Below, piece after piece: positions 1 through 64,000 of a stretch of DNA of 64,000 nt. Numbering within the stretch: the stretch's first letter is position 1; every line of letters starts with the position of its first letter. The notes beneath the pieces were generated by a model. The model was given only the letters and a program-made list of their open reading frames with translations, was not told the DNA's origin and searched no databases. Both the position numbers and the translations under genes were made by a program. This stretch comes from a virus. The DNA is taken from positions 32,001 through 96,000 of IMG/VR virus record IMGVR_UViG_3300045988_172839; one strand, written 5' to 3'.

Positions 1-294
1 TTCAGACTTAACAGTACCATACTTGTAGAAACCATCAGTATCTGTGTCTAATGCTAATACCTCATTGAAAATCAAATCAATTTGACTTCTAACCGTTTCT
101 TTGTTTTCCGTGAAATCTGCAAAAGTAGTATTCGGAGTTAAAGCACTAAAAGTAAAACCATCAAAATAAGTACAAAAATCCGTGAAAAGCCTATATAACT
201 CTTCGTAGTTGATTTCATCAAGAATGTAACTATCCCCCAAAGACTGATACGGATAAGTGAATGTTGCTATTGCTTTTTCTTTACTGACTTTCAT
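1..294 (-). CDS. Hypothetical protein, N-terminal part only (gene runs off the left edge).
   Basis: ATG at 292-294 is preceded by AGGAGG (304-309) and a promoter. The frame stays open to position 1 (MKVSKEKAIATFTYPYQSLGDSY...). It is absent from the ORF track because there is no stop in the window. Confidence 0.55.
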   Translation of the reverse strand, partial: MKVSKEKAIATFTYPYQSLGDSYILDEINYEELYRLFTDFCTYFDGFTFSALTPNTTFADFTENKETVRSQIDLIFNEVLALDTDTDGFYKYGTVKSE

Positions 295-320
295 AAACCT
301 AAACCTCCTAAATTTTCTTT

Positions 321-349
321 ATTATACCACAAAAACCTTAATAAATCAA
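321..349 (-). promoter_or_regulatory. Sigma-A type promoter TTGATT-17-TATAAT.
   Basis: -35 (revcomp) at 344-349, -10 at 321-326, spacing exactly 17 bp. It lies upstream of the ORF starting at 294. Confidence 0.6.
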
Positions 350-374
350 GAAAAGGAGAACTTCTGTTCCCCTT
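341..374 (-). terminator. Rho-independent terminator after ORF 386..1120.
   Basis: 9-bp stem (353-361 / 366-374, one G-U pair) with a 4-nt loop, followed on the minus strand by TTCTTGATTT. Confidence 0.55.
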
Positions 375-385
375 AAACGTTTATT

Positions 386-1120
386 TTAAAATACTTCAAG
401 GTCTTTTTCCAGTTTTTCGGAAGTTGGGATACCCAAAACCTCAGTGGCGAAAATAGTATTTGCTGCAAGTACATAAGGTGTTACATACAAACCAAGTAAC
501 CCACCTGTTGCAAACACACCTAGAACCCACCAAAAGAAACTCATGTTTTGTACGAACAAAGTCATTTTATGACCTTTCATCTTCTGCTTACTTTCTTTAA
601 GAAGTGCAAACAAACCAAGTTCTTCATTTGTTTTTGCTAGATAAACCGCTAATGCGTACTCATAAGTTTTTATCAAACCAATGAACCCACCAAAGATCAA
701 TAAAGCAACACCAAGCCAAAATAGTATACCAAAGCTATTTGACACCAAAGCAGCGACAATTAGACCGATACCAACTACATAAGGTAAGAAGAACCACAGA
801 CCAATCATAAAACCAGCTAACAAAGCTGTTTTAAAGGTGTGAGCAGTCAGACTACCAAACATATCCGAAATCTTACGACCTAACTGTTTTTCTACTAGGT
901 GGTGTTTCGTTAAAATGTCAAATAGATAAAGACTTGCACATAGTTCATAGAGCAAAGTTAGTCCAGAGATAGCTGAGGATACCCCTGTGGCACTTTCGTT
1001 AAACGCAAAAGCTAAGTTTACTAAAACAAGTACCAAACATGGTAGACCTAAAGCCAACCACAAATTGTCTTCAGCAATCATCTGTTTAGCTTGCTTTTTA
1101 ATTTCTTGTCTGGATTTCAT
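386..1120 (-). CDS. Polytopic membrane protein, DUF975-like.
   Basis: 244-aa ORF with AGGAGG RBS (1131-1136) and its own promoter and terminator. It has about 6 hydrophobic helices. The N-terminus MKSRQEIKKQAKQ... resembles DUF975 family starts (from memory). Confidence 0.55.
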   Translation of the reverse strand: MKSRQEIKKQAKQMIAEDNLWLALGLPCLVLVLVNLAFAFNESATGVSSAISGLTLLYELCASLYLFDILTKHHLVEKQLGRKISDMFGSLTAHTFKTALLAGFMIGLWFFLPYVVGIGLIVAALVSNSFGILFWLGVALLIFGGFIGLIKTYEYALAVYLAKTNEELGLFALLKESKQKMKGHKMTLFVQNMSFFWWVLGVFATGGLLGLYVTPYVLAANTIFATEVLGIPTSEKLEKDLEVF

Positions 1121-1155
1121 AAAATCAAGACCTCCTAAATTTTCATAATAGATAT

Positions 1156-1184
1156 AGTATAACAGAACTTATAAGTATTTGCAA
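1156..1184 (-). promoter_or_regulatory. Sigma-A type promoter TTGCAA-17-TATACT.
   Basis: -35 at 1179-1184 and -10 at 1156-1161 (revcomp), 17-bp spacer. Confidence 0.55.
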
Positions 1185-1200
1185 TAAATTTATTAAATAT

Positions 1201-1231
1201 AGCAAAAAGAAAGAGAGGTTTACCTCTCTTT
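1201..1231 (-). terminator. Rho-independent terminator after ORF 1235..1906.
   Basis: Stem aaagagagg/cctctcttt (1210-1218 / 1223-1231), loop ttta, then CTTTTT on the minus strand. Confidence 0.65.
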
Positions 1232-1234
1232 TAC

Positions 1235-1906
1235 TTAAATTTCAACAAAAGACTTATCGTAAACAGAACTTCCTTTCAACATCAGCTCTAACATCTTATC
1301 TGTGTCACCATCAAGCTCGTAGAAATCTAACCCACGGTCAATCTCCGTACCATCTGCGGTTTCAATTACATAGTGGTAAGTTGCACCTTTAAGATAGTCA
1401 TTATAAATTGCTAACACATAGTTTACCATATCTAAAATATCACGCTCAATAGATTTTGTAATACGCTTAGTGTCATACCATCGGTAAATTTCGTCACGTG
1501 TTGCGAAGGCGAAACCTACAAAATCTCTATGTGGTTCATATTCAGTTGTAAATTTAAGAGTTGGATAGTAGTCTAAAGACATTGTAGGTTCACTAAATAA
1601 TGGAACTGCATAAACATTAGCAGTCTTATAGAAAGATTCAACCAGCTTATCTACAAACTCTATTAAATCACGACTCTTCAAACGTAATTGTTCTGTAAAA
1701 CCAACCTTAATGTAATCATCTATAAATTCAGCCATCTTTGGATATCTATGAGGTTGTATTGAAGTAAACTCAGGAAACCATGTGAAATATCTACACAAAG
1801 TTCGAGTCCACTCTTCACTCAACGGAACAACATTTGGCTCGTCTCTGTAAATTGTCATTATGTCGCCAGAGTTGTTTTTCAACTCAAAATAAATCTCTTT
1901 TTCCAT
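1235..1906 (-). CDS. Hypothetical protein.
   Basis: 223-aa ORF lying 3 nt downstream of the stop of ORF 1910..4600, on the same strand. No motif recognised. Confidence 0.65.
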   Translation of the reverse strand: MEKEIYFELKNNSGDIMTIYRDEPNVVPLSEEWTRTLCRYFTWFPEFTSIQPHRYPKMAEFIDDYIKVGFTEQLRLKSRDLIEFVDKLVESFYKTANVYAVPLFSEPTMSLDYYPTLKFTTEYEPHRDFVGFAFATRDEIYRWYDTKRITKSIERDILDMVNYVLAIYNDYLKGATYHYVIETADGTEIDRGLDFYELDGDTDKMLELMLKGSSVYDKSFVEI

Positions 1907-1909
1907 AAA

Positions 1910-4600
1910 TCACACCTCAACAGTTAAGTTTAAACCTAACTCAGCTAGTCTACTAAATGTTCTTTCTGGGTTTAAAGCCGTTTCGTTAATTTTAGCTTTT
2001 ACTAACTCTCTCAGCTCACCTCTTAGATAAAAATGTACACACAAATCATTATCAACTAGTGCTTTGTAAACTGCACTACTCATATAATCTGAATGAGAAC
2101 CACCTAAGTCTGGGTACAGATAAATAAATAATTCATCTACAAGTTGAGCATGTTTCTTAACTAAAGCTTTATTCTTAGGCAAACGCTCTACAAAAATTGC
2201 TTCACCATATTCTGTAAGTACAGAATCAAAGTTCCAAACTTCACTTGCAATATCTCTATCTTTTGCAATTTCTTCGTGAGCTTTCTTCTTGAATAAAGCT
2301 CTCATCTCATCATCTTTAACTCTTAAATCTTGGTTCTTCAAATAGGTTACATAAGACTTAGTTAATTTATTCATTAAGCTATTTACTGCCGCAACTTGCT
2401 CACCTTTAGTTGTACCAAAATCAACATCTTTAAAATCTGCAAAACGAAGAGATGCGATACCCTTAGTTAGAGATTGTACAGAAGCACCATATTTTTCAAT
2501 TTTATTATGAAGCAAATCACTTACAACCATATAACTTTTCTCAGCATCTAGAATACACTCGTCATGAAGTTGGTTAATAACCCTCTCAATCATTGAAAAA
2601 TGAGGTTCTTCAACTCTAAATGTTTGATAAACGACCCCTTTATTGTCTTTAACTAAATATGCAACGCCACCAAACTTAGTACCATCAAAGAACTGAACTG
2701 GATCAAGTAAAAAACCAAATTCTTCAAACATGTTCTCTTCCAAAATCTCATCTGAAATAGAAATACCGTTGTATAAGTCCTCTGCTTGTTTACTTGGTCT
2801 TTCAACAACTGCATGACTTAAAATACCATTACTATCTCGATCTGTTGGAATAAGGTCTTTTCCTTCAAGTTCGGATTTACCTGAACTTTCTTCAATCGTA
2901 ACTGTAAAGCCACCTGCTTTTACTTGATTTGGTGCAAGTTCTTCTTTTGCACCTTCAGTTAAGTTAGTTACTTTAGGAGACTCCTCAGTTTGTTGAATGT
3001 TAGCTACTTCTTCTCTTATGTGTGGGAACTTGGTATCAAAGTAATTTAACACCTCTTCAGTATTGTTAATCAACCATAAGTATTCAAACTTATTACCATA
3101 ATCAGCCAAACTCTCAGTAAAACTCACTCTAGGAAGTACCGTTACGCAGTAAATCTCAAAAGCACGTGCAAAGACCTCAGTTGGAGTTAAGAAGTAATTT
3201 AACATAGCTCCTTTATAGACTCCACCGTCCGACAAATTACGTTGATACCCTTTGAGGAGTGGGCGGAACTCATCAGACATAGACAAGTTTTGGTCTTTAT
3301 TGTAAGTAAAATCAATGTGATGACCATACTCGTGGAGCATAGAGTTTACGTTACGGACACTAATCGTAATACAGTCAAAAGCTGGGAAATACACACCATG
3401 AGCTTTCCGATGCTCAATTTTACGAAAACGTAACTCTGGTTTATGTTCCGAATGTGGCAAAGCTTTGTGAATTAACCCCCACTGCGCTTCAATATCAGGT
3501 AACTTCTCTAAATCAAACTGCTCATCGAACTCTACAAAACCAAATCCGTAGTCTAAGAACTTAGTTGAATCCATAGCAGCTTGAATTTTAGCTGGGATGT
3601 TGCGCTTTGTTTCAAAAGACTTAGCGTAGTCGGATTTTTGAACTCTGTCATACTCTTCCATAAGAGTAATATTAAAATCATCCAAGTACAATTCATACAA
3701 ATACTCAGCCATGACTTTCAGCATAGTTTTGTTTTTAGCAGGAGAACCCAGCAAATAGTTCCCTAAACTGCGCATAAATGCTTTATAAATCAAATTAAGT
3801 GAGTTTTGATGTACAATCTCTTTAAACTCTTTACTTTGACTGTCTTGCGGTAAGTTTGGATACCGATCTGTGTAACGAGCTTTATTCTTAGAAGCATCAT
3901 AACCTGCTTTAAATTGTTGCGAGTTAAAATCAACCCAACTTTTTAATTTAGTAGCTACAACATCTTTTGTAATCAAGTCTAAGAAGTCCAAAACTGAGGA
4001 AAGTTGTGGAGCATAGTAAATACTAAACTTGTAGTTAAAGAAGTGATTGAAACCAGTTGAACGAGTGATATAAAGCTTTTGAATAAGTGTTTTATAGTGC
4101 GAAGAACGAGACTTCGGTTCTGCATCATTGCTAATAAAGAAAATATGCTCATAATCTTCTTTTTCTTTATTGAACCAACCATACACATAAGTATAGAAAA
4201 TGCCGTTTTCACAGTCAGCGTAACCATTTATGGCAAACCTCTTCATTTGACCAATATAAGATTCACGTTCTTCTTCACTCCAAACTGTTTCGTCTGAGTT
4301 TAACTCCATAGTTGGAACTTCATTCGAAGAGTGACGATACACTACACCAATTTGACGAAGTTCTAAGTCTGGTTGTTTTCCACCAGTTTCGGTACTGAAA
4401 AAGTCTAAGTTACTCTTATCAAAATAAGCAACCAACTTTTGCAGGACATCATCCACTACAAAACTTCTATCCGTATTTGTCTTATTTAAAGCGTTAAACA
4501 AAGACTTAATAAAGCGCTCACCGTTAGTTGGGTTGTAAGTAATCGATACCCCAACACCACGTGCGAAACGCTCTCGCAGTAAATTTTTATGTAATTTCAT
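1910..4600 (-). CDS. Large (896 aa) multidomain protein with a zincin-like metallopeptidase motif (ATLF / polyvalent-protein type).
   Basis: HExxH in MLHEYGHHIDF, followed downstream by TEVFARAFEIY. This pairing resembles the HEFGHAVD ... EFFAEAF arrangement of anthrax-LF-like zincin domains found in polyvalent proteins of conjugative elements and phages (from memory). Confidence 0.5.
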   Translation of the reverse strand: MKLHKNLLRERFARGVGVSITYNPTNGERFIKSLFNALNKTNTDRSFVVDDVLQKLVAYFDKSNLDFFSTETGGKQPDLELRQIGVVYRHSSNEVPTMELNSDETVWSEEERESYIGQMKRFAINGYADCENGIFYTYVYGWFNKEKEDYEHIFFISNDAEPKSRSSHYKTLIQKLYITRSTGFNHFFNYKFSIYYAPQLSSVLDFLDLITKDVVATKLKSWVDFNSQQFKAGYDASKNKARYTDRYPNLPQDSQSKEFKEIVHQNSLNLIYKAFMRSLGNYLLGSPAKNKTMLKVMAEYLYELYLDDFNITLMEEYDRVQKSDYAKSFETKRNIPAKIQAAMDSTKFLDYGFGFVEFDEQFDLEKLPDIEAQWGLIHKALPHSEHKPELRFRKIEHRKAHGVYFPAFDCITISVRNVNSMLHEYGHHIDFTYNKDQNLSMSDEFRPLLKGYQRNLSDGGVYKGAMLNYFLTPTEVFARAFEIYCVTVLPRVSFTESLADYGNKFEYLWLINNTEEVLNYFDTKFPHIREEVANIQQTEESPKVTNLTEGAKEELAPNQVKAGGFTVTIEESSGKSELEGKDLIPTDRDSNGILSHAVVERPSKQAEDLYNGISISDEILEENMFEEFGFLLDPVQFFDGTKFGGVAYLVKDNKGVVYQTFRVEEPHFSMIERVINQLHDECILDAEKSYMVVSDLLHNKIEKYGASVQSLTKGIASLRFADFKDVDFGTTKGEQVAAVNSLMNKLTKSYVTYLKNQDLRVKDDEMRALFKKKAHEEIAKDRDIASEVWNFDSVLTEYGEAIFVERLPKNKALVKKHAQLVDELFIYLYPDLGGSHSDYMSSAVYKALVDNDLCVHFYLRGELRELVKAKINETALNPERTFSRLAELGLNLTVEV

Positions 4601-4636
4601 AGTTAAGTAAAACCTTTCGATTTAATCTACTAACTA

Positions 4637-4670
4637 TCAGAAAAGGTATGTGGAAAAATCCAGCATACCT
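4637..4670 (-). terminator. Rho-independent terminator after the ParB-HNH gene.
   Basis: Stem aggtatgtgga / tccagcatacct (one bulge), loop aaaa, then TTTTCTG on the minus strand. Confidence 0.6.
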
Positions 4671-4686
4671 ACCTAATCATCAAAAT

Positions 4687-6330
4687 TTATTTTGAACTCA
4701 CATCTAATGCAGTTCGTAATGCTAAGTCATTCTTAATGTCTTGTCCGGGGAATTTATGACCTAGACTTTCTTGAGCTTTCTTAGCACGTTCTTTACGAGA
4801 ATAACCTTTCTTCTCCCCTGCTTTAATCGCAATGTAAGCAAGAGACCAAGCATTTAAAATTCGTCTACGGAACTCTTCATCCATAGTGTCTAAATGCTCT
4901 TTATCTGTTGTAAGAGTTCCCATTTTCTCCATAGTATGCAACAAATGGTGGCAACCAATACACAAGGTAATCAAGTTCTTCTCATCATCTGTTCCACCTG
5001 CGTGAACTGGAACTTTATGGTGAACTACCAACTGAGACAAGAAAGCACCTTGGTTTTCAACCTTATCTTTAGAGCAACACTGACAAACCATTTTGTCTCT
5101 TGCTTTAATCTTGTTCTTAACCTCTGGAGTTAAATCATCATCTCCATCACCTTTACGGTCTTGAACAATACCCTTATCCACTGCATCTGCTTGTTCTAAA
5201 GCACTCTCTAAGGTCAAGTTATCCATAGAGTTATCTGCTAGTTCCAGAAGTTCATCAACCTCTTGAGCGCTCAGTTTGTTATTACCTGAGTTTTCACCTT
5301 CTTCAGAAGAACCATCATTTTCACTTGAACTACCCTCTTCATCAGACACAACTGCTTCCTTACCAAGCTCAGTCGAAGAGAGGATACCCTTATTGTCTTC
5401 CTCCTCAAGTACATCACGCTCTTTCCGTTGTTTTACCAACTCTTTATAAGCTTTGTCCAATGTGTACTTACCTGCAAACAACTCAGTCATAGGCTCTGGG
5501 TAAGTATCAGACTCACTGCAGACCTCTTTCAATTTCAGAACATCTCCACTCTCCAAATAAGGGTACAAACGCTCAATTTGAGAGAACTTCAAACCATATT
5601 CGTGTTCCAAGGTAGAAAGTCCGTTCCAAATCTCTTGGTAATTGTGTTGTTGTTGCTTATTCAAAATCAGACCCAGCAAAGGAACCAAACGTTGTGCTTT
5701 CTCATAATCTGCAAAATGCCACACAAAAGCTGGAATAGTTTTGTAACCATTACGAGATGCACCATAAACTCGACGGAGACCTGAAATCAAAGTGTACATT
5801 TCAATTTCTTCACCATCTACCGAAGGTAAAGCCAATACATCAATAGGGTTTAAAACTCTACCAAAATCTTCAATCGAAGCAGTCAAACCATTCTTAGTTG
5901 CAAAGCGAGCCTTTTTATCAAACTCCGTAATGACAATCGACTCAATCGGTAAATCCATACGCAACTCACGGTCGTATTTCAAGCCACTAAGAATCTTATC
6001 AATATCCTCAAATGGACTAAGTACCGAAGGAGTTTCGGATACCCCTACAATATCTACGGGTGTTTCTACTTCTAAACCTTCTAACTCAGAAAGACTCTCA
6101 GAAGCTCCTATTTGCTCCGTGTCGAGAGTTTTTTCCGAGTCGATATTTTCCCCACCTACTTCTTCTAAATCGACTGTGGGCAATTCTGAGGCCTCAGGAG
6201 ACCACTCTACAACTTCTTCTCCTACCTCTGAATAAGGTACTACTTCTTCTCCAACTAGAGCTTGTTCTTGACTAGAAGACACACCAACTTCTAAGTCGTC
6301 TAAGTCTCCCCATAAATTATCTTTATCCAC
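4687..6330 (-). CDS. ParB/Srx-like N-terminal domain fused to a C-terminal HNH endonuclease through a long acidic linker.
   Basis: ParB box-II-like LISGLRRVYGAS. HNH signature: CQCCS...VVHHKVPVHAGGTDDEKNLITLCIGCHHLLH. The N-terminus and linker are acidic and low-complexity. Confidence 0.75.
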   Translation of the reverse strand: MDKDNLWGDLDDLEVGVSSSQEQALVGEEVVPYSEVGEEVVEWSPEASELPTVDLEEVGGENIDSEKTLDTEQIGASESLSELEGLEVETPVDIVGVSETPSVLSPFEDIDKILSGLKYDRELRMDLPIESIVITEFDKKARFATKNGLTASIEDFGRVLNPIDVLALPSVDGEEIEMYTLISGLRRVYGASRNGYKTIPAFVWHFADYEKAQRLVPLLGLILNKQQQHNYQEIWNGLSTLEHEYGLKFSQIERLYPYLESGDVLKLKEVCSESDTYPEPMTELFAGKYTLDKAYKELVKQRKERDVLEEEDNKGILSSTELGKEAVVSDEEGSSSENDGSSEEGENSGNNKLSAQEVDELLELADNSMDNLTLESALEQADAVDKGIVQDRKGDGDDDLTPEVKNKIKARDKMVCQCCSKDKVENQGAFLSQLVVHHKVPVHAGGTDDEKNLITLCIGCHHLLHTMEKMGTLTTDKEHLDTMDEEFRRRILNAWSLAYIAIKAGEKKGYSRKERAKKAQESLGHKFPGQDIKNDLALRTALDVSSK

Positions 6331-6336
6331 TTTAGC

Positions 6337-7713
6337 CTACTTTCTTAAAAACTGATCTACTGAGCGACCTTTGGAGTCACATACTGTAGTTATACCTAAC
6401 TCTGGTGACGACCAAAAGTAAATTGGACTTTCTGGTTTCAAACCTAATACTAGAATATCTAATGGACTCTCTAACGGTAACTCTAATACAGTTTGACCTG
6501 CAATTTCAATGCCTAAATCTTCACTGTTTTTACCATGCAACCCCAAATCTAACGCGCTATCTAACAACTTAGGTTTATTGTTTGCAAAATCATAGAAACC
6601 AAAATAAGCACTACCATCAACTTCAAACTGAGCTGTCACATCTAAGTACGAAACGACTGCAAAAGGTTTTAACCCTTCTAAAGTCTGTTTCCAATGAATG
6701 TACTGTAACTTCGCTTTCTGAGGGTTTACAGACCATAAAATTGGATTAACTACTACACTATCAAAACCGAACTCTTTAAATCTTTGACTGTGATGACTTG
6801 CTACACTCACTCTCAAATTTGTTGACAAAGCACTAACATCAGCGAGGTCTTCAAGCAAAGATACCCAATCTTCTACAATCGAGTTAATATTTTGGTCTGT
6901 TTCTAAGTTATAACGAATATAAGGAAGCGTGTCAAAACCTAAATCTTGTACAAACTTACACTCATCATCTCGTTTTGCAAAGTTCAGTCCAAACTCAATA
7001 TACTCAGAAGCATAAAAACGGATGGTAGAAATTAACTGAGGTGTTAAGTCCAACTTCGTATAGCTCATACTAGGAGTCAAATCCTCTTCAACAATCGAGG
7101 TATACAAATAACCGCAAATAGCACTCTTTGGAATTTGAGCTAGGTCAACTAAAGTTGTTAAACCTCTACGCTCTAAATAAGGAAGAACCAAGCGTGTACA
7201 GTCCACACCTTCTCTACCCTCTTCCAAAGAAATCGCACGTTGAAAGAGTCCATGCTCATATACTAAAGAGACTTTGTTGTTACTTAAAAAGACCTCTACA
7301 TAAAGCTCTACATTGTCTTTAGCTGCTAACTCTAACAAGCTCACATAATCATCATAGAAAGGTTCTGCCTTGGTTAGATACGGAAGTTGAGCCATCTTTT
7401 GACTCTCTTCAACCAAATAAGTATCACCCTTTGGCAAGCGAGCTTTCAACATATCTTGGTATTGTAAATAGTCTCTACCTAGAGGTGTATCTTCTGCTCT
7501 CAATAATAATTGTTCTCTTAAAGACTGTAACTCCTTTTCGAGCAAATAGTAAGATACCACTCTATGTTGGCTGTAAGTTCCATTAGCTAACTCTTTATCT
7601 AAAGTGTTGACTAACTCTTCTCGTTTATTTAATAACTCCTTTAATCGTGTACCAATTTCAACTGCACTTGGCACAATCCCTAAAAACGGAGACACTTCAA
7701 GCTTTGTTTGCAA
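6337..7713 (-). CDS. Hypothetical protein; possibly a catalytically dead NAD-dependent DNA-ligase-like (adenylation + OB) fold.
   Basis: The segment YVEVFLSNNKVSLVYEHGLFQRAISLEEGREGVDCT lines up by eye with LigA [35 protein letters not shown], but the KxDG lysine is replaced (K->F, D->S, G->N). Later LigA motifs also look substituted. The alignment is from memory only. Confidence 0.35.
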   Translation of the reverse strand: MQTKLEVSPFLGIVPSAVEIGTRLKELLNKREELVNTLDKELANGTYSQHRVVSYYLLEKELQSLREQLLLRAEDTPLGRDYLQYQDMLKARLPKGDTYLVEESQKMAQLPYLTKAEPFYDDYVSLLELAAKDNVELYVEVFLSNNKVSLVYEHGLFQRAISLEEGREGVDCTRLVLPYLERRGLTTLVDLAQIPKSAICGYLYTSIVEEDLTPSMSYTKLDLTPQLISTIRFYASEYIEFGLNFAKRDDECKFVQDLGFDTLPYIRYNLETDQNINSIVEDWVSLLEDLADVSALSTNLRVSVASHHSQRFKEFGFDSVVVNPILWSVNPQKAKLQYIHWKQTLEGLKPFAVVSYLDVTAQFEVDGSAYFGFYDFANNKPKLLDSALDLGLHGKNSEDLGIEIAGQTVLELPLESPLDILVLGLKPESPIYFWSSPELGITTVCDSKGRSVDQFLRK

Positions 7714-7748
7714 AGAAAGGTCAACCTCGCTTTCATTTACTTTTTGTT

Positions 7749-7777
7749 AGTTTATCATTTTTCCTACCGATTTGCAA
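7749..7777 (-). promoter_or_regulatory. Sigma-A type promoter TTGCAA-17-(TG)-TAAACT.
   Basis: -35 at 7772-7777 and -10 at 7749-7754, with an extended TGn, 17-bp spacer. Confidence 0.55.
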
Positions 7778-7793
7778 TAACTAAAGCAAACTT

Positions 7794-7830
7794 AGAAAAA
7801 GAAAAATAGCAAGCTCTTGCCAGCTTACTA
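7794..7830 (-). terminator. Rho-independent terminator after ORF 7828..8409.
   Basis: Stem tagcaagct / agcttacta (one mismatch) overlaps the TAG stop and is followed by ATTTTTCTTTTTC on the minus strand. Confidence 0.6.
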
Positions 7831-8409
7831 TTTAATCACCAAATAACAAAATACCATTGAAGCAATACCGAGTGCTATGACTGCCATGATACCGAAAAGT
7901 CGGAACAAACGTAATAAGTTGATATTCATCTTAGCTAATGCACTGGTTTGGTAAACTTCTCGACCGTTCTTACGAATAGAACTTGCAGCAGACAAGAAGA
8001 CCAAAGCCGTACAAGCCATTAAAATCATTTCAATGACTGAGACTGTCAAAGCATAGAAATTAGTAATTCTTGAAACTGTTGTAATCAAGGTAATCTCGCC
8101 ACTGATGTAATTATTCGAAATATTATAACCTAATGTATAACCTGCGGTTAATAAAATCATACCGACTAGGAAATACAAGAAAGGTGCTGTTGAAATTGTT
8201 TTGACTTTAAACTCTTTCGTACTCTTGAATAGAGCTTGCTTCATCAAAGATAAACGACCACTTAACGTACCGTCTACCAAAGACTCATATACATAAAAAA
8301 CAAGCCAAAACATAACTGAAACAAGGAAAATACGAACAAGCCAACCACCAGATACCCCAATGAGTTGTCTGAAAACTTCTCCTCTAATACTGGACACATG
8401 TTGTTCCAT
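7828..8409 (-). CDS. Membrane protein (about 5 TM helices).
   Basis: 193-aa ORF, last gene of a long operon, with strongly hydrophobic segments. Confidence 0.6.
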   Translation of the reverse strand: MEQHVSSIRGEVFRQLIGVSGGWLVRIFLVSVMFWLVFYVYESLVDGTLSGRLSLMKQALFKSTKEFKVKTISTAPFLYFLVGMILLTAGYTLGYNISNNYISGEITLITTVSRITNFYALTVSVIEMILMACTALVFLSAASSIRKNGREVYQTSALAKMNINLLRLFRLFGIMAVIALGIASMVFCYLVIK

Positions 8410-8427
8410 ATAAAAACCTACTTCTTT

Positions 8428-8772
8428 CTAAAATTCTGTTGATTCAAGGTTCAAACCGTGAATCAAGGCTTGACCTGTTTGTGTGGGTTGATATTCCAAA
8501 ACATAGTGAATATCTTCTACCTTACCATACAAAGAACCACACAAATGACACATAGCACAAGACACCGTTACTTGTGCTTCACTTTGACCATTCGACACTT
8601 GAACCGTTTGGACTTCAGAATTTAAGTAATGAAGTCCGTCTTTATCAAAGTGTTTAATGGTTTGAGGAAACACCTCATCTTCTGGGAACTTTGTTAATCT
8701 GTTTTCATAGCCTTCCCCAAACAAATAGAGAAAGACTTGTCTTATCAATTCTGTCTTAGAACCAAGTGCCAT
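8428..8772 (-). CDS. Hypothetical protein.
   Basis: 114-aa ORF in the operon. Cys cluster CAMCHLCGS. Confidence 0.55.
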   Translation of the reverse strand: MALGSKTELIRQVFLYLFGEGYENRLTKFPEDEVFPQTIKHFDKDGLHYLNSEVQTVQVSNGQSEAQVTVSCAMCHLCGSLYGKVEDIHYVLEYQPTQTGQALIHGLNLESTEF

Positions 8773-8830
8773 GTAGACCTACTTTCTAGCAAAAATGCTT
8801 TGTATTCTAATGACCTAAACTGCTTTTATT

Positions 8831-9763
8831 TTAAACTGTAACTAAAGCTACATTGACCACAATGTAATACATATCAGATTCTTCAAAAACCTCTGCTTTT
8901 ACTCCAAATCGACCAAGGTGGGGAGTTTCTAAAATGTAGGACTTAGACTCAATCTCTTCTTTCCCACAAGTATCAACCCATGTGTGGATTTGATTTTTGG
9001 GGATACCGCTGACATGTTCTACTGGGAATTTAGCATATTTCTCAGCCTTAGATTTATCTGTATAAACTTTAACTGAGGTTTTTCGACTTAACACTTGAGG
9101 TTTTTCATCTAAACCATAAGTCTTCACACAATGAATTGCTAAACCAACTGCATCCAGTTGGTCTTGGTAGCCACTCTTTAGATAAACTTCAAAGGAATCG
9201 TATTCTCGCCATTTGTTCGCCCAAGGATGTGCTAACTCTTGCAAGCACAAAAGAATTTCTTCTTTTTCTGCATTGTCTTTTGACCAAACTGCTTTCTTTA
9301 ACGGTGCTACACCAGTTTCAGAACGCAAAGTAGCTTTCCACGTTTTGTTGGATACCCTAAAGAACCGTTTGGCTTTTAAGACACCTTCTGCTAACAAGTA
9401 GTCAAGTGTAAAGTTCAGTGCGTAAGCTACAGAAGAGGTCTTCGCATTGTTTCCAAGCAATGCTTCTTCCACACACAACATATCAAGCTCCACTTCTCCC
9501 TTTAAAACTTTCATAAGCAAGAAATCTTTCAACTCTTGCATTCGAAGACCTACGGAGTAAGGACTATCTAAATCCTTAATAGAACTCTTCAAGTTAAAGG
9601 TTTCTAAAGTTTGTCCGTTCCAATAGGCGATACCAGTGGAGGTTTTAGACAAGTCTAAAGCCAAAACACTGTTTAAACCAAAGCGCTCAGAACCTTCTTT
9701 GAAGTAGTCTAAGTAAGTAAAACAAGGAGAACCCCCAAAATCTTCCATATCAAATGTGAACAT
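8831..9763 (-). CDS. RuvC-like (RNase H fold) nuclease with a C-terminal extension.
   Basis: VLALDLSKTSTGIAY (first Asp), LCVEEAL (Glu) and DQLDAVGLAIH (last acidic pair) follow the order of RuvC-family resolvase motifs. The start overlaps the stop of the upstream gene. Confidence 0.45.
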   Translation of the reverse strand: MFTFDMEDFGGSPCFTYLDYFKEGSERFGLNSVLALDLSKTSTGIAYWNGQTLETFNLKSSIKDLDSPYSVGLRMQELKDFLLMKVLKGEVELDMLCVEEALLGNNAKTSSVAYALNFTLDYLLAEGVLKAKRFFRVSNKTWKATLRSETGVAPLKKAVWSKDNAEKEEILLCLQELAHPWANKWREYDSFEVYLKSGYQDQLDAVGLAIHCVKTYGLDEKPQVLSRKTSVKVYTDKSKAEKYAKFPVEHVSGIPKNQIHTWVDTCGKEEIESKSYILETPHLGRFGVKAEVFEESDMYYIVVNVALVTV

Positions 9764-10389
9764 TAAGCAGAACTCCCTTCTGTACTTTTCTTAGACGACT
9801 TCACTTCAAGAACTTTATTAGTTATCAAGGTCAACTGTTCTTTCAAACCTTGTAAAGATAGAGAACCTTGGTTAAACTTCTCTTTCAAAGTCTCCACATT
9901 TTCTCTATGAATAGAGACTGTGTAAGGGGGAGCTTTTGAAAAGTCAAACTTAGACTTCTCTTCTTGAACCTCTACAATCGTATCAGTCAATTCAATACCG
10001 TAAAGTTTAGCTAAACTTTGCAAGTAGCCAAAACTATTAGGATAACGTTCTCCTAAGTATTGTTCTGCAAAGAGCTTATGAAATCCAATGATTGTACCTT
10101 TTACCCCACAACCAAAGCAGTTGAAAACCTCAATGCCAGTTTCACCGTCTTTGACGATACCGAGTGAGGGTTTTAAATCCTCATGGAAAGGGCAAACAAC
10201 ACGACTGTTCCCTGCACTAAACCTATAATCTGAATAGCGAGGTTGGTGTCTACAAACCACAACGTCCCAGTAGTTTGAAATGGTTACATCAAAGTGTCCA
10301 ATAAAGTTTTTGTGGTAAAGCAACTGTTCTTCCAACTGACGATAAGAGGCTTTAACTGTCCTTCTCTTAACTCTTGAAGTACCAATCAT
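9763..10389 (-). CDS. Stand-alone DnaG-type CHC2 zinc-finger protein (no TOPRIM domain recognised).
   Basis: CPFHEDLKPSLGIV...FNCFGCGVKGTIIGF matches the CHC2 primase zinc-binding domain. The protein is only 208 aa and its C-terminal part has no TOPRIM acidic motifs. Confidence 0.7.
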   Translation of the reverse strand: MIGTSRVKRRTVKASYRQLEEQLLYHKNFIGHFDVTISNYWDVVVCRHQPRYSDYRFSAGNSRVVCPFHEDLKPSLGIVKDGETGIEVFNCFGCGVKGTIIGFHKLFAEQYLGERYPNSFGYLQSLAKLYGIELTDTIVEVQEEKSKFDFSKAPPYTVSIHRENVETLKEKFNQGSLSLQGLKEQLTLITNKVLEVKSSKKSTEGSSA

Positions 10390-10658
10390 TCCAAATCACC
10401 CACAATCGTACAATGTAAGGTAAGCGCTGACTGCAACTTATCCGTAATTAAATCAATGTTCCGTTTAGACAAATGACTAGGCGCACCACTTACATACTGT
10501 ATAAAGCCACCTGCAACTAAAAATAACATAGAATCACCGACATAAAGCATAGTGGATTCAGAACCTTCCAAGTAAGTAATCTTATGTGAACCTACATAAG
10601 AGTCTAATATATCCAACAAATAGGGTTGGTTCAATTTTGAAAAATCATACTGCATCAA
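10386..10658 (-). CDS. Hypothetical protein.
   Basis: 90-aa ORF with 4-nt overlaps at both ends (translational coupling). Confidence 0.55.
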   Translation of the reverse strand: MMQYDFSKLNQPYLLDILDSYVGSHKITYLEGSESTMLYVGDSMLFLVAGGFIQYVSGAPSHLSKRNIDLITDKLQSALTLHCTIVGDLE

Positions 10659-11320
10659 TCATGCACCGACTTTCTTTTTGGAAAAACACCTCGAATAAAG
10701 ACTGCTGAGACAAGCTCGTCAACTCGGATACCCTTGAGTGGTGTGTCAAAATATCCTTTAGGTTCTTTAAATTTATGGTGTTCTTGACCATCCCAAAATC
10801 CATAGGGTCGAAGTTGGATACTTTCTAGCAACTTAAACAACTCAGTTAAAGACAAGTGGAAAATTGGAACTAATCGATTATCTAAGCGCAAATGTTGTTC
10901 ATCTACCAAACTTGCTACTGCAAAAGGCTTTAAGTCATTCTGCTCTCCAATTAAACTTGGTAAGTAATTCAGGAATCGAACTACCTCTGCCAAGTATAAG
11001 TCTTTCAATTCTTTGATTGTGACGAGTGCTTGCGCATCCCGATACCCTAACTGCTTTGTATAGTGTTGTAGCAAGTGTTCTTGTACCACTAAATCTACAA
11101 CCTCAATGTAAACCAAAGGAGTTCCTTCAATGTCAGCAACCCAAAGCCAATCGTAAGCTAAACCTAAATCAACAACGGATCGAGCTTCACTACTATCTAG
11201 TTCCTCTTTATACAGAATAGTGTACTTGTTAGTAAACTCCAAGACACCTTCCATAAAGAGGTCGTAGAAATCTTCTACAAATTGGTCTAATATTTCTTTT
11301 GTAAACTGTTTACTAGCCAT
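10655..11320 (-). CDS. Hypothetical protein.
   Basis: 221-aa ORF coupled to its neighbours. Confidence 0.6.
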   Translation of the reverse strand: MASKQFTKEILDQFVEDFYDLFMEGVLEFTNKYTILYKEELDSSEARSVVDLGLAYDWLWVADIEGTPLVYIEVVDLVVQEHLLQHYTKQLGYRDAQALVTIKELKDLYLAEVVRFLNYLPSLIGEQNDLKPFAVASLVDEQHLRLDNRLVPIFHLSLTELFKLLESIQLRPYGFWDGQEHHKFKEPKGYFDTPLKGIRVDELVSAVFIRGVFPKRKSVHD

Positions 11321-12725
11321 TTAATATCTTTTCAACTCCTTCCCTTACTTTTTCAAATTCTAAAATTTCCCACGTGTTATAAGCACTTAATAACTCTTCT
11401 GAAACTCCGTCACTTGGAGCCAGCAAGATATTTGAGGATACCGAAATCAGTGAGTTCCAACTCTTCTTATTCATCGCTACGCTTGGAACACCATCCGTAT
11501 TGTTAATGAATATAGGTAGTTCATAAGTGTTATTGGCTACTTTCAAGAACTCAACCATACGGTAAACATTGAAATAACCTCTATAGGTTTGATCCAAGGG
11601 AAGTCCTCTCAAGGTATCTTTCAAGACAGAAACCAATAATTCCTTAGAGTAGAATGGTAACTGCAACTTTTGAAAGATTTCAGTTTTTGAACCTTCTGCT
11701 ACATACTTGTAACTTGCTTTATTCAAAGGAAAGACTTTTAAAGCAAATACTTGGTTGTACAGTTGGCGAAACTCAGATACCGAAAGAACACCTTCTAGGT
11801 CTTTTTTCTCCAACAAACCAAGGCAGATTAAAGCACCTAATCGAACATCTGAGACTGAACCTAAAGTCATTATCTTATCTAAATGACGAACTAAGTCATA
11901 AGGTACAAACTCTTCTGTGCCTGGTTCTTTACCGACTAAAGCAGACTTCAAGGCACTAGAGACTTCATTGGGTTGCAAAGCAAATTTAGCTAAGAATGAG
12001 TTGTAAGAAATATAGTAAGACCCATTTATTTCAAAACTATCACTTGATTTTGTTCCTCTCAAGTAATTCAGTACAGAAGTTTCTACGAACGTACCAACAC
12101 CTTTGACCGACAAAGGTTGGATACCCATTGAGAAAAGTCTGCTACGCTCAGTAAATGTTAAATTTACCAAAGTATGTTGAGTTAAAAAGGCACAAACAGT
12201 AGCGTAAGTCACACTTGGTAAAATATACACCTTCTTCTTAGACTTAGCACCTACAATATTAGTTAATCGCAACTCTAAATACCGAACCAAAGAGTAAAGT
12301 TGACTTGGACTCAACTCTAACTTACTTGCAACTCTCTCAATAGAATAATCTAACTGACCTTGTAAGTCTTGAACAAACTGAAAGTATTCATCTGTTAAGC
12401 TATCTGACCAATAATAAGGAGTATTAGTAAACAAATCTCTCACAATCGAACTAGGTCCAGACTCTAAAAACTTATCAATAAATTCTTTTTTGTCATAAAC
12501 CTCTTTTAACTGCTCTACTACTTTCTCTAAAGTATAAACACACAAAGAAGGTGCTTGTGAGAACAACACCTTACTTAAACGAGGGTAGGTATCCTTAGAG
12601 ATAACCTCTAAACCACCTTTTACTTTTACTACTTCAAATTGAGCTTGGGAGCGAACGTAGTCCTCAGACACCCTAAAGAACTGCGCTAAGTCTCCGACAC
12701 TCACACAAATTTCAAATTTAGACAT
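11313..12725 (-). CDS. Putative DNA-binding protein with two HTH-like segments (candidate initiator or helicase partner).
   Basis: The track ORF is 11313..12758. The ATG at 12725 has a GGAG RBS and an ATGTCTAA overlap with the helicase stop, so it is the likelier start. HTH-like segments: VSVGDLAQFFRVSEDYVRS and SIERVASKLELSPSQLYSLV. Confidence 0.45.
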   Translation of the reverse strand: MSKFEICVSVGDLAQFFRVSEDYVRSQAQFEVVKVKGGLEVISKDTYPRLSKVLFSQAPSLCVYTLEKVVEQLKEVYDKKEFIDKFLESGPSSIVRDLFTNTPYYWSDSLTDEYFQFVQDLQGQLDYSIERVASKLELSPSQLYSLVRYLELRLTNIVGAKSKKKVYILPSVTYATVCAFLTQHTLVNLTFTERSRLFSMGIQPLSVKGVGTFVETSVLNYLRGTKSSDSFEINGSYYISYNSFLAKFALQPNEVSSALKSALVGKEPGTEEFVPYDLVRHLDKIMTLGSVSDVRLGALICLGLLEKKDLEGVLSVSEFRQLYNQVFALKVFPLNKASYKYVAEGSKTEIFQKLQLPFYSKELLVSVLKDTLRGLPLDQTYRGYFNVYRMVEFLKVANNTYELPIFINNTDGVPSVAMNKKSWNSLISVSSNILLAPSDGVSEELLSAYNTWEILEFEKVREGVEKILNG

Positions 12726-14310
12726 TGATATCTCCAACATCCAAGACGACAGCTTCACCGTTCCGCATTTCTATCACTTGGTCTTTCATTTCTATCACAT
12801 TATTCGCAACCTTATCCGTAAAGACCGAAAGCGGAGCCATCTCCCCTGCTAAACGTGAAGGAAGTAAGTACATTTTGGCTATGTTCTTTGCAGACATAGC
12901 GTCATTTGTATACAACATCAAGTTTAAGTCTGCTGATTTTGTTAATTCTTTCGAATCAGCCGTAACGTTTCGCAACTCACGGTGGATACCCTTACCTAAA
13001 TCTTGAATAACATCAGTAGCCAACTGTGAAGGCAACCAAACACAAATATCTAATAAACCTTTCAATGTCTCTAAACGTATAGACAACTTCTCTAACATAG
13101 TTTTCTTATCAGGGTACTGACTGCTATCCATCGCTTGTGCGTAGTCAATAACGACAAACTTACACTCTTTTTCCTCTGCTGCAACTCGAAGAACGGTTTC
13201 AACCGATTCCAACTCAAACGGATAATCTGGTAAATATATTTTACCATAATTTGGGTTACTTACCAAGTCCATGCGAGAAATTTTTTCTAACTCTGCAACC
13301 GAGCTATCTAAAGTACCACGCTGAATGTCGATACCGGCAATCTTTTCGTAGTTTTGACCTCTTTGTACATTGTAGTAATAATCAAAGTGAGTTGCACGCA
13401 ACTCAGCCATTACCTTGCCCGACCCTCCTTCTTTCCCCCAAAAGCAAATACCGAAACCATTTAGGAGAATTTCATGAGACAAGCGAACTGCAAATTTCGA
13501 TTTCATACCCTTCTCTGGGGCTGCAAAGACCGCAAAGGTGTTGGTATAAATCCCACCAATCGTAGCACTTAATGTCGGTAAATGCTGCAAATTAGACAAC
13601 AAAGTAGGCTTGTTAGACTCTTCTTCCTCAAAGTCAATATCTGAGGCACAAACGAGCTGATAAGAGTTTTCTTTACCTAATGAAGCCTTAATACTATTGA
13701 CTTTCTGTGAAAGGAAATCAAGCGCACCTTCGATACCGAAGAATGATTTACGTTGAGACCGAATTGGGTTCGTTAAGGCAATCGAGGCTTGTTGCAAAGA
13801 GTCATTAAAGGCTAATTTTGCATAGACCAACTTAAAGCGGGTTAAGGCATCTTCAAAGGTCGGCTCTTTCAAGAAAGATGGGCTACGGTATTTTTGGTAA
13901 ACCTCTACTACTGAAACCAACAAACCTTCAATCGCAGTTGAACCCTCACTTACATAAGACTCAAATTGAATACGGTCAGTGTCTTGTGCAATCTCAGAAG
14001 CGTTTGCTTGCAAGTAAACTTTCAAATAGTCTAAGTCAAGCAACAACCCTCTTTCCATCTGTACTTTCTTCAACATAGAGTAAAGCACATAGTTCTCATT
14101 GCGGAAATAATCATTTTGCAGACGACCCATCTGACCTCTTAGAGAGTCGAAGTCTCTAAGAAGATACCCCATCACTTGGTTTTCATAATACTCAAGTTGA
14201 ACCTCTGGGCTTTTATCTGAAATCTCAGAAGGTGTAATGTCTGACACATAGGCAGACTCCGTTCCTTCTGCTTCAGACATCAATTCCCAAAGCTCTTTAT
14301 CTTCAAACAC
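12718..14310 (-). CDS. DnaB-like replicative helicase (RecA-fold) with a deviant Walker A.
   Basis: The Walker B region CKFVVIDYAQAMDSS resembles DnaB LIVIDYLQLM. The P-loop region reads AAPEKGMKSKFA rather than GxxxxGKT. GTG start. Confidence 0.55.
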   Translation of the reverse strand: MFEDKELWELMSEAEGTESAYVSDITPSEISDKSPEVQLEYYENQVMGYLLRDFDSLRGQMGRLQNDYFRNENYVLYSMLKKVQMERGLLLDLDYLKVYLQANASEIAQDTDRIQFESYVSEGSTAIEGLLVSVVEVYQKYRSPSFLKEPTFEDALTRFKLVYAKLAFNDSLQQASIALTNPIRSQRKSFFGIEGALDFLSQKVNSIKASLGKENSYQLVCASDIDFEEEESNKPTLLSNLQHLPTLSATIGGIYTNTFAVFAAPEKGMKSKFAVRLSHEILLNGFGICFWGKEGGSGKVMAELRATHFDYYYNVQRGQNYEKIAGIDIQRGTLDSSVAELEKISRMDLVSNPNYGKIYLPDYPFELESVETVLRVAAEEKECKFVVIDYAQAMDSSQYPDKKTMLEKLSIRLETLKGLLDICVWLPSQLATDVIQDLGKGIHRELRNVTADSKELTKSADLNLMLYTNDAMSAKNIAKMYLLPSRLAGEMAPLSVFTDKVANNVIEMKDQVIEMRNGEAVVLDVGDINV

Positions 14311-14363
14311 TAAAAGCTAGTCTCCTCTCTAATTTGTTTCCATTTACAGTTTAAATCAATAGT

Positions 14364-15194
14364 TTAGAACCACCCACCACGCTCAAGCGCATCAAATTTC
14401 TCTTGCGTTGTCATGTTGGAGACATCTTTTGGAGGTCTTGGTACACGAGGTTGCAAAGGCGGTCTTTGAGTTTGGGATACTCTTGGTTGAGTTGGTTGTT
14501 GTGATTTTGAAACCGTGCGACTAGGTTGAACTTGAGTTTGATTAGGCGCTTGTTTCTTTTCCAAAGGTTGACCAAATCTGTCAAGACCCATTTCCAAAAG
14601 TTCTGCTTCTGTGAAAGGCTCCCCTGTCAAATAGTTGTAAGCTGGGTTATTAGACTCGTACATAGGTTGCTGAAATCTTCTTTCTGTTTGTTGTTGATAA
14701 TGAGGTTCTTGTGGGTAATAAGGTTGTTGTGGTTGATAGTAATTTGGTTGAGTCAAAGAACTACGACCTAAACCATAATCAGTTATAGCGTCTTGCAAAA
14801 TACGTTGAAAATTCTCGGTATCCTTACCCCAAAAGTCAGTGAGGTAAATATTATCGTCAAATCCCATAACAGAAATAACCACCGAACCAAAGAAGATACC
14901 CCTGCCTCTTTGCACACTTGCAATCTGAGGTAAGTTCACAGTTAGTTGATATTTGTTCAAAATCAACCCTTTATCCAAAATATGCAAACGCAAATTGGTC
15001 ACACAAACCAAAACTCGTGCTTGACCGCTTTTACAAGCAGTTATATAGCGAAGTTCTTCATCTGCTCTCAAAGTTTTTGCTAATTCTTTTAGCTCAAAAC
15101 CCGTACCAATAAAGGGAGTTTTGACTAACATATTCATAACCTTATTGTGTTCCAAAAAGGGAAGTATCTTCTCTGTATAGTAAGGATGTACCAT
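14364..15194 (-). CDS. Hypothetical protein; possible bacterial PH (YokE-like) domain plus a Pro/Gln-rich tail.
   Basis: 276-aa ORF. The C-terminal third is low-complexity QQPYYPQEPHYQQQ...QPRVPRPP. The domain call is weak. Confidence 0.35.
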   Translation of the reverse strand: MVHPYYTEKILPFLEHNKVMNMLVKTPFIGTGFELKELAKTLRADEELRYITACKSGQARVLVCVTNLRLHILDKGLILNKYQLTVNLPQIASVQRGRGIFFGSVVISVMGFDDNIYLTDFWGKDTENFQRILQDAITDYGLGRSSLTQPNYYQPQQPYYPQEPHYQQQTERRFQQPMYESNNPAYNYLTGEPFTEAELLEMGLDRFGQPLEKKQAPNQTQVQPSRTVSKSQQPTQPRVSQTQRPPLQPRVPRPPKDVSNMTTQEKFDALERGGWF

Positions 15195-15229
15195 ATTTCA
15201 ACCCACCTTAGCAACCTATAATCTATTTG

Positions 15230-15496
15230 TTATTTTTCATCAAGTTTAGAGTTGACATCTTTAATCGAGAAAATCTCAGAACGCTTGAAGGATACCCTAT
15301 TACGACCTACACTAACTAACGCTTCATCTGGTGCGCCAATTAGAAATCTACGAATGTCAGAGCTATTTGAGGTTTTCGATAAGCAACACCAACGACCTTT
15401 ATAGTCTTCCCCGACTTCCCCAATCGTAATTTGGTCTCCTGCGTGTAAGTCAACTCTCTGACCATTAGCCAATACTAATTCTACTACTGAAACCAT
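15230..15496 (-). CDS. Hypothetical protein.
   Basis: 88-aa ORF within the operon. Confidence 0.5.
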   Translation of the reverse strand: MVSVVELVLANGQRVDLHAGDQITIGEVGEDYKGRWCCLSKTSNSSDIRRFLIGAPDEALVSVGRNRVSFKRSEIFSIKDVNSKLDEK

Positions 15497-15507
15497 TTTA
15501 TTTTACC

Positions 15508-16401
15508 TTATTTTCGTCCAAAAAGCTTTTTCAAACCTGAGAAGAAACGTTTAACAAAGTTCTGTTTTTTCTCTTCCTTCAATAGAGTTAAGGCAGTTTG
15601 AGCTTCTTCTAATTCTACTTTAAGATTGTCTTGTTCTTGACTCAACTGAAGAATTTGAGCTTGTTTAGAACGTACCTCGTCACGAACTTCTTCAATTTTC
15701 TCTGCATGCTCTCTTTCTAAAGTGTTAATATATTCAGAAGTAGCTTTCTTTTCATCTTCCATATTAGATTTTTCAGACTCCCACTGAATCTTATCCAAAG
15801 CAAACTCTTTTTCTTTTTGCTCAAAAGTTTGGATACGCTCCTCTGCTTGTTTCAGAGAATCTTCAACTCTTTTATATTCAGTTTTAAGATTTTCTAACTC
15901 TTTTTCCAAATCGTTTGATAGAACAATCTCTCCTGCGTTGTGAAATCGAACAGACGAATCGTCTGACACCTCTGCTTTCTCTTCAACATCTTGAACTGGT
16001 TGAGAGTTTTTTGTTACCTTACGAGGTTGAGTTTCATAAATAATCAACTCTCCACCTAGGTTTGCAAATTGAGGTTTTGGACGACCACCTTTAGGAACCT
16101 CACGATTTACTGCAGATTCAGACAGTTGAATTACTTCAATCGGAGAAATACCTGGAACTTCAAATTCTACATCTTTACGCAAATCATATTCTTTTCGAAT
16201 ACTTTCAACAGTTTCAGCAGAGTATGCCATCATAAAGATAGAAACTTTAAACAACTGAGCAAAGTCTGTACTAGATAAGCTCCAACGAGCACCGGAATTA
16301 CTTACACGAATTGACCCAGTGTTAGGATTAGCTTTAGTTGTAGAAATTCGTACATAAGGTGCATATTTGTTAACTACTTCACTTGTAAGTGTAATTTTCA
16401 T
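15508..16401 (-). CDS. Hypothetical protein with a C-terminal coiled coil.
   Basis: First gene behind a strong promoter, with an AGGAG RBS. The C-terminal 130 aa are rich in E/K heptad-like repeats. Confidence 0.6.
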   Translation of the reverse strand: MKITLTSEVVNKYAPYVRISTTKANPNTGSIRVSNSGARWSLSSTDFAQLFKVSIFMMAYSAETVESIRKEYDLRKDVEFEVPGISPIEVIQLSESAVNREVPKGGRPKPQFANLGGELIIYETQPRKVTKNSQPVQDVEEKAEVSDDSSVRFHNAGEIVLSNDLEKELENLKTEYKRVEDSLKQAEERIQTFEQKEKEFALDKIQWESEKSNMEDEKKATSEYINTLEREHAEKIEEVRDEVRSKQAQILQLSQEQDNLKVELEEAQTALTLLKEEKKQNFVKRFFSGLKKLFGRK

Positions 16402-16435
16402 TTTCTTCTAACTCCTAAAAATCAATATTTTCTTT

Positions 16436-16464
16436 ATTATATCACAAAAAGAACTATAAATCAA
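16436..16464 (-). promoter_or_regulatory. Sigma-A type promoter TTGATT-17-(TG)-TATAAT.
   Basis: -35 at 16459-16464 and -10 at 16436-16441, 17-bp spacer, TGTGATATAAT. Confidence 0.65.
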
Positions 16465-16511
16465 TAAAAATAAGCAAGGAAATTGAAATTTTCAAAAACC
16501 TCACTTAGAGT

Positions 16512-17396
16512 TTATATGTTATATAAGTCTGCTTCTGCAGAACTTAAAGTTGCTGCAGGTCTTTTCGACTGCGTACTTTTAGCTTTTCCTCTTGCTTTTT
16601 GAGGTACTACATCTTCTAACTCAACTTCAGACATATTCAAGCCTAGCACCTTATTTGAATTGCGAATTACTCGATTTGTTCTAGCGACTCGCTCTTCCTC
16701 GTTGCTATTTTGACGAGGGATACCGATATACAGATATTGACGTGGGGAATAACTATCCTCAGAACCTAGTCGTTGTAAGACATTGTTAATCTGAGAACCG
16801 TCCGTTAAAATAACATACGTGGACTTCCCTTCAAAGGCACGTTGTCTTACAAAATCCTCTACCAAATAACCGTCCTCTCTCATAGACGGACTATAAGCAA
16901 CGACTACGACTTCGCTCAACATAAGATTTTCGTAGTCTTCACGTTTTTGTTTGATACCCTGCAGTCGAAACGGTGTAATAAAAGGGTGAACACTCAGCCC
17001 AGCTTTATAAGCAGAACCCAATAGCCAAAAAGCTAACATTTCAATATCTGCTCGTACTCCTAGATAAAAGAGTACAGAAGTCTTCGGTTTCTTCCCTACT
17101 GACAAAGAACCAACTAAAGCACCAATAGAGTCTTCAATAGAATTGAATTGCTCTGTATCTAAACTCTCAGCAGTTAAACCCCCCAATACTTGTCGCAAGT
17201 CTACGAACAAGCGAGAGAATACCCTACGAAGACCTAACTTCTCAGATAAACCTTGAGTTGTGCCTTCTTGGGATTGTACACCTTCTACTACCTGTTTTGT
17301 TCTTAGTTCCTCACACAAAGGACAAGGAACTAATTTATTTACCGCAATGTCAAAAACTAAACCGTCTGAACACTCGGTGGATTTACATAGTTTCAT
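16512..17396 (-). CDS. Hypothetical protein with an N-terminal zinc ribbon.
   Basis: CKSTEC...CPLCEE at the N-terminus. The rest is unassigned. Confidence 0.5.
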   Translation of the reverse strand: MKLCKSTECSDGLVFDIAVNKLVPCPLCEELRTKQVVEGVQSQEGTTQGLSEKLGLRRVFSRLFVDLRQVLGGLTAESLDTEQFNSIEDSIGALVGSLSVGKKPKTSVLFYLGVRADIEMLAFWLLGSAYKAGLSVHPFITPFRLQGIKQKREDYENLMLSEVVVVAYSPSMREDGYLVEDFVRQRAFEGKSTYVILTDGSQINNVLQRLGSEDSYSPRQYLYIGIPRQNSNEEERVARTNRVIRNSNKVLGLNMSEVELEDVVPQKARGKAKSTQSKRPAATLSSAEADLYNI

Positions 17397-17412
17397 TTCA
17401 TAAAATCTCCAT

Positions 17413-17820
17413 TTAATTATAGTCTTTTAGAACCGAAAATAATACGTCAAATACATGGTGTAAGTCGGTGTCCTCAGTTATGATTGTGGTTATTTTAAGC
17501 CAACCATTACGGAACGAAAACTCTAAGTCCACATCTTTGAATACTTCTGAGTCTTCTGAGCAAAAGACACTACCGTGGTAAAGATAGAGTGGAAATTCAA
17601 TACGGAAGTAAGCATAATCTCGAACCGTTTGAAAGTCCGCTACAAAAAGGCTTGCATCTTCTCTATCAAAATAGAAATACCAGTTGAGCTTACTGACCTC
17701 CCATTCGTAATCAAACTCACTAGACTGGAAATTGAAACCTTGAGAGCTATGGTCTTTACTTGTATAATCTGTTACCAACTTTTCTAAGTCGGATAAAATC
17801 AGTGGTGTTTTTATTATCAT
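17413..17820 (-). CDS. Hypothetical protein.
   Basis: 135-aa ORF in the operon. Confidence 0.55.
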   Translation of the reverse strand: MIIKTPLILSDLEKLVTDYTSKDHSSQGFNFQSSEFDYEWEVSKLNWYFYFDREDASLFVADFQTVRDYAYFRIEFPLYLYHGSVFCSEDSEVFKDVDLEFSFRNGWLKITTIITEDTDLHHVFDVLFSVLKDYN

Positions 17821-17837
17821 CTAAATCAGCTTTCTCC

Positions 17838-18668
17838 TTACTTCTTAACTTTATCCAAAGGATATTTGTGAAATCCTTGCTCATCAAGATACCCTTGCCA
17901 CAGCTCTTGACCGTTTTCATCTAGTTTCAACAAGTTAATGCGAGAGAACTCGGAACCTGAGTTAGAACCACCGTCAATAAAGTATCGAGTAATTAAAGGA
18001 GTTTCATCTAACTCTAAACTATCTTTCAAAATTTGACAAGGATTAATTAGATGTTCATACCCCTCCATTGTGCAAGTGGGGGTGTGCCCTGAAATAATTG
18101 TTTTTCCTTTGAAGTCTGAGTGCAAGTCCACATCGGTTAAATGGTTCAAAGAGTCAATATAAAACTCGCGAGTCCAAACCATTCCCTCCGTATCTTGCTT
18201 ATCTAAAGGTAAGTCTAACTCAAACCCTGCGTGGACTAGAATATTCTTACCATCTTCTAAGTAATAAGGGAGAGAGCGCAACCAAACCAGTTCATCATAC
18301 AAGTGAAAGAACAACTGCTCTCTTAAATCGCTCTCGGAAGCGTAGGGGATACCCAAATTAGCGAGTGTTTCTTCTCGACCGTTCATGTGCCACCAATTTG
18401 TAGCAAATGGACGAAAAGCACTATCTAACAGAAAAACATCATGGTTTCCTACAATCGCTTTTGCCTTCCCACTCTCGCACAAACCCTTCACAAAATGAAG
18501 AGTATCTAAAGTAGCATTTGGTTTCAGGTCGAAACCGTCAATATAGTCACCACCAAAGCGAATTTCACAATTCTCATCTGTGAACTCGGGTAAAGTTTCT
18601 AACTGTTTTAGAACTTCGTAATTTGCATGAATGTCTGATAAATACAAGTAAGACTTCAACTTACACAA
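17838..18668 (-). CDS. Calcineurin-like metallophosphoesterase (PrpE/ApaH-like).
   Basis: All signature blocks are present: SDIHAN, GGDYIDG, VGNHD, VHAGF, SGHTP. Confidence 0.85.
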   Translation of the reverse strand: MCKLKSYLYLSDIHANYEVLKQLETLPEFTDENCEIRFGGDYIDGFDLKPNATLDTLHFVKGLCESGKAKAIVGNHDVFLLDSAFRPFATNWWHMNGREETLANLGIPYASESDLREQLFFHLYDELVWLRSLPYYLEDGKNILVHAGFELDLPLDKQDTEGMVWTREFYIDSLNHLTDVDLHSDFKGKTIISGHTPTCTMEGYEHLINPCQILKDSLELDETPLITRYFIDGGSNSGSEFSRINLLKLDENGQELWQGYLDEQGFHKYPLDKVKK

Positions 18669-18699
18669 TCTCCTTATTTACTTCTTCTTTTCCTTAGGT

Positions 18700-18909
18700 T
18701 TACTCAAAGAAAACAACTAAACTAGAATCATCAATCAATAAACCATAAGGTGCGTGAGTTTTATCTTCAACTTCACTACCTATCATGTATAAGTTTGAGA
18801 ATTTATTTGATAGAATATCTTCTTTGAACTGTTTCATATCGTAAAACTCAACTGTAGAGGAACTATCCAAACCTAATTTAGCTAATTCTTCAAAATCTTT
18901 TAACTTCAT
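18700..18909 (-). CDS. Hypothetical protein.
   Basis: 69-aa ORF coupled to the downstream gene. Confidence 0.45.
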   Translation of the reverse strand: MKLKDFEELAKLGLDSSSTVEFYDMKQFKEDILSNKFSNLYMIGSEVEDKTHAPYGLLIDDSSLVVFFE

Positions 18910-19220
18910 CTTGTGTAGCCCAACTCATCTAAAATTTCATCTACTTCTGCTACTGCTGAACGAATGTTTTTAGTGCTTTCGACTGATTGCAATTCTGGTT
19001 TAACATAGAAAGCAAACCGTTTGGCGCTTTTGCGCAAAAGTGGATACCTATGTACTTTGCGCCAGTTATTTGACCAAAAACAAGCGTACTTGTAATCTGT
19101 GTTCACAGAAGTGTACAGAACAATTTGGTCTTCTGTTTCTTGTGGCTTTGGGGCTACATAAACAAAGAGGGAGTTTTTATCCTCATTGTAGTTTGTGGGT
19201 TTAAATAACTTCATAAACAA
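18906..19220 (-). CDS. Hypothetical protein.
   Basis: 104-aa ORF. Confidence 0.5.
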   Translation of the reverse strand: MFMKLFKPTNYNEDKNSLFVYVAPKPQETEDQIVLYTSVNTDYKYACFWSNNWRKVHRYPLLRKSAKRFAFYVKPELQSVESTKNIRSAVAEVDEILDELGYTR

Positions 19221-19226
19221 ATTCCT

Positions 19227-19412
19227 TTAATAGTCACGTTTAGGTTGCTCAGTATTGAAAATAACTGCTGCATAAATCCAAGTTTCATCGTGAGAAATTG
19301 AAACGCTTTGAATGTAAAAATCTTCGTTCTTGTTCAAAACACGCTCAATTTGTTGTTCTAAATCCACAGTAGTTTGACCACTAAAAATGCGTACTGTGCT
19401 CTTCTTAACCAT
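19227..19412 (-). CDS. Hypothetical protein.
   Basis: 61-aa ORF that overlaps the SNF2 gene stop by 8 nt. Confidence 0.45.
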   Translation of the reverse strand: MVKKSTVRIFSGQTTVDLEQQIERVLNKNEDFYIQSVSISHDETWIYAAVIFNTEQPKRDY

Positions 19413-21132
19413 GTAAAGTTAAACCTTCTTTCGTTTCTTCTAAATCATCCGACCATTTAGGGTGAGAAACAACTCCGTTCATATCTTGGTTCGAGTAGGA
19501 TACTGCTATAATAGATGAATTTGCTCCCTCTGAAATCTCTTGCTTAGTAACTTCCACCACAGTATTTACTAGGTCTGGGTCTAAAAAGAAATTGTTCAAT
19601 AAGCTAACTTCATGTTTGGTATGAGCTAATCTATCTTTCGTACTCACACAAGCTTCTTCTAAAACTTTATACTCTTCTCTTCTAGCTAAAACTAAGTAAA
19701 TATGCTTATCATGAATATCTTGACTACGAACAATACGACCTTCAATCTGATTCGTAATCCCTGAATTTCCAGTGAAAGAATAAAATACCAAATGATTCAT
19801 AAAACCAAGGTTCAAACCTTTCTTCAAGTTAGTTACAATCACTCTGTAACCACCATCATGAAACTCTTTTAATTTCGCCTCTTTCTTCTTAGGAGTATTA
19901 TCCTCACCGTTTATAGTGAGAGCTTTTATTCCCAACCCCCCCAAAAAGCGAACTAAGATATTCTGAGCTTCAACAGAATGTACATAAATCAAGGCTTTGT
20001 CTTGACCTATACGGTATTTAAACAAATCTTCAATCACTTGCAACTTAGGTAAAACCTCTGGTGTAATTTCTAAATCGGGATCAAACCAAGAAGGTTCGTC
20101 CCAAACATAACGCTTATGTCTAGTTTTACTGAATAACTTGTTTTGGTACTGGGATGGTTTATACAAGACCAACTCACAAGTCGAGTTTTTAACGGATACC
20201 CCTAGCTCTTGACGAGCCGTTCCAAAAGCCATAAATCGAGTACAAACTTTAAACAACTCTGGGTCTTTGTAACCTAAAATTTGGTGTGTTTGGAAGGATT
20301 TCTTCACAAACAACTCTTCGAACTTGGTTTTTAAAGGCATAGATTCTGGGAAAAGGAAATTAAGCTGATTGTACATTCCCTCAATCGACTTCTCAAAAGG
20401 AGTGGCGTTCATTACAACTACATGGTTTGCAAACTTAGTTCGTACAGTTTTACAAGCCTTATAAATATCAGACTTCGTAGAACCCAACACCGAACCTTCA
20501 TCAATAAAGAAATAATCAAATTTACCATGTAACTTCGTAGTGTGTGCAAGCCACAACATGAAATCGTGACTTGAAGAGACTGCTGAATAAGAAGCAACTA
20601 CACCACTAAGATACCCTAACTCTTTTTGCTCTTTGATAAAAGCACTTACTTGGTTGGAGTCTCCTGTGGTTGTTGCTACATAGTCTCCTGTAAAGCGAAT
20701 TAACTCTTTTCGAGCTTGTGCAACCAAACCAACCTCAGTCAAAAACAAATAACGCAAAGGTTTACCTTTGGTACGTTGCTTCAAGGCTCCTACATGGTTA
20801 ATAACCGAAGCAACTGTAGCCGTTTTCCCCAACCCTACACTATCCATAATGAGAGCAGAACGAGCAGCTAAAATAAAGTGGACTCCGTAGGTTTGATACC
20901 ACCGTAGAGAACCTTTTGCTACACCTTCTTTTAAAGACGACTTTGTAGCAATGACTTGCTCTACTTGCTCAGGTGTTAAATCTAATAAACTATCTGCTAA
21001 CTCCGGAAAACCTACTTGGTCTTTATCCTCATTGGCTTTTTGAATAATGCTATCTAACAACTGGTAACGTTGTATAGGAGCTGATTTATCTATAAATCCA
21101 CCCTTGTAAAGTGAGACCTCTGTTACTGCCAC
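19405..21132 (-). CDS. SNF2/SWI2-family helicase-like ATPase.
   Basis: LRWYQ, DSVGLGKT (motif I), FFIDEGS (motif II), NATPFEKS (motif III), QIEGRIVRSQ (motif VI). GTG start. Confidence 0.85.
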   Translation of the reverse strand: MAVTEVSLYKGGFIDKSAPIQRYQLLDSIIQKANEDKDQVGFPELADSLLDLTPEQVEQVIATKSSLKEGVAKGSLRWYQTYGVHFILAARSALIMDSVGLGKTATVASVINHVGALKQRTKGKPLRYLFLTEVGLVAQARKELIRFTGDYVATTTGDSNQVSAFIKEQKELGYLSGVVASYSAVSSSHDFMLWLAHTTKLHGKFDYFFIDEGSVLGSTKSDIYKACKTVRTKFANHVVVMNATPFEKSIEGMYNQLNFLFPESMPLKTKFEELFVKKSFQTHQILGYKDPELFKVCTRFMAFGTARQELGVSVKNSTCELVLYKPSQYQNKLFSKTRHKRYVWDEPSWFDPDLEITPEVLPKLQVIEDLFKYRIGQDKALIYVHSVEAQNILVRFLGGLGIKALTINGEDNTPKKKEAKLKEFHDGGYRVIVTNLKKGLNLGFMNHLVFYSFTGNSGITNQIEGRIVRSQDIHDKHIYLVLARREEYKVLEEACVSTKDRLAHTKHEVSLLNNFFLDPDLVNTVVEVTKQEISEGANSSIIAVSYSNQDMNGVVSHPKWSDDLEETKEGLTLHG

Positions 21133-21165
21133 AAATTTTCGCCTTTCTTACTGTTTTTATATCTA

Positions 21166-21194
21166 ATTTTAGCAAACTCAAAGAAAAAAGTCAA
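21166..21194 (-). promoter_or_regulatory. Sigma-A type promoter TTGACT-17-TAAAAT.
   Basis: -35 at 21189-21194 and -10 at 21166-21171. The -35 sits in the 3' arm and T-tract of a short hairpin (aaggg/ccctt, 21193-21206). Confidence 0.55.
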
Positions 21195-21211
21195 GGGATT
21201 ACCCTTAACTT

Positions 21212-21487
21212 TTACTTGTTTTCTAATGCTTTGTAAAACTCACTTAAAATAAGCGCGTCTACTTCTTTTTTAAACTCTGGGTTTAAAGCAGTTACAACTG
21301 GCTTATAAACCTCTGCGTACAATTTACGCTCTGGGAACAAAACCTTATATTGTGAACCTTGTCGTTTCACTTTAATTCCGTGAACCACAAGCCAACCACC
21401 TACCAAAGCAGAACAAATTCCGCAAATTCCGTTTGGAATACCTTCTGCATTGACTTTCACAAAGCGAATGTTTTCTACTAATTTCAC
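21212..21487 (-). CDS. SpoVG-like small nucleic-acid-binding protein.
   Basis: The 91-aa protein (IRFVKVNAEG...LVVHGIKV...VLFPERK...) is collinear by eye with SpoVG (VRLRRVNTEG...FVVHDIRV...FVAMPSKR). Confidence 0.4.
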   Translation of the reverse strand: MKLVENIRFVKVNAEGIPNGICGICSALVGGWLVVHGIKVKRQGSQYKVLFPERKLYAEVYKPVVTALNPEFKKEVDALILSEFYKALENK

Positions 21488-21508
21488 AACTCTTGAAAAC
21501 CTTTCTAA

Positions 21509-22543
21509 TTACGAGTGAGCAAAGATTAAAACTCCCCCTTTACGTAAGACCTTACCTTGTCTCACTGCGGACTCAATCTCACTTGGGGAAAAATAACCTA
21601 ATGCTACTTGCTCTTGTACTCTCAAGTTTCTACGACAGTAAGACACAAAATCCTCATTGACCATGCGAACTGTTTTATCATTTGCTTGAATTTGGGTTTG
21701 AGGTTGAACCTGAGGTCTCTGCACAACCGATTGAGGTTTAACTACTGGTTTAGGTTGTAGAGTAGAAGCAACTTGCGGTCTTGGAATTGGGTTTGGTTCT
21801 TGAACCTTACGAGGTGCAACCTCTTGTTGGGATACCCTTAGTTGGGTTTGAGGAGGTTTTGCAACCTCTTTTTCCTTCGCCACGTAAGTCCAAGGTTCTC
21901 TTTTACCTACATAGTCTGAACGGAAAATTTCTTCTTTGAACTCTACTCTAGTTGGTTCACTCTCTAAATTGCTCTCAGAAGTCTCAGATTGACTCAGATT
22001 TGATTTTTCTTCTGAGGTTGATACTTTCTCCACTTCTGAACCAAGGTTGTTCAGAGACGATTTTGGAGTGTTTGAGAATGGGTCAGAAAACTCATCCTCT
22101 TCTGAAGGGTCTACTTCAAATTCACGCAACTCTAATTCTTGTTCATCATCAGAAGAACTGCTACTCAACCCTAAACTTGCAAAAGAAACTCCTTGTAATG
22201 GGTCTTGCTCTTCTTCCTCTTCTCTATTCTCTACTTCTTCTTTACTCTTCATAGAAGTCAACCAGTCTGAGTCTTTAAGACTTTCAAATCCCTCAAACAA
22301 AGACTCTAATTCAACAATCTCCTCTTCGGAACCTTCGGTGTCGAGAAGATACCGAGGACTCTCTTCTACAACCTCTGTCTTAATGCTTTCTCTTGAAACT
22401 GTAGGAAGAGGACGGAAGAGCGAAATTCTTTCAAATTCTCTCTTTTTAACCTCTTCATAAGTCTCATAAGAAGCCATTTTTCTAGCGTATACTTGCATTG
22501 CAAGCAGAAACCTAGAACTACTAATTGGATATGTAATTTCCAT
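21509..22543 (-). CDS. Hypothetical acidic/low-complexity protein.
   Basis: 344-aa ORF with an AGGAG RBS. It has a central E/D/S-rich region and a P/Q/V-rich region. Confidence 0.6.
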   Translation of the reverse strand: MEITYPISSSRFLLAMQVYARKMASYETYEEVKKREFERISLFRPLPTVSRESIKTEVVEESPRYLLDTEGSEEEIVELESLFEGFESLKDSDWLTSMKSKEEVENREEEEEQDPLQGVSFASLGLSSSSSDDEQELELREFEVDPSEEDEFSDPFSNTPKSSLNNLGSEVEKVSTSEEKSNLSQSETSESNLESEPTRVEFKEEIFRSDYVGKREPWTYVAKEKEVAKPPQTQLRVSQQEVAPRKVQEPNPIPRPQVASTLQPKPVVKPQSVVQRPQVQPQTQIQANDKTVRMVNEDFVSYCRRNLRVQEQVALGYFSPSEIESAVRQGKVLRKGGVLIFAHS

Positions 22544-22579
22544 GTATATTTACAACTCCTAATCTTCTGCTTTATGCCT

Positions 22580-25069
22580 TTAAATGTCTCGAATAAAATC
22601 TACATTACTTAGGTTAGACTTAGGGAAACGCAAGGAGTCTTCCTCAGCGAAATCTGTGTCAGAAACAGAGATACCGAGTTTCCCTAGCGTTTTACTTGCT
22701 TGCTCATTCTTCAATCTTGTTACATAAGCTGAACTTGCACCCTCTTCTGGGTAAAGTTTTGTCCACATCTTCCGTTGTGTTTCATACAACTTATCCAAAC
22801 GCTCTTTGCCCCCATTCATACTCATAATGAGAGGAGCGTGACCGAACTTCGGTTCATCTGATCCAGCTAAAGTGTAAGCAAAGTCACCTGTGTTTGTAGT
22901 TGGGAAATCAATCAAGCGGTATGAGTCTTCCCAAATCGTTTTCTGAATCGGTTGACCTGCTTTAACCGCAAAGCGGTTCCCCACCATACGAGACGCCGTT
23001 TTAGGGAAGTAATCATTGTGCAGTTGGTGAGGCACGAAAATCAAGAAAATACCCACATTAGGGAAAGCAGTTAGAATTTCACTGAGGTAAGCCTTATAAG
23101 TTACTTTCTCATCTTTATCCAATTTCTCAGCAAATGAAATAATCTCATCCAATACTACAAACAAGTAAGGTAACTGCTCAGATTCATCAGAACAATTTGC
23201 ATTGTAGTTCTGAATTTTCAACTGGTCTCCAATCAAGCGTTTTCTTCGAGGAGCTTCCTCAGATACCACCCAATCAAGCAAGTCCATAATAGCTTTTGTA
23301 CCTGTTGCAAATCTACGCAAGTGAGGTAAGGTAATTTGGTACCAATCAGAGTCTTTGTTTTTCATATCTCCTGCAACGATTTGAACCTTACGAGGAGAGT
23401 TTAAAGCCATCATTTGGTTGACGATACCGGTGGCGAGGACAGATTTCCCTGTTCGAGCCATCCCTGCAATAATTGTACCTGTGTGTTTTGCCAAGTCAAG
23501 AAGAATAGGCTCACCATATTCATCAGCACCAAATACTACTGGGAGTTCATTCTTAGTATCTAAGAAGAAGTCTTTACTTGAAGCAATCAAGTCTCTCAAC
23601 ATAAAGGACGTACCTGTCTGTTTAAAGATAGTAATTGCAATGCGACTACCTTTACCAACCGCAGTTGTAGTTACATTTTCACCAAAGTAATCCTTCATTT
23701 GGTCTTTCAACAACTCAGTAATCTCTTTGGCAAAGAGTGTTTCTTTCCCTTTTAACTTCTCTGGACGGTCTGTAATAATTTCAAACACAGACACACGCTC
23801 TGTAATAGATTCAACGTTCACCCAATCCATCTCAGACAGACCTTTGACACCACCCGTTTGGGCGTCTCTGAGGAAAGTCTCTAATTGCTTAAACTCTACG
23901 CTATTCTTTGAAACTTCACGAGACCAATCAGGTTTTAAACTTGAACCATCCAAGATAGACAAGTATTTATCCAAAAGAAGACTTCGAGTTACTAATTCTG
24001 GCTCCACTAAACCACCTGCTAAATCAGAAGTGAAAGCACCTTCAGACACCTCTTCTAACTTAGGATGTTCTAACTCTTCTCTTGAATTAGAAGAATCCTC
24101 TTCTGTCTCTTCTTGGTTATCTTCATCTTCTAAGTCCTCTGAGTCATCTACAATACCCCAAATGTCTTTGGCGCTTGCGTTTTCTGAGGGGATACCCTTT
24201 GAGGGTTTAGGAAATTCCTCTTCCTCTAATTCATCAAATCGAGTCGGTTTTGGACGTTCCATCGGTTCAAAACCTTGTCTTTTGGGAAATGAGGGTACAT
24301 CTTCCTCATCATCCCAACCACCACTTGAACCAAAGTTTCTAAACTCGTTTGGTACTTCTCGTCTTGGTGGCTGTCCAAAACCACTCATAGGGTCGGAATT
24401 TGGTTCTCCAAACCCATCATCCATAAAGTTACTTGGCGCTCCAAACTCAGAAGGTTGAGGTGCTTGTGGGAGAACTTCTTCTTTTGGAGAGTCATCAACT
24501 AAACCCCACTCCTTATTTTGAGAGTTCTTATACAAGAACAAACCACCACTTATACCACCACCCACAAGCGAAATGAAGATACCGGGCGCAGTTGCAAATC
24601 TTGTAAATAAACCAAATAAGAAAGAGAACCCACCTACTGCTCCATAATATAAAAGCGCAGCAGTTAACCCTTTTCTAAGCTTGTAGTCGCTCTTAAACAT
24701 ATCATCTGACTCAGACAAGACAGGCCAAACATAAGAAGACAAGTGTTTCCATAAACCTGTGACAACCTTGAAAATCTTATCCATCCAATCTTCATGTTGA
24801 CTCAAATGTTGTGGAGGTTGATTTTGTTGTGGAAAACCTTGTGGTTGACCAAAAGGTGGTCTTTGCGGTAAACCACCACCTACTCTATTTGCAAACGGAT
24901 CAGGTCGTACCCCTCTCATGCGAGCTAAAGGGTCGCCACCAGGACCTTGGCGCATACCACCAAAACCCCCTCGGTCTCCTGAAATACCATTTTCAAAGCG
25001 TTGATTTTCTCGCTCTCTGCGAGCATCAGACTGCCTTGTTAAATCATCATTTGAATTTCTCCAATCCAT
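22580..25069 (-). CDS. FtsK/SpoIIIE-family DNA translocase-like coupling ATPase (TcpA/ConQ-like).
   Basis: Walker A IIAGMARTGKSV and Walker B LFVVLDEI. Two TM helices follow a G/P/Q-rich N-terminus. An acidic linker is present. Confidence 0.8.
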   Translation of the reverse strand: MDWRNSNDDLTRQSDARRERENQRFENGISGDRGGFGGMRQGPGGDPLARMRGVRPDPFANRVGGGLPQRPPFGQPQGFPQQNQPPQHLSQHEDWMDKIFKVVTGLWKHLSSYVWPVLSESDDMFKSDYKLRKGLTAALLYYGAVGGFSFLFGLFTRFATAPGIFISLVGGGISGGLFLYKNSQNKEWGLVDDSPKEEVLPQAPQPSEFGAPSNFMDDGFGEPNSDPMSGFGQPPRREVPNEFRNFGSSGGWDDEEDVPSFPKRQGFEPMERPKPTRFDELEEEEFPKPSKGIPSENASAKDIWGIVDDSEDLEDEDNQEETEEDSSNSREELEHPKLEEVSEGAFTSDLAGGLVEPELVTRSLLLDKYLSILDGSSLKPDWSREVSKNSVEFKQLETFLRDAQTGGVKGLSEMDWVNVESITERVSVFEIITDRPEKLKGKETLFAKEITELLKDQMKDYFGENVTTTAVGKGSRIAITIFKQTGTSFMLRDLIASSKDFFLDTKNELPVVFGADEYGEPILLDLAKHTGTIIAGMARTGKSVLATGIVNQMMALNSPRKVQIVAGDMKNKDSDWYQITLPHLRRFATGTKAIMDLLDWVVSEEAPRRKRLIGDQLKIQNYNANCSDESEQLPYLFVVLDEIISFAEKLDKDEKVTYKAYLSEILTAFPNVGIFLIFVPHQLHNDYFPKTASRMVGNRFAVKAGQPIQKTIWEDSYRLIDFPTTNTGDFAYTLAGSDEPKFGHAPLIMSMNGGKERLDKLYETQRKMWTKLYPEEGASSAYVTRLKNEQASKTLGKLGISVSDTDFAEEDSLRFPKSNLSNVDFIRDI

Positions 25070-25242
25070 TAGTGTCTACCCCCTAACGTTGCTGCAAGGA
25101 CTACTAACACATAGACCACACCTACTCCAATTACGAGGAAACGACTTTTCTTAACTTCCTCTTTCAAGTTCTCAGAGGTTATGGAGTTCGCAACTCCCCA
25201 TAGAATACCCCCTAAAAAGAGAATTAAACTTAATAAAATCAT
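25069..25242 (-). CDS. Small (57 aa) two-TM membrane protein, not in the ORF track.
   Basis: ATG at 25240-25242 with an AGGTGA RBS (25251-25256). Sequence: MILLSLILFLGGILWGVANSITSENLKEEVKKSRFLVIGVGVVYVLVVLAATLGGRH. Its TAA overlaps the FtsK-like ATG (TAATG). Confidence 0.5.
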   Translation of the reverse strand: MILLSLILFLGGILWGVANSITSENLKEEVKKSRFLVIGVGVVYVLVVLAATLGGRH

Positions 25243-25263
25243 ATTCTAATCACCTAAACTATC

Positions 25264-27444
25264 TTACTGTTTGTCTTGTGCAATGACACCAGTTCTAAAG
25301 AGCGGTGTATCACTAATCACTCTTGGAATATCCGCTTTTACAACTGCAGACTCCCCAGAGTTCAACTTCAAGACAAAGGCTTTCTTATAAGGTTCTGCGT
25401 GTACTTGGTCATAACCAGCTACCAAACCTTCATCTTCTTCAATAACCGCACCAATCTCAGCTAATTCATCTGCCAAGTCTGTAATACCGAGAGCTTTACA
25501 TACAATCTCTTGGTAAACTGGAGATTTAATTTTACCTACCATAGCAAGTGTGTAGTTAGCAAACAAAGAGAACTCATCTTTTTCAACTAACTTAACTGGG
25601 TCATTGGAAGCGACAATGTTAATATCACCTGCTTTACGACCCCCTGTGATTGGAGTTTTCAAAATCTCTACTGCATTTGGGAGAGAACTGAAACGTTGCA
25701 ACTCTTCCCAAATCTTCACATTATAAAGACCACGAGAGAAAGGATACACTGTACGGTAGTAAGCTACAGTTGCAGCGTTCATAGGAATGAGAATAGCGTC
25801 CAATTCAGACAACTGACTTTCTGGAACCCCTCTCATATTGTAGTCACAAATAACTAATTTCGCATCAATAATGTCTTTCAAGTACACTGGGTATTTAAAG
25901 TAGTTATTCAACTTCTTACTTGGTTCAAAGTAAGAACCAAATGTTTCCAAGAAATAAATATAATCTCTCTGGAAGTCTTTCAAAGCGGACTTATACAACT
26001 CTTTAATATCATCTTCAGTTAAAATCTGTTTATCTTCTTCCGTAATCGAACTCAACACATCTTCTAAGTTCGGACGGTATTTTTTCAAGTAGTTATAAAC
26101 CGTATAAATGGAGCAACCATCGAGGGCGTACCATGTTGTTGGGTCGATAGATACCCCGTATTCACTGTAGAATAAATCGACTCCACGCTCGATAATCAAC
26201 GGAATCCAAGCATATTTCTTCAAAGTCTCTGCCCCTGCTACCGCTCTAAACAAGTCAATAATGTTCTTACGAGAGCGAGTAAACAAGGTGTTATCCATCT
26301 CTTCATCACCTGTAGGTACAATCGGAACTGGGTCGAGGTAGCGACCTGAACCCATACCTAAGTCCAAGGAAACGACTTGGAAATCTTTCTCCAGCAAGGT
26401 TCCGAGACCCTTGTATTCCCCACCTTCATAGTCGTTAATGGTCATAATCATGCTGTCATTGGCTGCAAACTGGGTAGCCAACAACTTCATTTCAAAGGAC
26501 TTACCTGAACCAGACATACCAATAACAATAACAATTTCAGCGTCTGTTACGTCACGTTTAAATTGGTGGAAAACAGGAGAGTGCGTTTCAATATTGGTAC
26601 CTAAGTAAGTTGTACCAAAACCTACTACCCCTTGCTCAAATGGGTGCCATTGCGCTCTCAATTCATCTGAGGTAAAGGTTGAGCGAATTTTACGCTTGCT
26701 CTCTTTAGACATCTCAGAGTTAAAGGGAGAGAAATCACCCACCGTATCTGCAATGATACCGGTGACTCGGCGGACTTGCATTCCTGTTCTATGAGAACAC
26801 ATGTGTTCAAAGTCTTTTAGAACATCTGTAAACTCAGGTCCTCTATGTCCTGTTATGATAATCATTACTCGAACTTTATACAAGTAACGCTTATCTTGGT
26901 CACTTAAAGTCGCATCATTTGCGTATTCTACTGAAAGTGACAAACGCTCATCTTTTTGAGCCGTCTTCACATATTTGTGTTGAGTGAATCTTGAACCTTT
27001 GCTAGACTCCTCTTGGTTTTTCGCACTTACTTCATCCAAGACAGACAAACGAGTTTTAACTTTAGGATCGTCCCAGTTAATTTCAAAAGGCTCATTTGAC
27101 TCAATGAAGTTCATGGAAATTCCTTCTGGTACAATGGAGCGCAAAGTTGCTCGATACCCCATCTCAAACTCTGGTGGTAGCTCATCAATAACGTAATAAG
27201 CCGTTACATTTTGAGTTCCACTATAAGTAAAGTTCGAGTCCATATACAAACGTCTACTTGAAGCTAACGCTCTCTCTGGGTTGTAACGTGAACGGTACTC
27301 ATCATACACCGAATCCCACATTTTAATCAAGTCTATGTACTTATCAAGAAATCCTTTACGCTTTTCTTGATTTTCTTGTGTTTTTTGGTTTTCTAACGAA
27401 CTCTTAGAAAGGCTCGTTACTTTGTTTTCTTTTTTCTTAGACAT
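25264..27444 (-). CDS. VirB4/ConE/TcpF-like conjugative ATPase.
   Basis: 726 aa, Walker A VIGMSGSGKSF, Walker-B-like IWEELQRF. It is adjacent to the coupling ATPase. Confidence 0.75.
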   Translation of the reverse strand: MSKKKENKVTSLSKSSLENQKTQENQEKRKGFLDKYIDLIKMWDSVYDEYRSRYNPERALASSRRLYMDSNFTYSGTQNVTAYYVIDELPPEFEMGYRATLRSIVPEGISMNFIESNEPFEINWDDPKVKTRLSVLDEVSAKNQEESSKGSRFTQHKYVKTAQKDERLSLSVEYANDATLSDQDKRYLYKVRVMIIITGHRGPEFTDVLKDFEHMCSHRTGMQVRRVTGIIADTVGDFSPFNSEMSKESKRKIRSTFTSDELRAQWHPFEQGVVGFGTTYLGTNIETHSPVFHQFKRDVTDAEIVIVIGMSGSGKSFEMKLLATQFAANDSMIMTINDYEGGEYKGLGTLLEKDFQVVSLDLGMGSGRYLDPVPIVPTGDEEMDNTLFTRSRKNIIDLFRAVAGAETLKKYAWIPLIIERGVDLFYSEYGVSIDPTTWYALDGCSIYTVYNYLKKYRPNLEDVLSSITEEDKQILTEDDIKELYKSALKDFQRDYIYFLETFGSYFEPSKKLNNYFKYPVYLKDIIDAKLVICDYNMRGVPESQLSELDAILIPMNAATVAYYRTVYPFSRGLYNVKIWEELQRFSSLPNAVEILKTPITGGRKAGDINIVASNDPVKLVEKDEFSLFANYTLAMVGKIKSPVYQEIVCKALGITDLADELAEIGAVIEEDEGLVAGYDQVHAEPYKKAFVLKLNSGESAVVKADIPRVISDTPLFRTGVIAQDKQ

Positions 27445-27489
27445 TTACACTTCACCATTCTAAACTAATAACTCAAATTACAGTTCTCT

Positions 27490-27700
27490 AATTTCTTAAC
27501 AAAATTAAAGTTTCCAACATAAGTTGTTTCTCACCTTACTCTTGCGCAGTGTACTGCGCAAGAGTCGGAGTTGAGGCGACTGCGACTACCCTCTATACAA
27601 TCCAAGACTTAGTTAGTCTCATCATGTTTTACTTTTTATACTTTAAAGAAGTTTAACTAATTGAGGATTTACCATAAATTGAACCAACGTTTGATGTAGC
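27490..27700 (-). ncRNA. Candidate TnpB omega-RNA (reRNA) scaffold.
   Basis: This is the region spanning the 3' end of tnpB and just downstream of it, where omega RNAs are encoded. It contains a locally GC-rich perfect 12-bp hairpin ctcttgcgcagt-gt-actgcgcaagag (27539-27564) without a T-tract. The extent is not determinable by eye. Confidence 0.35.
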
Positions 27701-28869
27701 TCATTAGTATACAAACCCAATTTAGTTAAATACTTGCGACCAATATTTAAAGAACCATTAACATCAGCATTGATAAGGATACCGCTTGAGGTTTTAAACA
27801 AACCGCGTTTAACACGTTTTCCTTTATATTTTTCATGGTGTTCTACAGACTCTTCATCTAAAAAGCTACACTTACTCGTATGAGACTCATCAATTAAAAT
27901 AAACTTAATACCCTTAAGTTGACACTTATACTGTAACTGAGCAATTAGTTGTGTAAACGGAATTTGAACGAAGTTTTGATTTGTTACTTTACCTAAGTTA
28001 ATGTCTTGTTTCTGCCCAATATTGTGTCCAAAAATGACAGTATCAATATTGTGCGAATCTAAATGATTCACTAACTGGGTAGTTATCTTATGTAACATGT
28101 CAGTTATTCGTCTTGCTCGTTTATTATAAACAGACTGCAAAAGAGGAGATGTGTATAAACCTCGCGCACTTAATTTACTTTTCAATTTAGCTATTTCTTT
28201 ATTAGCTAATTGATTCATTGATTTTAAAGGTCTTCCGTTGACTAAGATAGGATTAAAGCAATTACTTGTAATTGTCATTAAATTATTTAAACCTGGATCG
28301 ATAAAAGCTACTCCTTTAGGTAACTCAGAGCGCAAGGGTTTACTTACAACTCTATATAAAATTTCAATCACATAATGGTTCCCTTTAGGTACAATACGAG
28401 CGCCTTGTATGTCTTCTTTAGGTATATTAGTTTTTACGGTAATTGAAGTTTTAGAAAGTTTTACATAACCTTCAACTTTTAAACTTAACGCGTCTTTAGG
28501 ATACGGAACTGTACATCTACCTTCAGTTTTATCCAAGTAATTTGGTAAGTTAATCTTAGATGAATAACCTTCTGTAGTTTTCTTCTTAACTAAAGCGAAA
28601 TAAGACTTAAAATTCTTATCTACCAACATCTGCACTTGTTTAGAAACTTTAGCAGGTAAAGCTCTGTAGTCTGGTTGATTCGTATGAGTAAACTCTCTAT
28701 TTACTGCGTAGTAGTTCTGAAAATCAGATTCAAAGAAACTCTGCCTTTGGTAGTACAAAGTAGAATTATATAAGTTCTTTGCTAGAAAAGATAAGTTATC
28801 ACACTCTGAAAATAAAGGATTATTAGGTTTTACAATATGGCGCTCACATAAAATTAAAATTTCACTCAC
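27643..28869 (-). CDS. tnpB: TnpB (RuvC-like RNA-guided nuclease, IS200/IS605/IS607 accessory protein).
   Basis: 408 aa. FIDPGLNNLMT (RuvC-I), IDESHTSKCS (RuvC-II), NADVNGSLNIGRKY (RuvC-III). It overlaps tnpA by 8 nt. Confidence 0.85.
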   Translation of the reverse strand: MSEILILCERHIVKPNNPLFSECDNLSFLAKNLYNSTLYYQRQSFFESDFQNYYAVNREFTHTNQPDYRALPAKVSKQVQMLVDKNFKSYFALVKKKTTEGYSSKINLPNYLDKTEGRCTVPYPKDALSLKVEGYVKLSKTSITVKTNIPKEDIQGARIVPKGNHYVIEILYRVVSKPLRSELPKGVAFIDPGLNNLMTITSNCFNPILVNGRPLKSMNQLANKEIAKLKSKLSARGLYTSPLLQSVYNKRARRITDMLHKITTQLVNHLDSHNIDTVIFGHNIGQKQDINLGKVTNQNFVQIPFTQLIAQLQYKCQLKGIKFILIDESHTSKCSFLDEESVEHHEKYKGKRVKRGLFKTSSGILINADVNGSLNIGRKYLTKLGLYTNELHQTLVQFMVNPQLVKLL

Positions 28870-29509
28870 TTTGAATCTCCTTTTTAATCTTATGTCTTAA
28901 ACCATATAATTTACCTGAAAATGAATGAATCAGTGCAATTATATCTTCAGCAAGTTCTTCAGATTGACTTTTACTCTCTGTTTCATTAGAAACAACAATA
29001 ATGGAAACCCCATGGAAATCGCAGATTTTCTCTAAGTAATGATACCCGAATCTTGTTAGTCGGTCTTTATAGAGAATATAAAGTCGATTTACTTTTCCTT
29101 CTTGAATTAAATCTATTAAGGAAAGCAATCCTTTACGATTATCATTTAACCCTGACCCTACATCTGTTTTGACAAGTAAGTTATTGACGTTTTGCTCAAT
29201 CGCAAACAACTTTACTTTATCTACTTGTCTTTCTAAATCTCCACGCTCTGCTTGTTTATGTGTAGATACACGAGCGTAAATGACATCAGACTTAGTTGTA
29301 GACCTATCCTCATAAAGCATGTTTTGTTTGTCTAAATAAGCGCAAACATCAGTAGCTAATACACGTCTATGTCCTGACTCCGTCTTATGATAAGGTATCA
29401 ATCCAAGTTTACAATACCGAATTACTGTAGGTATAGTTACCCCTAATAACTTAGCTACTTCACCTGTTTTATAAGTTGACTTCTTTAAAATTTCAGACTT
29501 CTTATACAA
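28862..29509 (-). CDS. tnpA: IS607-type serine recombinase/transposase with an N-terminal MerR-like HTH.
   Basis: YKTGEVAKLLGVTIPTVIRYCKLGLI (HTH) and VIYARVSTHKQ (catalytic Ser). The track ORF extends to 29548 (GTG). The TTG at 29507-29509 has a GGAGGTG RBS and is the likelier start. Confidence 0.85.
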   Translation of the reverse strand: MYKKSEILKKSTYKTGEVAKLLGVTIPTVIRYCKLGLIPYHKTESGHRRVLATDVCAYLDKQNMLYEDRSTTKSDVIYARVSTHKQAERGDLERQVDKVKLFAIEQNVNNLLVKTDVGSGLNDNRKGLLSLIDLIQEGKVNRLYILYKDRLTRFGYHYLEKICDFHGVSIIVVSNETESKSQSEELAEDIIALIHSFSGKLYGLRHKIKKEIQSE

Positions 29510-29596
29510 AAAGACACCTCCTTTCTTATTACAACTAAAGTGTAACACAAAAAGGTATATGTATCAAGTTTAGTATTAAAATTTTTAAAAATTTTG

Positions 29597-30826
29597 TTAG
29601 AAATTTAAGTTATTTGTAATCTGTTGGAAACACAACTCAGTTAAGCGTTTCATAATCGATTCAAAAGCGCTACGTTGTTGCAATTTACGAGACTCTTTAT
29701 CTGTTGCGTAGCTTTCAATCAAAGCGAGGATACCGAGTTGAGATTGTTCTCCATTATCATTCACAATCGTCTCTTCTGAGTTCAACCCTAAATCTCTCAT
29801 CAGTCTTCGACTTGAAACACTGTAAACCGTTGTAATCCCTCTACCTGAAACCGCTGCAGTGCGCTTATACGTTCTATCCAAAATCACATACAAGTCAATT
29901 CCGGGACTCATTAAAGCACTCATAACACTTGTAGTTGGAGTTGTTGTGTACATCTCAGACAACAAGTACAACTTAGAAGCTTCACGTGTGATATTACTAG
30001 AGTCTACCTTGCGTAAAGACTTGTAACGAGCATCTACATAATCAGTAGCTTGGTCTATTACAATCAATTTTGCTTGTATCTCTGGCACTTTCGCTAACCA
30101 ATCAATATAAGCCGACAAAAATGAGGTCAGATACCGAGTGGGAGCTTGCTCCCTAATCAACAAGACCTTTGAGTTACCTGTGTAACTATACTGAGTGTAA
30201 GTGTTAATAGAACCAAATCCACCAAATGAAGAAGTTTTTAAGTTATTGATTTCATCTTCTTGTTTTGACAACTGCTCCTCTGCAATTTTCAAGCGACTTG
30301 AAGCAGTTAAGAGAAAAGCTTGTAATTCCTCATTCAACTCTGCTGAGAACACAACTTCCTGTAAGACATCACTCAACTGCTCATAAGCCATTGAAATTTT
30401 ACGCTCTAACAGTTTTGGTTCATCTGCTAATTCCCCTCGAATGTATTCATCAACCAAAGTGAAACTATCCGCTAACTGAGTTAATTCATCTGTTTGATTG
30501 TCCATCTCTCGACTTGACATAAACTCTAGCAAATCAGAAAAACCCTCAGTATTATCTAACAAGGAACTATCTTGAATAACATAAGCTCCTACTGTTTTCA
30601 TCGTCTCTAAAACGATACGAGAGGGAGTTTCAGTTATATAAGCAATCTTAGTTAAAGAGTTGTCTCTCATAGCATTTAAAATAAACACTAAGAAGTCAAA
30701 GTCTTTATCTGTGTACGACTCAATAATGAGAGTCGTTTTCATAGTAATCCGTTCTATCTGTTTAATACTAGAAACAGTGGTACAACTAGGATACCGAACG
30801 TTTTTTGTTGTTAAAATGTAGTCCAT
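29597..30826 (-). CDS. Hypothetical protein.
   Basis: 409-aa ORF. Its stop codon lies inside the left inverted repeat of the IS. Confidence 0.6.
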   Translation of the reverse strand: MDYILTTKNVRYPSCTTVSSIKQIERITMKTTLIIESYTDKDFDFLVFILNAMRDNSLTKIAYITETPSRIVLETMKTVGAYVIQDSSLLDNTEGFSDLLEFMSSREMDNQTDELTQLADSFTLVDEYIRGELADEPKLLERKISMAYEQLSDVLQEVVFSAELNEELQAFLLTASSRLKIAEEQLSKQEDEINNLKTSSFGGFGSINTYTQYSYTGNSKVLLIREQAPTRYLTSFLSAYIDWLAKVPEIQAKLIVIDQATDYVDARYKSLRKVDSSNITREASKLYLLSEMYTTTPTTSVMSALMSPGIDLYVILDRTYKRTAAVSGRGITTVYSVSSRRLMRDLGLNSEETIVNDNGEQSQLGILALIESYATDKESRKLQQRSAFESIMKRLTELCFQQITNNLNF

Positions 30827-30841
30827 GTTTTATCAAACCAC

Positions 30842-31492
30842 CTACCTAGACTGAGCTAATTGTAAGACTGCATAGATTTCATTATCTAACTTAGAAACCG
30901 CTGCTAACTCTTGTTTTGTGAGTTTCTTCTTGCCGAAAACCTTCCCTCCATAACTAAAAGTTTTAATTACAGAACCTTTACTAGCTATTGGCTTTGGAGG
31001 TGTAAATGCAGGCTCTTGCGAGGATACCGCAGACTGCTCCGTTCCATATTTAACAACCGCTTTCATATTCTTCTTACTAGAATGTTCTAAACGAATAGTG
31101 TCTAAAGAACTCTTACACAAGTTGTTTGCAATCAAATCCACATTTACTTGCTCATTTGTTTGTAGCAAATAGTCTGTATAAATCGGCTCACTAAAGAAAC
31201 TGTAATAAGAATCCACTACTTCCAAGTCTGCAGATTCAAAATATCGACCAAAGAGTACAACTTCAGTAGTTCGAGCGTGATCCATTAAAAAAGTACGCAA
31301 GTTGCTAAACTCTTGCGGTGAATTTACATTTACACAGTTAATAATCAAACGCTCACAACGAAGAGCCTTACGACTCGCCATGTTCAGAAAAGCACCGATA
31401 GAATTGAAACCTTCCACCTCTTTCAAACCATGCGACTCCCTCACTGCATTTACTACTTGCTCACTCTTCTCTCCAAAAATTAAACCAATCAT
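30842..31492 (-). CDS. Hypothetical protein.
   Basis: 216-aa ORF in the T4SS operon. Confidence 0.6.
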   Translation of the reverse strand: MIGLIFGEKSEQVVNAVRESHGLKEVEGFNSIGAFLNMASRKALRCERLIINCVNVNSPQEFSNLRTFLMDHARTTEVVLFGRYFESADLEVVDSYYSFFSEPIYTDYLLQTNEQVNVDLIANNLCKSSLDTIRLEHSSKKNMKAVVKYGTEQSAVSSQEPAFTPPKPIASKGSVIKTFSYGGKVFGKKKLTKQELAAVSKLDNEIYAVLQLAQSR

Positions 31493-31518
31493 CTAAAGAC
31501 ACCCTCTACTTTCTTATC

Positions 31519-32856
31519 CTAAAATAAGTCCAATTCATCTGAACTTTCAATTTTATTCACTTGACGACTACTAGAGCCACCAAACAAATCTTCCGCACTT
31601 ACATCAGCACCTTTATTCACAGATTTTTGAGAGTTATCCACAGGTGTTGACAACTCTTCCGCAGAAACATCTGTTTCAAGCACACTTGTTAAGCCACTTG
31701 CTTGTTTTGTTGAGCTACTTTCTGTTCCAAACAAGTCCAACACTTCTGCTTGGGTTTGTTTTGCTTTCTCTTTACCTTTTTTCTTGGTTTTCTTAGGTTG
31801 AGTTTTCGCTTGTTCTGCAGATACCCTTGCTTGTGCTTGTTGTTTTCTGTACTGCTCTTCTTGTTTCAAGCGAGCTTCTGATAGAGAAGTGTTCACTTGT
31901 TTTCTACGGTTTTGGGCGTCTCCTAACCACAATAGACGAAGACTGGAACGCTCAGACTTCTGAACTGCTTGGTTCATGGCTTCGGTAACTGAAAACTCAG
32001 TTAAACCATATAAATCCTCTACCAAAGTTCCAATTTGGTCTTCATTTAAGACTTGGATACGCTTGTAACTTGCGGTCATAAGTGCAGACATCAAAGCAGT
32101 TACTTTATCCCAAAAGACCATAGGGTCTCCTGAACCGCGGAGTAAGAAATACTCATACGTCAACTGAGAACTACTTGAGTTATCTTCCCAATGATGGTAC
32201 ATAGAAGACAGAACCTTTTGCATGGTTGGAGAAGACACCTCATTTAAGTGATTGTACAAGTCATCAAAACGCTCATCATAAGAGTTAGCTGCTTGCAAGT
32301 CAATCAACTCTGGTACTACATTTAAAGCCGCACATTGATTATAAAAATTAGCCAACCCTTGACCATGTTGAAAGGCTTTCTCTTGAACTTTACCTACTTG
32401 TGTCTTACGCACACAACGAATGAAAATACCGATACTACCATCTAACATATAGCAGACATAAGGTAAAGTCTCATCAATATCGTAGATACCGAAGAAGTGG
32501 GAGAACAAGGAAGTGTCAGTCTTAGACTTCAACTCTTCCCTCAGTTTGAACTCCTTCTTAACCTTTCGCTCATTGAATACAAACAAGGAAATTAAACGAA
32601 AAGGAAGTGGGAATAACAAGACCCACAAAAGAAGACTCACAAACCAATTCTTTACAATTACAGAAAGGACAATACACAATACAATGTAAAATCCAAAAAA
32701 CAAGGCACTTTTACCTAGTCTTAAAATTCCACCACTAGCAACACCATAAGCACCCTCTGCCTCCGCAAAGTTTACTAAGTTTGTTACTGTTAATTTACCT
32801 AATTGGGGTTTGACAAGCCAATACCCCTCTGAATAATCTCGCTTCGACTCAGCCAC
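31519..32856 (-). CDS. Membrane protein (2 TM) with a large cytoplasmic domain and a basic/low-complexity tail; T4SS-associated.
   Basis: 445-aa ORF. TM pair at about aa 50-95. The tail is K/Q/E-rich. Confidence 0.55.
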   Translation of the reverse strand: MAESKRDYSEGYWLVKPQLGKLTVTNLVNFAEAEGAYGVASGGILRLGKSALFFGFYIVLCIVLSVIVKNWFVSLLLWVLLFPLPFRLISLFVFNERKVKKEFKLREELKSKTDTSLFSHFFGIYDIDETLPYVCYMLDGSIGIFIRCVRKTQVGKVQEKAFQHGQGLANFYNQCAALNVVPELIDLQAANSYDERFDDLYNHLNEVSSPTMQKVLSSMYHHWEDNSSSSQLTYEYFLLRGSGDPMVFWDKVTALMSALMTASYKRIQVLNEDQIGTLVEDLYGLTEFSVTEAMNQAVQKSERSSLRLLWLGDAQNRRKQVNTSLSEARLKQEEQYRKQQAQARVSAEQAKTQPKKTKKKGKEKAKQTQAEVLDLFGTESSSTKQASGLTSVLETDVSAEELSTPVDNSQKSVNKGADVSAEDLFGGSSSRQVNKIESSDELDLF

Positions 32857-33503
32857 TATCTCAACCCCCCATGTTCAATATTCCAATAGGTCACTTTACC
32901 TTCACTTACTGCTAACTCTACCGAAACCAAAGACTCTACGCGCGTTCCAATTTTGTTGGTTGCAGACACATCAAACAAAGCAAACCATTTGTCTAAACCC
33001 CCAGCACTATATACTCTCGATAGTGTTTTTAAATTTACAAGTCTATCTACACTTGGTGCGTAATCGTCCGGCCAAAAGAGTAAAGAATCTCCGACTTTTG
33101 GGGATACCCAAGGGAGAGATTTGTAAGCTCTTTCTGCACTTGCACTATCCTCAACCGAAGCTAAGTAAGTCATATAAGTCTTAGCTAGAGAATAGTCAAA
33201 ATTGTTATCTTTTGCTTTCCACTGACTTGTTGTTAAACTCAAGTGTTCTTTTGCAAAAGTTTCATCTGCGTAATTTGAAACAACTTCTTTTGCTGATTTT
33301 GCAACTTCTGTATCTCTCTGTAATTTAGCACCCTCATTATGAGACTGAATAATATTATTTGCAATAAAACCAAAGAACCCTAAAGTTACCAATACTGCAA
33401 GACCTATTAGTACATTTCTCTTTGCTTTACTCGATAGTCTGTAATCAAATAGGTGTAAGAACCATAAGACAACTTTCGATTTAATCTTCTTCACTTGAAC
33501 CAC
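32856..33503 (-). CDS. Single-pass TM-anchored extracytoplasmic protein.
   Basis: 215 aa, N-terminal TM (LIGLAVLVTLGFFGFIANNII). 1-nt overlap with the upstream gene. Confidence 0.6.
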   Translation of the reverse strand: MVQVKKIKSKVVLWFLHLFDYRLSSKAKRNVLIGLAVLVTLGFFGFIANNIIQSHNEGAKLQRDTEVAKSAKEVVSNYADETFAKEHLSLTTSQWKAKDNNFDYSLAKTYMTYLASVEDSASAERAYKSLPWVSPKVGDSLLFWPDDYAPSVDRLVNLKTLSRVYSAGGLDKWFALFDVSATNKIGTRVESLVSVELAVSEGKVTYWNIEHGGLR

Positions 33504-34050
33504 CTACTTTTACAAAATTACCTAACGTGTAATCAACAACAGAACCCGTGGAATCGTAAACCACTGTTACTTGTCGATACCCTTCTACACCTCTTTTATA
33601 AACAGAGACTCTTTGTACCAGTTGGTTTGCTACAGAGTCGTAACTATACTGAATGGTTACTTTCTCTATAACACCTAGTAAGTTAGGGTAATGTTTTACC
33701 AAATCTGTCATATTGGTGTAAGAACCTTTATTCTCCAAAGTACCAAACTTCAAACTACTTGTGTTTTGTCCTTGAAAACCTTTACGACCTGTGTAAGTTG
33801 CAACCCAATTTATAATGTAATTCTCGAAAGGTTTCACTTGATTTTCTAATTCAATTTGCTCAGACCAAGCATTTTCATACTGAAGTTGACCTCTTGTTTT
33901 TTCCTCGGAGACTAAAGGAGCTAGTCGGCTCAAATCAAAAATTTGACCGTCTCCCGAATTTTGAAGAAAAAAGGTAGATACCGCTAGGCTAAGTAAAGTA
34001 GTTCCAACTAGAACACCACCATAAATACTAGCTTTCTTCCACTTCACCAT
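33481..34050 (-). CDS. Single-pass TM-anchored protein (possible VirB8/TcpC-like role).
   Basis: The track ORF runs to 34089. The ATG at 34048-34050 has a GGAGG RBS (MVKWKKASIYGGVLVG...). The functional analogy rests on position and topology only. Confidence 0.5.
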   Translation of the reverse strand: MVKWKKASIYGGVLVGTTLLSLAVSTFFLQNSGDGQIFDLSRLAPLVSEEKTRGQLQYENAWSEQIELENQVKPFENYIINWVATYTGRKGFQGQNTSSLKFGTLENKGSYTNMTDLVKHYPNLLGVIEKVTIQYSYDSVANQLVQRVSVYKRGVEGYRQVTVVYDSTGSVVDYTLGNFVKVGGSSEED

Positions 34051-34255
34051 AAGGAAGAACCTCCGAGTCTTTCGTAGAACTGTAACCATCAGGCAGAATT
34101 TTGAACTTTAAATTATTCTCACAACGGACTAACAATACCCCCAGAGCCGTAACTAAAGAGACTGTTCCACCATAAATTACACCTTTGTGTTTAACACCTA
34201 CTTTGCTACCTACCACAAGCTTTGAAATCCAACCTTTACGAGAATCTTTAAACAT
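34028..34255 (-). CDS. Small membrane protein.
   Basis: 75 aa, first ORF after the promoter at 34294-34322, one TM. Confidence 0.45.
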   Translation of the reverse strand: MFKDSRKGWISKLVVGSKVGVKHKGVIYGGTVSLVTALGVLLVRCENNLKFKILPDGYSSTKDSEVLPYGEVEES

Positions 34256-34293
34256 GTTCCGTTTCCTATCACTTAAATTTACTTAATGGTTTT

Positions 34294-34322
34294 ATTTTAC
34301 ATTATTTCTGAGAAAAACGCAA
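34294..34322 (-). promoter_or_regulatory. Sigma-A type promoter TTGCGT-17-(TG)-TAAAAT.
   Basis: -35 at 34317-34322 and -10 at 34294-34299, extended TG, 17-bp spacer. Confidence 0.55.
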
Positions 34323-34335
34323 GAAAGCATTTACT

Positions 34336-34374
34336 AAAAACAAGAAAACCAAGTAAACATTCTTATTTACTTGG
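34336..34374 (-). terminator. Rho-independent terminator after ORF 34493..35047.
   Basis: Perfect 9-bp stem ccaagtaaa / tttacttgg (34349-34357 / 34366-34374), then TTTTCTTGTTTTT on the minus strand. Confidence 0.7.
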
Positions 34375-34492
34375 CAATTTCTTATAAGGCTCTCATTTGC
34401 TCTCTATTCGATTTTAACTTTCAAACAGAGAAACTTACCTCTTAATGTTTAAAATCGAAACTGGGGCAATCTGAGACTCCTGATGGATATTT

Positions 34493-35047
34493 CTAACCGA
34501 ATGTGTCTGGTTTACCTCCGTAGAGATATAAAATGTGGAACGTGTTGGTGGTTTTCTCATACGACAAAACTAAGTACATATCATCATTTTTACCACCTGT
34601 AAGTATAAACAAGTTGTTTACCACATCAAGGTCTTTTGTAGACCAAACTTCAAAGCTATCAGACTTCAACTTGTAACCTTGCTTTTCGACTGCGTAGCGA
34701 AGAGAGATACCGCTAGAGTCTGCTTTCAAGCGACTGTCGTCTTTTCCTCTACGAAAAGTTTCAAGCAACTTCTCAATCGACTCTTGTTGTTCCTTTACTT
34801 TGGCGCTATCTGTTATTCTAGCACCTTCTGACAAATAACCCCTTGCTCTTGCTAAGTTAAGTTCCAAGTCACTTTGAACTTTGTCTTCAACCGACTTCGT
34901 TTCTTCTTGTTTTAAACTTACCTCAGTGGGAGAATCCTTTTCGTGACGAACTTCTTGCTCACCTTTGAAGTAGAGGATACCGAAAGCTATTAGGGTTCCT
35001 AACCCTACTCCACATACAACTGTTAAAATCCATTTCAATACTTTCAA
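34493..35047 (-). CDS. Single-pass TM-anchored protein.
   Basis: 184 aa, N-terminal TM. Confidence 0.6.
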   Translation of the reverse strand: MKVLKWILTVVCGVGLGTLIAFGILYFKGEQEVRHEKDSPTEVSLKQEETKSVEDKVQSDLELNLARARGYLSEGARITDSAKVKEQQESIEKLLETFRRGKDDSRLKADSSGISLRYAVEKQGYKLKSDSFEVWSTKDLDVVNNLFILTGGKNDDMYLVLSYEKTTNTFHILYLYGGKPDTFG

Positions 35048-35068
35048 ATCACTACTACTTTCTACCGA

Positions 35069-36781
35069 TTACTTTAAAATCGGGGTTTTTGTTTCATCAT
35101 AAGCAAACTCCATACCAAGACCTTGCCACTGCTCTTTACGGTAAATACGGTAATACCAAACATACTGCTCACCACGGTAATCCCAACCTGCTAAAGAAGT
35201 GTTTTGTTCGATTGTAAGCAATGTACCATCTTTAAATACAGTACAAACAATACCTGTGTGTCCCCAAGTTGGATGCTCCATATCTGAGAATATAGCACCA
35301 CGTCTAGGTGTATTAGTTGTCCGATTGCCGAAAATATTTGCCCAAGCCCCCGCTTGCAAAGCACCATGACCTTGAACACTTTCTTGAGGTCTACCCCAAA
35401 TATGGTTCCCTAAAGAAATAGTCAAAGCTACGCACTGACCGTTAATACTTGGGTCTGCTGGATATTGAAACCAACCTGTACCTGGTAAACCAAAATCCAT
35501 ACCGTAATTTTTAGGGTTAATAATGTAAGGCTTTAACCCCTCAGGTAAATCCTCTGGGCGCCAACCCCAAGAACTAAAGGCATCAGCCGGAGGGTTGTCT
35601 TGACCATCCTCTGAAGAAAGACCACTAGCATCAGATTTAGTTGAAGCCTTGGTTTTATGTTGCCTTGGTTTACATTTAATCTTCCTTATAGCTTTTGTTA
35701 CTAAGTTGTCACTACTAGAACCACGAGACTTAGTGACATCAAAGATACCGCGAGTAAGGAACTTGGAATATAAATCATAACCTTTGTCGTTCATGTGAAC
35801 GGAGTCAGAAGTTAAGTCCTCCCATTTAGAGTTTTCTTGAACGTACTGATTCCAATCTAGGTAAGCCATATTTGACTTGCTACTTACATAAGATTTAATA
35901 GTCTCTGCAATCTTATCATGGTCTACTTTGTTATAAGAACCTTGACCCCCTTGTGAAGCAGTTGTTACCCAAATAACTGTCTTAGCACTTTTCGCTTCAC
36001 CTACAAGTTTATCCATTAACTCATGTGTTGGAGGTTGGTTTGTACCTAGTGCTACAACAAGTACATCTTTAATTTTCTTCTCAGACTCCAATTTCTTGGC
36101 AGTCTCAATACCACTGAGTGTACTATCTGAACTCTCAAAGGCTCTTGAAACTTTACTATCAAAGGTCGATTTAGGGAAATACCCTTTTAATTTAGGTTCA
36201 ACCCCTACTCCTAAAGAGTCTCCAATGAAAGTAAAACCTTCATAATCCTTCGCCCAATCAGTTACTTCTGTAGATAAATCCACAGAACCTACATTCTGAA
36301 AGTTTGTGTTAGTTGAATTAGACCCTTGTGAAGTATTAACCTCAGTAGGTGCGCAATCAACCGTAGCCATAATTGCAACATAAGTAACCGCAGCGGAAGC
36401 TCCAATAGTTGCAATCATAAATGTCCAACCAAAGGAAACTAGAACAATAGAAGTTAATCTAGCTAACCAAGTTAAAAAACGATTAAAACCTAATGACGAA
36501 CGAAGAGTCAACAACTTTAAGCGCTCTTTTACTTCATTGGATGCCGTTTCCACTAAAACACTTTCAACTTTTTTCTTATCCTCATCTGTTAGGTCTTTTT
36601 TACTTACCTCTTCTTGTAACTCAACTCGACTCTTTTTCAATTCTTCTAAGTTTTGCTTTCGTCTTCTTATAGAGTTTTTAGCAAAATGACGATAGAATCG
36701 ACCAATTAAAGGATACAGAAGAGTTACTACTAAAACTATAATTGGCAATATTAAGAACCTTAACATTGGTTCAAAAAACAT
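35069..36781 (-). CDS. Membrane-anchored cell-wall hydrolase: SGNH/GDSL esterase domain + CHAP domain.
   Basis: SGNH blocks FIGDSLGVG, ALGTNQ and DSVHMND. CHAP residues NGQCVALT ... GHTGIV ... EQN. N-terminal TM segments. Confidence 0.8.
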   Translation of the reverse strand: MFFEPMLRFLILPIIVLVVTLLYPLIGRFYRHFAKNSIRRRKQNLEELKKSRVELQEEVSKKDLTDEDKKKVESVLVETASNEVKERLKLLTLRSSLGFNRFLTWLARLTSIVLVSFGWTFMIATIGASAAVTYVAIMATVDCAPTEVNTSQGSNSTNTNFQNVGSVDLSTEVTDWAKDYEGFTFIGDSLGVGVEPKLKGYFPKSTFDSKVSRAFESSDSTLSGIETAKKLESEKKIKDVLVVALGTNQPPTHELMDKLVGEAKSAKTVIWVTTASQGGQGSYNKVDHDKIAETIKSYVSSKSNMAYLDWNQYVQENSKWEDLTSDSVHMNDKGYDLYSKFLTRGIFDVTKSRGSSSDNLVTKAIRKIKCKPRQHKTKASTKSDASGLSSEDGQDNPPADAFSSWGWRPEDLPEGLKPYIINPKNYGMDFGLPGTGWFQYPADPSINGQCVALTISLGNHIWGRPQESVQGHGALQAGAWANIFGNRTTNTPRRGAIFSDMEHPTWGHTGIVCTVFKDGTLLTIEQNTSLAGWDYRGEQYVWYYRIYRKEQWQGLGMEFAYDETKTPILK

Positions 36782-36861
36782 ACTGTAACCTCACATTCTT
36801 CAAGTCTAAATCCAATTCTAACTAAAAGCACAAAGCTATTATTCCAGACTTTGCACTTACA

Positions 36862-36890
36862 AGAATATCATAAATACCCTCGACAGACAA
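36862..36890 (-). promoter_or_regulatory. Possible internal promoter TTGTCT-17-(TG)-TATTCT.
   Basis: -35 at 36885-36890 and -10 at 36862-36867, 17-bp spacer. The match is weaker than for the other promoters. Confidence 0.3.
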
Positions 36891-36897
36891 CTATTTG

Positions 36898-39447
36898 CTA
36901 CGCATCATTGTCTGATTTACTATCTTTCTTCATTTCCTTGTCCAAGGCATCAAACTTACTTTGAGTATCTACTTGACCAGAAGACCGTGCAGTTGGTTTA
37001 TCAAATAGACCTTCAAGTTCTTTAGCTACCTCAGTATCAGCTTGTTTAGAAGCCGAAGACTGTGTACGTTTAGAACTTCTGTTTCGCCCAAACATTCGCT
37101 TAAACCTAGAACCTGCACCACCCAAATTTCTCCTAGTAAAGTCTGATGCAGAACTTGTCGCATTACCTACAGCATCACGAACTCGACTATTTGAAGCACT
37201 AGATACCGAAGAATCTACCCCACTAGCAATATTCTTTACTTTCTCTAAGTTGCCAACAACTAAACTTGCAGCCATCTGTACACCGGCTTTCACTGGGATA
37301 GAAACAATACGAGCATTTCTATAAAGACCTTTAAACAAATTCGCTACTGCGACCCAATACAAAGCACAAGCAACTAAAGTAACTGCAATTAAAACCCCCA
37401 TAGTGGAACGTGGAGAATTAAAGGACTGACTCTCACCTAAACTGCCAGTTACAAGTTGGTTTCCACCATCACCCATAAGAATAGAAACAGTGAAGGCTAA
37501 CATAATGTTTACACCTAATACTAGTAAGAAAGGTAACATGCACTCAGTTGCAAAAGACTTAACTAATGTTTTATCTTGACGAATAAAGGATGCAAATACC
37601 GAGAGCATCATAGCAATAGGCAAGCAACACAGAATTAAAATCAAGAGAGTAGGAACCAAGTACACTACTACAAAGGAGTTGAACCACATCATGAAGAGTG
37701 TTACAAACCCATCTTTCTCAGCTACAATCTCATAAATGTCTGACTTCAAGGTTTGGTTATATACCAAACTCTCACCTGTCGCATTCTGTAAAATCATACG
37801 AAGGAAAGCGTCCCAACCAAAAGCTTTCAATTCAAAGCCTTGAGGTTCAAATACCACTTGACGTTGGTTGAACCCTGTTTGAGAAAAGATACGGTTGAAG
37901 TCGAAAGTCGCAATCATAGCACTTGCAGTATTCAATACTACATCATCAAGAGTGTAATAGTTCATAACATTTAACCAATCATTACGAACTTCTTTCGCTA
38001 CCTCTTGAAGTTTCTTCTCAACTTGTGTTAAATCAGACTCTTTCAAACCATAGTATAGCATTTCACTCTCTGAAAATACCATCGGACGAATAGTATAAGC
38101 AGCCGGGTTCATTGGCTCAGATACCACTTGCTTTTGACCTGCGTATTCAATCGTTTCAGGTTTTGCAATGTCTAACTCATACAAGTAATCTACCCAAGCA
38201 GTATAAGTTCTATAGGCGTTATCTGATGAGTAGTTGAACCAAGTCTTATAGTAAGCTTCAGACTCTTTATCCGTAATCGCATCAAGCTCTGTACGTTTTG
38301 TTCCATAACCTGCGTATGGTTTTGTACCGTAAGTATCACTCCACTGCAACAAGGTTTTGTTGGCTTCACGCAAGTAAGGAATAGTTACAGTAAATAGAGA
38401 ACCAAAGTCTAGGAAGTCTTTCATAGCTCCATAACCAGGTTTACCTGCTTCCATTTGGTAGTTGTAGAAGAATGAGTCATTTTTCTCTAACATCATCTTC
38501 TTAAACTCACCACTTGAACCTGCTTTAGTACTTAAACCATTATCGTAAAGCCCCCAAGACAAGTAATAGAATGGAGACTCTGTATAAAGAGCAAAAGCAG
38601 ACAACGACACCGCATCCTCTTGAGGAATTGCCTTTCCAGTTGTAGACTTGTTGGCTTTCGCCATTTGGTCTTGTAATGTCTCTTTGTGGTTATTGAAGTT
38701 TCGCTTAGACAGAATGAAGTAATCTTCATTCAAACCCACTTCATCTCCTACTTTCACTTGGCTCAAATCTTGTGTTGAAGTCTTTGCAATCGTATTTGAC
38801 GAAATCGGAGCGAAAATCCGTTTCATGGTTTTTGTATCAACTGAACCTGTTGAAGACGTTCCTTTACGGTCATTGATAAACCCAAGTTTAGAACGTTGTA
38901 ACAAAGTTTGATGGTTTGGTTTATCTGAACTCTCCAAACTCAAATACTCTTGCATAGAAGAGCGAATATCCGACGGAGTTACAGAGTTTGAAACATTTAA
39001 GGTCTTATCTGTTTGAGGGAACATAGTTGCAAGACCCTCAGACCATGAACCAATGTTAAATACAATCGCACCATTTGTTGAGATATTATCACCCATAATA
39101 TTCCCATAATACATACGAGAATAGTCGGCAATGTCGGGATACCCTCTGTACAGGTAATTTGTATCTAACCCTGTGTAATCTTCATTCGACAAACCATTGG
39201 AAAGCAAAGCCGAAGTCAAAGGAGAGTCAATCAAGTTCTTTCCACTTGCATCATTATCTTTTCTCTTCTCTCCGTTGTCTTTCTTCTTCTCTTTATCTTT
39301 CTTGTCTTTATCTTTATCCTTACTCTCCTCCGCATGAACAATGCTCGGACTAAGGACACTTAAACTGGATAGAAAGCTAGGAGCGATGAGTACCCCAAGG
39401 GATACCCCTACCAAAGTCCACTGCTTCATCTTTTTAGTTGTTATCAT
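36898..39447 (-). CDS. Large polytopic membrane protein, VirB6/TcpH/ConG-like by architecture.
   Basis: 849 aa: signal peptide, K/D-rich stretch, about 550-aa extracytoplasmic region, then about 6 TM helices and a S/R-rich tail. Confidence 0.5.
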   Translation of the reverse strand: MITTKKMKQWTLVGVSLGVLIAPSFLSSLSVLSPSIVHAEESKDKDKDKKDKEKKKDNGEKRKDNDASGKNLIDSPLTSALLSNGLSNEDYTGLDTNYLYRGYPDIADYSRMYYGNIMGDNISTNGAIVFNIGSWSEGLATMFPQTDKTLNVSNSVTPSDIRSSMQEYLSLESSDKPNHQTLLQRSKLGFINDRKGTSSTGSVDTKTMKRIFAPISSNTIAKTSTQDLSQVKVGDEVGLNEDYFILSKRNFNNHKETLQDQMAKANKSTTGKAIPQEDAVSLSAFALYTESPFYYLSWGLYDNGLSTKAGSSGEFKKMMLEKNDSFFYNYQMEAGKPGYGAMKDFLDFGSLFTVTIPYLREANKTLLQWSDTYGTKPYAGYGTKRTELDAITDKESEAYYKTWFNYSSDNAYRTYTAWVDYLYELDIAKPETIEYAGQKQVVSEPMNPAAYTIRPMVFSESEMLYYGLKESDLTQVEKKLQEVAKEVRNDWLNVMNYYTLDDVVLNTASAMIATFDFNRIFSQTGFNQRQVVFEPQGFELKAFGWDAFLRMILQNATGESLVYNQTLKSDIYEIVAEKDGFVTLFMMWFNSFVVVYLVPTLLILILCCLPIAMMLSVFASFIRQDKTLVKSFATECMLPFLLVLGVNIMLAFTVSILMGDGGNQLVTGSLGESQSFNSPRSTMGVLIAVTLVACALYWVAVANLFKGLYRNARIVSIPVKAGVQMAASLVVGNLEKVKNIASGVDSSVSSASNSRVRDAVGNATSSASDFTRRNLGGAGSRFKRMFGRNRSSKRTQSSASKQADTEVAKELEGLFDKPTARSSGQVDTQSKFDALDKEMKKDSKSDNDA

Positions 39448-39462
39448 AAAGCTCAGAACCTC

Positions 39463-42400
39463 CTACTCACCTTGCTTTTTATCTTTGTTTGCTTCATCAA
39501 CACTATTTGAAGTGACTTGTTTTAAGTCACGTTTAACTTGTTGAATGTAACCATCTTTCTTAGGAGCCATCCAACGAACTTTAACCGATGCACCAAGAGT
39601 TTGTTGCCACTCATATACATCTGTTTCTCCTTCGTTTTCAGAACCACCCCAACCACCTTGTAGTTTCACTAGTAAGGCAGTGTAGTTGTCATAGTTCCCC
39701 GTTTCAGCAGCTTTTTGAAGTTGTGCTACCGAGTCAGAATAGTTTTGGTGTGTTGCCATAACCCAAAACATAAACTTATCTTTGAAGAAATAAGAATTTA
39801 TCTGATTAGTCAAATGAGTTGAAGCATCAATCATCTTAGGTGGACTGTACAAAAGATACCCAAAGGCTAAAATAGAAAGAACTGCTGGTACCACTCGGAT
39901 TTGACCTACGAATAAGAATACTAACATCAAGAAAGAAGCTACAATCAAAATAGTGACACCCCAAGAAGAGAACTTAGAATACAAGTAGTCTGTAAACTTA
40001 ATTTCATTCATCTTAGGTATAGTTGCAAAACCAGTTAACTCCAAGTAACGAGTTGTACCTGAGTAACTAGAAGCTGTGTTTGCACCCACCATATCTTGTA
40101 ATGAACTTAACATGGTTTGGTTCATAAAGGTTTTAGACCAACGTTGTTTGTACTCACGACCTTTAGTTGGGTTCAACATGAAGTAAGCCATATTTTTCAA
40201 TACATGATCTAAATCTTCCTCCTCACCCTCAGAAGCTGCCTTCAATGCATCTTCATCAATAACAGAAGAGTTATCTAAGTTAATAACATAAGGAATGTCT
40301 TTATTGAGAGGATTAGCACGAACAAGTACAGTTGAAGCGTATAAGTTGATAGCGTATTTTTTGTCAGCAGTATCTTTCGGAGCTTCACCTGCGGTATCAA
40401 CTAAAGCCCCTTTTGAACCTTGTCCCACCCAATACCCACTACTGTCTAAGCGAGAAGACTGTAATGGAATATCTTGAGCTTTACCTACTAATAAGGTACC
40501 GTTGTCACCTAACTTCTTGAACTTATCGTTACCACTTGCAAACCCCTTATCATCAAAACTAATAATCTCATCAATTACTGGTTTTGTAAGTGACATATTT
40601 GATTTAAATTTATAAGAGTCATCTGAGAAAGGTTTCGCGTTCATAGAAACCCATGCATCTGCACCAGGTACATTTTTAGTTAAGTCAAACATCGTTCTTG
40701 AATCCCCAAATACAGGGAAAAACCCAGTTAAATAACCTTGAGGTAATGCGTAATCAGTAGAACCTGAACGAATTTCAGAATAAGAAGAACCAAAATCATA
40801 ACCTTCAACATTTCCCCCACTGTGGAAAATAGAGCCATCCTTAGTCAAAGTTGCGGACTCATTACCGTTACGAACTAACCACTGAGTATTTAATGCACTT
40901 TGTAAGACTGCACCTAAATCGTTAAAGTTATAAAAGTCAATCGACCAACCCCAACCAGAAGTATCTGCTGACTCTTTTCCTGCTACTACGGAATCATTTG
41001 CAATAGCCGAGTAAAATCGCAATTTACGGTCAACAGAACCACCTAAAGTTGCATTTGATCCGTCAACTGAAAGATACCCCTTTCCTTTAAGGAGAGCTAA
41101 GTTATTAAGGTTGTTAATCGAAATCTGACGACCCACACCCGTATTCGTGTTGTTATAAATCTCAGACATCTTCTCGTCTACACTAGAACTTTTAATATCA
41201 ACCTTTTTATCTTTCTCTTTATTGGAATTTTTGTTGGAATCTTTGTTCTTGTTATTCTCTTTGTCATTACTGGATGCAGTTGAACTATTTGTTGTATCGT
41301 TTATCTTCTTAGCATACATCATAGGGTTTTGCGAAGCTGGAATCACAACATAAGCACCTCTTTGATTTGAACCTGTTTCTGAAATTAAATTACCAAAACC
41401 ATCAGTATACATACCTGCTGAGTAGATAGAGCTATCATAGAACGGTTTCAAAGAACCTTGGTTCTTTGTTTTCATAGCAGCCGGTAAAGCACCACGTTCC
41501 TCATAATCAAACCCGTTTAAGTAAGCATTCAATTTCTCAGCTAAATGTCTATCATTTGACTTTAACAAGTCTACAACCTTACTATCTGACCCGTCTAAAG
41601 TCAAAACATTAGAACCCCAACTCTTAGAGGCATCAACTGAAGCAAAGTTTGTATAGAACGTAGCTTGGGATACCGTAGGGGTACCACTAGGGTCTGGATT
41701 CCACTCATAGACAATTTCTTGTCGTTTTAAGTCAGACTCTTTAGCTTTACTTTCCCTAACTAACCCTAATAAAGTACCTTTATCTACATTATACTCATAA
41801 CGATTTTTAAGAGAAACTTCATCATCTGTGGTTAATAACGACTTAGACCATAACCCTACAGAACCAAATAACACTTCAAAGTAAGTAGCTTTTGTTTGTA
41901 ATGACTTCCAAGTTTGACCATTATCATCTGACTTAGCTAAGTACAAAGGTTCAGATGTTTTAGCTCCTAAATTAGCAACAAGCTTCGCTAATTCACCCGC
42001 CGGATCATCAGCTAAACCAGCATGAGTTTTTAAAATGGTTTGAATGTCAGATTGTGCATCACCTACTGTATTTCCATTTATAGAGACACGTGTCGTAAAC
42101 GGAGAATACCAGTTAGAGATAAAGAACCCTACTGTTTTAACCTCTGCCGGGGAGAGTCCTTTTGCACCACCGGATAAAGAACCATCAGCTTCACCTGCTG
42201 CAATCTTTAATTGGTCAATAGAACGCTCTAAGGCAGAACTTTTCTGACCTTGTTTATTCTCAGCATAAGCAGTAGTATAGTCAACTTTTAAACCTAAAAC
42301 TGAACTCCCAACTTGTAAAGCAACTGAACCTAAAAGTAAGGACACCGAAGCTAAAGTGACAGTCTTACCTACAAAACTTCTAACTTTCTTTCTTCTACCC

Positions 42401-42624
42401 TCAACTGCTACTTGCTCCAAGGTCATCGGAACAAACTGACTCGTTGATTTTCTTTTATCTACCGATTTTCCTCCAAAGAATAAAATCGAATTCTCACGCA
42501 ACGAGTCTACAAAACGTGAGAACTTGTTTGTTTCCTTTAATTTAACTTGCTTATCTTTAATCTTCTTCTTTCCGAACATGAATTTAAAGATTCCTTTCTT
42601 GAAAAAAGAAACCTCAGTACCCAA
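39463..42624 (-). CDS. Very large (1053 aa) membrane/surface protein.
   Basis: N-terminal TM, a long extracytoplasmic region with an N/K/D/S low-complexity insert, and 3 C-terminal TM helices. TTG start in the track; the start is uncertain. Confidence 0.55.
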   Translation of the reverse strand: MGTEVSFFKKGIFKFMFGKKKIKDKQVKLKETNKFSRFVDSLRENSILFFGGKSVDKRKSTSQFVPMTLEQVAVEGRRKKVRSFVGKTVTLASVSLLLGSVALQVGSSVLGLKVDYTTAYAENKQGQKSSALERSIDQLKIAAGEADGSLSGGAKGLSPAEVKTVGFFISNWYSPFTTRVSINGNTVGDAQSDIQTILKTHAGLADDPAGELAKLVANLGAKTSEPLYLAKSDDNGQTWKSLQTKATYFEVLFGSVGLWSKSLLTTDDEVSLKNRYEYNVDKGTLLGLVRESKAKESDLKRQEIVYEWNPDPSGTPTVSQATFYTNFASVDASKSWGSNVLTLDGSDSKVVDLLKSNDRHLAEKLNAYLNGFDYEERGALPAAMKTKNQGSLKPFYDSSIYSAGMYTDGFGNLISETGSNQRGAYVVIPASQNPMMYAKKINDTTNSSTASSNDKENNKNKDSNKNSNKEKDKKVDIKSSSVDEKMSEIYNNTNTGVGRQISINNLNNLALLKGKGYLSVDGSNATLGGSVDRKLRFYSAIANDSVVAGKESADTSGWGWSIDFYNFNDLGAVLQSALNTQWLVRNGNESATLTKDGSIFHSGGNVEGYDFGSSYSEIRSGSTDYALPQGYLTGFFPVFGDSRTMFDLTKNVPGADAWVSMNAKPFSDDSYKFKSNMSLTKPVIDEIISFDDKGFASGNDKFKKLGDNGTLLVGKAQDIPLQSSRLDSSGYWVGQGSKGALVDTAGEAPKDTADKKYAINLYASTVLVRANPLNKDIPYVINLDNSSVIDEDALKAASEGEEEDLDHVLKNMAYFMLNPTKGREYKQRWSKTFMNQTMLSSLQDMVGANTASSYSGTTRYLELTGFATIPKMNEIKFTDYLYSKFSSWGVTILIVASFLMLVFLFVGQIRVVPAVLSILAFGYLLYSPPKMIDASTHLTNQINSYFFKDKFMFWVMATHQNYSDSVAQLQKAAETGNYDNYTALLVKLQGGWGGSENEGETDVYEWQQTLGASVKVRWMAPKKDGYIQQVKRDLKQVTSNSVDEANKDKKQGE

Positions 42625-42692
42625 CGATACCGAGGCTCCCTAGTTGCTTGCAATGAAACTTACCTATCAACGATAAGCTCCAAGAAAACAAC

Positions 42693-43568
42693 TTATCGGT
42701 TAAATAGATTGGCAAAGAATATCGCAAGAGCCGTGGCATTACCAATCATAATGTAGGCTAAACAAGCACCTGTTACCACTAATTTTGGAACAGAGCGAGA
42801 CAAGTACGTTATCATGTAATTTGAGTGCGCACCTTTTGAAATACCATCTTTATAAGAGAACCAAGCTTCAGGTGAAATCAACACAGGGCGCTTGTCTCCT
42901 TTCTTCATAAAGTGATACATCAAACTTGGAGTCATCATTGCGAAAACATCCATCGCCATAGAGATACCAACTGTTGCACAAATCAAAATTGTAAGAATAC
43001 CCAACAAAGTACCTAATGGACTTGTAAAGAATTTCAAAATGTTTTGTGCTTCATTTAAGTCAGCCGTTACATCAGAGTTAACTGCTTGTAGAACACTTGA
43101 AATATTCGTATCTTGGTCTTCTACAAATTTATAGAGCCTTGCTCTATCTCTTGCAGATAAACCCCCTGAACGGTCATCTTTCAAGTTACTCAAAGCTATA
43201 TCCATGATTTTCTGACGAGTATTCATAGGATATTCCAAAAAGTTCTTACGGTCAATCGAAACTCGCTTTTTACTACTGTTGTAGTAAACAAACTTCCAAC
43301 CGTCAGATACTTGATCTGAACGTACAACTAACTGTACTCTAATCTCATTATTGATGTTATCAACAACTGAGGACACCCCTGCTTCACTGTCTACAATGAC
43401 AAAAGGCATACTATTCTCGCTCACAGTAGTTGCATCAAACTTCGCTCTAGCTTGTACAACATCTACCAAAAGATTGGAGTTGGGAGAAGAAAACCCCCAC
43501 AACCCCAAATTAACTACTAAGGATAACAAGGCTACTTGTAAAACTCTGACGAATTTTAACTGTGCCAT
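42693..43568 (-). CDS. Secreted/membrane protein, paralogue family member A.
   Basis: The ATG at 43566-43568 has a GAGG RBS and gives the signal peptide MAQLKFVRVLQVALLSLVV.... The C-terminal TM hairpin carries the motif MTPSLMYHF. Confidence 0.6.
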   Translation of the reverse strand: MAQLKFVRVLQVALLSLVVNLGLWGFSSPNSNLLVDVVQARAKFDATTVSENSMPFVIVDSEAGVSSVVDNINNEIRVQLVVRSDQVSDGWKFVYYNSSKKRVSIDRKNFLEYPMNTRQKIMDIALSNLKDDRSGGLSARDRARLYKFVEDQDTNISSVLQAVNSDVTADLNEAQNILKFFTSPLGTLLGILTILICATVGISMAMDVFAMMTPSLMYHFMKKGDKRPVLISPEAWFSYKDGISKGAHSNYMITYLSRSVPKLVVTGACLAYIMIGNATALAIFFANLFNR

Positions 43569-43598
43569 ATAAAACCTCGTTTCTGACGAACCGACCAA

Positions 43599-44498
43599 TT
43601 ACAATCCAACAAGGGATGCAAAAAGTGTTGAAATCGGGCCGACCAAGACCAACATAGAGTTGGTTGCGAAGAAAATCAAGATTAACGCATAAGCGAGCAT
43701 CATTACCCAAGTCTTACCAATGTAAATAAGAAGTGGGTTTCCACCTTTATCCAAAGCTTGGTCGTTGGCAGTAACCGCTTGTTTCGGAATAATGCTTGCA
43801 ATATAACCCCTCGCACCTTTAGCACTCTCAGCATCTTTTACAAAATACTGGAATGAAGGAGTCATGAAGTAGAACACTGCAATCGCCAAATGGATAAAGA
43901 ATGAGAATGAAGCTAAAATCAAGAATACCGCAATCGCACTGTTAAAGAATGGATAGAACGGAGCCAAGAAGTTTGAAGCAGCATCCCAGTCAGCAGCTAC
44001 ATCAGCAGTTGCGACAGAAATGAGATACCCTGCCGTAGATTTACGAACTTCTCTCATGTCTTTCCAGAATTTGTTAACAGTACCTTTTGTGACTGCGTTA
44101 TTTGTAGCTTCACCTGACTCAATCGCTGTCGCATCTCTGTCAGCAGTCTTTTTAACTGCTCTATTGATGTCTTGAATGACCTTGTTTTTGTCACCCTCAG
44201 TCAATTTGTCAAAGTTACTTGTAACTTCACCTTTTTGGTTATAAATCTTAGAACCAGTGAGACCATCACCTGTAGTTGTACGATAAGTGTTTCCTGAAAC
44301 CTCATCGTAAACCTTCTCTTGAAGTCGACTCATAGACTCTGAACTAGCATTTGCATCAGAACCACCCAAAGCGTGCACTTCTGCAATATCGGTAAAGTTT
44401 GTGACACCACTCACTTCAGACATATAACCTGCGCCTACTAAACTAGCAGACATTAAAACTGTTGCAAGAATTCCTCTTGCTGTTTTAGAAATGTTCAT
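43599..44498 (-). CDS. Secreted/membrane protein, paralogue family member B.
   Basis: Signal peptide MNISKTARGILATVLMSASLVGAG. The C-terminal TM hairpin carries the motif MTPSFQYFV. It is in tandem with member A. Confidence 0.6.
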   Translation of the reverse strand: MNISKTARGILATVLMSASLVGAGYMSEVSGVTNFTDIAEVHALGGSDANASSESMSRLQEKVYDEVSGNTYRTTTGDGLTGSKIYNQKGEVTSNFDKLTEGDKNKVIQDINRAVKKTADRDATAIESGEATNNAVTKGTVNKFWKDMREVRKSTAGYLISVATADVAADWDAASNFLAPFYPFFNSAIAVFLILASFSFFIHLAIAVFYFMTPSFQYFVKDAESAKGARGYIASIIPKQAVTANDQALDKGGNPLLIYIGKTWVMMLAYALILIFFATNSMLVLVGPISTLFASLVGL

Positions 44499-44653
44499 AG
44501 ATAAACCTCAAATCTGGTTAAAGTTGTTGGAGCAACTTTACCTTTTATTTTTATTAGTTTATCCTACTACAATACGAAATAACTTTCGTTCTGCTCTCTT
44601 ATTGCTACTTCCAATAACAATAAGACAACGGTTTGAGGTGTACGAAAGTACCC

Positions 44654-45376
44654 TCAACTAAAATAGTGTAAGATAGAAATCCCTCCTAAATCCAACAAGA
44701 CCAAAGCTAACATACCATATTGTATGATAGACAAAGCTTTTCGTATCGCCATTTCCCACTCCGAACCTGTTTTGAAGGTTGAGATACCGGGCACCAAACG
44801 AATAGTTGTGAACATAGGAATGTTTGGAAAGAATATTTTGATGAAAACACCAAGAGCGAATCGGATTCCTTCCGTAGTTAACATATCTAACACTAAATGG
44901 GAAATAACCCCAAGTCCAAACCCTGTGACTATTAGTAACCATAACAGAGGGTCAAAACGTCCTGTAAATCCTAAGAAAGTTGGACTGAACATCAACCACA
45001 ATATCATGAGAAGTGTAAACTCACTATGTGTTTGCCACGAGCGATGGATACACCTCATGAATTTCAAAGTTTTATACAGAACAGAGCTTTTCTTCTGTTT
45101 GCTACTTAATCTCTCATCTAGCTTCTTGTAAGGTGTGTTTGCAATATGCAAGACCTTATTTTGTAACCAAGAAGCCGGGTCTTTTAATGGACTCGAATCC
45201 CAATGGTGGTCGTTATCCGACCACATACCACCATAAATCCCCGCTGTGTAAATGACCAAGAACTGTAACGCTGGAGAAATCAAATCACTTTGTATTAAAT
45301 AACCTGAGTCTTTCAAGGTTATGAACCCAGCCATTGCACACACCGTACCACCTAATCTGTGAGTTTTACCCTCCAT
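44654..45376 (-). CDS. Membrane-bound metal-dependent hydrolase, YdjM/DUF457-like.
   Basis: The MEGKTHRLGG start is typical of the family (from memory). Multiple TM helices with conserved His/Asp positions. Confidence 0.4.
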   Translation of the reverse strand: MEGKTHRLGGTVCAMAGFITLKDSGYLIQSDLISPALQFLVIYTAGIYGGMWSDNDHHWDSSPLKDPASWLQNKVLHIANTPYKKLDERLSSKQKKSSVLYKTLKFMRCIHRSWQTHSEFTLLMILWLMFSPTFLGFTGRFDPLLWLLIVTGFGLGVISHLVLDMLTTEGIRFALGVFIKIFFPNIPMFTTIRLVPGISTFKTGSEWEMAIRKALSIIQYGMLALVLLDLGGISILHYFS

Positions 45377-45379
45377 AGG

Positions 45380-45862
45380 TTACTTCCCCACTAATTCTTT
45401 AAAGTCTTTGGTACAAACCAAACGAACTTGTACTCCTACCTGTTTCTTAAGTGTTAAAACTGCTGAACCTACTTTTACCTTATTCCAAGACCTTGTGGCG
45501 CTTGGGTTAAAGGAAATTAAGTTAATGTAGGATACCGCTGAACCACTCGCAACTTCTTGATAAGTCAACTCTTGAAACTTTTGCAGTACCGATTGTACAA
45601 CAGTTAGTGACAAGCCCAAGGACTCGCTCACTCGTTTTAACAAATAAGTCTGAGGTAGCACTTTCCGAGCTTGGTCTTTTGAAACAGTTACTTTCATAAA
45701 TAACCCTTCGAACACATCAAAGGAATACCCTTTAGTAATCGCTTCAAAGCAAACTTCTCTATAGTATGAAACAATGTTGTCTACGGTTTCATACTTCAAA
45801 TGAACTAATTTACTTACTTCTTTTATAACCTCTACATAAGGCAACCGAGCCTTTGTACTCAT
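45380..45862 (-). CDS. Hypothetical protein; two HU/IHF-like helical repeats.
   Basis: YVEVIKEVSKLVHLKYETVDNIVSYYREVCFEAITKG and YLLKRVSESLGLSLTVVQSVLQKFQELTYQEV resemble the N-terminal helices of HU. The call is weak. Confidence 0.3.
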   Translation of the reverse strand: MSTKARLPYVEVIKEVSKLVHLKYETVDNIVSYYREVCFEAITKGYSFDVFEGLFMKVTVSKDQARKVLPQTYLLKRVSESLGLSLTVVQSVLQKFQELTYQEVASGSAVSYINLISFNPSATRSWNKVKVGSAVLTLKKQVGVQVRLVCTKDFKELVGK

Positions 45863-45902
45863 GCGAACTGAACCTCATCTTACTAAACTGCGAACTTGAA
45901 TT

Positions 45903-46196
45903 TTAGAAAACTGTCAAATTTCTAAATCCAATTAAGAACTGTGTTGGTATTTCTTGTTGTTGGAATTGAAGTCGAGATTGAACCGTAGGGTTCGATAAGA
46001 CCTCCAACATCAAAGGTAATTCTTGGTCGGATACCTCAATGCAACAATGTGTTACTCGACCTTTCAAAGTCTTTTCAGCTAACTCCAATAAGTCAGCCTC
46101 CAAGCGCCTTTTCATTAAGTGAGCATGGTGTCCACCGAACCTTGAATCCCCACTGTTCTTTAAATTATTAAATATTTTTAAGTCTAAGAAAGCCAT
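45903..46196 (-). CDS. Hypothetical protein.
   Basis: 97-aa ORF. Confidence 0.5.
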   Translation of the reverse strand: MAFLDLKIFNNLKNSGDSRFGGHHAHLMKRRLEADLLELAEKTLKGRVTHCCIEVSDQELPLMLEVLSNPTVQSRLQFQQQEIPTQFLIGFRNLTVF

Positions 46197-46208
46197 GAAC
46201 TCACCTTC

Positions 46209-47231
46209 TTATCCACGCCCTGATATAAAGCGGAAACCTTGTAGAAGTAGGTTCCAAGCACCTTTAATCAAGGCAATAATTAGGGATACCGCTTGACCTT
46301 GAAACTCAGTCGCAAAGGACGTTCCAAAGATTACAAAGGCAACACCTAAAGCAACTAAAGTTTTCATGTGAAGTGATACATAACGACTCAACAAGTTACC
46401 GGTTGAAACCATAGGTTTGTTCTGCATTCCTTGGTTCATTCCACCCATACCCATGCCACGGTTCATGCCCATCGGGGAACCCATAGGAGCGCCCATTCCC
46501 ATACCGCCACGGTTCATGCCCATGCCACCTGCACCTTGCATTTGTTGAGAACCTGTACTCAACCCTGCACTCTCAATGATTTGACGAGCGTCATAAGACA
46601 AAGTGAAGAAAGAACCAATGAAACCTTTCAAACTAAAACCTTGGTCTTGACTCGGTTGTTTGTTCATGAAATATTCACGGGGACCAGACCATACCAAACA
46701 AAGTACATCTACAGAAGTTTGGAAGAAATACCCAAAAGTCGCAAGACCCCATAAAATATTGGCTAGGAACATCAACCCATAACCGACTGGAGCTAAAGCG
46801 TCCATCGCCATATCCCAACTAGAGTCTCTACTTGTATTGACCGCTTTGTTAATCTGATCTAATGCACGGTCTTTTGAAGGCTCTGGAATGGCGTCTCTTA
46901 CATTCTGCAAAATGTTGTTAGCTTGCTCACGTGTAATTGTATTTGTCGTGTCAACTGCATCGGATACCGCTGATGAAGAGTCAGGGACTCCACCTAACGA
47001 GTCTGTATTTGCAAAAGCAGTTGTAGGTAGAAGAGCTAAAGTATTCAGAAAAACAATACTTTCTAAGGCGAATTTTCTCCCTTTAAATTCTCTATTTAGG
47101 ACTAAATCCGAAATTCTCCCCAAAATCGACACCAACTTTCTGTTTATTTCGTTTATTTTATCAAAAAAGTTTTTCCTTGACAAGCATTTCTTAACAAAAA
47201 ATAAGAGTGGTCTGCCAACCACTCTTGCCAA
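46209..47231 (-). CDS. Secreted/membrane protein, distant paralogue C, with a Met/Gly-rich low-complexity loop.
   Basis: Same layout as members A and B (signal-like segment ending TTAFA, soluble region, TM hairpin), plus GMGMNRGGMGMGAPMGSPMGMNRGMGMGGMNQGM. TTG start; the start is uncertain. Confidence 0.55.
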   Translation of the reverse strand: MARVVGRPLLFFVKKCLSRKNFFDKINEINRKLVSILGRISDLVLNREFKGRKFALESIVFLNTLALLPTTAFANTDSLGGVPDSSSAVSDAVDTTNTITREQANNILQNVRDAIPEPSKDRALDQINKAVNTSRDSSWDMAMDALAPVGYGLMFLANILWGLATFGYFFQTSVDVLCLVWSGPREYFMNKQPSQDQGFSLKGFIGSFFTLSYDARQIIESAGLSTGSQQMQGAGGMGMNRGGMGMGAPMGSPMGMNRGMGMGGMNQGMQNKPMVSTGNLLSRYVSLHMKTLVALGVAFVIFGTSFATEFQGQAVSLIIALIKGAWNLLLQGFRFISGRG

Positions 47232-47234
47232 TCT

Positions 47235-47507
47235 CTATAAACCTAGACTGCGTTTGATTTCTGCTACTTTATTGGGTGCGAAACCTGAGAAAGCACTTTC
47301 TACATCTTCCAACCCATTAGGGAAGGTTACAGGTAAAGCACTAAACTTCGCACCTTTCACAATACGGACATGTTCTTCATTTTCTGGGTCGTAAGGGATT
47401 TCCTTATACGGGATACCCTCTGAGTCAAGCTTGCGCTTCAACATCTTACATCCGGGACAAACTCCATCTTCTGGGCGCTTTGTAAATACTACTACTTCTT
47501 TTGACAT
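47235..47507 (-). CDS. Glutaredoxin/NrdH-like small redoxin.
   Basis: 90 aa with a CPGC active-site motif near the N-terminus and a thioredoxin-fold pattern. Confidence 0.6.
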   Translation of the reverse strand: MSKEVVVFTKRPEDGVCPGCKMLKRKLDSEGIPYKEIPYDPENEEHVRIVKGAKFSALPVTFPNGLEDVESAFSGFAPNKVAEIKRSLGL

Positions 47508-47525
47508 TTGTTTTTCTCGCTTTCT

Positions 47526-47957
47526 TTAGAGTATATTTAATTCTTGTGTATGAGCTGATAATATCCAATACAATTCAAACATATCTTCGACAAGAGGTAA
47601 ATCAGAAGCAAAAACCTCTAAAGCACCATTATATCGAGCACTAACATAATCGAAAGTTTGAATAGCGCTAAGACGTTCTAACTTCGGAGACTCCAAATAT
47701 AAACGATCAATGTAAGCTTTTAACTCAGGTACAAAGTCTTTAAGTGTATAGATAGAGCGTAAAATGTTATGTGAACCTTTTGTTTTCTTAAACTGTTCTT
47801 GGTCATAATAAGCCACAACTTTCTTAAGCTGAATTTCAAGTAACCAAGCCAAATTTACTCGAAGCAACAATCTGTTCCCCGTTAAATCGTAACATCTACC
47901 CAAATCTTGAACTAAATAATCAGTTAAAGTAGTTGGTGGAAATTCATACAACTCCAT
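47526..47957 (-). CDS. Hypothetical protein.
   Basis: 143-aa ORF. Confidence 0.55.
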   Translation of the reverse strand: MELYEFPPTTLTDYLVQDLGRCYDLTGNRLLLRVNLAWLLEIQLKKVVAYYDQEQFKKTKGSHNILRSIYTLKDFVPELKAYIDRLYLESPKLERLSAIQTFDYVSARYNGALEVFASDLPLVEDMFELYWILSAHTQELNIL

Positions 47958-48229
47958 TACAACTCAACCTCCTGCCATAATGAATTGCTTTTAACTAAAC
48001 CATTTAGTAAAATCTCACGCTCCTCTAAATCATCATACGGATACAAAGTTACAAATAATCCTTTCTCATCTAACTTATCAATAGCTACAAGATTACCATC
48101 ATAAAATGGATCACCCTTTTTTGTCGGATAAAGCACAATCAAAAGCCTATAGTTAGGTTTTGAGGTGGGAACTTCATAAGTTTCTGCAAATTTCTTTGTG
48201 TAACGTTTTTTGAATAGTTGTTTTGCCAT
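47957..48229 (-). CDS. Hypothetical protein.
   Basis: 90-aa ORF with a 1-nt overlap with the downstream gene. Confidence 0.5.
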   Translation of the reverse strand: MAKQLFKKRYTKKFAETYEVPTSKPNYRLLIVLYPTKKGDPFYDGNLVAIDKLDEKGLFVTLYPYDDLEEREILLNGLVKSNSLWQEVEL

Positions 48230-48274
48230 GTTATACCTACTTTCTACAACTAACTTTTATCTTACTTTATTTTA

Positions 48275-49591
48275 TTAAAAACTATCAAACATATCAACCA
48301 TTTGGTCTGTAGACATTGGTTTTAAATCCAACTGCGCTTTTGCAATCGTGTTTTCATGGTGCGCTGCTTTGTCTTCCTTATGTTTTTGAGACATTTGTTT
48401 GCTTTCTAAAACCCTCTCATTGCCTTTAATCTCATTAACTTCAATACCTACAGAAGAGATTGAAGAAACGGAAGGAGTTGGAGCAAGCAAACCTCGATAC
48501 CCAAGGAGAAGTAACTGAGTTTCAATATCCCCTCGACCTAGGTTATTCAAAAACTCTAAAAGAGCCAAAATTTCTTCATTGTTGAATTTGTCAAATAAAT
48601 CTTTGTATAGCTTTAGTTCATCTTTGGTAATACCCAACACATGAAGCCCCAATGAAATGTAAAGACCTCTCTTAACAAACTCTCTCAAACCCTCAACAAA
48701 GTTCTTCAAACCAATTTCTAACATAGCAGTGTGTACTGTTTTTGTATAAAGAACTGTGTTCTTTGTTCTTAGGTAGTCTAAGAAATCAAAGTACAAACCT
48801 CTGTGCTTATTTACATCAAGAACTGCAACCACATCATCATAGCGAACCGAACCATAAGAACGGTACACATTCTCTAGTTGTTTTAAGGACTGACGGAAAA
48901 CACAATTTGAACGAACTGCAATCAACTCCAAAGCCGGTTTCTCGAAGGCGAAACCTTCTTCAGTCGATACCCAAGTCATAAGGTTCACATTATCTGCTAC
49001 GCTAGGTAACTCAATCTCAATCTTCAAATCCATACGAGTTTTCAAAGGCTCTAACATCTTCTGTGGGTCAGTCGTACAGAAGAAAAAGATAGACTTAGGT
49101 GGGGCATCTTCAGTAAACTTCAACATACTTTCTTGACCTGCTTTGGAAATCAAGTGACACTCATCAAAGATAAAAATAGAATACCCTGCAAATAGTTTAG
49201 GCATGGAAGCAGACTCTACAAACTGTCGGACTGCATCTACGTTCCCTGTTTTTGAAGAGTCCAATTCTTTAACTGAGAACAAATGTGTGGCATCTGCCGT
49301 CTCAATATAGTCATTCAAGTCTTGACACATCTTACATTGGTTGCAAGGTAACAAATACTCTCTATTCTTCCACTTACGGACTTGTTTATTCTCACACAAG
49401 ACCAACTTAGTAGACATACGAGCCATAGTTGTTTTACCACAACCACTTGCGCCTGAAATCATCACACAAGCTGGGTAGTCTTCTCCATCTTTAGAAGAAA
49501 AGCGGTTCAAAAGCTTTTGAACTGCTAACTCATTTCCGATATAGCGGTCTACATCTTTTGACCTGTATTTCGTTGCGAAATTTTCAGCCAT
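48275..49591 (-). CDS. DnaX (DNA polymerase III gamma/tau)-like AAA+ clamp-loader ATPase.
   Basis: GASGCGKTT (Walker A), Cys cluster LPCNQCKMCQD, IFIFDECH (Walker B) and FFFCTTDPQKMLEPLKTR (sensor) are collinear with DnaX domains I-II. Confidence 0.8.
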   Translation of the reverse strand: MAENFATKYRSKDVDRYIGNELAVQKLLNRFSSKDGEDYPACVMISGASGCGKTTMARMSTKLVLCENKQVRKWKNREYLLPCNQCKMCQDLNDYIETADATHLFSVKELDSSKTGNVDAVRQFVESASMPKLFAGYSIFIFDECHLISKAGQESMLKFTEDAPPKSIFFFCTTDPQKMLEPLKTRMDLKIEIELPSVADNVNLMTWVSTEEGFAFEKPALELIAVRSNCVFRQSLKQLENVYRSYGSVRYDDVVAVLDVNKHRGLYFDFLDYLRTKNTVLYTKTVHTAMLEIGLKNFVEGLREFVKRGLYISLGLHVLGITKDELKLYKDLFDKFNNEEILALLEFLNNLGRGDIETQLLLLGYRGLLAPTPSVSSISSVGIEVNEIKGNERVLESKQMSQKHKEDKAAHHENTIAKAQLDLKPMSTDQMVDMFDSF

Positions 49592-49592
49592 A

Positions 49593-50210
49593 TTACAAAT
49601 CTTCTTTCCAACGTTGTACTTCTTCTTGTACTTGAGCTTTTGTATCGTCTAAGGCTTTCCAATAAGTCAAGCGTCTCAATTCAAATGAAATCCATTCCTC
49701 TGTTTCTTTGTCAAAGGCTTGAACTAAAATGTCTGAATACCCTTTTTCAATGTATTTACCCATTTCATTTAGAGCAAAGTTTTCTTTGTAGTAATTAGCA
49801 TAAGGAAACTCAGTTAACACTTCAGAAGTTTTCACATCAACAAAGCGAACGAGAGGATACCGCTCTTTGCTTTCTTGCTTGACTTTCTCTCTTAAAATCT
49901 TACCCAATTTAGGGAAAATATCTCTCAACTCCCAAGATAGAAAACCACACGCAAAAGGCTCATGAACCTCGCCTGTTTCTTTCTCAGTATAGGTTACAAT
50001 AACCCCATCAAAATGGTCTGTGAAGACTTGACCATCTTTGATATACAACTCATAATCTGCCTTACCGTAAGGTAAGCGAGGGAGTTTTACAGAACCACTC
50101 TCAACCATTTCTTTTGTTACTGTAAACGGTTGAACCTTGTAGTGTTCATCGATATAAAACAAAGTGGTTTGTTTACCTACTGGATATGGGCGTGCGTTTA
50201 ATAAAGTCAT
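49593..50210 (-). CDS. Hypothetical protein.
   Basis: 205-aa ORF, first gene after the promoter at 50238-50266. Confidence 0.6.
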   Translation of the reverse strand: MTLLNARPYPVGKQTTLFYIDEHYKVQPFTVTKEMVESGSVKLPRLPYGKADYELYIKDGQVFTDHFDGVIVTYTEKETGEVHEPFACGFLSWELRDIFPKLGKILREKVKQESKERYPLVRFVDVKTSEVLTEFPYANYYKENFALNEMGKYIEKGYSDILVQAFDKETEEWISFELRRLTYWKALDDTKAQVQEEVQRWKEDL

Positions 50211-50237
50211 TTATTTTCCTCATTTCTAGTTTTCTTT

Positions 50238-50266
50238 ATTATATCACAAATTGAGGTAAATAGCAA
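50238..50266 (-). promoter_or_regulatory. Sigma-A type promoter TTGCTA-17-(TG)-TATAAT.
   Basis: -35 at 50261-50266 and -10 at 50238-50243, 17-bp spacer. Confidence 0.6.
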
Positions 50267-50291
50267 GATTTTGGAGCAAATAAGATAAACT

Positions 50292-50328
50292 AAACAAAAA
50301 GAAAAGAAAACAGTGAGGTAAACCTCAC
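50292..50328 (-). terminator. Rho-independent terminator after ORF 50417..51127.
   Basis: Stem gtgagg / cctcac (50313-50318 / 50323-50328), then TGTTTTCTTTTCTTTTTGTTT on the minus strand. Confidence 0.6.
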
Positions 50329-50416
50329 CATTCTCCCGCAGTTTAGACGATTAGACACCCCTATCGGAGTGCTAAATTATATTACCACATTCTTTTCAAT
50401 TTTGCAATTTGAAATT

Positions 50417-51127
50417 CTAATTCATTCCAATTTGTTTTTGATGAGTGGATATCGAACCTGCCAATGCTTGTTGGTATGCTTTTTGTGGAGCTTTCAAATT
50501 GCCATTGTGTCTCCACAAAGTTTCTTGAAACTCTTGTTCATTGTTAGCACGTGATCCTACGCAGTTTGTTACCAAGCGAACTCGACCTGATTGTTTGTAC
50601 ATCAGAATGACAACATCTACAGGTACACTTGCACCAATTTCAAAACGATGTGCATAATGGTTTGGCACTGAAACCTTAGAAATATAACCATTTGATTGGA
50701 AGTACATATCAGTGTAGTACCCACGCTCAATCTTATCAAACAAAGGCAAGTATGTTGAGTCTTTGCGCTCATAATACTCACCACGGTTGAACAGGCGGAA
50801 ACCTACAAGAGTGTGGCTCAAATGGTACATTGTAAAATACATAACAGAGAAACCACCTAAGAATACTAACAAGTTCAATGCAGAAATTAAAAATCGAATG
50901 GTATAAGTTGAGTTCATCAACTGTTGCTCGTAAATTTCTAACCCCATATCAGCCAAAAACCAAGTGGATACCGCAAGTGTAGTCCAAAGGGCAATATTAC
51001 GACAAAGCGAACGAACTTGTTTTCCTTTTGTTTCTACTCGTTCTCTAAAGAGGTTCGCTAAGTTGCTTTCAACTTCAAGACGGTTGCTACGTTCTTGATT
51101 CTCAGTCATATACACTATGTTATTCAT
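50417..51127 (-). CDS. Membrane protein (monocistronic unit).
   Basis: 236 aa with 2-3 TM helices and its own promoter and terminator. Confidence 0.6.
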   Translation of the reverse strand: MNNIVYMTENQERSNRLEVESNLANLFRERVETKGKQVRSLCRNIALWTTLAVSTWFLADMGLEIYEQQLMNSTYTIRFLISALNLLVFLGGFSVMYFTMYHLSHTLVGFRLFNRGEYYERKDSTYLPLFDKIERGYYTDMYFQSNGYISKVSVPNHYAHRFEIGASVPVDVVILMYKQSGRVRLVTNCVGSRANNEQEFQETLWRHNGNLKAPQKAYQQALAGSISTHQKQIGMN

Positions 51128-51166
51128 TGGTTTGTCTCCTTTTCCTATTTCCCTTTAACTGTCTTT

Positions 51167-51195
51167 ATTATATCAAAAATAAGATACTTTGTCAA
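51167..51195 (-). promoter_or_regulatory. Sigma-A type promoter TTGACA-17-(TG)-TATAAT (full consensus).
   Basis: -35 at 51190-51195 and -10 at 51167-51172. Confidence 0.7.
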
Positions 51196-51230
51196 GTACC
51201 TTATCGAAATTTATTCTAAAAGTCTAATTT

Positions 51231-52352
51231 TTAAAGCGTATCTTTTACTGGAATGTCCTTGAAACCTAAATTCTCCAAATGTTCAAGACAATCTGAGAAG
51301 TTGCAGAACAAGTCTAATTCCTCAGTTGGTTTATCGTAAGAGTCTATGAGACCTTCGGATACCGCTTTATCTCTTAGTTGCTTTCTGTACTTAAGAGCTT
51401 CTAGTTCCATAGGCAGACCTACGTTGTTTTTCATCATCAGAGGTTTAAAGTTTCCATATTTCGTTAAACCTTTCTCAACCTCTGGGTCGCAGTCCATCAT
51501 GAAATTATAAATCCAGTTCCAATGAGCTTTTTGACTTAAATTACGAATTTGGAAATACCAATCTACATAAGGCTCAACTTTTGATTTTTCAATCAAACCA
51601 ACTGCGTAACGCAAGTCGAAGTCATTTGTTGAACCAAGTCGATAATTACCAAACATCATCTGAACTCTACGACCACTACGAGCTGGTTTAAACTTGTTCT
51701 CGTCCATTTTCTGCACCATATAGGGCATATAACTATTCTTCAAAATAACGGAACCTAAACCATATTTAGGCGCTCTATTAGAGTGTGATGTAGACACTCT
51801 ACCTTTGTATAATTCAACTTTCGCATAAAATGTAACAACAGAACCTAAGTACAAAGCCATATCATTACACAAAGAAGCGTCAACCTCTGGTAAGAACAAC
51901 CACACATGACTTGAGAAAATCGGTTGATTTGGTATATCTTGGAAGTGTTTACTATCTTTACCGTTAGCTTCTTTAACTAACTGCTTAACCTCTGACTTCG
52001 TTCGAACCCCAAAAGTACCAACTAACGAGGGATCTAAAATTAGCAAGGATACCCCTTCTTTACTTTTTCGGACATCCGTTATCCGACCTGCTACTCCTAC
52101 ATAATGGTTTAAATAAGGTTGCAATCCAATACGACTTGAAGCAGTCGTATCAATTTTACCACCCTTCCATAAATTCAAAAATTCAAAGGCAGTAATCATG
52201 CCGTGTGTTTGCATCTCAAACGAAGTACGCTCTGCTTTTCCTTCTAACTTCGATAAGTCATTTACTCTACGAACCATAGAAAAAGGTGTGTAAACAATAC
52301 CTGTCTTAGGAGTTTTATTTCCTGATTTTTTCTTCTTTGGTTTCTTACCCAT
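51231..52352 (-). CDS. Hypothetical protein with a Lys-rich N-terminus and a possible OB fold.
   Basis: 373 aa. MGKKPKKKKSGNKTPK. The OB suggestion rests only on the pattern GVAGRITDVRKSKEGVSLLILD...GSVVTFYAKVELYKGR. Confidence 0.4.
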   Translation of the reverse strand: MGKKPKKKKSGNKTPKTGIVYTPFSMVRRVNDLSKLEGKAERTSFEMQTHGMITAFEFLNLWKGGKIDTTASSRIGLQPYLNHYVGVAGRITDVRKSKEGVSLLILDPSLVGTFGVRTKSEVKQLVKEANGKDSKHFQDIPNQPIFSSHVWLFLPEVDASLCNDMALYLGSVVTFYAKVELYKGRVSTSHSNRAPKYGLGSVILKNSYMPYMVQKMDENKFKPARSGRRVQMMFGNYRLGSTNDFDLRYAVGLIEKSKVEPYVDWYFQIRNLSQKAHWNWIYNFMMDCDPEVEKGLTKYGNFKPLMMKNNVGLPMELEALKYRKQLRDKAVSEGLIDSYDKPTEELDLFCNFSDCLEHLENLGFKDIPVKDTL

Positions 52353-52393
52353 AGAAAATTCCTCACTTTCATTTAAGTTTATTTAGTGAGTTA

Positions 52394-52422
52394 ATTATAT
52401 CATAAAAAGGCTTGAAAGTCAA
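52394..52422 (-). promoter_or_regulatory. Sigma-A type promoter TTGACT-17-(TG)-TATAAT.
   Basis: -35 at 52417-52422 and -10 at 52394-52399. Confidence 0.65.
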
Positions 52423-52447
52423 CAGAAGTGGGGAGTTAGAGGTCTTG

Positions 52448-52482
52448 GAGAACAAAAGCAAAACGCACCAAAATGGTGCGTT
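52448..52482 (-). terminator. Rho-independent terminator after ORF 52496..53710.
   Basis: Stem aacgcacc(a) / (t)ggtgcgtt (52462-52482), then TTGCTTTTGTTC on the minus strand. Confidence 0.65.
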
Positions 52483-52495
52483 CCCTAACTCTAAA

Positions 52496-53710
52496 TTATT
52501 TCCCTTGCGTATAGTGTGCAAAGTAATTCGCCAAGTTGACTTGTGAGGATACCGCTGGTTTAGTTGAACCTTTAGTCTCTTTGTTAGACTTAGGAGTTTG
52601 AGTTCTTGCTGTACGTTTTGATTTTGGTTGATTGTACTCATTGTACACACCGAAAATACGCTCAAATTCAGATTTAACCTTAGAACCTTTAACTGCTCTA
52701 CGAGCACCTTTAACCTCATAAACCTCGTCAAACAAGTCTACCAGAAGTAACAAACCTTGTGGAAGAGCCAAGTTGAGACGGTCTTTCAACATCAATATCA
52801 ACTCTTCTGGTGTTTTGTCTGTTACCAACTTGTGTTTCAACAACTGACGAGCAACTTCTTCTTTCAAAGTCTCAGTCGAAAGCGCAAGACCAATCGCTAC
52901 AGACAAACGACTGAACAAACCCTCTGGGTGGTCAGGAACCAAAATACCTTCTCCACGAGCATCACGAACTTGAATAGCAAATTTAAAGTCTTTTGCAATC
53001 TCAGTAGCTACCTCTTCTGTCAACTCTGGGTGCAAGTCCATCAACTGACTTACAACAACTGGAAGAGCTTCACCGATACCAAGACGAGAGCCAATTTCTT
53101 TACAAGATTCATTCAAAGCAAGTAGACCCGGTTTTGTGAATACACGTGTTTCACCAATCGCAAATGGAACTTTAGGTACAGAACTCGGATTCTCAGCAGT
53201 AGACAAGAGACTTGTATTAGGTTGATAAATTACTTTCGGGTTCTCTTGTGAAACTAATACATCATCAAAAACTTCAAGTTCTTCAACCCCATCGTTTCGC
53301 AAAATATATCCTGCAATTTGAGTGGCGTCATAATACACACCACGTTTAAATACTCGAACTTTATGTACATTGGATTGAATAATACCCACTAGAGAAATAC
53401 CACCTGCTCTTGGAGCATTGTCATCACCCTCAGTAGTTAGGTTTGTAGCAGTCGGTTTTTCTTCTTTTGCTTTTGGTTTTTCAGTAGGTGTTACTGTAAC
53501 TGGTTTTCCTACTTTTTCTCCTACTACTCGACTTAGTGGCTCTACTACACATTCTTGTTCTCCATTTGGTTGAACTTCAACTGTTGGAACTGTATGAATA
53601 GGTGCAGTCGGTTTAGCAGTTTCTTGACCCAGTGCATCTGAAAGTGTTTGGGTTTTCTTTTCTTTCTCTGGCATTTTAGGACTGTTTCCTAAATTCAACA
53701 TTCTAACCAT
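52496..53710 (-). CDS. Hypothetical protein (monocistronic unit).
   Basis: 404 aa, P/T/E/K-rich N-terminal third, basic C-terminus, own promoter and terminator. Confidence 0.6.
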   Translation of the reverse strand: MVRMLNLGNSPKMPEKEKKTQTLSDALGQETAKPTAPIHTVPTVEVQPNGEQECVVEPLSRVVGEKVGKPVTVTPTEKPKAKEEKPTATNLTTEGDDNAPRAGGISLVGIIQSNVHKVRVFKRGVYYDATQIAGYILRNDGVEELEVFDDVLVSQENPKVIYQPNTSLLSTAENPSSVPKVPFAIGETRVFTKPGLLALNESCKEIGSRLGIGEALPVVVSQLMDLHPELTEEVATEIAKDFKFAIQVRDARGEGILVPDHPEGLFSRLSVAIGLALSTETLKEEVARQLLKHKLVTDKTPEELILMLKDRLNLALPQGLLLLVDLFDEVYEVKGARRAVKGSKVKSEFERIFGVYNEYNQPKSKRTARTQTPKSNKETKGSTKPAVSSQVNLANYFAHYTQGK

Positions 53711-53751
53711 GCTTTAGCTGACCTCGTATCTTTCTGAAAAATTCTAAAATT

Positions 53752-53780
53752 AGTATAGCATGCCAATAAATAAAAGTCAA
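53752..53780 (-). promoter_or_regulatory. Sigma-A type promoter TTGACT-17-TATACT.
   Basis: -35 at 53775-53780 (inside the 3' arm of the upstream terminator) and -10 at 53752-53757. Confidence 0.6.
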
Positions 53781-53805
53781 GAGATAAATAGATACCCTCC
53801 TGACT
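53762..53805 (-). terminator. Rho-independent terminator after ORF 53812..54816.
   Basis: 9-bp stem (53775-53783 / 53797-53805, one G-U pair). The 13-nt loop contains one GGTATC motif copy. It is followed by TTTATTTATT on the minus strand. Confidence 0.55.
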
Positions 53806-53811
53806 TTTTTC

Positions 53812-54816
53812 TTATTTTGTGACAGATTCAATAACAACCTTATCTACATCAGATAATTTACGGTAACGAACAGTTACAGTGTCGCCTATTTTTAGTTGGC
53901 TTGCGGTATCGAAATTAAGGGATACCGAGATGGTAGTTGAGCCAACAGATAAGACTGCTTTATAGGTGGCAGCTAAGTCGGAATTACCTTCTAAATGTAA
54001 TTCTTTTACAACGCCTTTAGCAACTAAGACCTCAGACGAAACTTTTGCACCATCTAAGTTTTGAGTATTTGAAGTGGTTGGTTTACTTTCACTACCACCT
54101 AAGTTCTCAGCTTTCTCTTTTGGTTTCTCTTCTGCAGAAGTTGAGCTAGAAGTTTTCTCTTCTTTCTTCTGAGAACCTTCCGGGAAAATACGGTCACTGT
54201 CGGATACCGCTGACTTTTTATCTGTAGTTCCTTTCTCTACCTGAGTAACCTTGTTTTTCAAATCACTTGAAGGGTTTTGTTTTACTTTATTTGCTATAAA
54301 GACCATAATACCAAAGAGCAAAACTGCCACAATGACAACGGTTAAACCAATAGACCAAGGAGACCATTTCTTCTTAACTGGGTGTGCGCTTGCACTATTT
54401 TCTATTTGACCATATTGGTCATAGTGGTTAGAGTCGAACTGATTTTGGGGATACCCCTGTGGGTTTTGATTGAAACCATTAGGCTCAAATCCTTGATTAT
54501 TTTGGGAACCCCAACCTTCATTTTGTCCTTGGTTAAACCCTTGAGATTGTTGAAACTCATTTGGGTAAGGTTGTTGAGGGTGTTCATACCCAAAACCACC
54601 ACCTCTTTGACCTTGAGGTTCAAAACCCCCACGTGGATTGAATCCTTGTTCTTCCTCTAATGAACTAGTTGTCTCAGAACCAAAATCAGAAGAACCAAAC
54701 CCATCCCTTTGTGGTGAAGGTTGTTGGTGAGGTTGTTGAGGGGAACCCCAATCAGGAACCCCGTTCCAACCCCCTTCATTATTATCTCGATGTTGTCCGA
54801 AATTACGCTGACTCAT
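53812..54816 (-). CDS. Single-pass membrane protein with a Q/N/G-rich disordered N-terminal domain.
   Basis: 334 aa. GFNQGQNEGWGSQNNQGFEPNGFNQNPQGYPQNQ..., TM at about aa 150-175, structured C-terminal domain. Confidence 0.6.
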   Translation of the reverse strand: MSQRNFGQHRDNNEGGWNGVPDWGSPQQPHQQPSPQRDGFGSSDFGSETTSSLEEEQGFNPRGGFEPQGQRGGGFGYEHPQQPYPNEFQQSQGFNQGQNEGWGSQNNQGFEPNGFNQNPQGYPQNQFDSNHYDQYGQIENSASAHPVKKKWSPWSIGLTVVIVAVLLFGIMVFIANKVKQNPSSDLKNKVTQVEKGTTDKKSAVSDSDRIFPEGSQKKEEKTSSSTSAEEKPKEKAENLGGSESKPTTSNTQNLDGAKVSSEVLVAKGVVKELHLEGNSDLAATYKAVLSVGSTTISVSLNFDTASQLKIGDTVTVRYRKLSDVDKVVIESVTK

Positions 54817-55747
54817 TTACGGTCACCTCAATTCTTTTCATCTTCTGTTCAGTAGAGTCGAAACCTAAAGCATAGGTTTTATCGATGATACCGAGTTCTC
54901 CTGTTTCCTTATCAAATCGAAGAACCTCAACATAAACCTCACCTTCACGTTGGTAAAGTGTAATCTCCCCATTCTCACTTTCCAAATATAAGAAACGACA
55001 ACGTTTTTCAACTGTTTCCTCTAACTCTAAAGCTAACGCACCAACCAAGCGCATTGGATTGTAAGTAACACCAGTTGGAGGTCTACCTGCTAAATAGTCA
55101 GACCAAAGTGTAGATTGTCCTCTGAGAGCTTCTGAGAGAGCGTCAAATCCATTGTAAAAGTTTTTGCGTATAAATTCCTTTAGAGAATCTAAATCGCGAG
55201 GGATGGCATTCTGGAGCGTTTGAGGGTAATCGTCTAAAACGCACCACTCAATCAAATCTTCACTAAAGCGAGACAAGAACCTATCTTTAGCTTTGCTATT
55301 AAGTACAAACCTTACCGTATAAGGACTACCTACTGGTTTGTACTTCTCCAACATGACATTGAGCAAATCCAAATTGTGGTAAGCCCAAACCTTCTCTGCA
55401 AATGCGTTTAAAAAAAGTTGAACTAAAGGAACATAGACATCCGCTTTAACGTTTGCTAACACATCATCAGACAAAAGGAAAGGAGAAACCGTCAACGTAC
55501 CTTTCTCAATATCTACTGAGAAAGAGAAAGGAAATGCGCCTTTAAAGGAGATACCAAATTGGTTATCGCTTTGTCTTGATTTTACAAATCGAAGTTGCTT
55601 CAAAGAGTAAGTTTCAACACTTTGTAACTCATTTAACCCTTTGAAATATAAGTCAAAACCACATCTACAAGCACTTCTTAGGTCAGTACAACCTTCTAAA
55701 GCGTTTGAACCTAACATAATTTTGAAGTCATTTTTCTCATAAAACAT
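54803..55747 (-). CDS. Hypothetical protein.
   Basis: 314-aa ORF. Confidence 0.6.
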   Translation of the reverse strand: MFYEKNDFKIMLGSNALEGCTDLRSACRCGFDLYFKGLNELQSVETYSLKQLRFVKSRQSDNQFGISFKGAFPFSFSVDIEKGTLTVSPFLLSDDVLANVKADVYVPLVQLFLNAFAEKVWAYHNLDLLNVMLEKYKPVGSPYTVRFVLNSKAKDRFLSRFSEDLIEWCVLDDYPQTLQNAIPRDLDSLKEFIRKNFYNGFDALSEALRGQSTLWSDYLAGRPPTGVTYNPMRLVGALALELEETVEKRCRFLYLESENGEITLYQREGEVYVEVLRFDKETGELGIIDKTYALGFDSTEQKMKRIEVTVNESA

Positions 55748-55771
55748 TTAACTTCTAACCACCTAAACTAA

Positions 55772-56338
55772 TCAAAACTTGAAACTATCTGAAAATGAAA
55801 ACTCTTGTACTTCATCTTTCACTAGTTCTACTGAAAATGGATCTTCGAGAGTAGAGTCAGAACTAACATCTTCTTCCAAATCATCAACAGTTCCCTCATC
55901 CTCATATTGAGGAATGTTGAAACCAGACAGAGGTACCTCAGAGATACCCTGTGTCTCCTGTTTTCGCTCTTGAACCATAGTAGCAAAATCATTAGTAGAA
56001 CCTTCTTGCAAGCCTATTGCAAACTGAGAAACTGCTTCGGAAATTCTTAGTTTATCAATTTCGTCAGCTCTTCTCATATACTCTTCGTTGAAAGCAAGTT
56101 GAGCTTGTTGTTCATACCTCTCAGTTGTACTCAAATGCTTTTCTTCAAAATGAAACCCTTCAGCTCGGTTGTTGGTACCGATACCGATGAGGTTTTCAGT
56201 TCGAGAAACCGAACCAACCGTGCGAAGTTGAGACTCAGAGTCACCATCTTTAATTAGAGGTAGAACCTCTTCATAACCTTTACGAAAGGTTGCTTTAGCT
56301 TTACGCTCTAAATAGTCTGAAACTTTCTCTACACTCAT
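55772..56338 (-). CDS. Hypothetical acidic protein.
   Basis: 188-aa ORF with an acidic C-terminus. Confidence 0.55.
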   Translation of the reverse strand: MSVEKVSDYLERKAKATFRKGYEEVLPLIKDGDSESQLRTVGSVSRTENLIGIGTNNRAEGFHFEEKHLSTTERYEQQAQLAFNEEYMRRADEIDKLRISEAVSQFAIGLQEGSTNDFATMVQERKQETQGISEVPLSGFNIPQYEDEGTVDDLEEDVSSDSTLEDPFSVELVKDEVQEFSFSDSFKF

Positions 56339-57309
56339 TAAGAACCTGCTTTCTTACTGCTATCTTCCGTCTCATGTTTTACCTGAGACTTCTTATCCTT
56401 ATTCAAGAGAGTGTTTGGGTCAAATGTAGAATCTTCAAAACCTTTCGGTCTACGAGAAATTTCTTCATCATATTCTTTCAGAATGTTGTTAATAACCGTT
56501 TCACCCTCACTGTACTTAGCGTAGTTGTCTAAGTCCATATCGTTTGAAACAAGCCAACCACCCGCGCCTGTTTTCATCAAGGTAATGTTTACTGTAATGG
56601 TTTTCTTTTGAGCTAATTCAGATTTCCAGTAGTTACTTACATACTCATACAAGAAGTTTCTAGCCTTCGTAGAATCTGCCTCAGTTTTACGATACGAATA
56701 AATACCTTTTAAAAGACCTTCGCGATCCTCTTTCCAAAAATCTTTATTAGACAAGTCCAAGGCTTTCAATTTAACCGTTACACTACTCTTATCATCCGCA
56801 AAAGTCGCCTGATTCTCGATACCCTCAATCTCTAAACTAAGTAGAAATTGTTGGTACATCCCCTTTTTAAAGGACTCGGAGTAAGTGAACTCTGCATCTG
56901 ACTTGAAGTAACCATTTAAGGTTTTCAATACTTGGTCTTTATAAGCATATTTCTGAGCAGTTGCAAAGTCCAAAGTAGATAGAGAACGTAAGAAAGTTCT
57001 TAAAACCTCAGTTTCAGACAAGTTTTGGTCTCCTAAAGCCATACGAGTACCTTCATCAGACCAATAATACCCTTCTCCTGCTTCACCGTACTTACGAATT
57101 AAACGCTTTTGCTCTTCTTCAAATGGAGTTAGTCCTGCGTTTTTATTCTTCGGTTTGTCTACTTGCTCTTCACTTGCTTTCGTCTCTGTGTTCGATTTCT
57201 TAGCTTGGTTACAAGCTCGAACCCCAAATAGTAATAATACAAGAGCAAGAACACCTAGAATGGTGTATCTCAACCCTTTCTTATCCCATAATTCTTTTAT
57301 TTTGTCCAT
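56338..57309 (-). CDS. TM- or lipid-anchored extracytoplasmic protein.
   Basis: 323 aa. N-terminal hydrophobic segment ending ...FGVRACNQ (imperfect lipobox). Confidence 0.55.
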   Translation of the reverse strand: MDKIKELWDKKGLRYTILGVLALVLLLFGVRACNQAKKSNTETKASEEQVDKPKNKNAGLTPFEEEQKRLIRKYGEAGEGYYWSDEGTRMALGDQNLSETEVLRTFLRSLSTLDFATAQKYAYKDQVLKTLNGYFKSDAEFTYSESFKKGMYQQFLLSLEIEGIENQATFADDKSSVTVKLKALDLSNKDFWKEDREGLLKGIYSYRKTEADSTKARNFLYEYVSNYWKSELAQKKTITVNITLMKTGAGGWLVSNDMDLDNYAKYSEGETVINNILKEYDEEISRRPKGFEDSTFDPNTLLNKDKKSQVKHETEDSSKKAGS

Positions 57310-57327
57310 GAAAATCTTACCTCAACC

Positions 57328-58590
57328 TTAAAATTCAAGTGTATCTGGAATAGTTACGAAATCTGAAGATACCGAACCACTTACACTTGCCATATCTGTG
57401 TTTCGACCAGTGATAAAGTTGTAGCGCTCTGGTTCTTCTTGAATCATGTCATACACAACTCTCAAATAGGCAGTAGAGTAATACTCAATACACTCACTAA
57501 AACGCATTTGAAACTCAATTAAAGACTTAATTTCAAACTTGCTTACACTTGTATCTACGTCAGACACCCGTTTCAATCGAGCCAAACTCTCTACTAAGAA
57601 CTCAGTTTGTCGCTCAAATGACCAATCTTTCGCTAAATGGTTAATCTGACGAACCATAGCGTCCTCAGACATGAGGGCGTAGCGTTTCAACTGTCTAATC
57701 TTCTTGTCTTGCTCTTCTTTAGCTAAGTAGCGAACTTCTCTGATACGACTCAAGGAAAGTTGTCTTTGTGGGTATTCCCCTTCAGCAATTCCTAAATCAT
57801 AGAAAGTTAAAAGCAACCGTGTGAGACCTTTCATAATCTTCACTTTGCTCTCTTGGTAAACCGAAGCAGCAGACAAAGAATACCCTACAGTCTCAAAATC
57901 TTCTAAGAGCAATGAACCTGTATAAAGTTGAACTGCTATCGAAGTGTCCGCAGTAATATTAAACTCTCGTAAAGACCCACCTACACGATGTGCATCAATC
58001 GTTACAATACCTTGTTTGGACTTCTCTTTGAGCTTAGAAACGTAACCGTTTACTACGGATACCGGGAGAACCATGTACTCCCCTTCTACGAAAGAAACCT
58101 TTTTTCTAGGAAAGGATAGTTTACCTTTAGACATACTAATTGTAGGGAAAGCAAGTAACCCTTGGTTTAAAGTGTCTCCGAAATCCTTGTAAATCTTACT
58201 CAAACTAGTCTTTTGTCGGTCAGTTACTTCAACTGCACTCTCCAATAAAGGCAAAGCCAAAGAACCAAAGCGAACATCTTGTTTTCCTAAATTAAATCCT
58301 TGCAACTCTTTCGATTTATGTGGCGAAGTCACTACATAACAATAAGTGTTAGCGAGCAACCACAAAGCAAAACGCAAGTCCTCAAACTTTTTAGAAGAGC
58401 CAATCTCAAAAGGCAAGTCATGGAGAGCTTGCGCTCGCATTTTCGCAATTAAGAGTTCTAATTGCGTTCCAGATACCGAGAAGCTAGGATTGAAACCCTC
58501 AGAGTTTAAAAACCCTAACGGTTTCCCTTGCTCTGCTAGGAACTCTCCCACCTTCCATAACAACTGCTCTTGTTCAATTTTAAATACCAA
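57328..58590 (-). CDS. Hypothetical protein.
   Basis: 420-aa ORF. Confidence 0.6.
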   Translation of the reverse strand: MVFKIEQEQLLWKVGEFLAEQGKPLGFLNSEGFNPSFSVSGTQLELLIAKMRAQALHDLPFEIGSSKKFEDLRFALWLLANTYCYVVTSPHKSKELQGFNLGKQDVRFGSLALPLLESAVEVTDRQKTSLSKIYKDFGDTLNQGLLAFPTISMSKGKLSFPRKKVSFVEGEYMVLPVSVVNGYVSKLKEKSKQGIVTIDAHRVGGSLREFNITADTSIAVQLYTGSLLLEDFETVGYSLSAASVYQESKVKIMKGLTRLLLTFYDLGIAEGEYPQRQLSLSRIREVRYLAKEEQDKKIRQLKRYALMSEDAMVRQINHLAKDWSFERQTEFLVESLARLKRVSDVDTSVSKFEIKSLIEFQMRFSECIEYYSTAYLRVVYDMIQEEPERYNFITGRNTDMASVSGSVSSDFVTIPDTLEF

Positions 58591-58608
58591 TCGTCTAAAC
58601 CACCTATT

Positions 58609-59913
58609 CTAATCTGTAATCTTCTGCATCAACTTAGCAAACTCAATTCTTGGAATCTCACTTGTAAAATCTGGTAAACCTTCTTGAATACAGTTGAACA
58701 AGTTGTCACTGTACAAGACATACAAGAAACCAAAGTAAAGCTCAAATGGTAAATAACTCTCATAAAAACTTACATAAGCATCTGCTGAAATTTGTTTTGT
58801 TTTAGCGTAAAGGTCTGAAAACTCAGAGCTATTCCCCACCGGTCCGTAAAACCAAATATTTAAGAAATTTAGTTGAACCTCTAAACCAACCTTAAGTACA
58901 GATTTAAATACACTATCAATTTCAGTCGTAGGTAAGTTTATAACCCCACCTTTAGCTAAGATGTACAGAAAAACTGCTTCACCATACGTCAAATAGTGTG
59001 TTAAACCCCACTCAACTTGAACGTTACCGATATCATACTGAACACCTTTACTTGCAAACTGTTTGTAAGCATTTTCTCTTAATACAGAACCATTCAAGTG
59101 CAAGTACATAGAACCACCCACACCGTACTGATAAGGTAAATACCCCTTTAGTTGAGCATCAATAATAGCACGTGCATCTTCTACATCTACACTACTATCA
59201 AAATCCTCATAAACTTCAAGTGGACTTTCAACCTCCACCAACAAATGAGAAGGTACATTACCGATAAAGTTTTTAGAGTTCCCTTCTAATAGTTGCTTGC
59301 GCAACGACTCCCAAGACTGACGAAACTCAGAGCTATCTTTACGAGAACTCAACAAATCTTCCATTTCATCAGAAATGCGAGCAAGAGAACCACCGTTTGA
59401 ACCCTCATTGAGAGCTAATTCTAGCTCTTCCAAAGATTTAATATTAGACTTAACCTCTTCAATAAACTCTGTTTGGTCTTCTGTTAAATCAATAGAGTCT
59501 TTATCAATCAAGCGGTCTGCGACCGATTTGAAATTGGATACCCCTTTGAGAAGTCCTCGCTTGTCTGTGAAGACACCTTCAACTCTGAAAATAATTCCAC
59601 CTTCAGAAGTATTTAACTCCAAATCATAATCAGATAAATCATCATCTTGTGCAACTCGTAGGGTACTTAAACATTCCCAAAGATTATCACTAACCGCCAG
59701 AGGAAATGAAGAACCTTGTATAATTGTAAAAGTCAACTCCTCATCAGACTTCAACTGCTTCTCAACCTCAGCTTGCACTGACTTTTTCTTAAATTGTCGA
59801 GAAATGTTGGATACCGCAAGAGCTAATGCGTAACCACTTGGACTATAAGAATAACTTGTGTCCGTAGGGTTTGCAATATCTAACAAAGCCAAAACAACCA
59901 TTTTGTTTTGCAT
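58609..59913 (-). CDS. Hypothetical protein.
   Basis: 434-aa ORF. Confidence 0.6.
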   Translation of the reverse strand: MQNKMVVLALLDIANPTDTSYSYSPSGYALALAVSNISRQFKKKSVQAEVEKQLKSDEELTFTIIQGSSFPLAVSDNLWECLSTLRVAQDDDLSDYDLELNTSEGGIIFRVEGVFTDKRGLLKGVSNFKSVADRLIDKDSIDLTEDQTEFIEEVKSNIKSLEELELALNEGSNGGSLARISDEMEDLLSSRKDSSEFRQSWESLRKQLLEGNSKNFIGNVPSHLLVEVESPLEVYEDFDSSVDVEDARAIIDAQLKGYLPYQYGVGGSMYLHLNGSVLRENAYKQFASKGVQYDIGNVQVEWGLTHYLTYGEAVFLYILAKGGVINLPTTEIDSVFKSVLKVGLEVQLNFLNIWFYGPVGNSSEFSDLYAKTKQISADAYVSFYESYLPFELYFGFLYVLYSDNLFNCIQEGLPDFTSEIPRIEFAKLMQKITD

Positions 59914-59916
59914 TTT

Positions 59917-60381
59917 CTACCACCTGTTTTCTTTCTGTATACTATTCAACGTACTCCAAAAGTTCTCTAACTCCCCAACCTCAGAAAAGATGGAACGTAA
60001 GTCCTCAGATATTTTCAACTCCAAGAAAGGTAGAGACAAACCCCCAAACCCTTCATGCAAAGTATCTAAGCTAAAGCGACCCTTTTCTGTACTTGGTACA
60101 ACTATGGAAATACTGCTTTGAATATCAAGTCCTCCAAATTTAGAGGAGATCACACTTTTTACACAGTAGGAAACTTCTCCAAGTCTTGCTCCGATTTTTG
60201 ATTGACTAGGTAGGATACCCTCAACTTCTAGTGGGTAAGAACCACCTACGCTGAAATAAACCGGTAAGAGCTTAAAGTCAGAACCTAGATAGTGAACCAA
60301 TTCAATATCCTCTGAGTCCAACTGCCTAAAGGACGAAGCTGCTAACTGCAGACCTCTTCCACAACTAACTATCCGAGTCAA
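59917..60381 (-). CDS. Hypothetical protein.
   Basis: 154-aa ORF that overlaps the upstream gene by 17 nt. Confidence 0.5.
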   Translation of the reverse strand: MTRIVSCGRGLQLAASSFRQLDSEDIELVHYLGSDFKLLPVYFSVGGSYPLEVEGILPSQSKIGARLGEVSYCVKSVISSKFGGLDIQSSISIVVPSTEKGRFSLDTLHEGFGGLSLPFLELKISEDLRSIFSEVGELENFWSTLNSIQKENRW

Positions 60382-61591
60382 CGAGCGAGACTCCTTTCTG
60401 TTCTAATCTATCTAAACTACGCTTAATCAATTCTGTACGAGTTGGAGCTAAAGGTATTAACAACCCCTCTCCACCAAAGTACCTACCAAACATCTGAGAA
60501 AACTCTTTTAAATACTCTTCTAAGTGAACGTTCTTACTATGAAGTTGAGACTTGCTAACCATTTTGTAGAAAATCTCTTGTTTACCTTCTTCATTTCTTA
60601 GATAATATGGAGTTGCGCCCGCAAAGGATACCCTTGTAAACTCTCCACCCAAACCTTTGAAACAATTTGTGTTAGGTAGTGGTTTATCATTGTCGTAATC
60701 CCAACAAATATAGTTGTAATACAATGGGTAACTCTTTAAACCACCTCGTGAAAATGAGATTTTAAAAGGTGTAATACTCCTAACCATCAAGTCTGGGTCT
60801 TCTTTTTTGTACTTCTCTAACACCTTAGTTTGTCCTTTTAATAAATCCTCATAAACCAAGGAATAGGGAAAGTCTCCTTTGTCTGTTCGCAGAGAATCTA
60901 AGACCTTACTTATTTTCTCATTTTGAACCTCGATTGAACCTTTTAAAATCAAAGGCACTAAAGAAGACTCTTGTTTTCTAGTTACTCCACTTAGAAAAGT
61001 CCAACCTATAGGTAGGGATACCCCTTGCTCTTTAGCGACCTTTGTTAGAAATCGATAATACACATTATGTAAAGACTCTTCAACCTCAGTGTATCCGTCA
61101 TGAACCGAAATCTCATCATTCAAGGTTTTAGGCAACCATAAAGGTACTTCTCCTTTTTGTTTACCTTCAGAAACTTTGACTTGACGAGTTTGAGCTTTAT
61201 CTTTTAAAAACCCCCTATTTCTCAAGTCATTAAAGGAATATAAATTTTCTAAATAGTCCACTTCTTGCTTGTACTGTAAGTAAGAGACAACCAAGGTTAA
61301 ACCAACTTGAAAAGGATGATTAGTTTTTACAACCTTCTGAACATACTCCAAATAATTGAGATTTAACACCAAAGATACCGCACTGCGCTTATCTGTATAG
61401 TTAGTAAAACCTAAGTCTTTTAACTGAGCTACAACATATTGAGACAACTCAAATTTACGCACAATAGTAGGAGAGTAAGTTATTCCGTAGTCGTACAACA
61501 TAACCTTTAGGACTTCAACTGCGCTACGCATCTGCAAGTAACGATTGTACAAGTCTTTTGGTGTAATCTTTGTTTTCAATACACTGTTCAT
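60365..61591 (-). CDS. Hypothetical protein.
   Basis: 408-aa ORF. Confidence 0.6.
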   Translation of the reverse strand: MNSVLKTKITPKDLYNRYLQMRSAVEVLKVMLYDYGITYSPTIVRKFELSQYVVAQLKDLGFTNYTDKRSAVSLVLNLNYLEYVQKVVKTNHPFQVGLTLVVSYLQYKQEVDYLENLYSFNDLRNRGFLKDKAQTRQVKVSEGKQKGEVPLWLPKTLNDEISVHDGYTEVEESLHNVYYRFLTKVAKEQGVSLPIGWTFLSGVTRKQESSLVPLILKGSIEVQNEKISKVLDSLRTDKGDFPYSLVYEDLLKGQTKVLEKYKKEDPDLMVRSITPFKISFSRGGLKSYPLYYNYICWDYDNDKPLPNTNCFKGLGGEFTRVSFAGATPYYLRNEEGKQEIFYKMVSKSQLHSKNVHLEEYLKEFSQMFGRYFGGEGLLIPLAPTRTELIKRSLDRLEQKGVSLVDSDS

Positions 61592-61962
61592 AGACTTACC
61601 ACCATTATTTCTTGCACAATCACACCATCTGGTGTAGGAGTTTCCATACGAGAAAATCCTTGAAGTTTACTGCTTCTTAACCACTGCTCTCTCAATACTT
61701 GGTATGTTTTAGCAGACAGAGGGTTTGCACATTTACAACCCTCTTTTTCATTATAAACAGTTACCGCAACCGAAGTGGATACCCCTTTGAGATATAAAAT
61801 AGAGAACACTTGAACAGGTCTATATCGTAGAAGAGTATTGCTATCTAAGTCTTCTAAGTCCATTTTCTTGATTAAACTGTGACTCTTATGTGCTAAGGTA
61901 TAAACCTTAGAACCTACAATGAACTCAACCCCAGCATTAAAAGGTTTGCTACGAACTAACAT
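61588..61962 (-). CDS. Hypothetical protein.
   Basis: 124-aa ORF, first after the promoter at 62009-62037. Confidence 0.55.
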   Translation of the reverse strand: MLVRSKPFNAGVEFIVGSKVYTLAHKSHSLIKKMDLEDLDSNTLLRYRPVQVFSILYLKGVSTSVAVTVYNEKEGCKCANPLSAKTYQVLREQWLRSSKLQGFSRMETPTPDGVIVQEIMVVSL

Positions 61963-62008
61963 CTTCCACTTCCTTCTCTAATCTAAACTCTAAATTGCAT
62001 TTTTCTCA

Positions 62009-62037
62009 ATTTTACCATATTTAGAGGGAAAATGCAA
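62009..62037 (-). promoter_or_regulatory. Sigma-A type promoter TTGCAT-17-(TG)-TAAAAT.
   Basis: -35 at 62032-62037 and -10 at 62009-62014. Confidence 0.55.
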
Positions 62038-62060
62038 GATTTAGACGATAAAGAAATGAT

Positions 62061-63626
62061 TTATTTATTGGCAAGTTGTTCTTCAAACTTAGTAGTGAAT
62101 GTATTAAACACATTCATTAAGTCACTCAGAGACACACGTGGGTCAAGGATACCAAAGTAAAATCTCTCGATATTTGAGTAATCTGTCTCTAACTTCTCTC
62201 CTGACATAGTGAGAGCTGAACCATTACCAAAGTGATAAGGTTTACTATACTTACTAAATACTACACCACCGATAAATTTTACATCGTTTGTCCGAGGATT
62301 TTGTTTTTCTGCAAACCAAGATAACTTGTTATAAGCTAATTGGAAATCTAACTCACTTGTTGTATTCACTAAAGCAGAGTGAACCATTTCACCATATCCG
62401 TCTAAAGTGGCTTGTAGAGTAGCTACCCTTTCAAAGAAAGCAGACTCCATAAATTTTAAGATAAGGTCTTTCTCTTGAAGTAAAAGACCATGTTCACTAA
62501 CCATAGAACCTTTAATAGATGACCAGGCACCTTTATCTTTATCTTGTTCACTAATGTAAGGCACTAAATCCCCTAAAAGAGAGTACATATTGTACAAAGA
62601 TACCGCTCCGAAGGTGTTCTCCATAAATCGGTAACGTAAGTTGTGCGCTCTTTGTTGCTCCAATTCTTTTAAGAACTGCAAACGAAGAGAGACAGGTAAA
62701 GGCATGTTTAAACTATTAAACTCTCGAACAAACTTCAACAAATACTCAATCTTAGAAGTTGGTTTCGCAAAACCACCATCTACCAAACTTTGCCAAAAGC
62801 TAGGTAAGGCAAAGCCGAAATTCTTCTGATACCCTAACTGTTGACTATAAGAGTAAGCATAAGTCAACATTTCATTGAAATAGCGAGTACGGAAGCGTAC
62901 CAACTGATTTTGTACTTGACCTTCAATATTGAAGAAGTCTTGCACACAGTCTACTCCAAACTTCAAAACTTCTCCTGTGGCCTCTTCTTCGGCAACGAAT
63001 TCCCATTTAATGTCGTGACCTAATGTACATTTAGCGCCTATTTCAAAGTAGTTTAGCTCCTTGAAGAACCACGTTCCACCACCCATTAGAGTTGCTAGTT
63101 TTGCTGCTTTTTCTCTAAAGTAATCGGTGTCAGTATTTAACTCTAATTCAATTCTTTGAAGTCCTTCTTCATAAAAACTCTCTTGTAAGAACCAACGAGA
63201 CAAAAGTTTTCTCTTCTCTTCACTAAAAGTCTCAGAAAAATAGCGAACATAAGAGGATACCACTGGGTATTGTGAACCTTGGAAGTTCTTTAATACTGTA
63301 CTTGTTGTACGAGCTAAAACTGGAACCTTAATCGAACTGTTTTCACCCTCTTCAAAGTAAAGACCACTCTCTTTAATATGGTTCAAAACTTGTTCCGACA
63401 AGACTCTACTTTTATCAATAAAGGCAGTTGGTACACTAAAGGACTTTAGTTTCTTACCACTCTGCATATAAAATCCGTAGCGGTCTTTTTCTTTAAAGTG
63501 AATACAAACCACCTGTCTCGGACTCTCAACTCCAACATCAGCTAAGCTCTCAAACTCAGTTAATAGTTTAGCTCCACCATCTGTTAAGTGACTTTCAATC
63601 TCTCTAACTGGTTTTCGACTAACCAT
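62061..63626 (-). CDS. Hypothetical protein.
   Basis: 521-aa ORF. Confidence 0.6.
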   Translation of the reverse strand: MVSRKPVREIESHLTDGGAKLLTEFESLADVGVESPRQVVCIHFKEKDRYGFYMQSGKKLKSFSVPTAFIDKSRVLSEQVLNHIKESGLYFEEGENSSIKVPVLARTTSTVLKNFQGSQYPVVSSYVRYFSETFSEEKRKLLSRWFLQESFYEEGLQRIELELNTDTDYFREKAAKLATLMGGGTWFFKELNYFEIGAKCTLGHDIKWEFVAEEEATGEVLKFGVDCVQDFFNIEGQVQNQLVRFRTRYFNEMLTYAYSYSQQLGYQKNFGFALPSFWQSLVDGGFAKPTSKIEYLLKFVREFNSLNMPLPVSLRLQFLKELEQQRAHNLRYRFMENTFGAVSLYNMYSLLGDLVPYISEQDKDKGAWSSIKGSMVSEHGLLLQEKDLILKFMESAFFERVATLQATLDGYGEMVHSALVNTTSELDFQLAYNKLSWFAEKQNPRTNDVKFIGGVVFSKYSKPYHFGNGSALTMSGEKLETDYSNIERFYFGILDPRVSLSDLMNVFNTFTTKFEEQLANK

Positions 63627-63984
63627 AAGCTACACCCCATTTCTCGAACGTCCCATCTCCTTTAGACAAGGAACGTAGAATAACCTTCCATTGGTCAAAC
63701 TGAACTTTTTCTTCTAAGACTAGAGCCAAGCGAGAAAAATCAAGCGGATACCCTAACTGGTAAGCTTGTTTTAGAACGGTGTATAAAGCTCTGAAGAACT
63801 TGTCCTCTAAAACATCTGGGGAATTTGTTTGAATGTAACGTGTAAAACGTTCATAATCTACTACGAAATGTAAAGGACTGTTTTCAAACAATTCAACTAC
63901 ACCTTCATCCGAGACTGTAGACAAAACCAAACTAGAAGACAAGCGTTTTAGACGAAAACGCAAAATGTCTTCTTCCAAATACAC
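63619..63984 (-). CDS. Hypothetical protein.
   Basis: 121-aa ORF with a GTG start. It overlaps the downstream gene by 8 nt. Confidence 0.5.
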   Translation of the reverse strand: MYLEEDILRFRLKRLSSSLVLSTVSDEGVVELFENSPLHFVVDYERFTRYIQTNSPDVLEDKFFRALYTVLKQAYQLGYPLDFSRLALVLEEKVQFDQWKVILRSLSKGDGTFEKWGVAYG

Positions 63985-64000
63985 TAAACCATAACCTACT

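Follow-up and report, generated by a model that had tools for sequence, protein, structure and literature searches.

A strand-polar DNA word repeated around a family of giant one-directional plasmids that includes pXO16

We found that a 64,000-nucleotide stretch of an oral element (the window, the whole stretch of DNA analyzed) carries a functional strand-polar DNA word that is selected at the nucleic-acid level. The element is a giant conjugative plasmid, fully unidirectional, circular, about 245 to 280 kb in size and found in oral metagenomes only. The word array has 108 copies from position 428 to 63752 on the minus strand, where the word reads 5'-(G/C)GGTATC(C/T)-3' (GATACC on the plus strand); the minus strand is both the coding strand and the G-rich strand of the window. 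Selection on the nucleic acid was indicated by a codon-shuffle control, the use of three reading frames and persistence in a tRNA array, and also by the finding that diverged members of the family keep the word and that unrelated DNA of like composition lacks it.

An exact count of the plus strand gave 108 copies of GATACC and 7 copies of GGTATC. GATACC was the strongest hexamer outlier in the window, with a zero-order expectation of 14.6. An earlier sequence-only reading had obtained the same 108 copies and 6 of GGTATC, missing one at 3032, and its example coordinates were right within 1 nt apart from 6048-6055, a copy actually at 6038; the signal was real, and stronger than it had reported. 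The base 3' of GATACC was C in 50 copies, G in 45, A in 11 and T in 2, and the base 5' was G in 50, A in 33, C in 17 and T in 8, in agreement with the described bias toward C or G after the word and G before it. The flanks of the word held no conserved sequence.

The sequence-only reading had proposed counting both strands and comparing the genes with codon-preserving shuffles. Polarity stood at 108 versus 7, and enrichment stood as well, with the coding-strand word found 106 times versus 22.4 ± 3.9 in synonymous-codon shuffles (n = 200; maximum, 32). The reverse-orientation word was found 7 times versus 7.1 to 7.8 expected under the codon-preserving control (± 2.4 at 7.1), which showed that one orientation is enriched while the opposite orientation is not depleted. 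The word fell in all three frames, as had been stated, with 39, 23 and 44 copies, and was distributed flatly across gene deciles, preferring no part of the genes. The codon-shuffle excess and the three frames bore out the view that selection acts on the nucleic acid and not on a codon or dipeptide. Only 1 of the 108 copies lay near a start codon and 2 were non-coding. One of these two, at 53791-53796, sits between genes, in a terminator-like hairpin (53774-53806, minus strand; a 10-bp stem followed by a T-run) whose 13-nt loop contains it. The loop, already pointed out, was confirmed by direct reading of the sequence, since a simple hairpin scan covering loops of 3 to 8 nt misses it. On its own strand the word was not unusually unpaired, and its single-strand accessibility was not raised.

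The word was also evenly spaced, a property that the sequence-only reading had not reported. The mean spacing in the window was 592 bp and the smallest gap 130 bp, and the coefficient of variation (CV) was 0.52 versus 0.98 under random placement, with none of 5000 random-placement simulations reaching a value as low as 0.52. The IS607-like insertion at 27643-29548 (TnpB and serine recombinase by Pfam; minus strand, co-oriented with the replicon) holds three words, two of the usual polarity and the third reversed, and other IS607-like copies are all co-oriented.

Relatives were found with the DnaB-like replicative helicase (530 aa; 12718-14310, minus strand; Pfam PF03796) as the anchor, and helicase homologues ranged from 99% to 42% identity. 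Relatives with helicases down to about 49% identity carried the same word, as (G/C)GGTATC or GGGTATC, so that it is conserved across about 50% protein divergence; the variants among family branches were SGGTATC, GGGTATC, GGGGTAT(C) and WGGGGTAK. Word sites turned over while density was maintained. The oral stretches sampled cover about two-thirds to three-quarters of the circle, and in every one of them the genes point the same way, the GC skew has the same sign and the word has the same polarity. These elements have no reverse-oriented genes, and since all genes are co-oriented, the directions of replication, transfer and transcription are inseparable from sequence alone. A 5.9-kb tRNA/tmRNA array, transcribed in the same direction, held 11 words versus 2 in reverse. 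The word was absent from a co-resident plasmid and from unrelated elements of like composition, and it is therefore element specific; skewed control DNA likewise lacked it.

The sole annotated relative is pXO16, a 349-kb conjugative plasmid of Bacillus thuringiensis, which has a replication and transfer core in common with the oral element and a related word, WGGGGTAK. There were 658 copies of WGGGGTAK versus 5 reversed, uniformly round the circle (12 to 25 in every 10-kb bin), and GC skew was positive in all bins with all CDSs on one strand. The polarity flip that the sequence-only reading had proposed looking for as a mark of ori/ter or oriT was found neither on pXO16 nor on the sampled oral circle; single polarity of the replicon, a family including pXO16 and branch-specific words had not been anticipated. 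Within pXO16 open reading frames the word was found 501 times versus 119.6 ± 10.3 in shuffles (reverse, 3 versus 4.3), and it was about 4- to 5-fold above codon-preserving shuffles in the window and pXO16 alike. The CV of its spacing was 0.71, with 31 gaps shorter than 100 bp versus 113 expected. In the 4.4 kb of pXO16 without a CDS in the PLSDB gene table, which is incomplete, there were 8 words versus 0 reversed. About 95 of the 658 copies lie 5 to 20 nt upstream of a start codon, where they could also serve as ribosome-binding sites, and frame 0 (Gly-Val) was preferred. pBtoxis, co-resident in the same host, was without the word. pXO16 has been reported to transfer single-stranded DNA, and the plasmids that it mobilizes require an intact single-strand origin (PMC6199540). 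Its transfer has been reported within about 4 min, with neither a relaxase nor an oriT found (PMC9673590). Since pUB110, which is well mobilized by pXO16, has 0 copies, the word is not needed for channel entry, and together with the single-strand origin requirement this implies that foreign DNA must bring its own priming signal.

We then consider the replication genes, all on the minus strand. The pXO16 helicase matched the window helicase with 26% identity (88% coverage; E 2e-43). A stand-alone CHC2 zinc-binding protein (208 aa; 9763-10389; Pfam PF01807) matched the primase zinc-binding domains 2au3 (E 6e-5) and 1d0q and was conserved in all relatives beside the helicase module (pXO16 version, 30% identity). 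By these matches the zinc-binding domain is genuinely of the DnaG type, the module with which bacterial and T7 primases read their template, and the protein is a candidate reader of the word. Its gene is always adjoined by that of a RuvC-like (RNase-H-fold) nuclease, assigned by structure match (310 aa, with an extra C-terminal domain; 8831-9763; pXO16 homologue, 29 to 31% identity). The AlphaFold model of this protein (pLDDT 85.7) had RuvC resolvases as its top Foldseek matches (4ktw, E 4e-6; 4ld0; 1hjr), and the idea that it was a TOPRIM primase core was rejected. Neither the window nor the sampled oral loci yielded a catalytic primase domain. Among the further genes of pXO16 are those for a Toprim_2 protein and a DNA polymerase of its own; the Toprim protein had no homologue among the sampled oral loci. 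Directly downstream of the helicase lies a conserved 481-aa protein (11313-12758; no Pfam or PDB sequence match). Its low-confidence model (pLDDT 63) gave weak small-domain matches only, to RacA, BldC, pSK1 Par, Xis and MerR, and the protein is probably a series of small winged-helix/MerR-like modules that bind DNA, with initiator, loader and sequence reader as possible roles. At the corresponding place pXO16 lacks a clear homologue. A ParB-N/HNH nuclease (547 aa; 4687-6330; Pfam HNH and ParB_N) was conserved in relatives, including pXO16 (36 to 38% identity). An SNF2-family helicase (575 aa; 19405-21132; Pfam) lies in a conserved synteny block kept in relatives and pXO16, within which SpoVG is conserved, and a clamp-loader-like AAA+ protein (DNA polymerase III delta'-like; 48275-49591; Pfam PF13177) matched a pXO16 AAA ATPase with 35% identity (E 3e-63).

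The transfer genes are on the minus strand as well. An FtsK/SpoIIIE-family ATPase (829 aa; 22580-25069; Pfam PF01580; PDB FtsK motor 2ius, E 8e-9; pXO16 homologue, 28 to 30% identity) is the DNA pump of the transfer system and resembles a coupling protein. Its C-terminal 190 aa had no family match at E ≤ 10, and the sequence-reading gamma domain was undetectable in either FtsK-like protein, that of the window or that of pXO16. The gene is conserved beside that of a VirB4/TraG-like ATPase (726 aa; 25264-27444; weak Pfam AAA_10 and P-loop_TraG matches), which matched a pXO16 protein with 32% identity over 689 aa (E 4e-104). The region 35069-39447, comprising a CHAP/GDSL cell-wall hydrolase (35069-36781; Pfam CHAP) and a large transfer-associated protein (36898-39447), had 41% identity to a 1834-aa protein of pXO16 (E 1e-134).

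The explanation that we tentatively prefer is that the words serve as signals for priming, directing discontinuous synthesis on whichever strand is single-stranded in replication or transfer. The word would then be a family-specific, strand-specific signal written right round the plasmid. Its strand, the G-rich one running 5' to 3' along the gene direction, would be exposed as single-stranded DNA when the fork or transfer moves with transcription, and there the word would be the start signal for discontinuous complementary-strand synthesis. An element-encoded priming system would read it, with the stand-alone DnaG-type zinc-binding protein as the putative reader alongside the helicase and polymerase of the element itself, in one-directional vegetative replication, on the strand entering the recipient in conjugation, or in both. 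A recognition word of 6 to 8 nt occurs by chance once per 4 to 30 kb, so that if selection called for primers at intervals of a few hundred bases, it would produce a several-fold enrichment on one strand. The same selection would leave no long gaps and few close pairs, would be indifferent to frame and would not avoid the reverse word; sites would turn over at constant density and the word would drift between family branches. Priming is favored by the one-strand, coding-independent enrichment, the even spacing, the single polarity without an ori/ter switch, and the location on the G-rich strand, as would be expected of the one most exposed in single-stranded form. It is also favored by the density maintained outside protein-coding DNA, the drifting family-wide word, the site turnover, the DnaG-type protein beside the helicase in every member, and the Toprim_2 protein and polymerase of pXO16. 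The single-stranded transfer of pXO16 and the single-strand origin needed by mobilized plasmids point the same way (PMC6199540).

The sequence-only reading had also put priming foremost, and its zinc-binding domain proved genuine, but the lack of a catalytic primase domain in the window, the RuvC-like neighbor of CHC2 and the HTH-like neighbor of the helicase count against it, as do the pXO16 Toprim protein without a homologue in the sampled oral loci and a word that is not unusually unpaired. The likeness to T7 primase sites that it had invoked did not extend to genome signature. T7 primase is the best-studied primase with a defined word, yet its words are neither polar nor enriched in T7, unlike the present word in its elements, which leaves such a signature without precedent. 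Among the alternatives, a Chi-like signal, also proposed earlier, is unlikely but ranks next. A helicase-nuclease (host AddAB/RexAB or element encoded) would recognize the word on the 3'-ended strand and switch from degradation to recombination, which would protect broken forks or linear tails in a very large plasmid that replicates in one direction or transfers by rolling circle. The geometry fits: like Chi, the word lies on the G-rich strand and points the way the fork presumably moves; the word is over-represented, polar and redundant, its sites turn over, and these elements encode extra helicases and nucleases. However, known Firmicute Chi words were unenriched (GCGCGTG 0/0 and AGCGG 83/51 in 349 kb), pBtoxis, a co-resident plasmid of the same host, lacked the word, and no AddAB-like gene was identified. 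To our knowledge, the density (1 per 300 to 600 bp for a 6- to 8-mer) and polarity (99%) are far above those of any described Chi, and even spacing with few close pairs is no known Chi property. A role in transcription or at the RNA level, a shade less likely, would have the word recognized either on the non-template DNA strand while the transcription bubble is open or, as SGGUAUC, in the RNA itself. The reader would be an element-encoded factor, for instance one for processivity or antitermination, or an RNA binder like SpoVG; a replicon transcribed wholly in one direction would need such a factor. Consistent with this, the word is always on the coding strand of co-oriented genes, one copy is in an intergenic hairpin loop, SpoVG is conserved in the synteny block, and the word persists in the co-transcribed tRNA array. 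The flat gene deciles and unraised accessibility argue otherwise, and we know of no factor that requires reloading every 300 to 600 nt.

Guidance of the transfer ATPase, as a KOPS/SRS-like orientation or loading signal whose single polarity makes the pump export the whole plasmid one way, was proposed earlier and is weakened to a slightly lower place. KOPS and SRS are likewise G-rich polar words on the G-rich strand, although the present density is about 10-fold above theirs. The FtsK-family ATPase is conserved beside the VirB4-like ATPase, and a pump threading an entire circle, in a transfer reported within about 4 min (PMC9673590), would benefit from single polarity. Nevertheless, the gamma domain was undetectable, there was no ori/ter switch, pUB110 is mobilized without the word, and the single-stranded transfer reported for pXO16 has an intrinsic polarity that needs no guide (PMC6199540). 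Strand-specific nicking or processing by the ParB-HNH or RuvC-like nuclease is improbable. The sites would act as a distributed oriT with many points of entry, supply 3'-OH ends that prime strand-displacement synthesis, or be nicks like those of T5; of the earlier proposal the conserved HNH nuclease stands, joined by the RuvC-like one, no relaxase or oriT was found in pXO16 (PMC9673590), and nicks limited to one strand would demand single polarity. Yet one or a few sites suffice to start transfer, leaving density and even spacing without a reason, reverse words are not avoided even though nicking of both strands would give double-strand breaks, and pUB110 again moves without the word. More improbable still are polar double-stranded binding sites for an element-encoded architectural or segregation protein, such as the multi-HTH 481-aa protein, that would coat or organize the plasmid directionally. 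This protein is conserved beside the helicase, its best, though weak, structural matches (BldC, RacA, Par) are DNA-binding modules that can bind repeats head to tail, and an array would suit even spacing, but its model is of low confidence, pXO16 lacks a clear homologue at that position, and polarity following genes and GC skew is left unexplained. That the word has no function, as a by-product of composition, codon or dipeptide usage, ribosome-binding sites or a dispersed repeat, is very improbable. The copies before pXO16 starts and the frame 0 preference speak for it, and the codon-preserving shuffles in both replicons effectively refute it; moreover, all frames are used, only one window copy is near a start, flanks are unconserved, spacing is even, the word survives 50% protein divergence, and skewed control DNA lacks it.

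As far as the literature was open to search, it held no description of the word. Since a related word fills pXO16 in the same way, this looks like a strand-specific signal undescribed so far, and the phenomenon marks out a family of plasmids to which pXO16 belongs, with the word itself differing by branch.

Exact counts in the window showed that GATACC occurs 108 times on the + strand, in agreement with the sequence-only reading, and that GGTATC occurs 7 times on the same strand; the earlier count of 6 had overlooked the copy at 3032. Among the example copies listed in that reading, the one placed at 6048 actually lies at 6038, and the others were correct to within 1 nt. The reported flanking bases were reproduced as well, with C (50 copies) or G (45 copies) after the word and G (50 copies) before it. 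On the coding, G-rich strand the word reads 5'-(G/C)GGTATC(C/T)-3'. The window has a GC content of 37.7%, its GC skew stays near -0.16 throughout, and all of its genes are on the - strand. The zero-order expectation is 14.6 copies, and the word is the top hexamer outlier of the window.

When the genes were shuffled with each protein sequence and each gene's codon usage preserved, a control that the sequence-only reading had proposed, the word remained enriched, with 106 copies on the coding strand compared with 22.4 ± 3.9 in the shuffles. The reverse word was found 7 times compared with 7.1 ± 2.4 in the shuffles. The enrichment is thus confined to one orientation, with no avoidance of the reverse word, whose count matches expectation. 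The copies are distributed 39/23/44 among the reading frames, with a single copy close to a start codon. The copy assigned earlier to a terminator loop was indeed found at 53791, within the 13-nt loop of a terminator-like hairpin. Word copies and controls showed no consistent difference in single-strand accessibility.

The spacing of the copies is regular, a feature absent from the sequence-only reading. The mean spacing is 592 bp with a coefficient of variation (CV) of 0.52, compared with 0.98 for random placement, and the smallest gaps are not below 130 bp. None of 5,000 random-placement simulations produced a CV as low as the observed one. We regard an artefact as the source of the pattern as very unlikely.

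A tblastn search of PLSDB with the helicase matched only ten Bacillus thuringiensis plasmids of ~349.6 kb, and a helicase search of the phage collection gave no match. These plasmids are pXO16 (pBTHD789-1, NC_018516) from B. thuringiensis sv. israelensis (PMC6199540). Reviews state that the CDS of pXO16 share one orientation and mention no DNA word (PMC6199540, PMC9673590). In the complete pXO16 record that we analyzed (NZ_CP045024.1), no 10 kb bin departs from a positive GC skew, and one strand carries all the CDS in the PLSDB gene table, itself incomplete. The word (A/T)GGGGTA(G/T) occurs in pXO16 658 times on the gene strand and 5 times on the other strand, or one copy per ~530 bp, with 12 to 25 copies in each of the thirty-five 10-kb bins. 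In the pXO16 ORFs, 501 copies were found compared with 119.6 ± 10.3 in codon-preserving shuffles, and the reverse word was found 3 times compared with 4.3. The spacing is again under-dispersed (CV 0.71), with 31 gaps shorter than 100 bp where 113 were expected. The ribosome-binding site was rejected as the source of the pXO16 word, as it could cover at most ~95 of the 658 copies. In pBtoxis, which is co-resident with pXO16 in the same host, the word is scarce (10 vs 5 per 50 kb).

Homologues of eleven pXO16 proteins, with 26 to 41% identity, were found in the oral loci, and the gene order is conserved. The syntenic core common to pXO16 and the oral element comprises FtsK-like and VirB4-like ATPases, SpoVG, SNF2, the DnaB-like helicase, the CHC2 protein with its RuvC-like neighbour, the HNH nuclease, the DNA polymerase, a clamp-loader-like AAA protein, ParM and a large transfer protein. 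The two have in common one-strand genes, a constant sign of GC skew and a polar word. On the other hand, they differ in the word itself (WGGGGTAK in pXO16 and (G/C)GGTATC in the oral element), in size (349 kb versus ~245-280 kb) and in host (Bacillus versus an oral bacterium). Near the helicase, GyrB/GyrA-like proteins and a ligase are encoded in pXO16 and in the more distant oral relatives. The helicase-CHC2 interval of pXO16 contains an array of ~10 consecutive paralogue-like genes for proteins of ~190-230 aa (NZ_CP045024.1, 26670-33635), whereas the same interval in the oral elements encodes a 470-aa and a 220-aa protein.

The proteins of the window are carried by contigs of 150-290 kb from human oral metagenomes. 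In IMG/VR, ~20 near-identical copies of the oral element, up to 284 kb (our loci L014-L033), are filed as viral; these copies are plasmid-like, with T4SS-type ATPases present and no capsid genes in the DNA examined. The NCBI copies are metagenome contigs. The element was not found in two scans of GTDB genomes, and megablast of the window against phages and plasmids gave no match. Measured from the helicase, the same anchor gene is 153 kb upstream on one contig and 127 kb downstream on another, which indicates a circle of ~280 kb; a contig of 242.6 kb looks like a smaller variant of the element. The window encodes a DnaB-like helicase, a stand-alone CHC2 zinc-finger protein, an SNF2 helicase, a ParB-HNH nuclease, FtsK-like and VirB4-like ATPases, a CHAP hydrolase, a clamp-loader-like AAA+ protein and an IS607-like insertion, and its remaining genes are mostly without a family match. 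Self-transfer of the oral element is putative, as a prediction from its conjugation-type gene content (FtsK-like, VirB4-like and CHAP hydrolase).

Inocles, the giant extrachromosomal elements of oral Streptococcus, are reported to have a GC content of 32% (alpha-gamma) or 24% (delta), to carry the InoC marker (PF13814, a replication-relaxation domain, about 454 aa) and to show ori/ter switches of GC skew and gene orientation (PMC12340149). The oral element resembles them in its occurrence in human oral metagenomes, size class, mostly unannotated genes and surface adhesin-type genes. However, it has 37.7% GC and no switch was found, and because of these differences in GC and in ori/ter switches, we did not class it as an Inocle. 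No match to InoC PF13814 was found among the window ORFs of at least 100 aa.

The polarity of the long contigs was mapped by sampling via IS copies and stepwise anchor genes. The samples covered ~2/3 to 3/4 of the circle, all but one block of ~35 kb, a variable segment of ~35-40 kb and some short gaps. At every sampled oral locus the genes, the GC skew and the word have the same polarity, with typically 38-45 forward and 0-4 reverse copies of the word per ~21 kb. The polarity switch that the sequence-only reading had proposed to look for as a mark of ori/ter or oriT was found nowhere on the pXO16 circle or in the sampled oral loci. No opposite-strand genes were found in the sampled oral loci, and reverse-gene candidates at 16.5-20.9 kb of one of them (L103) were rejected as antisense artefacts of a K/E/P-rich repeat gene leaving the locus end. 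Since true reverse genes are absent, they cannot separate the word's dependence on transcription from its dependence on the physical strand.

A 5.9 kb tRNA/tmRNA array, with 10 tRNA genes and its own tmRNA on the common strand, keeps the word density (11 vs 2). The array is at 15900-21800 of oral locus L125 (IMGVR_UViG_3300008474_000001, about 92.6-98.5 kb). Between its tRNAs are direct repeats of 34-40 nt starting (G)GGGTATCGA; they may serve as promoters or in processing. The IS607-like element (TnpB and a serine recombinase) is at 27643-29548 of the window and was also found in the sampled loci L034, L035, L036/L038, L007 and L010. The resident copies bear the word in its usual polarity, whereas a 69%-identical IS in the unrelated contig L037 does not. 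The insertion site differs among copies of the element, every IS copy is oriented with the replicon, and several contig ends fall at the IS607-like element. Very large K/E/P-rich repeat surface proteins and an AgI/II-type LPXTG adhesin are encoded at 10001-13663 of L105/L125, 16464-20927 of L103 and 1-4165 of L001. The antisense strands of these genes give long spurious S/G/F/L-rich ORFs, and the genes are frequent assembly break points.

Synteny is kept in oral relatives whose helicases are 75%, 63%, 50% and 49% identical to that of the window. Unbiased k-mer scans returned GGTATC or GGGTATC as the top polar word in each of them, with 40/0, 77/2, 70/0 and 43/5 copies (forward/reverse per ~21 kb, in the same order). 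More distant loci are in agreement, and the word of one oral locus, L144, is of an intermediate form, GGGGTAT(C). Unrelated elements with a related IS contain the word only 2/1 and 6/3 times despite similar GC content and GC skew. Orthologous genes have 26-28% of word positions in common at ~65-70% nucleotide identity and 13-21% at ~50%. This sharing is 3 to 10 times that expected by chance; most sites have moved while the density is unchanged.

A distant relative, L108 (IMGVR_UViG_3300045988_184003, a 225 kb contig), has a DNA polymerase 37% identical to that of pXO16, an extreme GC skew (+0.4 to +0.58 over 21 kb) and a weak GGTATC signal (15/4). GGGTA (73/2) and GGGTAT (33/0) are frequent in L108 with Poisson-like spacing, and the base after GGGTAT is unconstrained. 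Given the free next base, this spacing and the extreme skew (+0.45), GGGTAT of L108 was rejected as a family word and is probably a composition effect. Relatives were also found on the NCBI metagenome contigs BNJT01000212.1 (L177; 477,247 bp) and BNJS01002685.1 (L159/L176; 268,293 bp). The 477 kb contig may represent an enlarged variant, a misassembled dimer or the element joined to other DNA, and it might reveal the host. The k-mer table of L159 is dominated by a tandem GATGCT-type hexanucleotide repeat (CTGATGC 24/0).

Among the candidate readers of the word, the 208-aa CHC2 protein has a true DnaG-type zinc-binding domain (PF01807), which aligns to those of Aquifex and Geobacillus DnaG. The 310-aa neighbour of the CHC2 gene (window 8831-9763, - strand) has no Pfam match, and RuvC proteins are the top Foldseek matches of its structure model (pLDDT 85.7). 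This RuvC-like resolvase has an extra ~95-aa C-terminal domain, and its gene always shares an operon with that of the CHC2 protein; the pair is present in pXO16 too. A "split DnaG," in which the CHC2 protein and its neighbour would together be the primase, was rejected because the model of the neighbour is RuvC-like. The 481-aa protein after the helicase gave a low-confidence model with weak matches to small winged-helix DNA-binding modules only, and such helix-turn-helix-like matches do not support it as a primase core. The window yielded no catalytic primase domain (TOPRIM or AEP). pXO16 encodes a separate 261-aa Toprim_2 protein and a DNA polymerase, and no homologue of this Toprim_2 protein was found in the oral loci compared.

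The data require a function that is strand-specific, needs sites at intervals of a few hundred bases, draws no advantage from closely paired sites and is indifferent to the reverse word. They further demand that this function is specific to the element family and has one direction round the whole circle. Chi words, read by RecBCD, AddAB or RexAB, are host-wide and polar, are over-represented on the leading (G-rich) strand and act on one strand. The plasmid word is likewise polar and over-represented on the G-rich strand, but it is confined to the element and much denser, with ~99% polarity and even spacing. Moreover, the known Firmicute Chi words are not enriched on these plasmids: GCGCGTG was found 0/0 times, AGCGG 26/13 times in the window and 83/51 times in pXO16, and GAAGCGG 0/0 times in the window and 16/7 times in pXO16. 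A Chi-like signal is unlikely, while we still rank it first among the rivals of priming. Just behind it, and unlikely too, is a signal at the transcription or RNA level. The directions of replication, transfer and transcription are inseparable, as every gene is co-oriented.

Guidance of an FtsK-like pump follows closely as a rather unlikely reading. KOPS (FtsK) and SRS (SpoIIIE) are chromosome-orienting octamers whose polarity switches at ori and dif and which occur about once per 4-12 kb. Similar to the plasmid word, they are short, G-rich, strongly polar, over-represented on the G-rich strand, frame-independent, redundant and turning over. However, the plasmid word shows no switch over the whole circle, is ~10-fold denser and is evenly spaced. 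Sequence searches of the C termini of the FtsK-like proteins (190 aa in the window and 260 aa in pXO16) found neither Ftsk_gamma nor any other family at E<=10, and the absence of a detectable gamma domain from both proteins argues against this guidance, as does the reportedly single-stranded transfer of pXO16. Raw counts of GAAGAAG, the KOPS word of Lactococcus, show a strong skew as well (30/4 in the window, 282/18 in pXO16); the word corresponds to two consecutive Glu codons, on a coding strand where all genes are co-oriented. That the strand-specific sites are nicked is improbable in our judgment, and that the evenly spaced copies form an architectural array on double-stranded DNA is more improbable still. 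EcoP15I sites in T7 have a single orientation, which is site evasion without enrichment. In T7 (L157), our k-mer scan incidentally recovered this EcoP15I set as CTGCTG, 36 vs 0 times, which served as a positive control. The plasmid word resembles these sites in having all copies of an asymmetric word on one strand, but the ~5-fold enrichment of the forward word with no depletion of the reverse word led us to reject evasion of Type III/ISP restriction.

Our preferred reading, which is tentative, is that the word serves to prime discontinuous synthesis on whichever strand is exposed as single-stranded DNA. This could be the lagging-strand template if replication runs in one direction, the strand that enters the recipient, or both. 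Known primase words are 5'-GGGTC/TGGTC-3' for T7 gp4, trinucleotides for DnaG and those of the plasmid primases Sog and TraC on the transferred strand; they are 3-5 nt long and have no need for genome-wide enrichment. The likeness is that a zinc-binding domain reads a short single-stranded template word and that primers are needed at intervals on one strand, and the element encodes a DnaG-type zinc-binding domain and its own helicase. Priming would fit every demand of the data; it would also agree with the word lying on the G-rich strand and with the reported single-strand-origin need of mobilised plasmids. In the T7 k-mer count, the T7 primase words showed no polar enrichment. We hold priming as tentative because the oral element yielded no catalytic primase, the T7 words are unenriched, there is no accessibility signal and the three directions are inseparable.

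pXO16 is reported to transfer single-stranded DNA (PMC6199540) via a distant T4SS, with no known relaxase or oriT and a transfer time of ~4 min (PMC9673590). Plasmids mobilised by pXO16 reportedly require an intact single-strand origin (PMC6199540). The plasmids pUB110 and pE194 have 0 and 2 copies of the word, respectively, which is an anecdotal sample. Since pUB110 is mobilised well without the word, the word is not required for entry into the transfer channel. It is possible, with less assurance than for priming itself, that the giant Firmicute conjugative plasmid clade of pXO16 and the uncultivated oral elements carries a genome-wide "priming code" of a new class. Such a code would be a branch-specific 6-8-nt word placed every 300-600 nt on the strand turning single-stranded and read by a plasmid-encoded zinc-finger primase system. 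A single strand of 250-350 kb, left by one-directional replication or brought in by conjugation, could then be converted quickly to duplex.

Words that are polar and over-represented, among them Chi, KOPS and SRS, are already a known kind of signal. The plasmid word differs from them in its single polarity over the whole circle, its ~99% strand purity, its ~10-fold higher density and its even spacing, and in being specific to a plasmid family and branch-specific in sequence. The literature searched, which lay outside the primary pXO16 papers, held no earlier description of the word, and we know of no description of a 6-8-nt word regularly spaced on one strand of a whole replicon. Chi, KOPS and SRS each revealed a DNA-handling machine, and the present word is denser, more polar and more even than any of them.

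The word defines a plasmid family that unites the laboratory model pXO16 with abundant uncultivated elements of the human mouth. It is a simple computational marker by which fragments of the family, filed as viral in IMG/VR, can be recognised and oriented in metagenomes. The transfer of pXO16 is a long-standing puzzle, being very fast, without a known relaxase or oriT, and able to mobilise DNA that lacks an oriT; the word offers experiments a concrete sequence handle on it. If the priming code is true, it would be a new class of genome-architecture signal and would account for the dependence of foreign DNA, when mobilised by pXO16, on a single-strand origin of its own. The word also predicts the strand and the direction that matter for the replication and transfer of the family.

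Follow-up and report, generated by a model that had tools for sequence, protein, structure and literature searches.

Introduction

Primases of the DnaG and T7 type use a zinc finger to read a trinucleotide on the single-stranded template. The 3' base of this trinucleotide is 'cryptic' and is left uncopied, and the bases located 5' of the cryptic base template the primer. The T7 site, 5'-(G/T)(G/T)GTC-3', gives rise to pppACCC or pppACCA. KOPS and SRS are G-rich words of the leading strand, a spread more even than random has been reported for USS, and phage T5 is nicked on one strand only, at major sites that are few and unevenly spaced. The zinc-binding domain of primase confers sequence-specific recognition, as in the synthesis of pppACCA on the T7 sequence 3'-CTGGT-5' (PMC9198812). 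This domain works in trans, and the cryptic base depends on the residues beside its third zinc ligand; with the T7 His33Ala substitution, d(GTA) or d(GTG) is recognized instead of d(GTC) (PMC2978363).

Here, we analyze a 64,000-nt stretch of DNA (the window) that is part of a giant plasmid-like element of ~240 kb from a human oral metagenome. The element is a member of the pXO16 family, which comprises giant conjugative, phage-like replicons of Bacillota with their genes on one strand. The window is collinear with the transfer and replication regions of pXO16 from Bacillus thuringiensis sv. israelensis, with which it shares 24 proteins.

Results

A polar word on the coding strand

An exact scan of the window located 108 copies of GATACC on the plus strand, the number that a previous sequence-only reading had catalogued by hand, and 7 copies on the minus strand. 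The plus-strand copies begin at 428, and the last one starts at 63747. Because all genes are encoded on the minus strand, the word is GGTATC on the coding, G-rich strand, and its fuller form is [C/G]GGTATC[not A].

428..63752, minus strand (GATACC on plus): GGTATC array of 108 copies (exact scan; mean spacing 592 bp, gap CV 0.52)

Dinucleotide shuffles contain 13.8 ± 4.2 copies of GATACC, both strands summed, and the one-mismatch variants of GATACC show no comparable enrichment in the window. Copies in the opposite orientation occur at the chance level (7 observed; 6.6-10.7 expected), and the strand polarity of the word exceeds 93%. Over 83 kb of the same contig, the two orientations number 146 and 7.

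Can such a word lack a function and arise merely from codon usage, recurrent amino-acid motifs, the composition of the strand or common descent? The extreme co-orientation of the genes and a GC skew of 0.15-0.45 do make many G-rich words polar. However, GGTATC is 8-fold above the second-order Markov (M2) expectation and 3-fold above synonymous-codon shuffles within genes, which yield 34 ± 4 copies against the 108 observed. Its z-score of 30-46 compares with at most 7.7 for the top words of T7, Sfi21 and pBtoxis. The word is found in all reading frames (39, 23 and 44 sites in frames 0, 1 and 2; 2 of 108 sites are intergenic), and both its even spacing, for which composition cannot account, and its conservation with compensated turnover (see below) argue for a function. 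The functionless reading is thus contradicted by the shuffle, frame, spacing and conservation tests, and we consider it extremely improbable.

Even spacing of the sites

The 107 gaps between neighboring sites have a mean of 591.8 bp, an SD of 306.6 bp and a CV of 0.518, whereas uniform placement in simulations gives a CV of 0.99 ± 0.09 with a minimum of 0.68 in 20,000 runs. The gaps depart from an exponential distribution (KS test, p = 1.3e-8), and a gamma fit returns a shape of 4.1. Only two gaps are shorter than 200 bp (53791->53921, 130 bp; 23262->23423, 161 bp), against 30.7 expected, and one exceeds 1500 bp, against 8.5 expected. The longest gaps measure 1572, 1478, 1458 and 1428 bp, and the largest gap averages 3,112 bp across simulations. 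The sequence-only reading had claimed a spacing more even than chance from a mean gap of ~590 bp, the same two short gaps and expectations of ~30 short gaps and ~8 gaps above 1.5 kb, all of which agree with the computed values. It had named additional copies filling the short-gap class, or a gap CV near 1, as evidence to the contrary; the exact scan uncovered no such copies, and the CV is about half the random value. Its coordinates 427, 16729 and 24579 become 428, 16719 and 24578, which leaves the result unaffected. The even spacing extends beyond the window to the 83 kb of contig (CV 0.53) and to 22 related loci (CV 0.41-0.77).

The sites are uniformly distributed relative to gene boundaries (KS p = 0.90), and per-gene counts scale with gene length and are under-dispersed (chi-square 36.6, df 82). 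Density and polarity are equal in a tRNA/tmRNA region of ~8 kb in relatives and are kept where the local GC skew is ~0. Given its occurrence in all three frames and its uniformity along genes, the word is a DNA-level signal. The uniformity, together with support for coverage-type selection, also upholds the earlier view that a clustered binding locus fits poorly.

In relatives, GGTATC is positioned exactly 6-7 nt upstream of four tRNAs, and ~87 sites of the corresponding pXO16 word, GGGGTA, occupy a Shine-Dalgarno position. Priming predicts neither observation, and both hint at a link to an RNA 5' end or to translation. The word might accordingly act in transcription or at the RNA level, as a minimal promoter, a re-initiation site, an ops-like anti-termination site or an RNA processing site. 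All copies lie on the non-template strand, the distance to the mature tRNA 5' ends matches the geometry between a promoter -10 element and a transcription start, the pXO16 sites in question end 2-8 nt before start codons, and the RfaH ops element includes GGTAG. In the oral elements, however, the sites are uniform within genes without a tie to gene starts, no base is conserved 6-7 nt downstream of intragenic sites, and the parts scanned contain no gene for an RNA polymerase, a sigma factor or a NusG-like protein. The tRNA and Shine-Dalgarno cases can also be explained if non-coding DNA puts a word that is needed anyway to a second use. We therefore regard an RNA-level role as quite unlikely.

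Conservation and turnover

At the sites, 78% of the ~90%-identical relatives carry the same hexamer, compared with 53% for other hexamers (p = 2e-6). At 57% amino-acid identity, 7 of 30 homologous site positions are shared, and per-gene counts are unchanged between clades. A replacement site within 250 nt is more common in sequences that have lost a site (33/117) than in the others (30/269), and two sites 34 bp apart are mutually exclusive among 15 relatives, of which 8 carry one and 7 the other. Selection thus acts on the sites, whose positions turn over while their density is kept. Conservation, turnover with kept counts, nearby replacement and uniformity across gene boundaries together support the earlier proposal of selection for coverage by a one-strand signal.

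Replication and transfer genes

The genes of the window that bear on a reader of the word are as follows.

4687..6330, minus strand: ParB-N + HNH nuclease, present across all lineages examined; candidate nickase
6337..7713, minus strand: distant homologue of the pXO16 NAD-dependent DNA ligase (blastp 22% over 334 aa, E = 1e-10; no Pfam match)
9763..10389, minus strand: primase zinc-binding domain only, 208 aa, without catalytic domain (Pfam PF01807 (CHC2), E = 1e-7)
12718..14310, minus strand: DnaB-like replicative helicase (Pfam DnaB_C; phrog_19, E = 6e-20; 26% identity to pXO16 DnaB-like protein)
19405..21487, minus strand: SNF2-family helicase (19405-21132) and SpoVG-like protein (21212-21487) (pXO16 synteny)
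22580..25069, minus strand: FtsK/SpoIIIE-family ATPase of the conjugative coupling-protein type (30% identity to pXO16 FtsK-like protein)
25264..27444, minus strand: VirB4/TraG-like transfer ATPase (weak Pfam match; 33% over 689 aa to pXO16)
27480..29548, minus strand: IS607-type insertion with serine recombinase, TnpB and omega RNA (Rfam RF02998, Pfam)
35069..36781, minus strand: CHAP/GDSL cell-wall hydrolase of the transfer locus
48275..49591, minus strand: clamp-loader-like AAA+ ATPase (DNA_pol3_delta2; 34% identity to pXO16 AAA ATPase)

The IS607-type insertion, which is missing at that position in 14 of 15 close relatives, is co-oriented with the element genes and contains two GGTATC copies in the sense orientation. 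A family-A DNA polymerase (PolA) is present in relatives and in pXO16. pXO16 also encodes a separate Toprim_2 protein; no gene for a catalytic Toprim domain turned up in the oral element.

The FtsK/SpoIIIE-family ATPase of the transfer locus raises the possibility that the polar words guide or reload it, in a KOPS- or SRS-like manner, during conjugative export or segregation of 240-350 kb of DNA. KOPS and SRS are likewise G-rich leading-strand words, and even spacing would be favored if the next site must never be too far away. However, a profile search detected no gamma (sequence-reading, winged-helix) domain in this ATPase; the genuine FtsK matches of the same profile all carry PF09397, and the element's ATPase family does not. 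To our knowledge, the coupling proteins with an FtsK fold in type IV systems of Gram-positive bacteria do not read sequence. Moreover, the site density is ~10 times that of KOPS, inverted copies are not depleted (a low-power test), and the word type follows the primase zinc finger. Published work on pXO16 points both ways: two ATPases are essential for transfer, with no relaxase or oriT known (PMC9673590), but the importance of an intact single-strand origin in mobilized plasmids points to transfer of single-stranded DNA (PMC6199540). Guidance of a translocase is thus unlikely.

The ParB-N + HNH nuclease might instead cut the words as periodic, T5-like single-strand nick sites, for instance to start strand displacement or transfer at many places. 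Its retention in every lineage examined and the restriction of T5-type nicks to one strand are consistent with such a role, as are the lack of a known oriT or relaxase and the mobilization of oriT-less DNA by pXO16 (PMC9673590, PMC6199540). Yet opposite-strand copies are not depleted despite the risk of double-strand breaks, and indel breakpoints between relatives show no association with the sites. The divergence of the nuclease is also unlinked to word type, since its identity to the window protein is 46% in a lineage with GGGTATC (L114) and 49% in a word-less one (L115). We consider nicking very unlikely.

Words of related elements and the primase zinc finger

The polar word of pXO16, GGGGTA, occurs 657 times in one orientation and 5 times in the other (4.8-10.9 expected by chance), at 37-54 copies per 25 kb around the whole 350-kb circle, without a polarity flip anywhere on it. 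On pBtoxis, a plasmid of the same strain, GGGGTA is at the chance level (11 and 7 per 50 kb). A distant lineage (L128) carries GGGTACTC (28 versus 0 copies, 0.2 expected; CV 0.37). All strong words share the core G-GTA, and the word differs between related elements, some of them from one sample. The word belongs to the element rather than to the host.

This finding bears on the possibility that the word is a Chi-like self marker that attenuates a helicase-nuclease, either the host's AddAB/RexAB or the element's own UvrD/SNF2 and HNH proteins, and would protect DNA ends in sigma-type replication, at fork breakage or on entry into a recipient. The word resembles Chi in being polar, over-represented and located on the G-rich (leading) strand, and its density is similar to that of short Chi sites in Firmicutes, for example AGCGG. 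Genes for SNF2 and HNH-ParB proteins are present on the element, pXO16 has a UvrD-like helicase, and a cost that rises with the length degraded before the next site would favor even spacing. However, the chance-level occurrence on another plasmid of the same host and the differences between related elements make host AddAB an unlikely reader, and the examined parts of the element showed no nuclease gene of the AddAB/RecBCD type. We know of no report of regular spacing for Chi sites. A Chi-like marker is therefore improbable.

The protein encoded at 9763..10389 also matches the primase zinc-binding domains 2au3 and 1d0q in the PDB and PHROG DNA primase families. Its aligned specificity strand is EVFN-CFGCG, and the protein is the candidate reader of the motif. 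An Asn before the third Cys of the zinc finger accompanies words that are extended at the 3' side by (C)TC (four GGTATC clades and L128), and His zinc fingers accompany GGGGTA-type words (pXO16, L129, L130 and L133; L115 weakly), a correlation that covers ~8 lineages, some sampled over only 13-22 kb, and is uncorrected for phylogeny. In the lineage without GGTATC, the zinc-finger protein has the greatest excess divergence of 10 shared proteins (35 vs 46% identity). The L092/L115 lineage has zinc-finger and DnaB homologues, yet its GGGTA(T) bias is weak.

Discussion

What reads the GGTATC word? We propose, as the most probable explanation and one about equally likely to prove right or wrong, that the words are recognition and initiation sites of the element's sequence-specific primase on the lagging-strand template. 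The sequence-only reading had listed Okazaki-type priming beside translocase reloading and periodic nicking; priming now has the most specific support, owing to the T7-like replisome with a separate zinc finger, the resemblance of the words to T7 sites and the covariation of word and zinc finger. The element encodes a T7-like replisome of its own, with a family-A polymerase, a helicase of the DnaB type, an ATPase resembling clamp loaders and a ligase. Its DnaG-type primase is divided, so that the zinc finger makes up one protein by itself and, in pXO16, the Toprim domain another. The words can be viewed as built around d(GTA), as GGGG-T-A in pXO16, S-GG-T-A-TC in the window element and GGG-T-A-CTC in a third lineage, and the predicted primer of the pXO16 word is pppACCCC.

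In AT-rich DNA, a site of 6-8 nt would arise by chance once per 5-10 kb, so selection would have to populate the lagging-strand template until a site occurs every ~0.5 kb with gaps below ~1.5-2 kb. Sites near another site would be redundant and decay, which would produce under-dispersed spacing. The chance level of the opposite orientation fits sites that are irrelevant on the leading-strand template. The observed density is one site per 0.45-0.9 kb with largest gaps of 1.6-2.1 kb, which is the size scale of bacterial and phage Okazaki fragments. Primers presumably start at the sites, and the G-rich coding strand is probably the lagging-strand template; the latter assignment and the replication direction are taken from GC skew only, and since all genes point the same way, the skew cannot be separated at all from an effect of transcription.

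We know of no primase that combines a specificity of 6-8 nt with a genome adapted to match. We found no description of such a spaced word in the searchable literature, and reviews of pXO16 and the report on Inocle (PMC12340149) mention no polar DNA word. If the primase-site reading is true, the array represents a previously undescribed way in which a replicon adapts to its own replication machinery.

Compared with known systems, the element shares its giant size, its origin in human saliva and its VirB4/VirD4-type genes with the Inocles (PMC12340149). Inocles have 24-32% GC and two replichores, whereas the GC content here is 38% and the ~120 kb examined contain no strand switch. USS/DUS are highly abundant short words like GGTATC, but they occur in both orientations in the host genome of competent species, unlike the >93% polar, element-specific word. 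In phage T5, too, a linear-like replicon of large size has sequence-specific sites on one strand only, and the present element encodes an HNH nuclease; T5 has few, unevenly spaced major nick sites, and the present sites are known from sequence alone. KOPS (FtsK) and SRS (SpoIIIE) are polar G-rich words, and an FtsK-family ATPase is encoded beside the replication module here. However, they are 8-mers found every several kb, are read by a gamma domain not detected here and flip at ori/dif, whereas the pXO16 word does not flip. Chi sites of RecBCD/AddAB are over-represented polar short words of the leading (G-rich) strand, genome-wide, but are host-specific and common to the host chromosome, in contrast to the element-specific words. 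In word structure, the element's sites are akin to the T7 gene 4 sites, 5'-(G/T)(G/T)GTC-3', and to trinucleotide DnaG sites, for example d(CTA)/d(TTA) in Firmicutes. These are likewise short and strand-specific, and the present words would, like them, lie on single-stranded lagging-strand template and be read by a CHC2 zinc-binding domain, with a G/T run to template the primer, then T, then the cryptic 3' base. The T7-like replisome parts (PolA, DnaB-family helicase, DnaG-type primase parts) and the reading of d(GTA) by T7 His33Ala extend this likeness. The words differ in their length of 6-8 nt, compared with 3-5 nt in T7/DnaG, and in being recognized so far in DNA sequence rather than in an enzyme assay, and the zinc finger is a separate polypeptide. 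T7's own primase sites occur at chance on both strands, with neither polarity nor even spacing (CV 0.92-1.0), whereas the words of the pXO16 family show an 8- to 100-fold excess on a single strand, together with even spacing and conservation.

Word count, spacing and form

An exact scan of the window finds GATACC 108 times on the plus strand and 7 times on the minus strand; dinucleotide shuffling gives an expectation of 13.8 ± 4.2 for both strands summed. The hand catalogue of 108 copies on which the sequence-only reading was based is thus essentially exact. The 107 plus-strand gaps have a mean of 592 bp, an SD of 307 bp and a coefficient of variation (CV) of 0.518. Just two gaps are shorter than 200 bp (30.7 expected) and 15 are shorter than 300 bp (42.6 expected), and the longest measures 1,572 bp, compared with a mean maximum of 3,112 bp in random placement. 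A CV below 0.68 arises in 0 of 20,000 random placements, the gap distribution departs from an exponential (KS p = 1e-8), and a gamma fit has a shape of 4.1. Accordingly, the earlier claims that spacing is more even than chance and that close pairs are scarce both stand. The same reading had considered a clustered cis locus (iterons, parS or clt) a poor fit, and the gaps of 130–1572 bp indeed run window-wide without any cluster. Such cis sites were rejected for this reason and because pXO16, a conjugative plasmid of Bacillus thuringiensis sv. israelensis, likewise carries copies of its own word in every 25-kb bin.

All 64 substantial ORFs of the window lie on the minus strand, with a coding density of 95%, and the plus strand is C-rich (GC skew about −0.15, range −0.10 to −0.21). 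Therefore, the word is GGTATC on the coding, G-rich strand, where it is slightly longer than six bases, [C/G]GGTATC[not A]. One-mismatch variants of GGTATC show no comparable enrichment. In the clade of the window, a pyrimidine preference (72–74%, IC 0.2–0.25) is found 18 nt 3′ of GGTATC on the coding strand; a longer or bipartite motif was rejected because this bias is absent from the 61%, 75% and L114 clades of related elements.

A nucleic-acid signal laid out independently of genes

What is being selected at these positions? The sites fall in reading frames 0, 1 and 2 in 39, 23 and 44 cases, with 2 more in intergenic DNA, and many different peptides are encoded across them. Synonymous-codon shuffling within genes yields 34 ± 4 copies against the real 108, and this result, together with the use of all three frames, led us to reject a codon or peptide artefact. 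Placement along genes is uniform (KS p = 0.90), and per-gene counts scale with gene length and are under-dispersed (chi-square 36.6, df 82), which excludes one regulatory site per gene. The opposite orientation occurs at chance level (7 copies seen, 6.6–10.7 expected). Type III-style restriction avoidance was rejected, given that this orientation is undepleted and that the favoured one is enriched and not merely tolerated. Considering the use of all frames, the uniform placement, the codon shuffles and the chance-level opposite orientation, GGTATC is a nucleic-acid signal, with one orientation selected and the other neutral, that is laid out by distance and not by gene.

The element and its family

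The window corresponds to bases ~42.3–106.3 kb of a 238.7-kb human oral metagenome contig, ERZ989710 k127_74389, and an independent JGI assembly of 238.5 kb exists. The window encodes transfer-type proteins (an FtsK/SpoIIIE-family ATPase, a VirB4/TraG-like ATPase and a CHAP hydrolase), replication proteins (a DnaB-like helicase, a clamp-loader-like ATPase and the zinc-finger protein listed below), an SNF2 helicase, SpoVG and a ParB-N/HNH nuclease. It is collinear with the transfer ('tip') and replication regions of pXO16, with 24 matching proteins, and all of its genes lie on one strand, which places it in the pXO16 family. The family replisome is T7-like and comprises a family-A polymerase, a DnaB-family helicase, a zinc-finger-only protein, a separate Toprim_2 protein observed in pXO16, ligase and gyrase.

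Features of the window and of related loci
Window 9763-10389, minus strand: 208-aa protein consisting only of a DnaG-type CHC2 primase zinc finger
Window 27480-29548, co-oriented with the element genes: IS607-type element (serine recombinase, TnpB and omega RNA, Rfam RF02998)
L015:1-4165, adjoining the window: antigen I/II-type LPXTG adhesin
L082:16586-20080: 1,164-aa ORF with local GC skew near zero
L132:18119-20588: family-A DNA polymerase gene split by an intein (PT-HINT / Intein_splicing hits)

Approximately 25 related IMG/VR contigs of 160–284 kb are filed as viral, and some of them are visibly circularly permuted. The elements concerned (the window, the L015/L042 flanks and IMG/VR loci L019–L125) encode a T7-like replisome, tRNAs, a tmRNA and a type IV-like transfer locus. 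An oral Streptococcus host is suggested by the adhesin beside the window. No match emerged when phages and plasmids were searched with the window by Megablast, or when GTDB genome contigs were scanned with the FtsK-like protein and its alignment. The elements apparently form a pXO16-like family of the human mouth that is distinct from the published Inocle taxa. Described Inocles have 24–32% GC and two replichores (PMC12340149). Inocle identity was rejected because these properties do not fit and no InoC marker was found within the window. Minus-strand ORFs in relatives, sought as a means of separating transcription from replication, proved to be spurious antisense ORFs.

Among 15 relatives, the IS607-type insertion at 27480-29548 occurs only in the window's element, and an 89%-identical copy occupies another position in two relatives (L029/L034). 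The second copy is likewise co-oriented with the element genes, and both carry two sense GGTATC at identical internal positions, which suggests that the IS607-type element has long resided in, and adapted to, this family. The plasmid collection yielded no useful relatives of it, and an IS-based search for distant parts of the element returned two short loci only. Several IMG/VR contigs end at the 1,164-aa ORF of L082, which suggests that assembly fails at a gene that is hypervariable or rich in repeats; motif polarity and density are unchanged across it. The intein-split polymerase belongs to a distant lineage, L132, that also has a zinc-finger-only protein. In all, zinc-finger-only proteins of this kind number more than 200.

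Words in pXO16 and other lineages

In pXO16, all 455 annotated CDS lie on one strand and GC skew is positive (0.10–0.28) round the whole circle. This plasmid carries a different polar word, [A/T]GGGGTA[G/T], in 657 versus 5 copies, at 37–54 per 25 kb everywhere; GGGGTA gaps have a mean of 531 bp, a CV of 0.71 and a maximum of 2,071 bp. On pBtoxis, another plasmid of the same strain, GGGGTA is at chance level (11/7 per 50 kb).

GGTATC recurs with the same polarity and evenness in every oral clade (FtsK-like protein identity 95% to 61%). Across 22 oral loci, it is present in 21 to 50 copies in the favoured orientation and 0 to 3 in the other, with a CV of 0.41–0.77, so that the evenness noted from the sequence extends to related elements. 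An 83-kb portion of the window's own contig has 146 versus 7 copies (CV 0.53). Polarity and density hold over ~120 of the ~240 kb of one element, which is all that IMG/VR contig walking could reach, and also in a zero-GC-skew segment and a ~8-kb tRNA/tmRNA region. Further lineages use other words.

Words in further lineages (copies on the coding/other strand; expected copies; gap CV)
L114: GGGTATC; 36/0; 1.0; 0.52
L128: GGGTACTC; 28/0; 0.2; 0.37
L129: GGGGTA; 42/0; 14.4; 0.91
L130: GGGGTA; 37/0; 8.4; 0.73
L133: GGGGTA; 42/0; 12.7; 0.65
L092/L115 (GC skew 0.45): weak GGGTA(T) bias only
L131: no word of this kind
L132: no word of this kind

The related oral lineage L092/L115 (IMGVR_UViG_3300045988_184003, 225 kb, 34% GC) has zinc-finger, DnaB, PolA and HNH-ParB homologues, yet it lacks a strongly enriched, evenly spaced word; its G-richness may supply short sites by chance. 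The top polar hexamers of the controls (T7, phage Sfi21 and pBtoxis) reach z ≤ 7.7, compared with 30 and 46 here. Streptococcal phage Sfi21 has no outstanding polar word, and its GGTATC count is 17/4 in 41 kb. A host-level word was rejected on the basis of the Sfi21 result and of the chance level on pBtoxis.

Could the word instead act at the RNA level? We consider this quite unlikely, and the observations in its favour are links to tRNA 5′ ends and Shine-Dalgarno positions. Relatives carry an array of 5–14 tRNA genes and a tmRNA (L118:12186-12625; L124:5380-6351) at loci ~25–35 kb downstream of the window start in the sense of transcription. GGTATC lies there exactly 6–7 nt upstream of where the mature tRNA-Leu, -Lys, -Phe and -Asn begin, within spacers that are otherwise unrelated. 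This is the geometry of a promoter −10/transcription start or of processing, and GGGTATCAT resembles an extended −10. In pXO16 (L003–L009), ~87 of the 657 GGGGTA copies end 2–8 nt (peak 6–7) before ORF start codons, which is the Shine-Dalgarno position, and intergenic DNA holds 23% of the copies in 12% of the sequence. GGGGTA may double as a ribosome-binding site in pXO16. In our reading, both the tRNA and the Shine-Dalgarno cases reflect a required word that is put to a second use within similar-looking non-coding elements.

Conservation, turnover and selection on spacing

Of 30 sites compared between the window clade and the 61% clade (mean protein identity 57%), only 7 lie at equivalent homologous positions, yet per-gene site counts are almost identical. 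In a 15-sequence alignment of loci that are ~80–92% identical, the hexamer is identical in 78% of relatives at sites versus 53% for all hexamers (p = 2e-6). Another site is present within 250 nt in 33 of the 117 cases in which a sequence lacks a polymorphic site, compared with 30 of the 269 in which the sequence has it (replacement-site test p = 7e-5, which ignores kinship among sequences). Two alternative sites 34 bp apart never occur together: 8 of the 15 sequences have one and 7 the other. Synonymous changes account for many of the gains and losses (ATC/ATT/ATA and GGT/GGA are examples). Selection on the spacing itself is thus strong and ongoing, whatever the mechanism, which is rare for DNA words.

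Periodic nick sites of the T5 type are a very improbable explanation of this pattern. An HNH-ParB nuclease is present, but two results weaken the nick model: other-strand copies are not selected against, and indel breakpoints are unassociated with the words. The idea that indels or insertions break at the sites, as at a nick or recombination hotspot, was rejected for the same lack of association.

Words as candidate primase sites

We propose, giving the idea an even chance, that the evenly spaced words are recognition or initiation sites of a primase on the lagging-strand template. Spacing alone does not discriminate between priming, a translocase and a Chi-like function, since any cost that grows with the distance to the next oriented site favours evenness. 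The element encodes, at 9763-10389, a protein that is only the CHC2 zinc-binding domain of a DnaG-family primase, and pXO16 has both a zinc-finger protein, WP_000365721, and a separate Toprim_2 protein, WP_000389279, besides its DnaB-like helicase WP_001162832. A replisome of T7-like make-up whose primase zinc finger is a protein of its own points to priming; the zinc finger is the sequence reader of DnaG and T7 primases and can act in trans (PMC9198812, PMC2978363). Against priming, no Toprim partner was found for the zinc finger of the oral element, L092/L115 bears the zinc finger with a weak bias only, and the links of the words to tRNA 5′ ends and Shine-Dalgarno positions also weigh on that side.

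All strong words (GGTATC, GGGTATC, GGGTACTC and GGGGTA) share G-GTA. T7 sites have the form (G/T)(G/T)G-T-C, such as GGGTC or TGGTC, in which the final base is cryptic and those before it serve as template for pppACC... (PMC9198812, PMC2978363). T7 His33Ala recognises d(GTA), and A is the cryptic base of the Firmicute DnaG sites d(CTA)/d(TTA) (PMC2978363). In sequence, the words are compatible with the build of a primase site, in which a G run and T would be followed by A as the cryptic 3′ base, and this too points to priming.

The strand holding the residue before the third zinc-ligand Cys experimentally sets cryptic-base preference (PMC2978363). Asn at this position accompanies a word with a 3′ (C)TC extension in five lineages (four GGTATC clades and the distant GGGTACTC lineage), and His accompanies a GGGGTA-type word in four lineages and one weak case. 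Word specificity may follow the residue beside the third zinc ligand, as a correlation in a small sample. This co-variation is a further pointer to priming, tempered by the few lineages behind it. Among ten proteins shared by L115, which has no GGTATC, and L114, which has GGGTATC, the zinc-finger protein is the most extra-diverged (35 versus 46% identity), followed by DnaB (43 versus 50%); the others are within about 4 points.

The sites lie on the G-rich strand and are co-oriented with all genes. With replication running in the direction of transcription, as GC skew would suggest, this strand would be the lagging-strand template; GC skew is, however, confounded with transcription here. The chance-level count of the opposite orientation is compatible with sites that have no role on the leading-strand template. 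T7 pentamer sites occur every 250 bp on both strands with a CV of ~1, and T7 was therefore rejected as a precedent for polar, evenly spaced primase sites. Selection would be needed here, unlike in T7, because of the 6–8-nt requirement.

More tentatively, a private 'priming code' may operate in the giant elements of the pXO16 family, with its words switched between lineages via the zinc finger. A split DnaG/T7-type primase would require a 6–8-nt word, and this requirement would cause the whole lagging-strand template to be written with one word per ~0.5 kb. A switch of code word (GGGGTA, GGTATC or GGGTACTC) would begin with changes in the specificity strand of the zinc finger and would be followed by genome-wide rewriting. 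Such a code would entail replication-level discrimination of self from non-self DNA and a new kind of replicon–replisome co-evolution.

If the words are primase sites, they would represent the first case known to us of a replicon whose entire sequence is shaped by its own primase specificity, with Okazaki-fragment starts that are hard-wired, evenly spaced and readable from sequence alone. The determinants of Okazaki length and DNA reading by the zinc-binding domain would become testable on the genetically tractable pXO16, as would the way in which a recognition code changes when hundreds of sites must follow. Furthermore, one polar, evenly spaced 6–8-mer is a simple signature for recognising and classifying a poorly known family of 160–350-kb elements, which are widespread in human oral metagenomes and now filed as 'viral' contigs, and it lets the replication polarity of each element be inferred.

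Comparison with known systems

Strand-polar words, such as Chi and KOPS/SRS, and sequence-specific primases are known kinds. To our knowledge, a replicon-wide, evenly spaced, lineage-specific 6–8-mer at one per ~0.5 kb has not been described. The pXO16 reviews and the Inocle paper do not mention such a word, and full-text literature searches, whose coverage excluded the 2015 pXO16 genome paper, found nothing on the words or the phenomenon. We see a substantial, if minority, chance that the pattern is a new principle, a private priming code.

Guidance of a DNA translocase by KOPS/SRS-like words is an unlikely alternative to priming. The 829-aa FtsK-like protein shows PF01580 only, whereas PF09397, the word-reading gamma domain, is present in the genuine FtsK proteins that this profile finds, and mobilisation by pXO16 provides evidence of ssDNA transfer (PMC6199540). 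The missing gamma domain and the ssDNA transfer weaken the translocase model. Moreover, KOPS/SRS switch polarity at the origin and at dif/terminus, whereas the 349.6-kb circle of pXO16 has no switch in word, genes or GC skew, and the oral element has a single polarity in the ~120 of ~240 kb examined.

A Chi-like self marker is similarly unlikely because the words are element-specific: GGGGTA is at chance on pBtoxis of the same strain, and related oral elements from the same sample carry different words. Chi, read by host RecBCD/AddAB, is enriched and skewed in the host's other replicons, unlike GGGGTA on pBtoxis. Finally, USS/DUS occur about equally in both orientations, in contrast to the 108 versus 7 copies of the window word.
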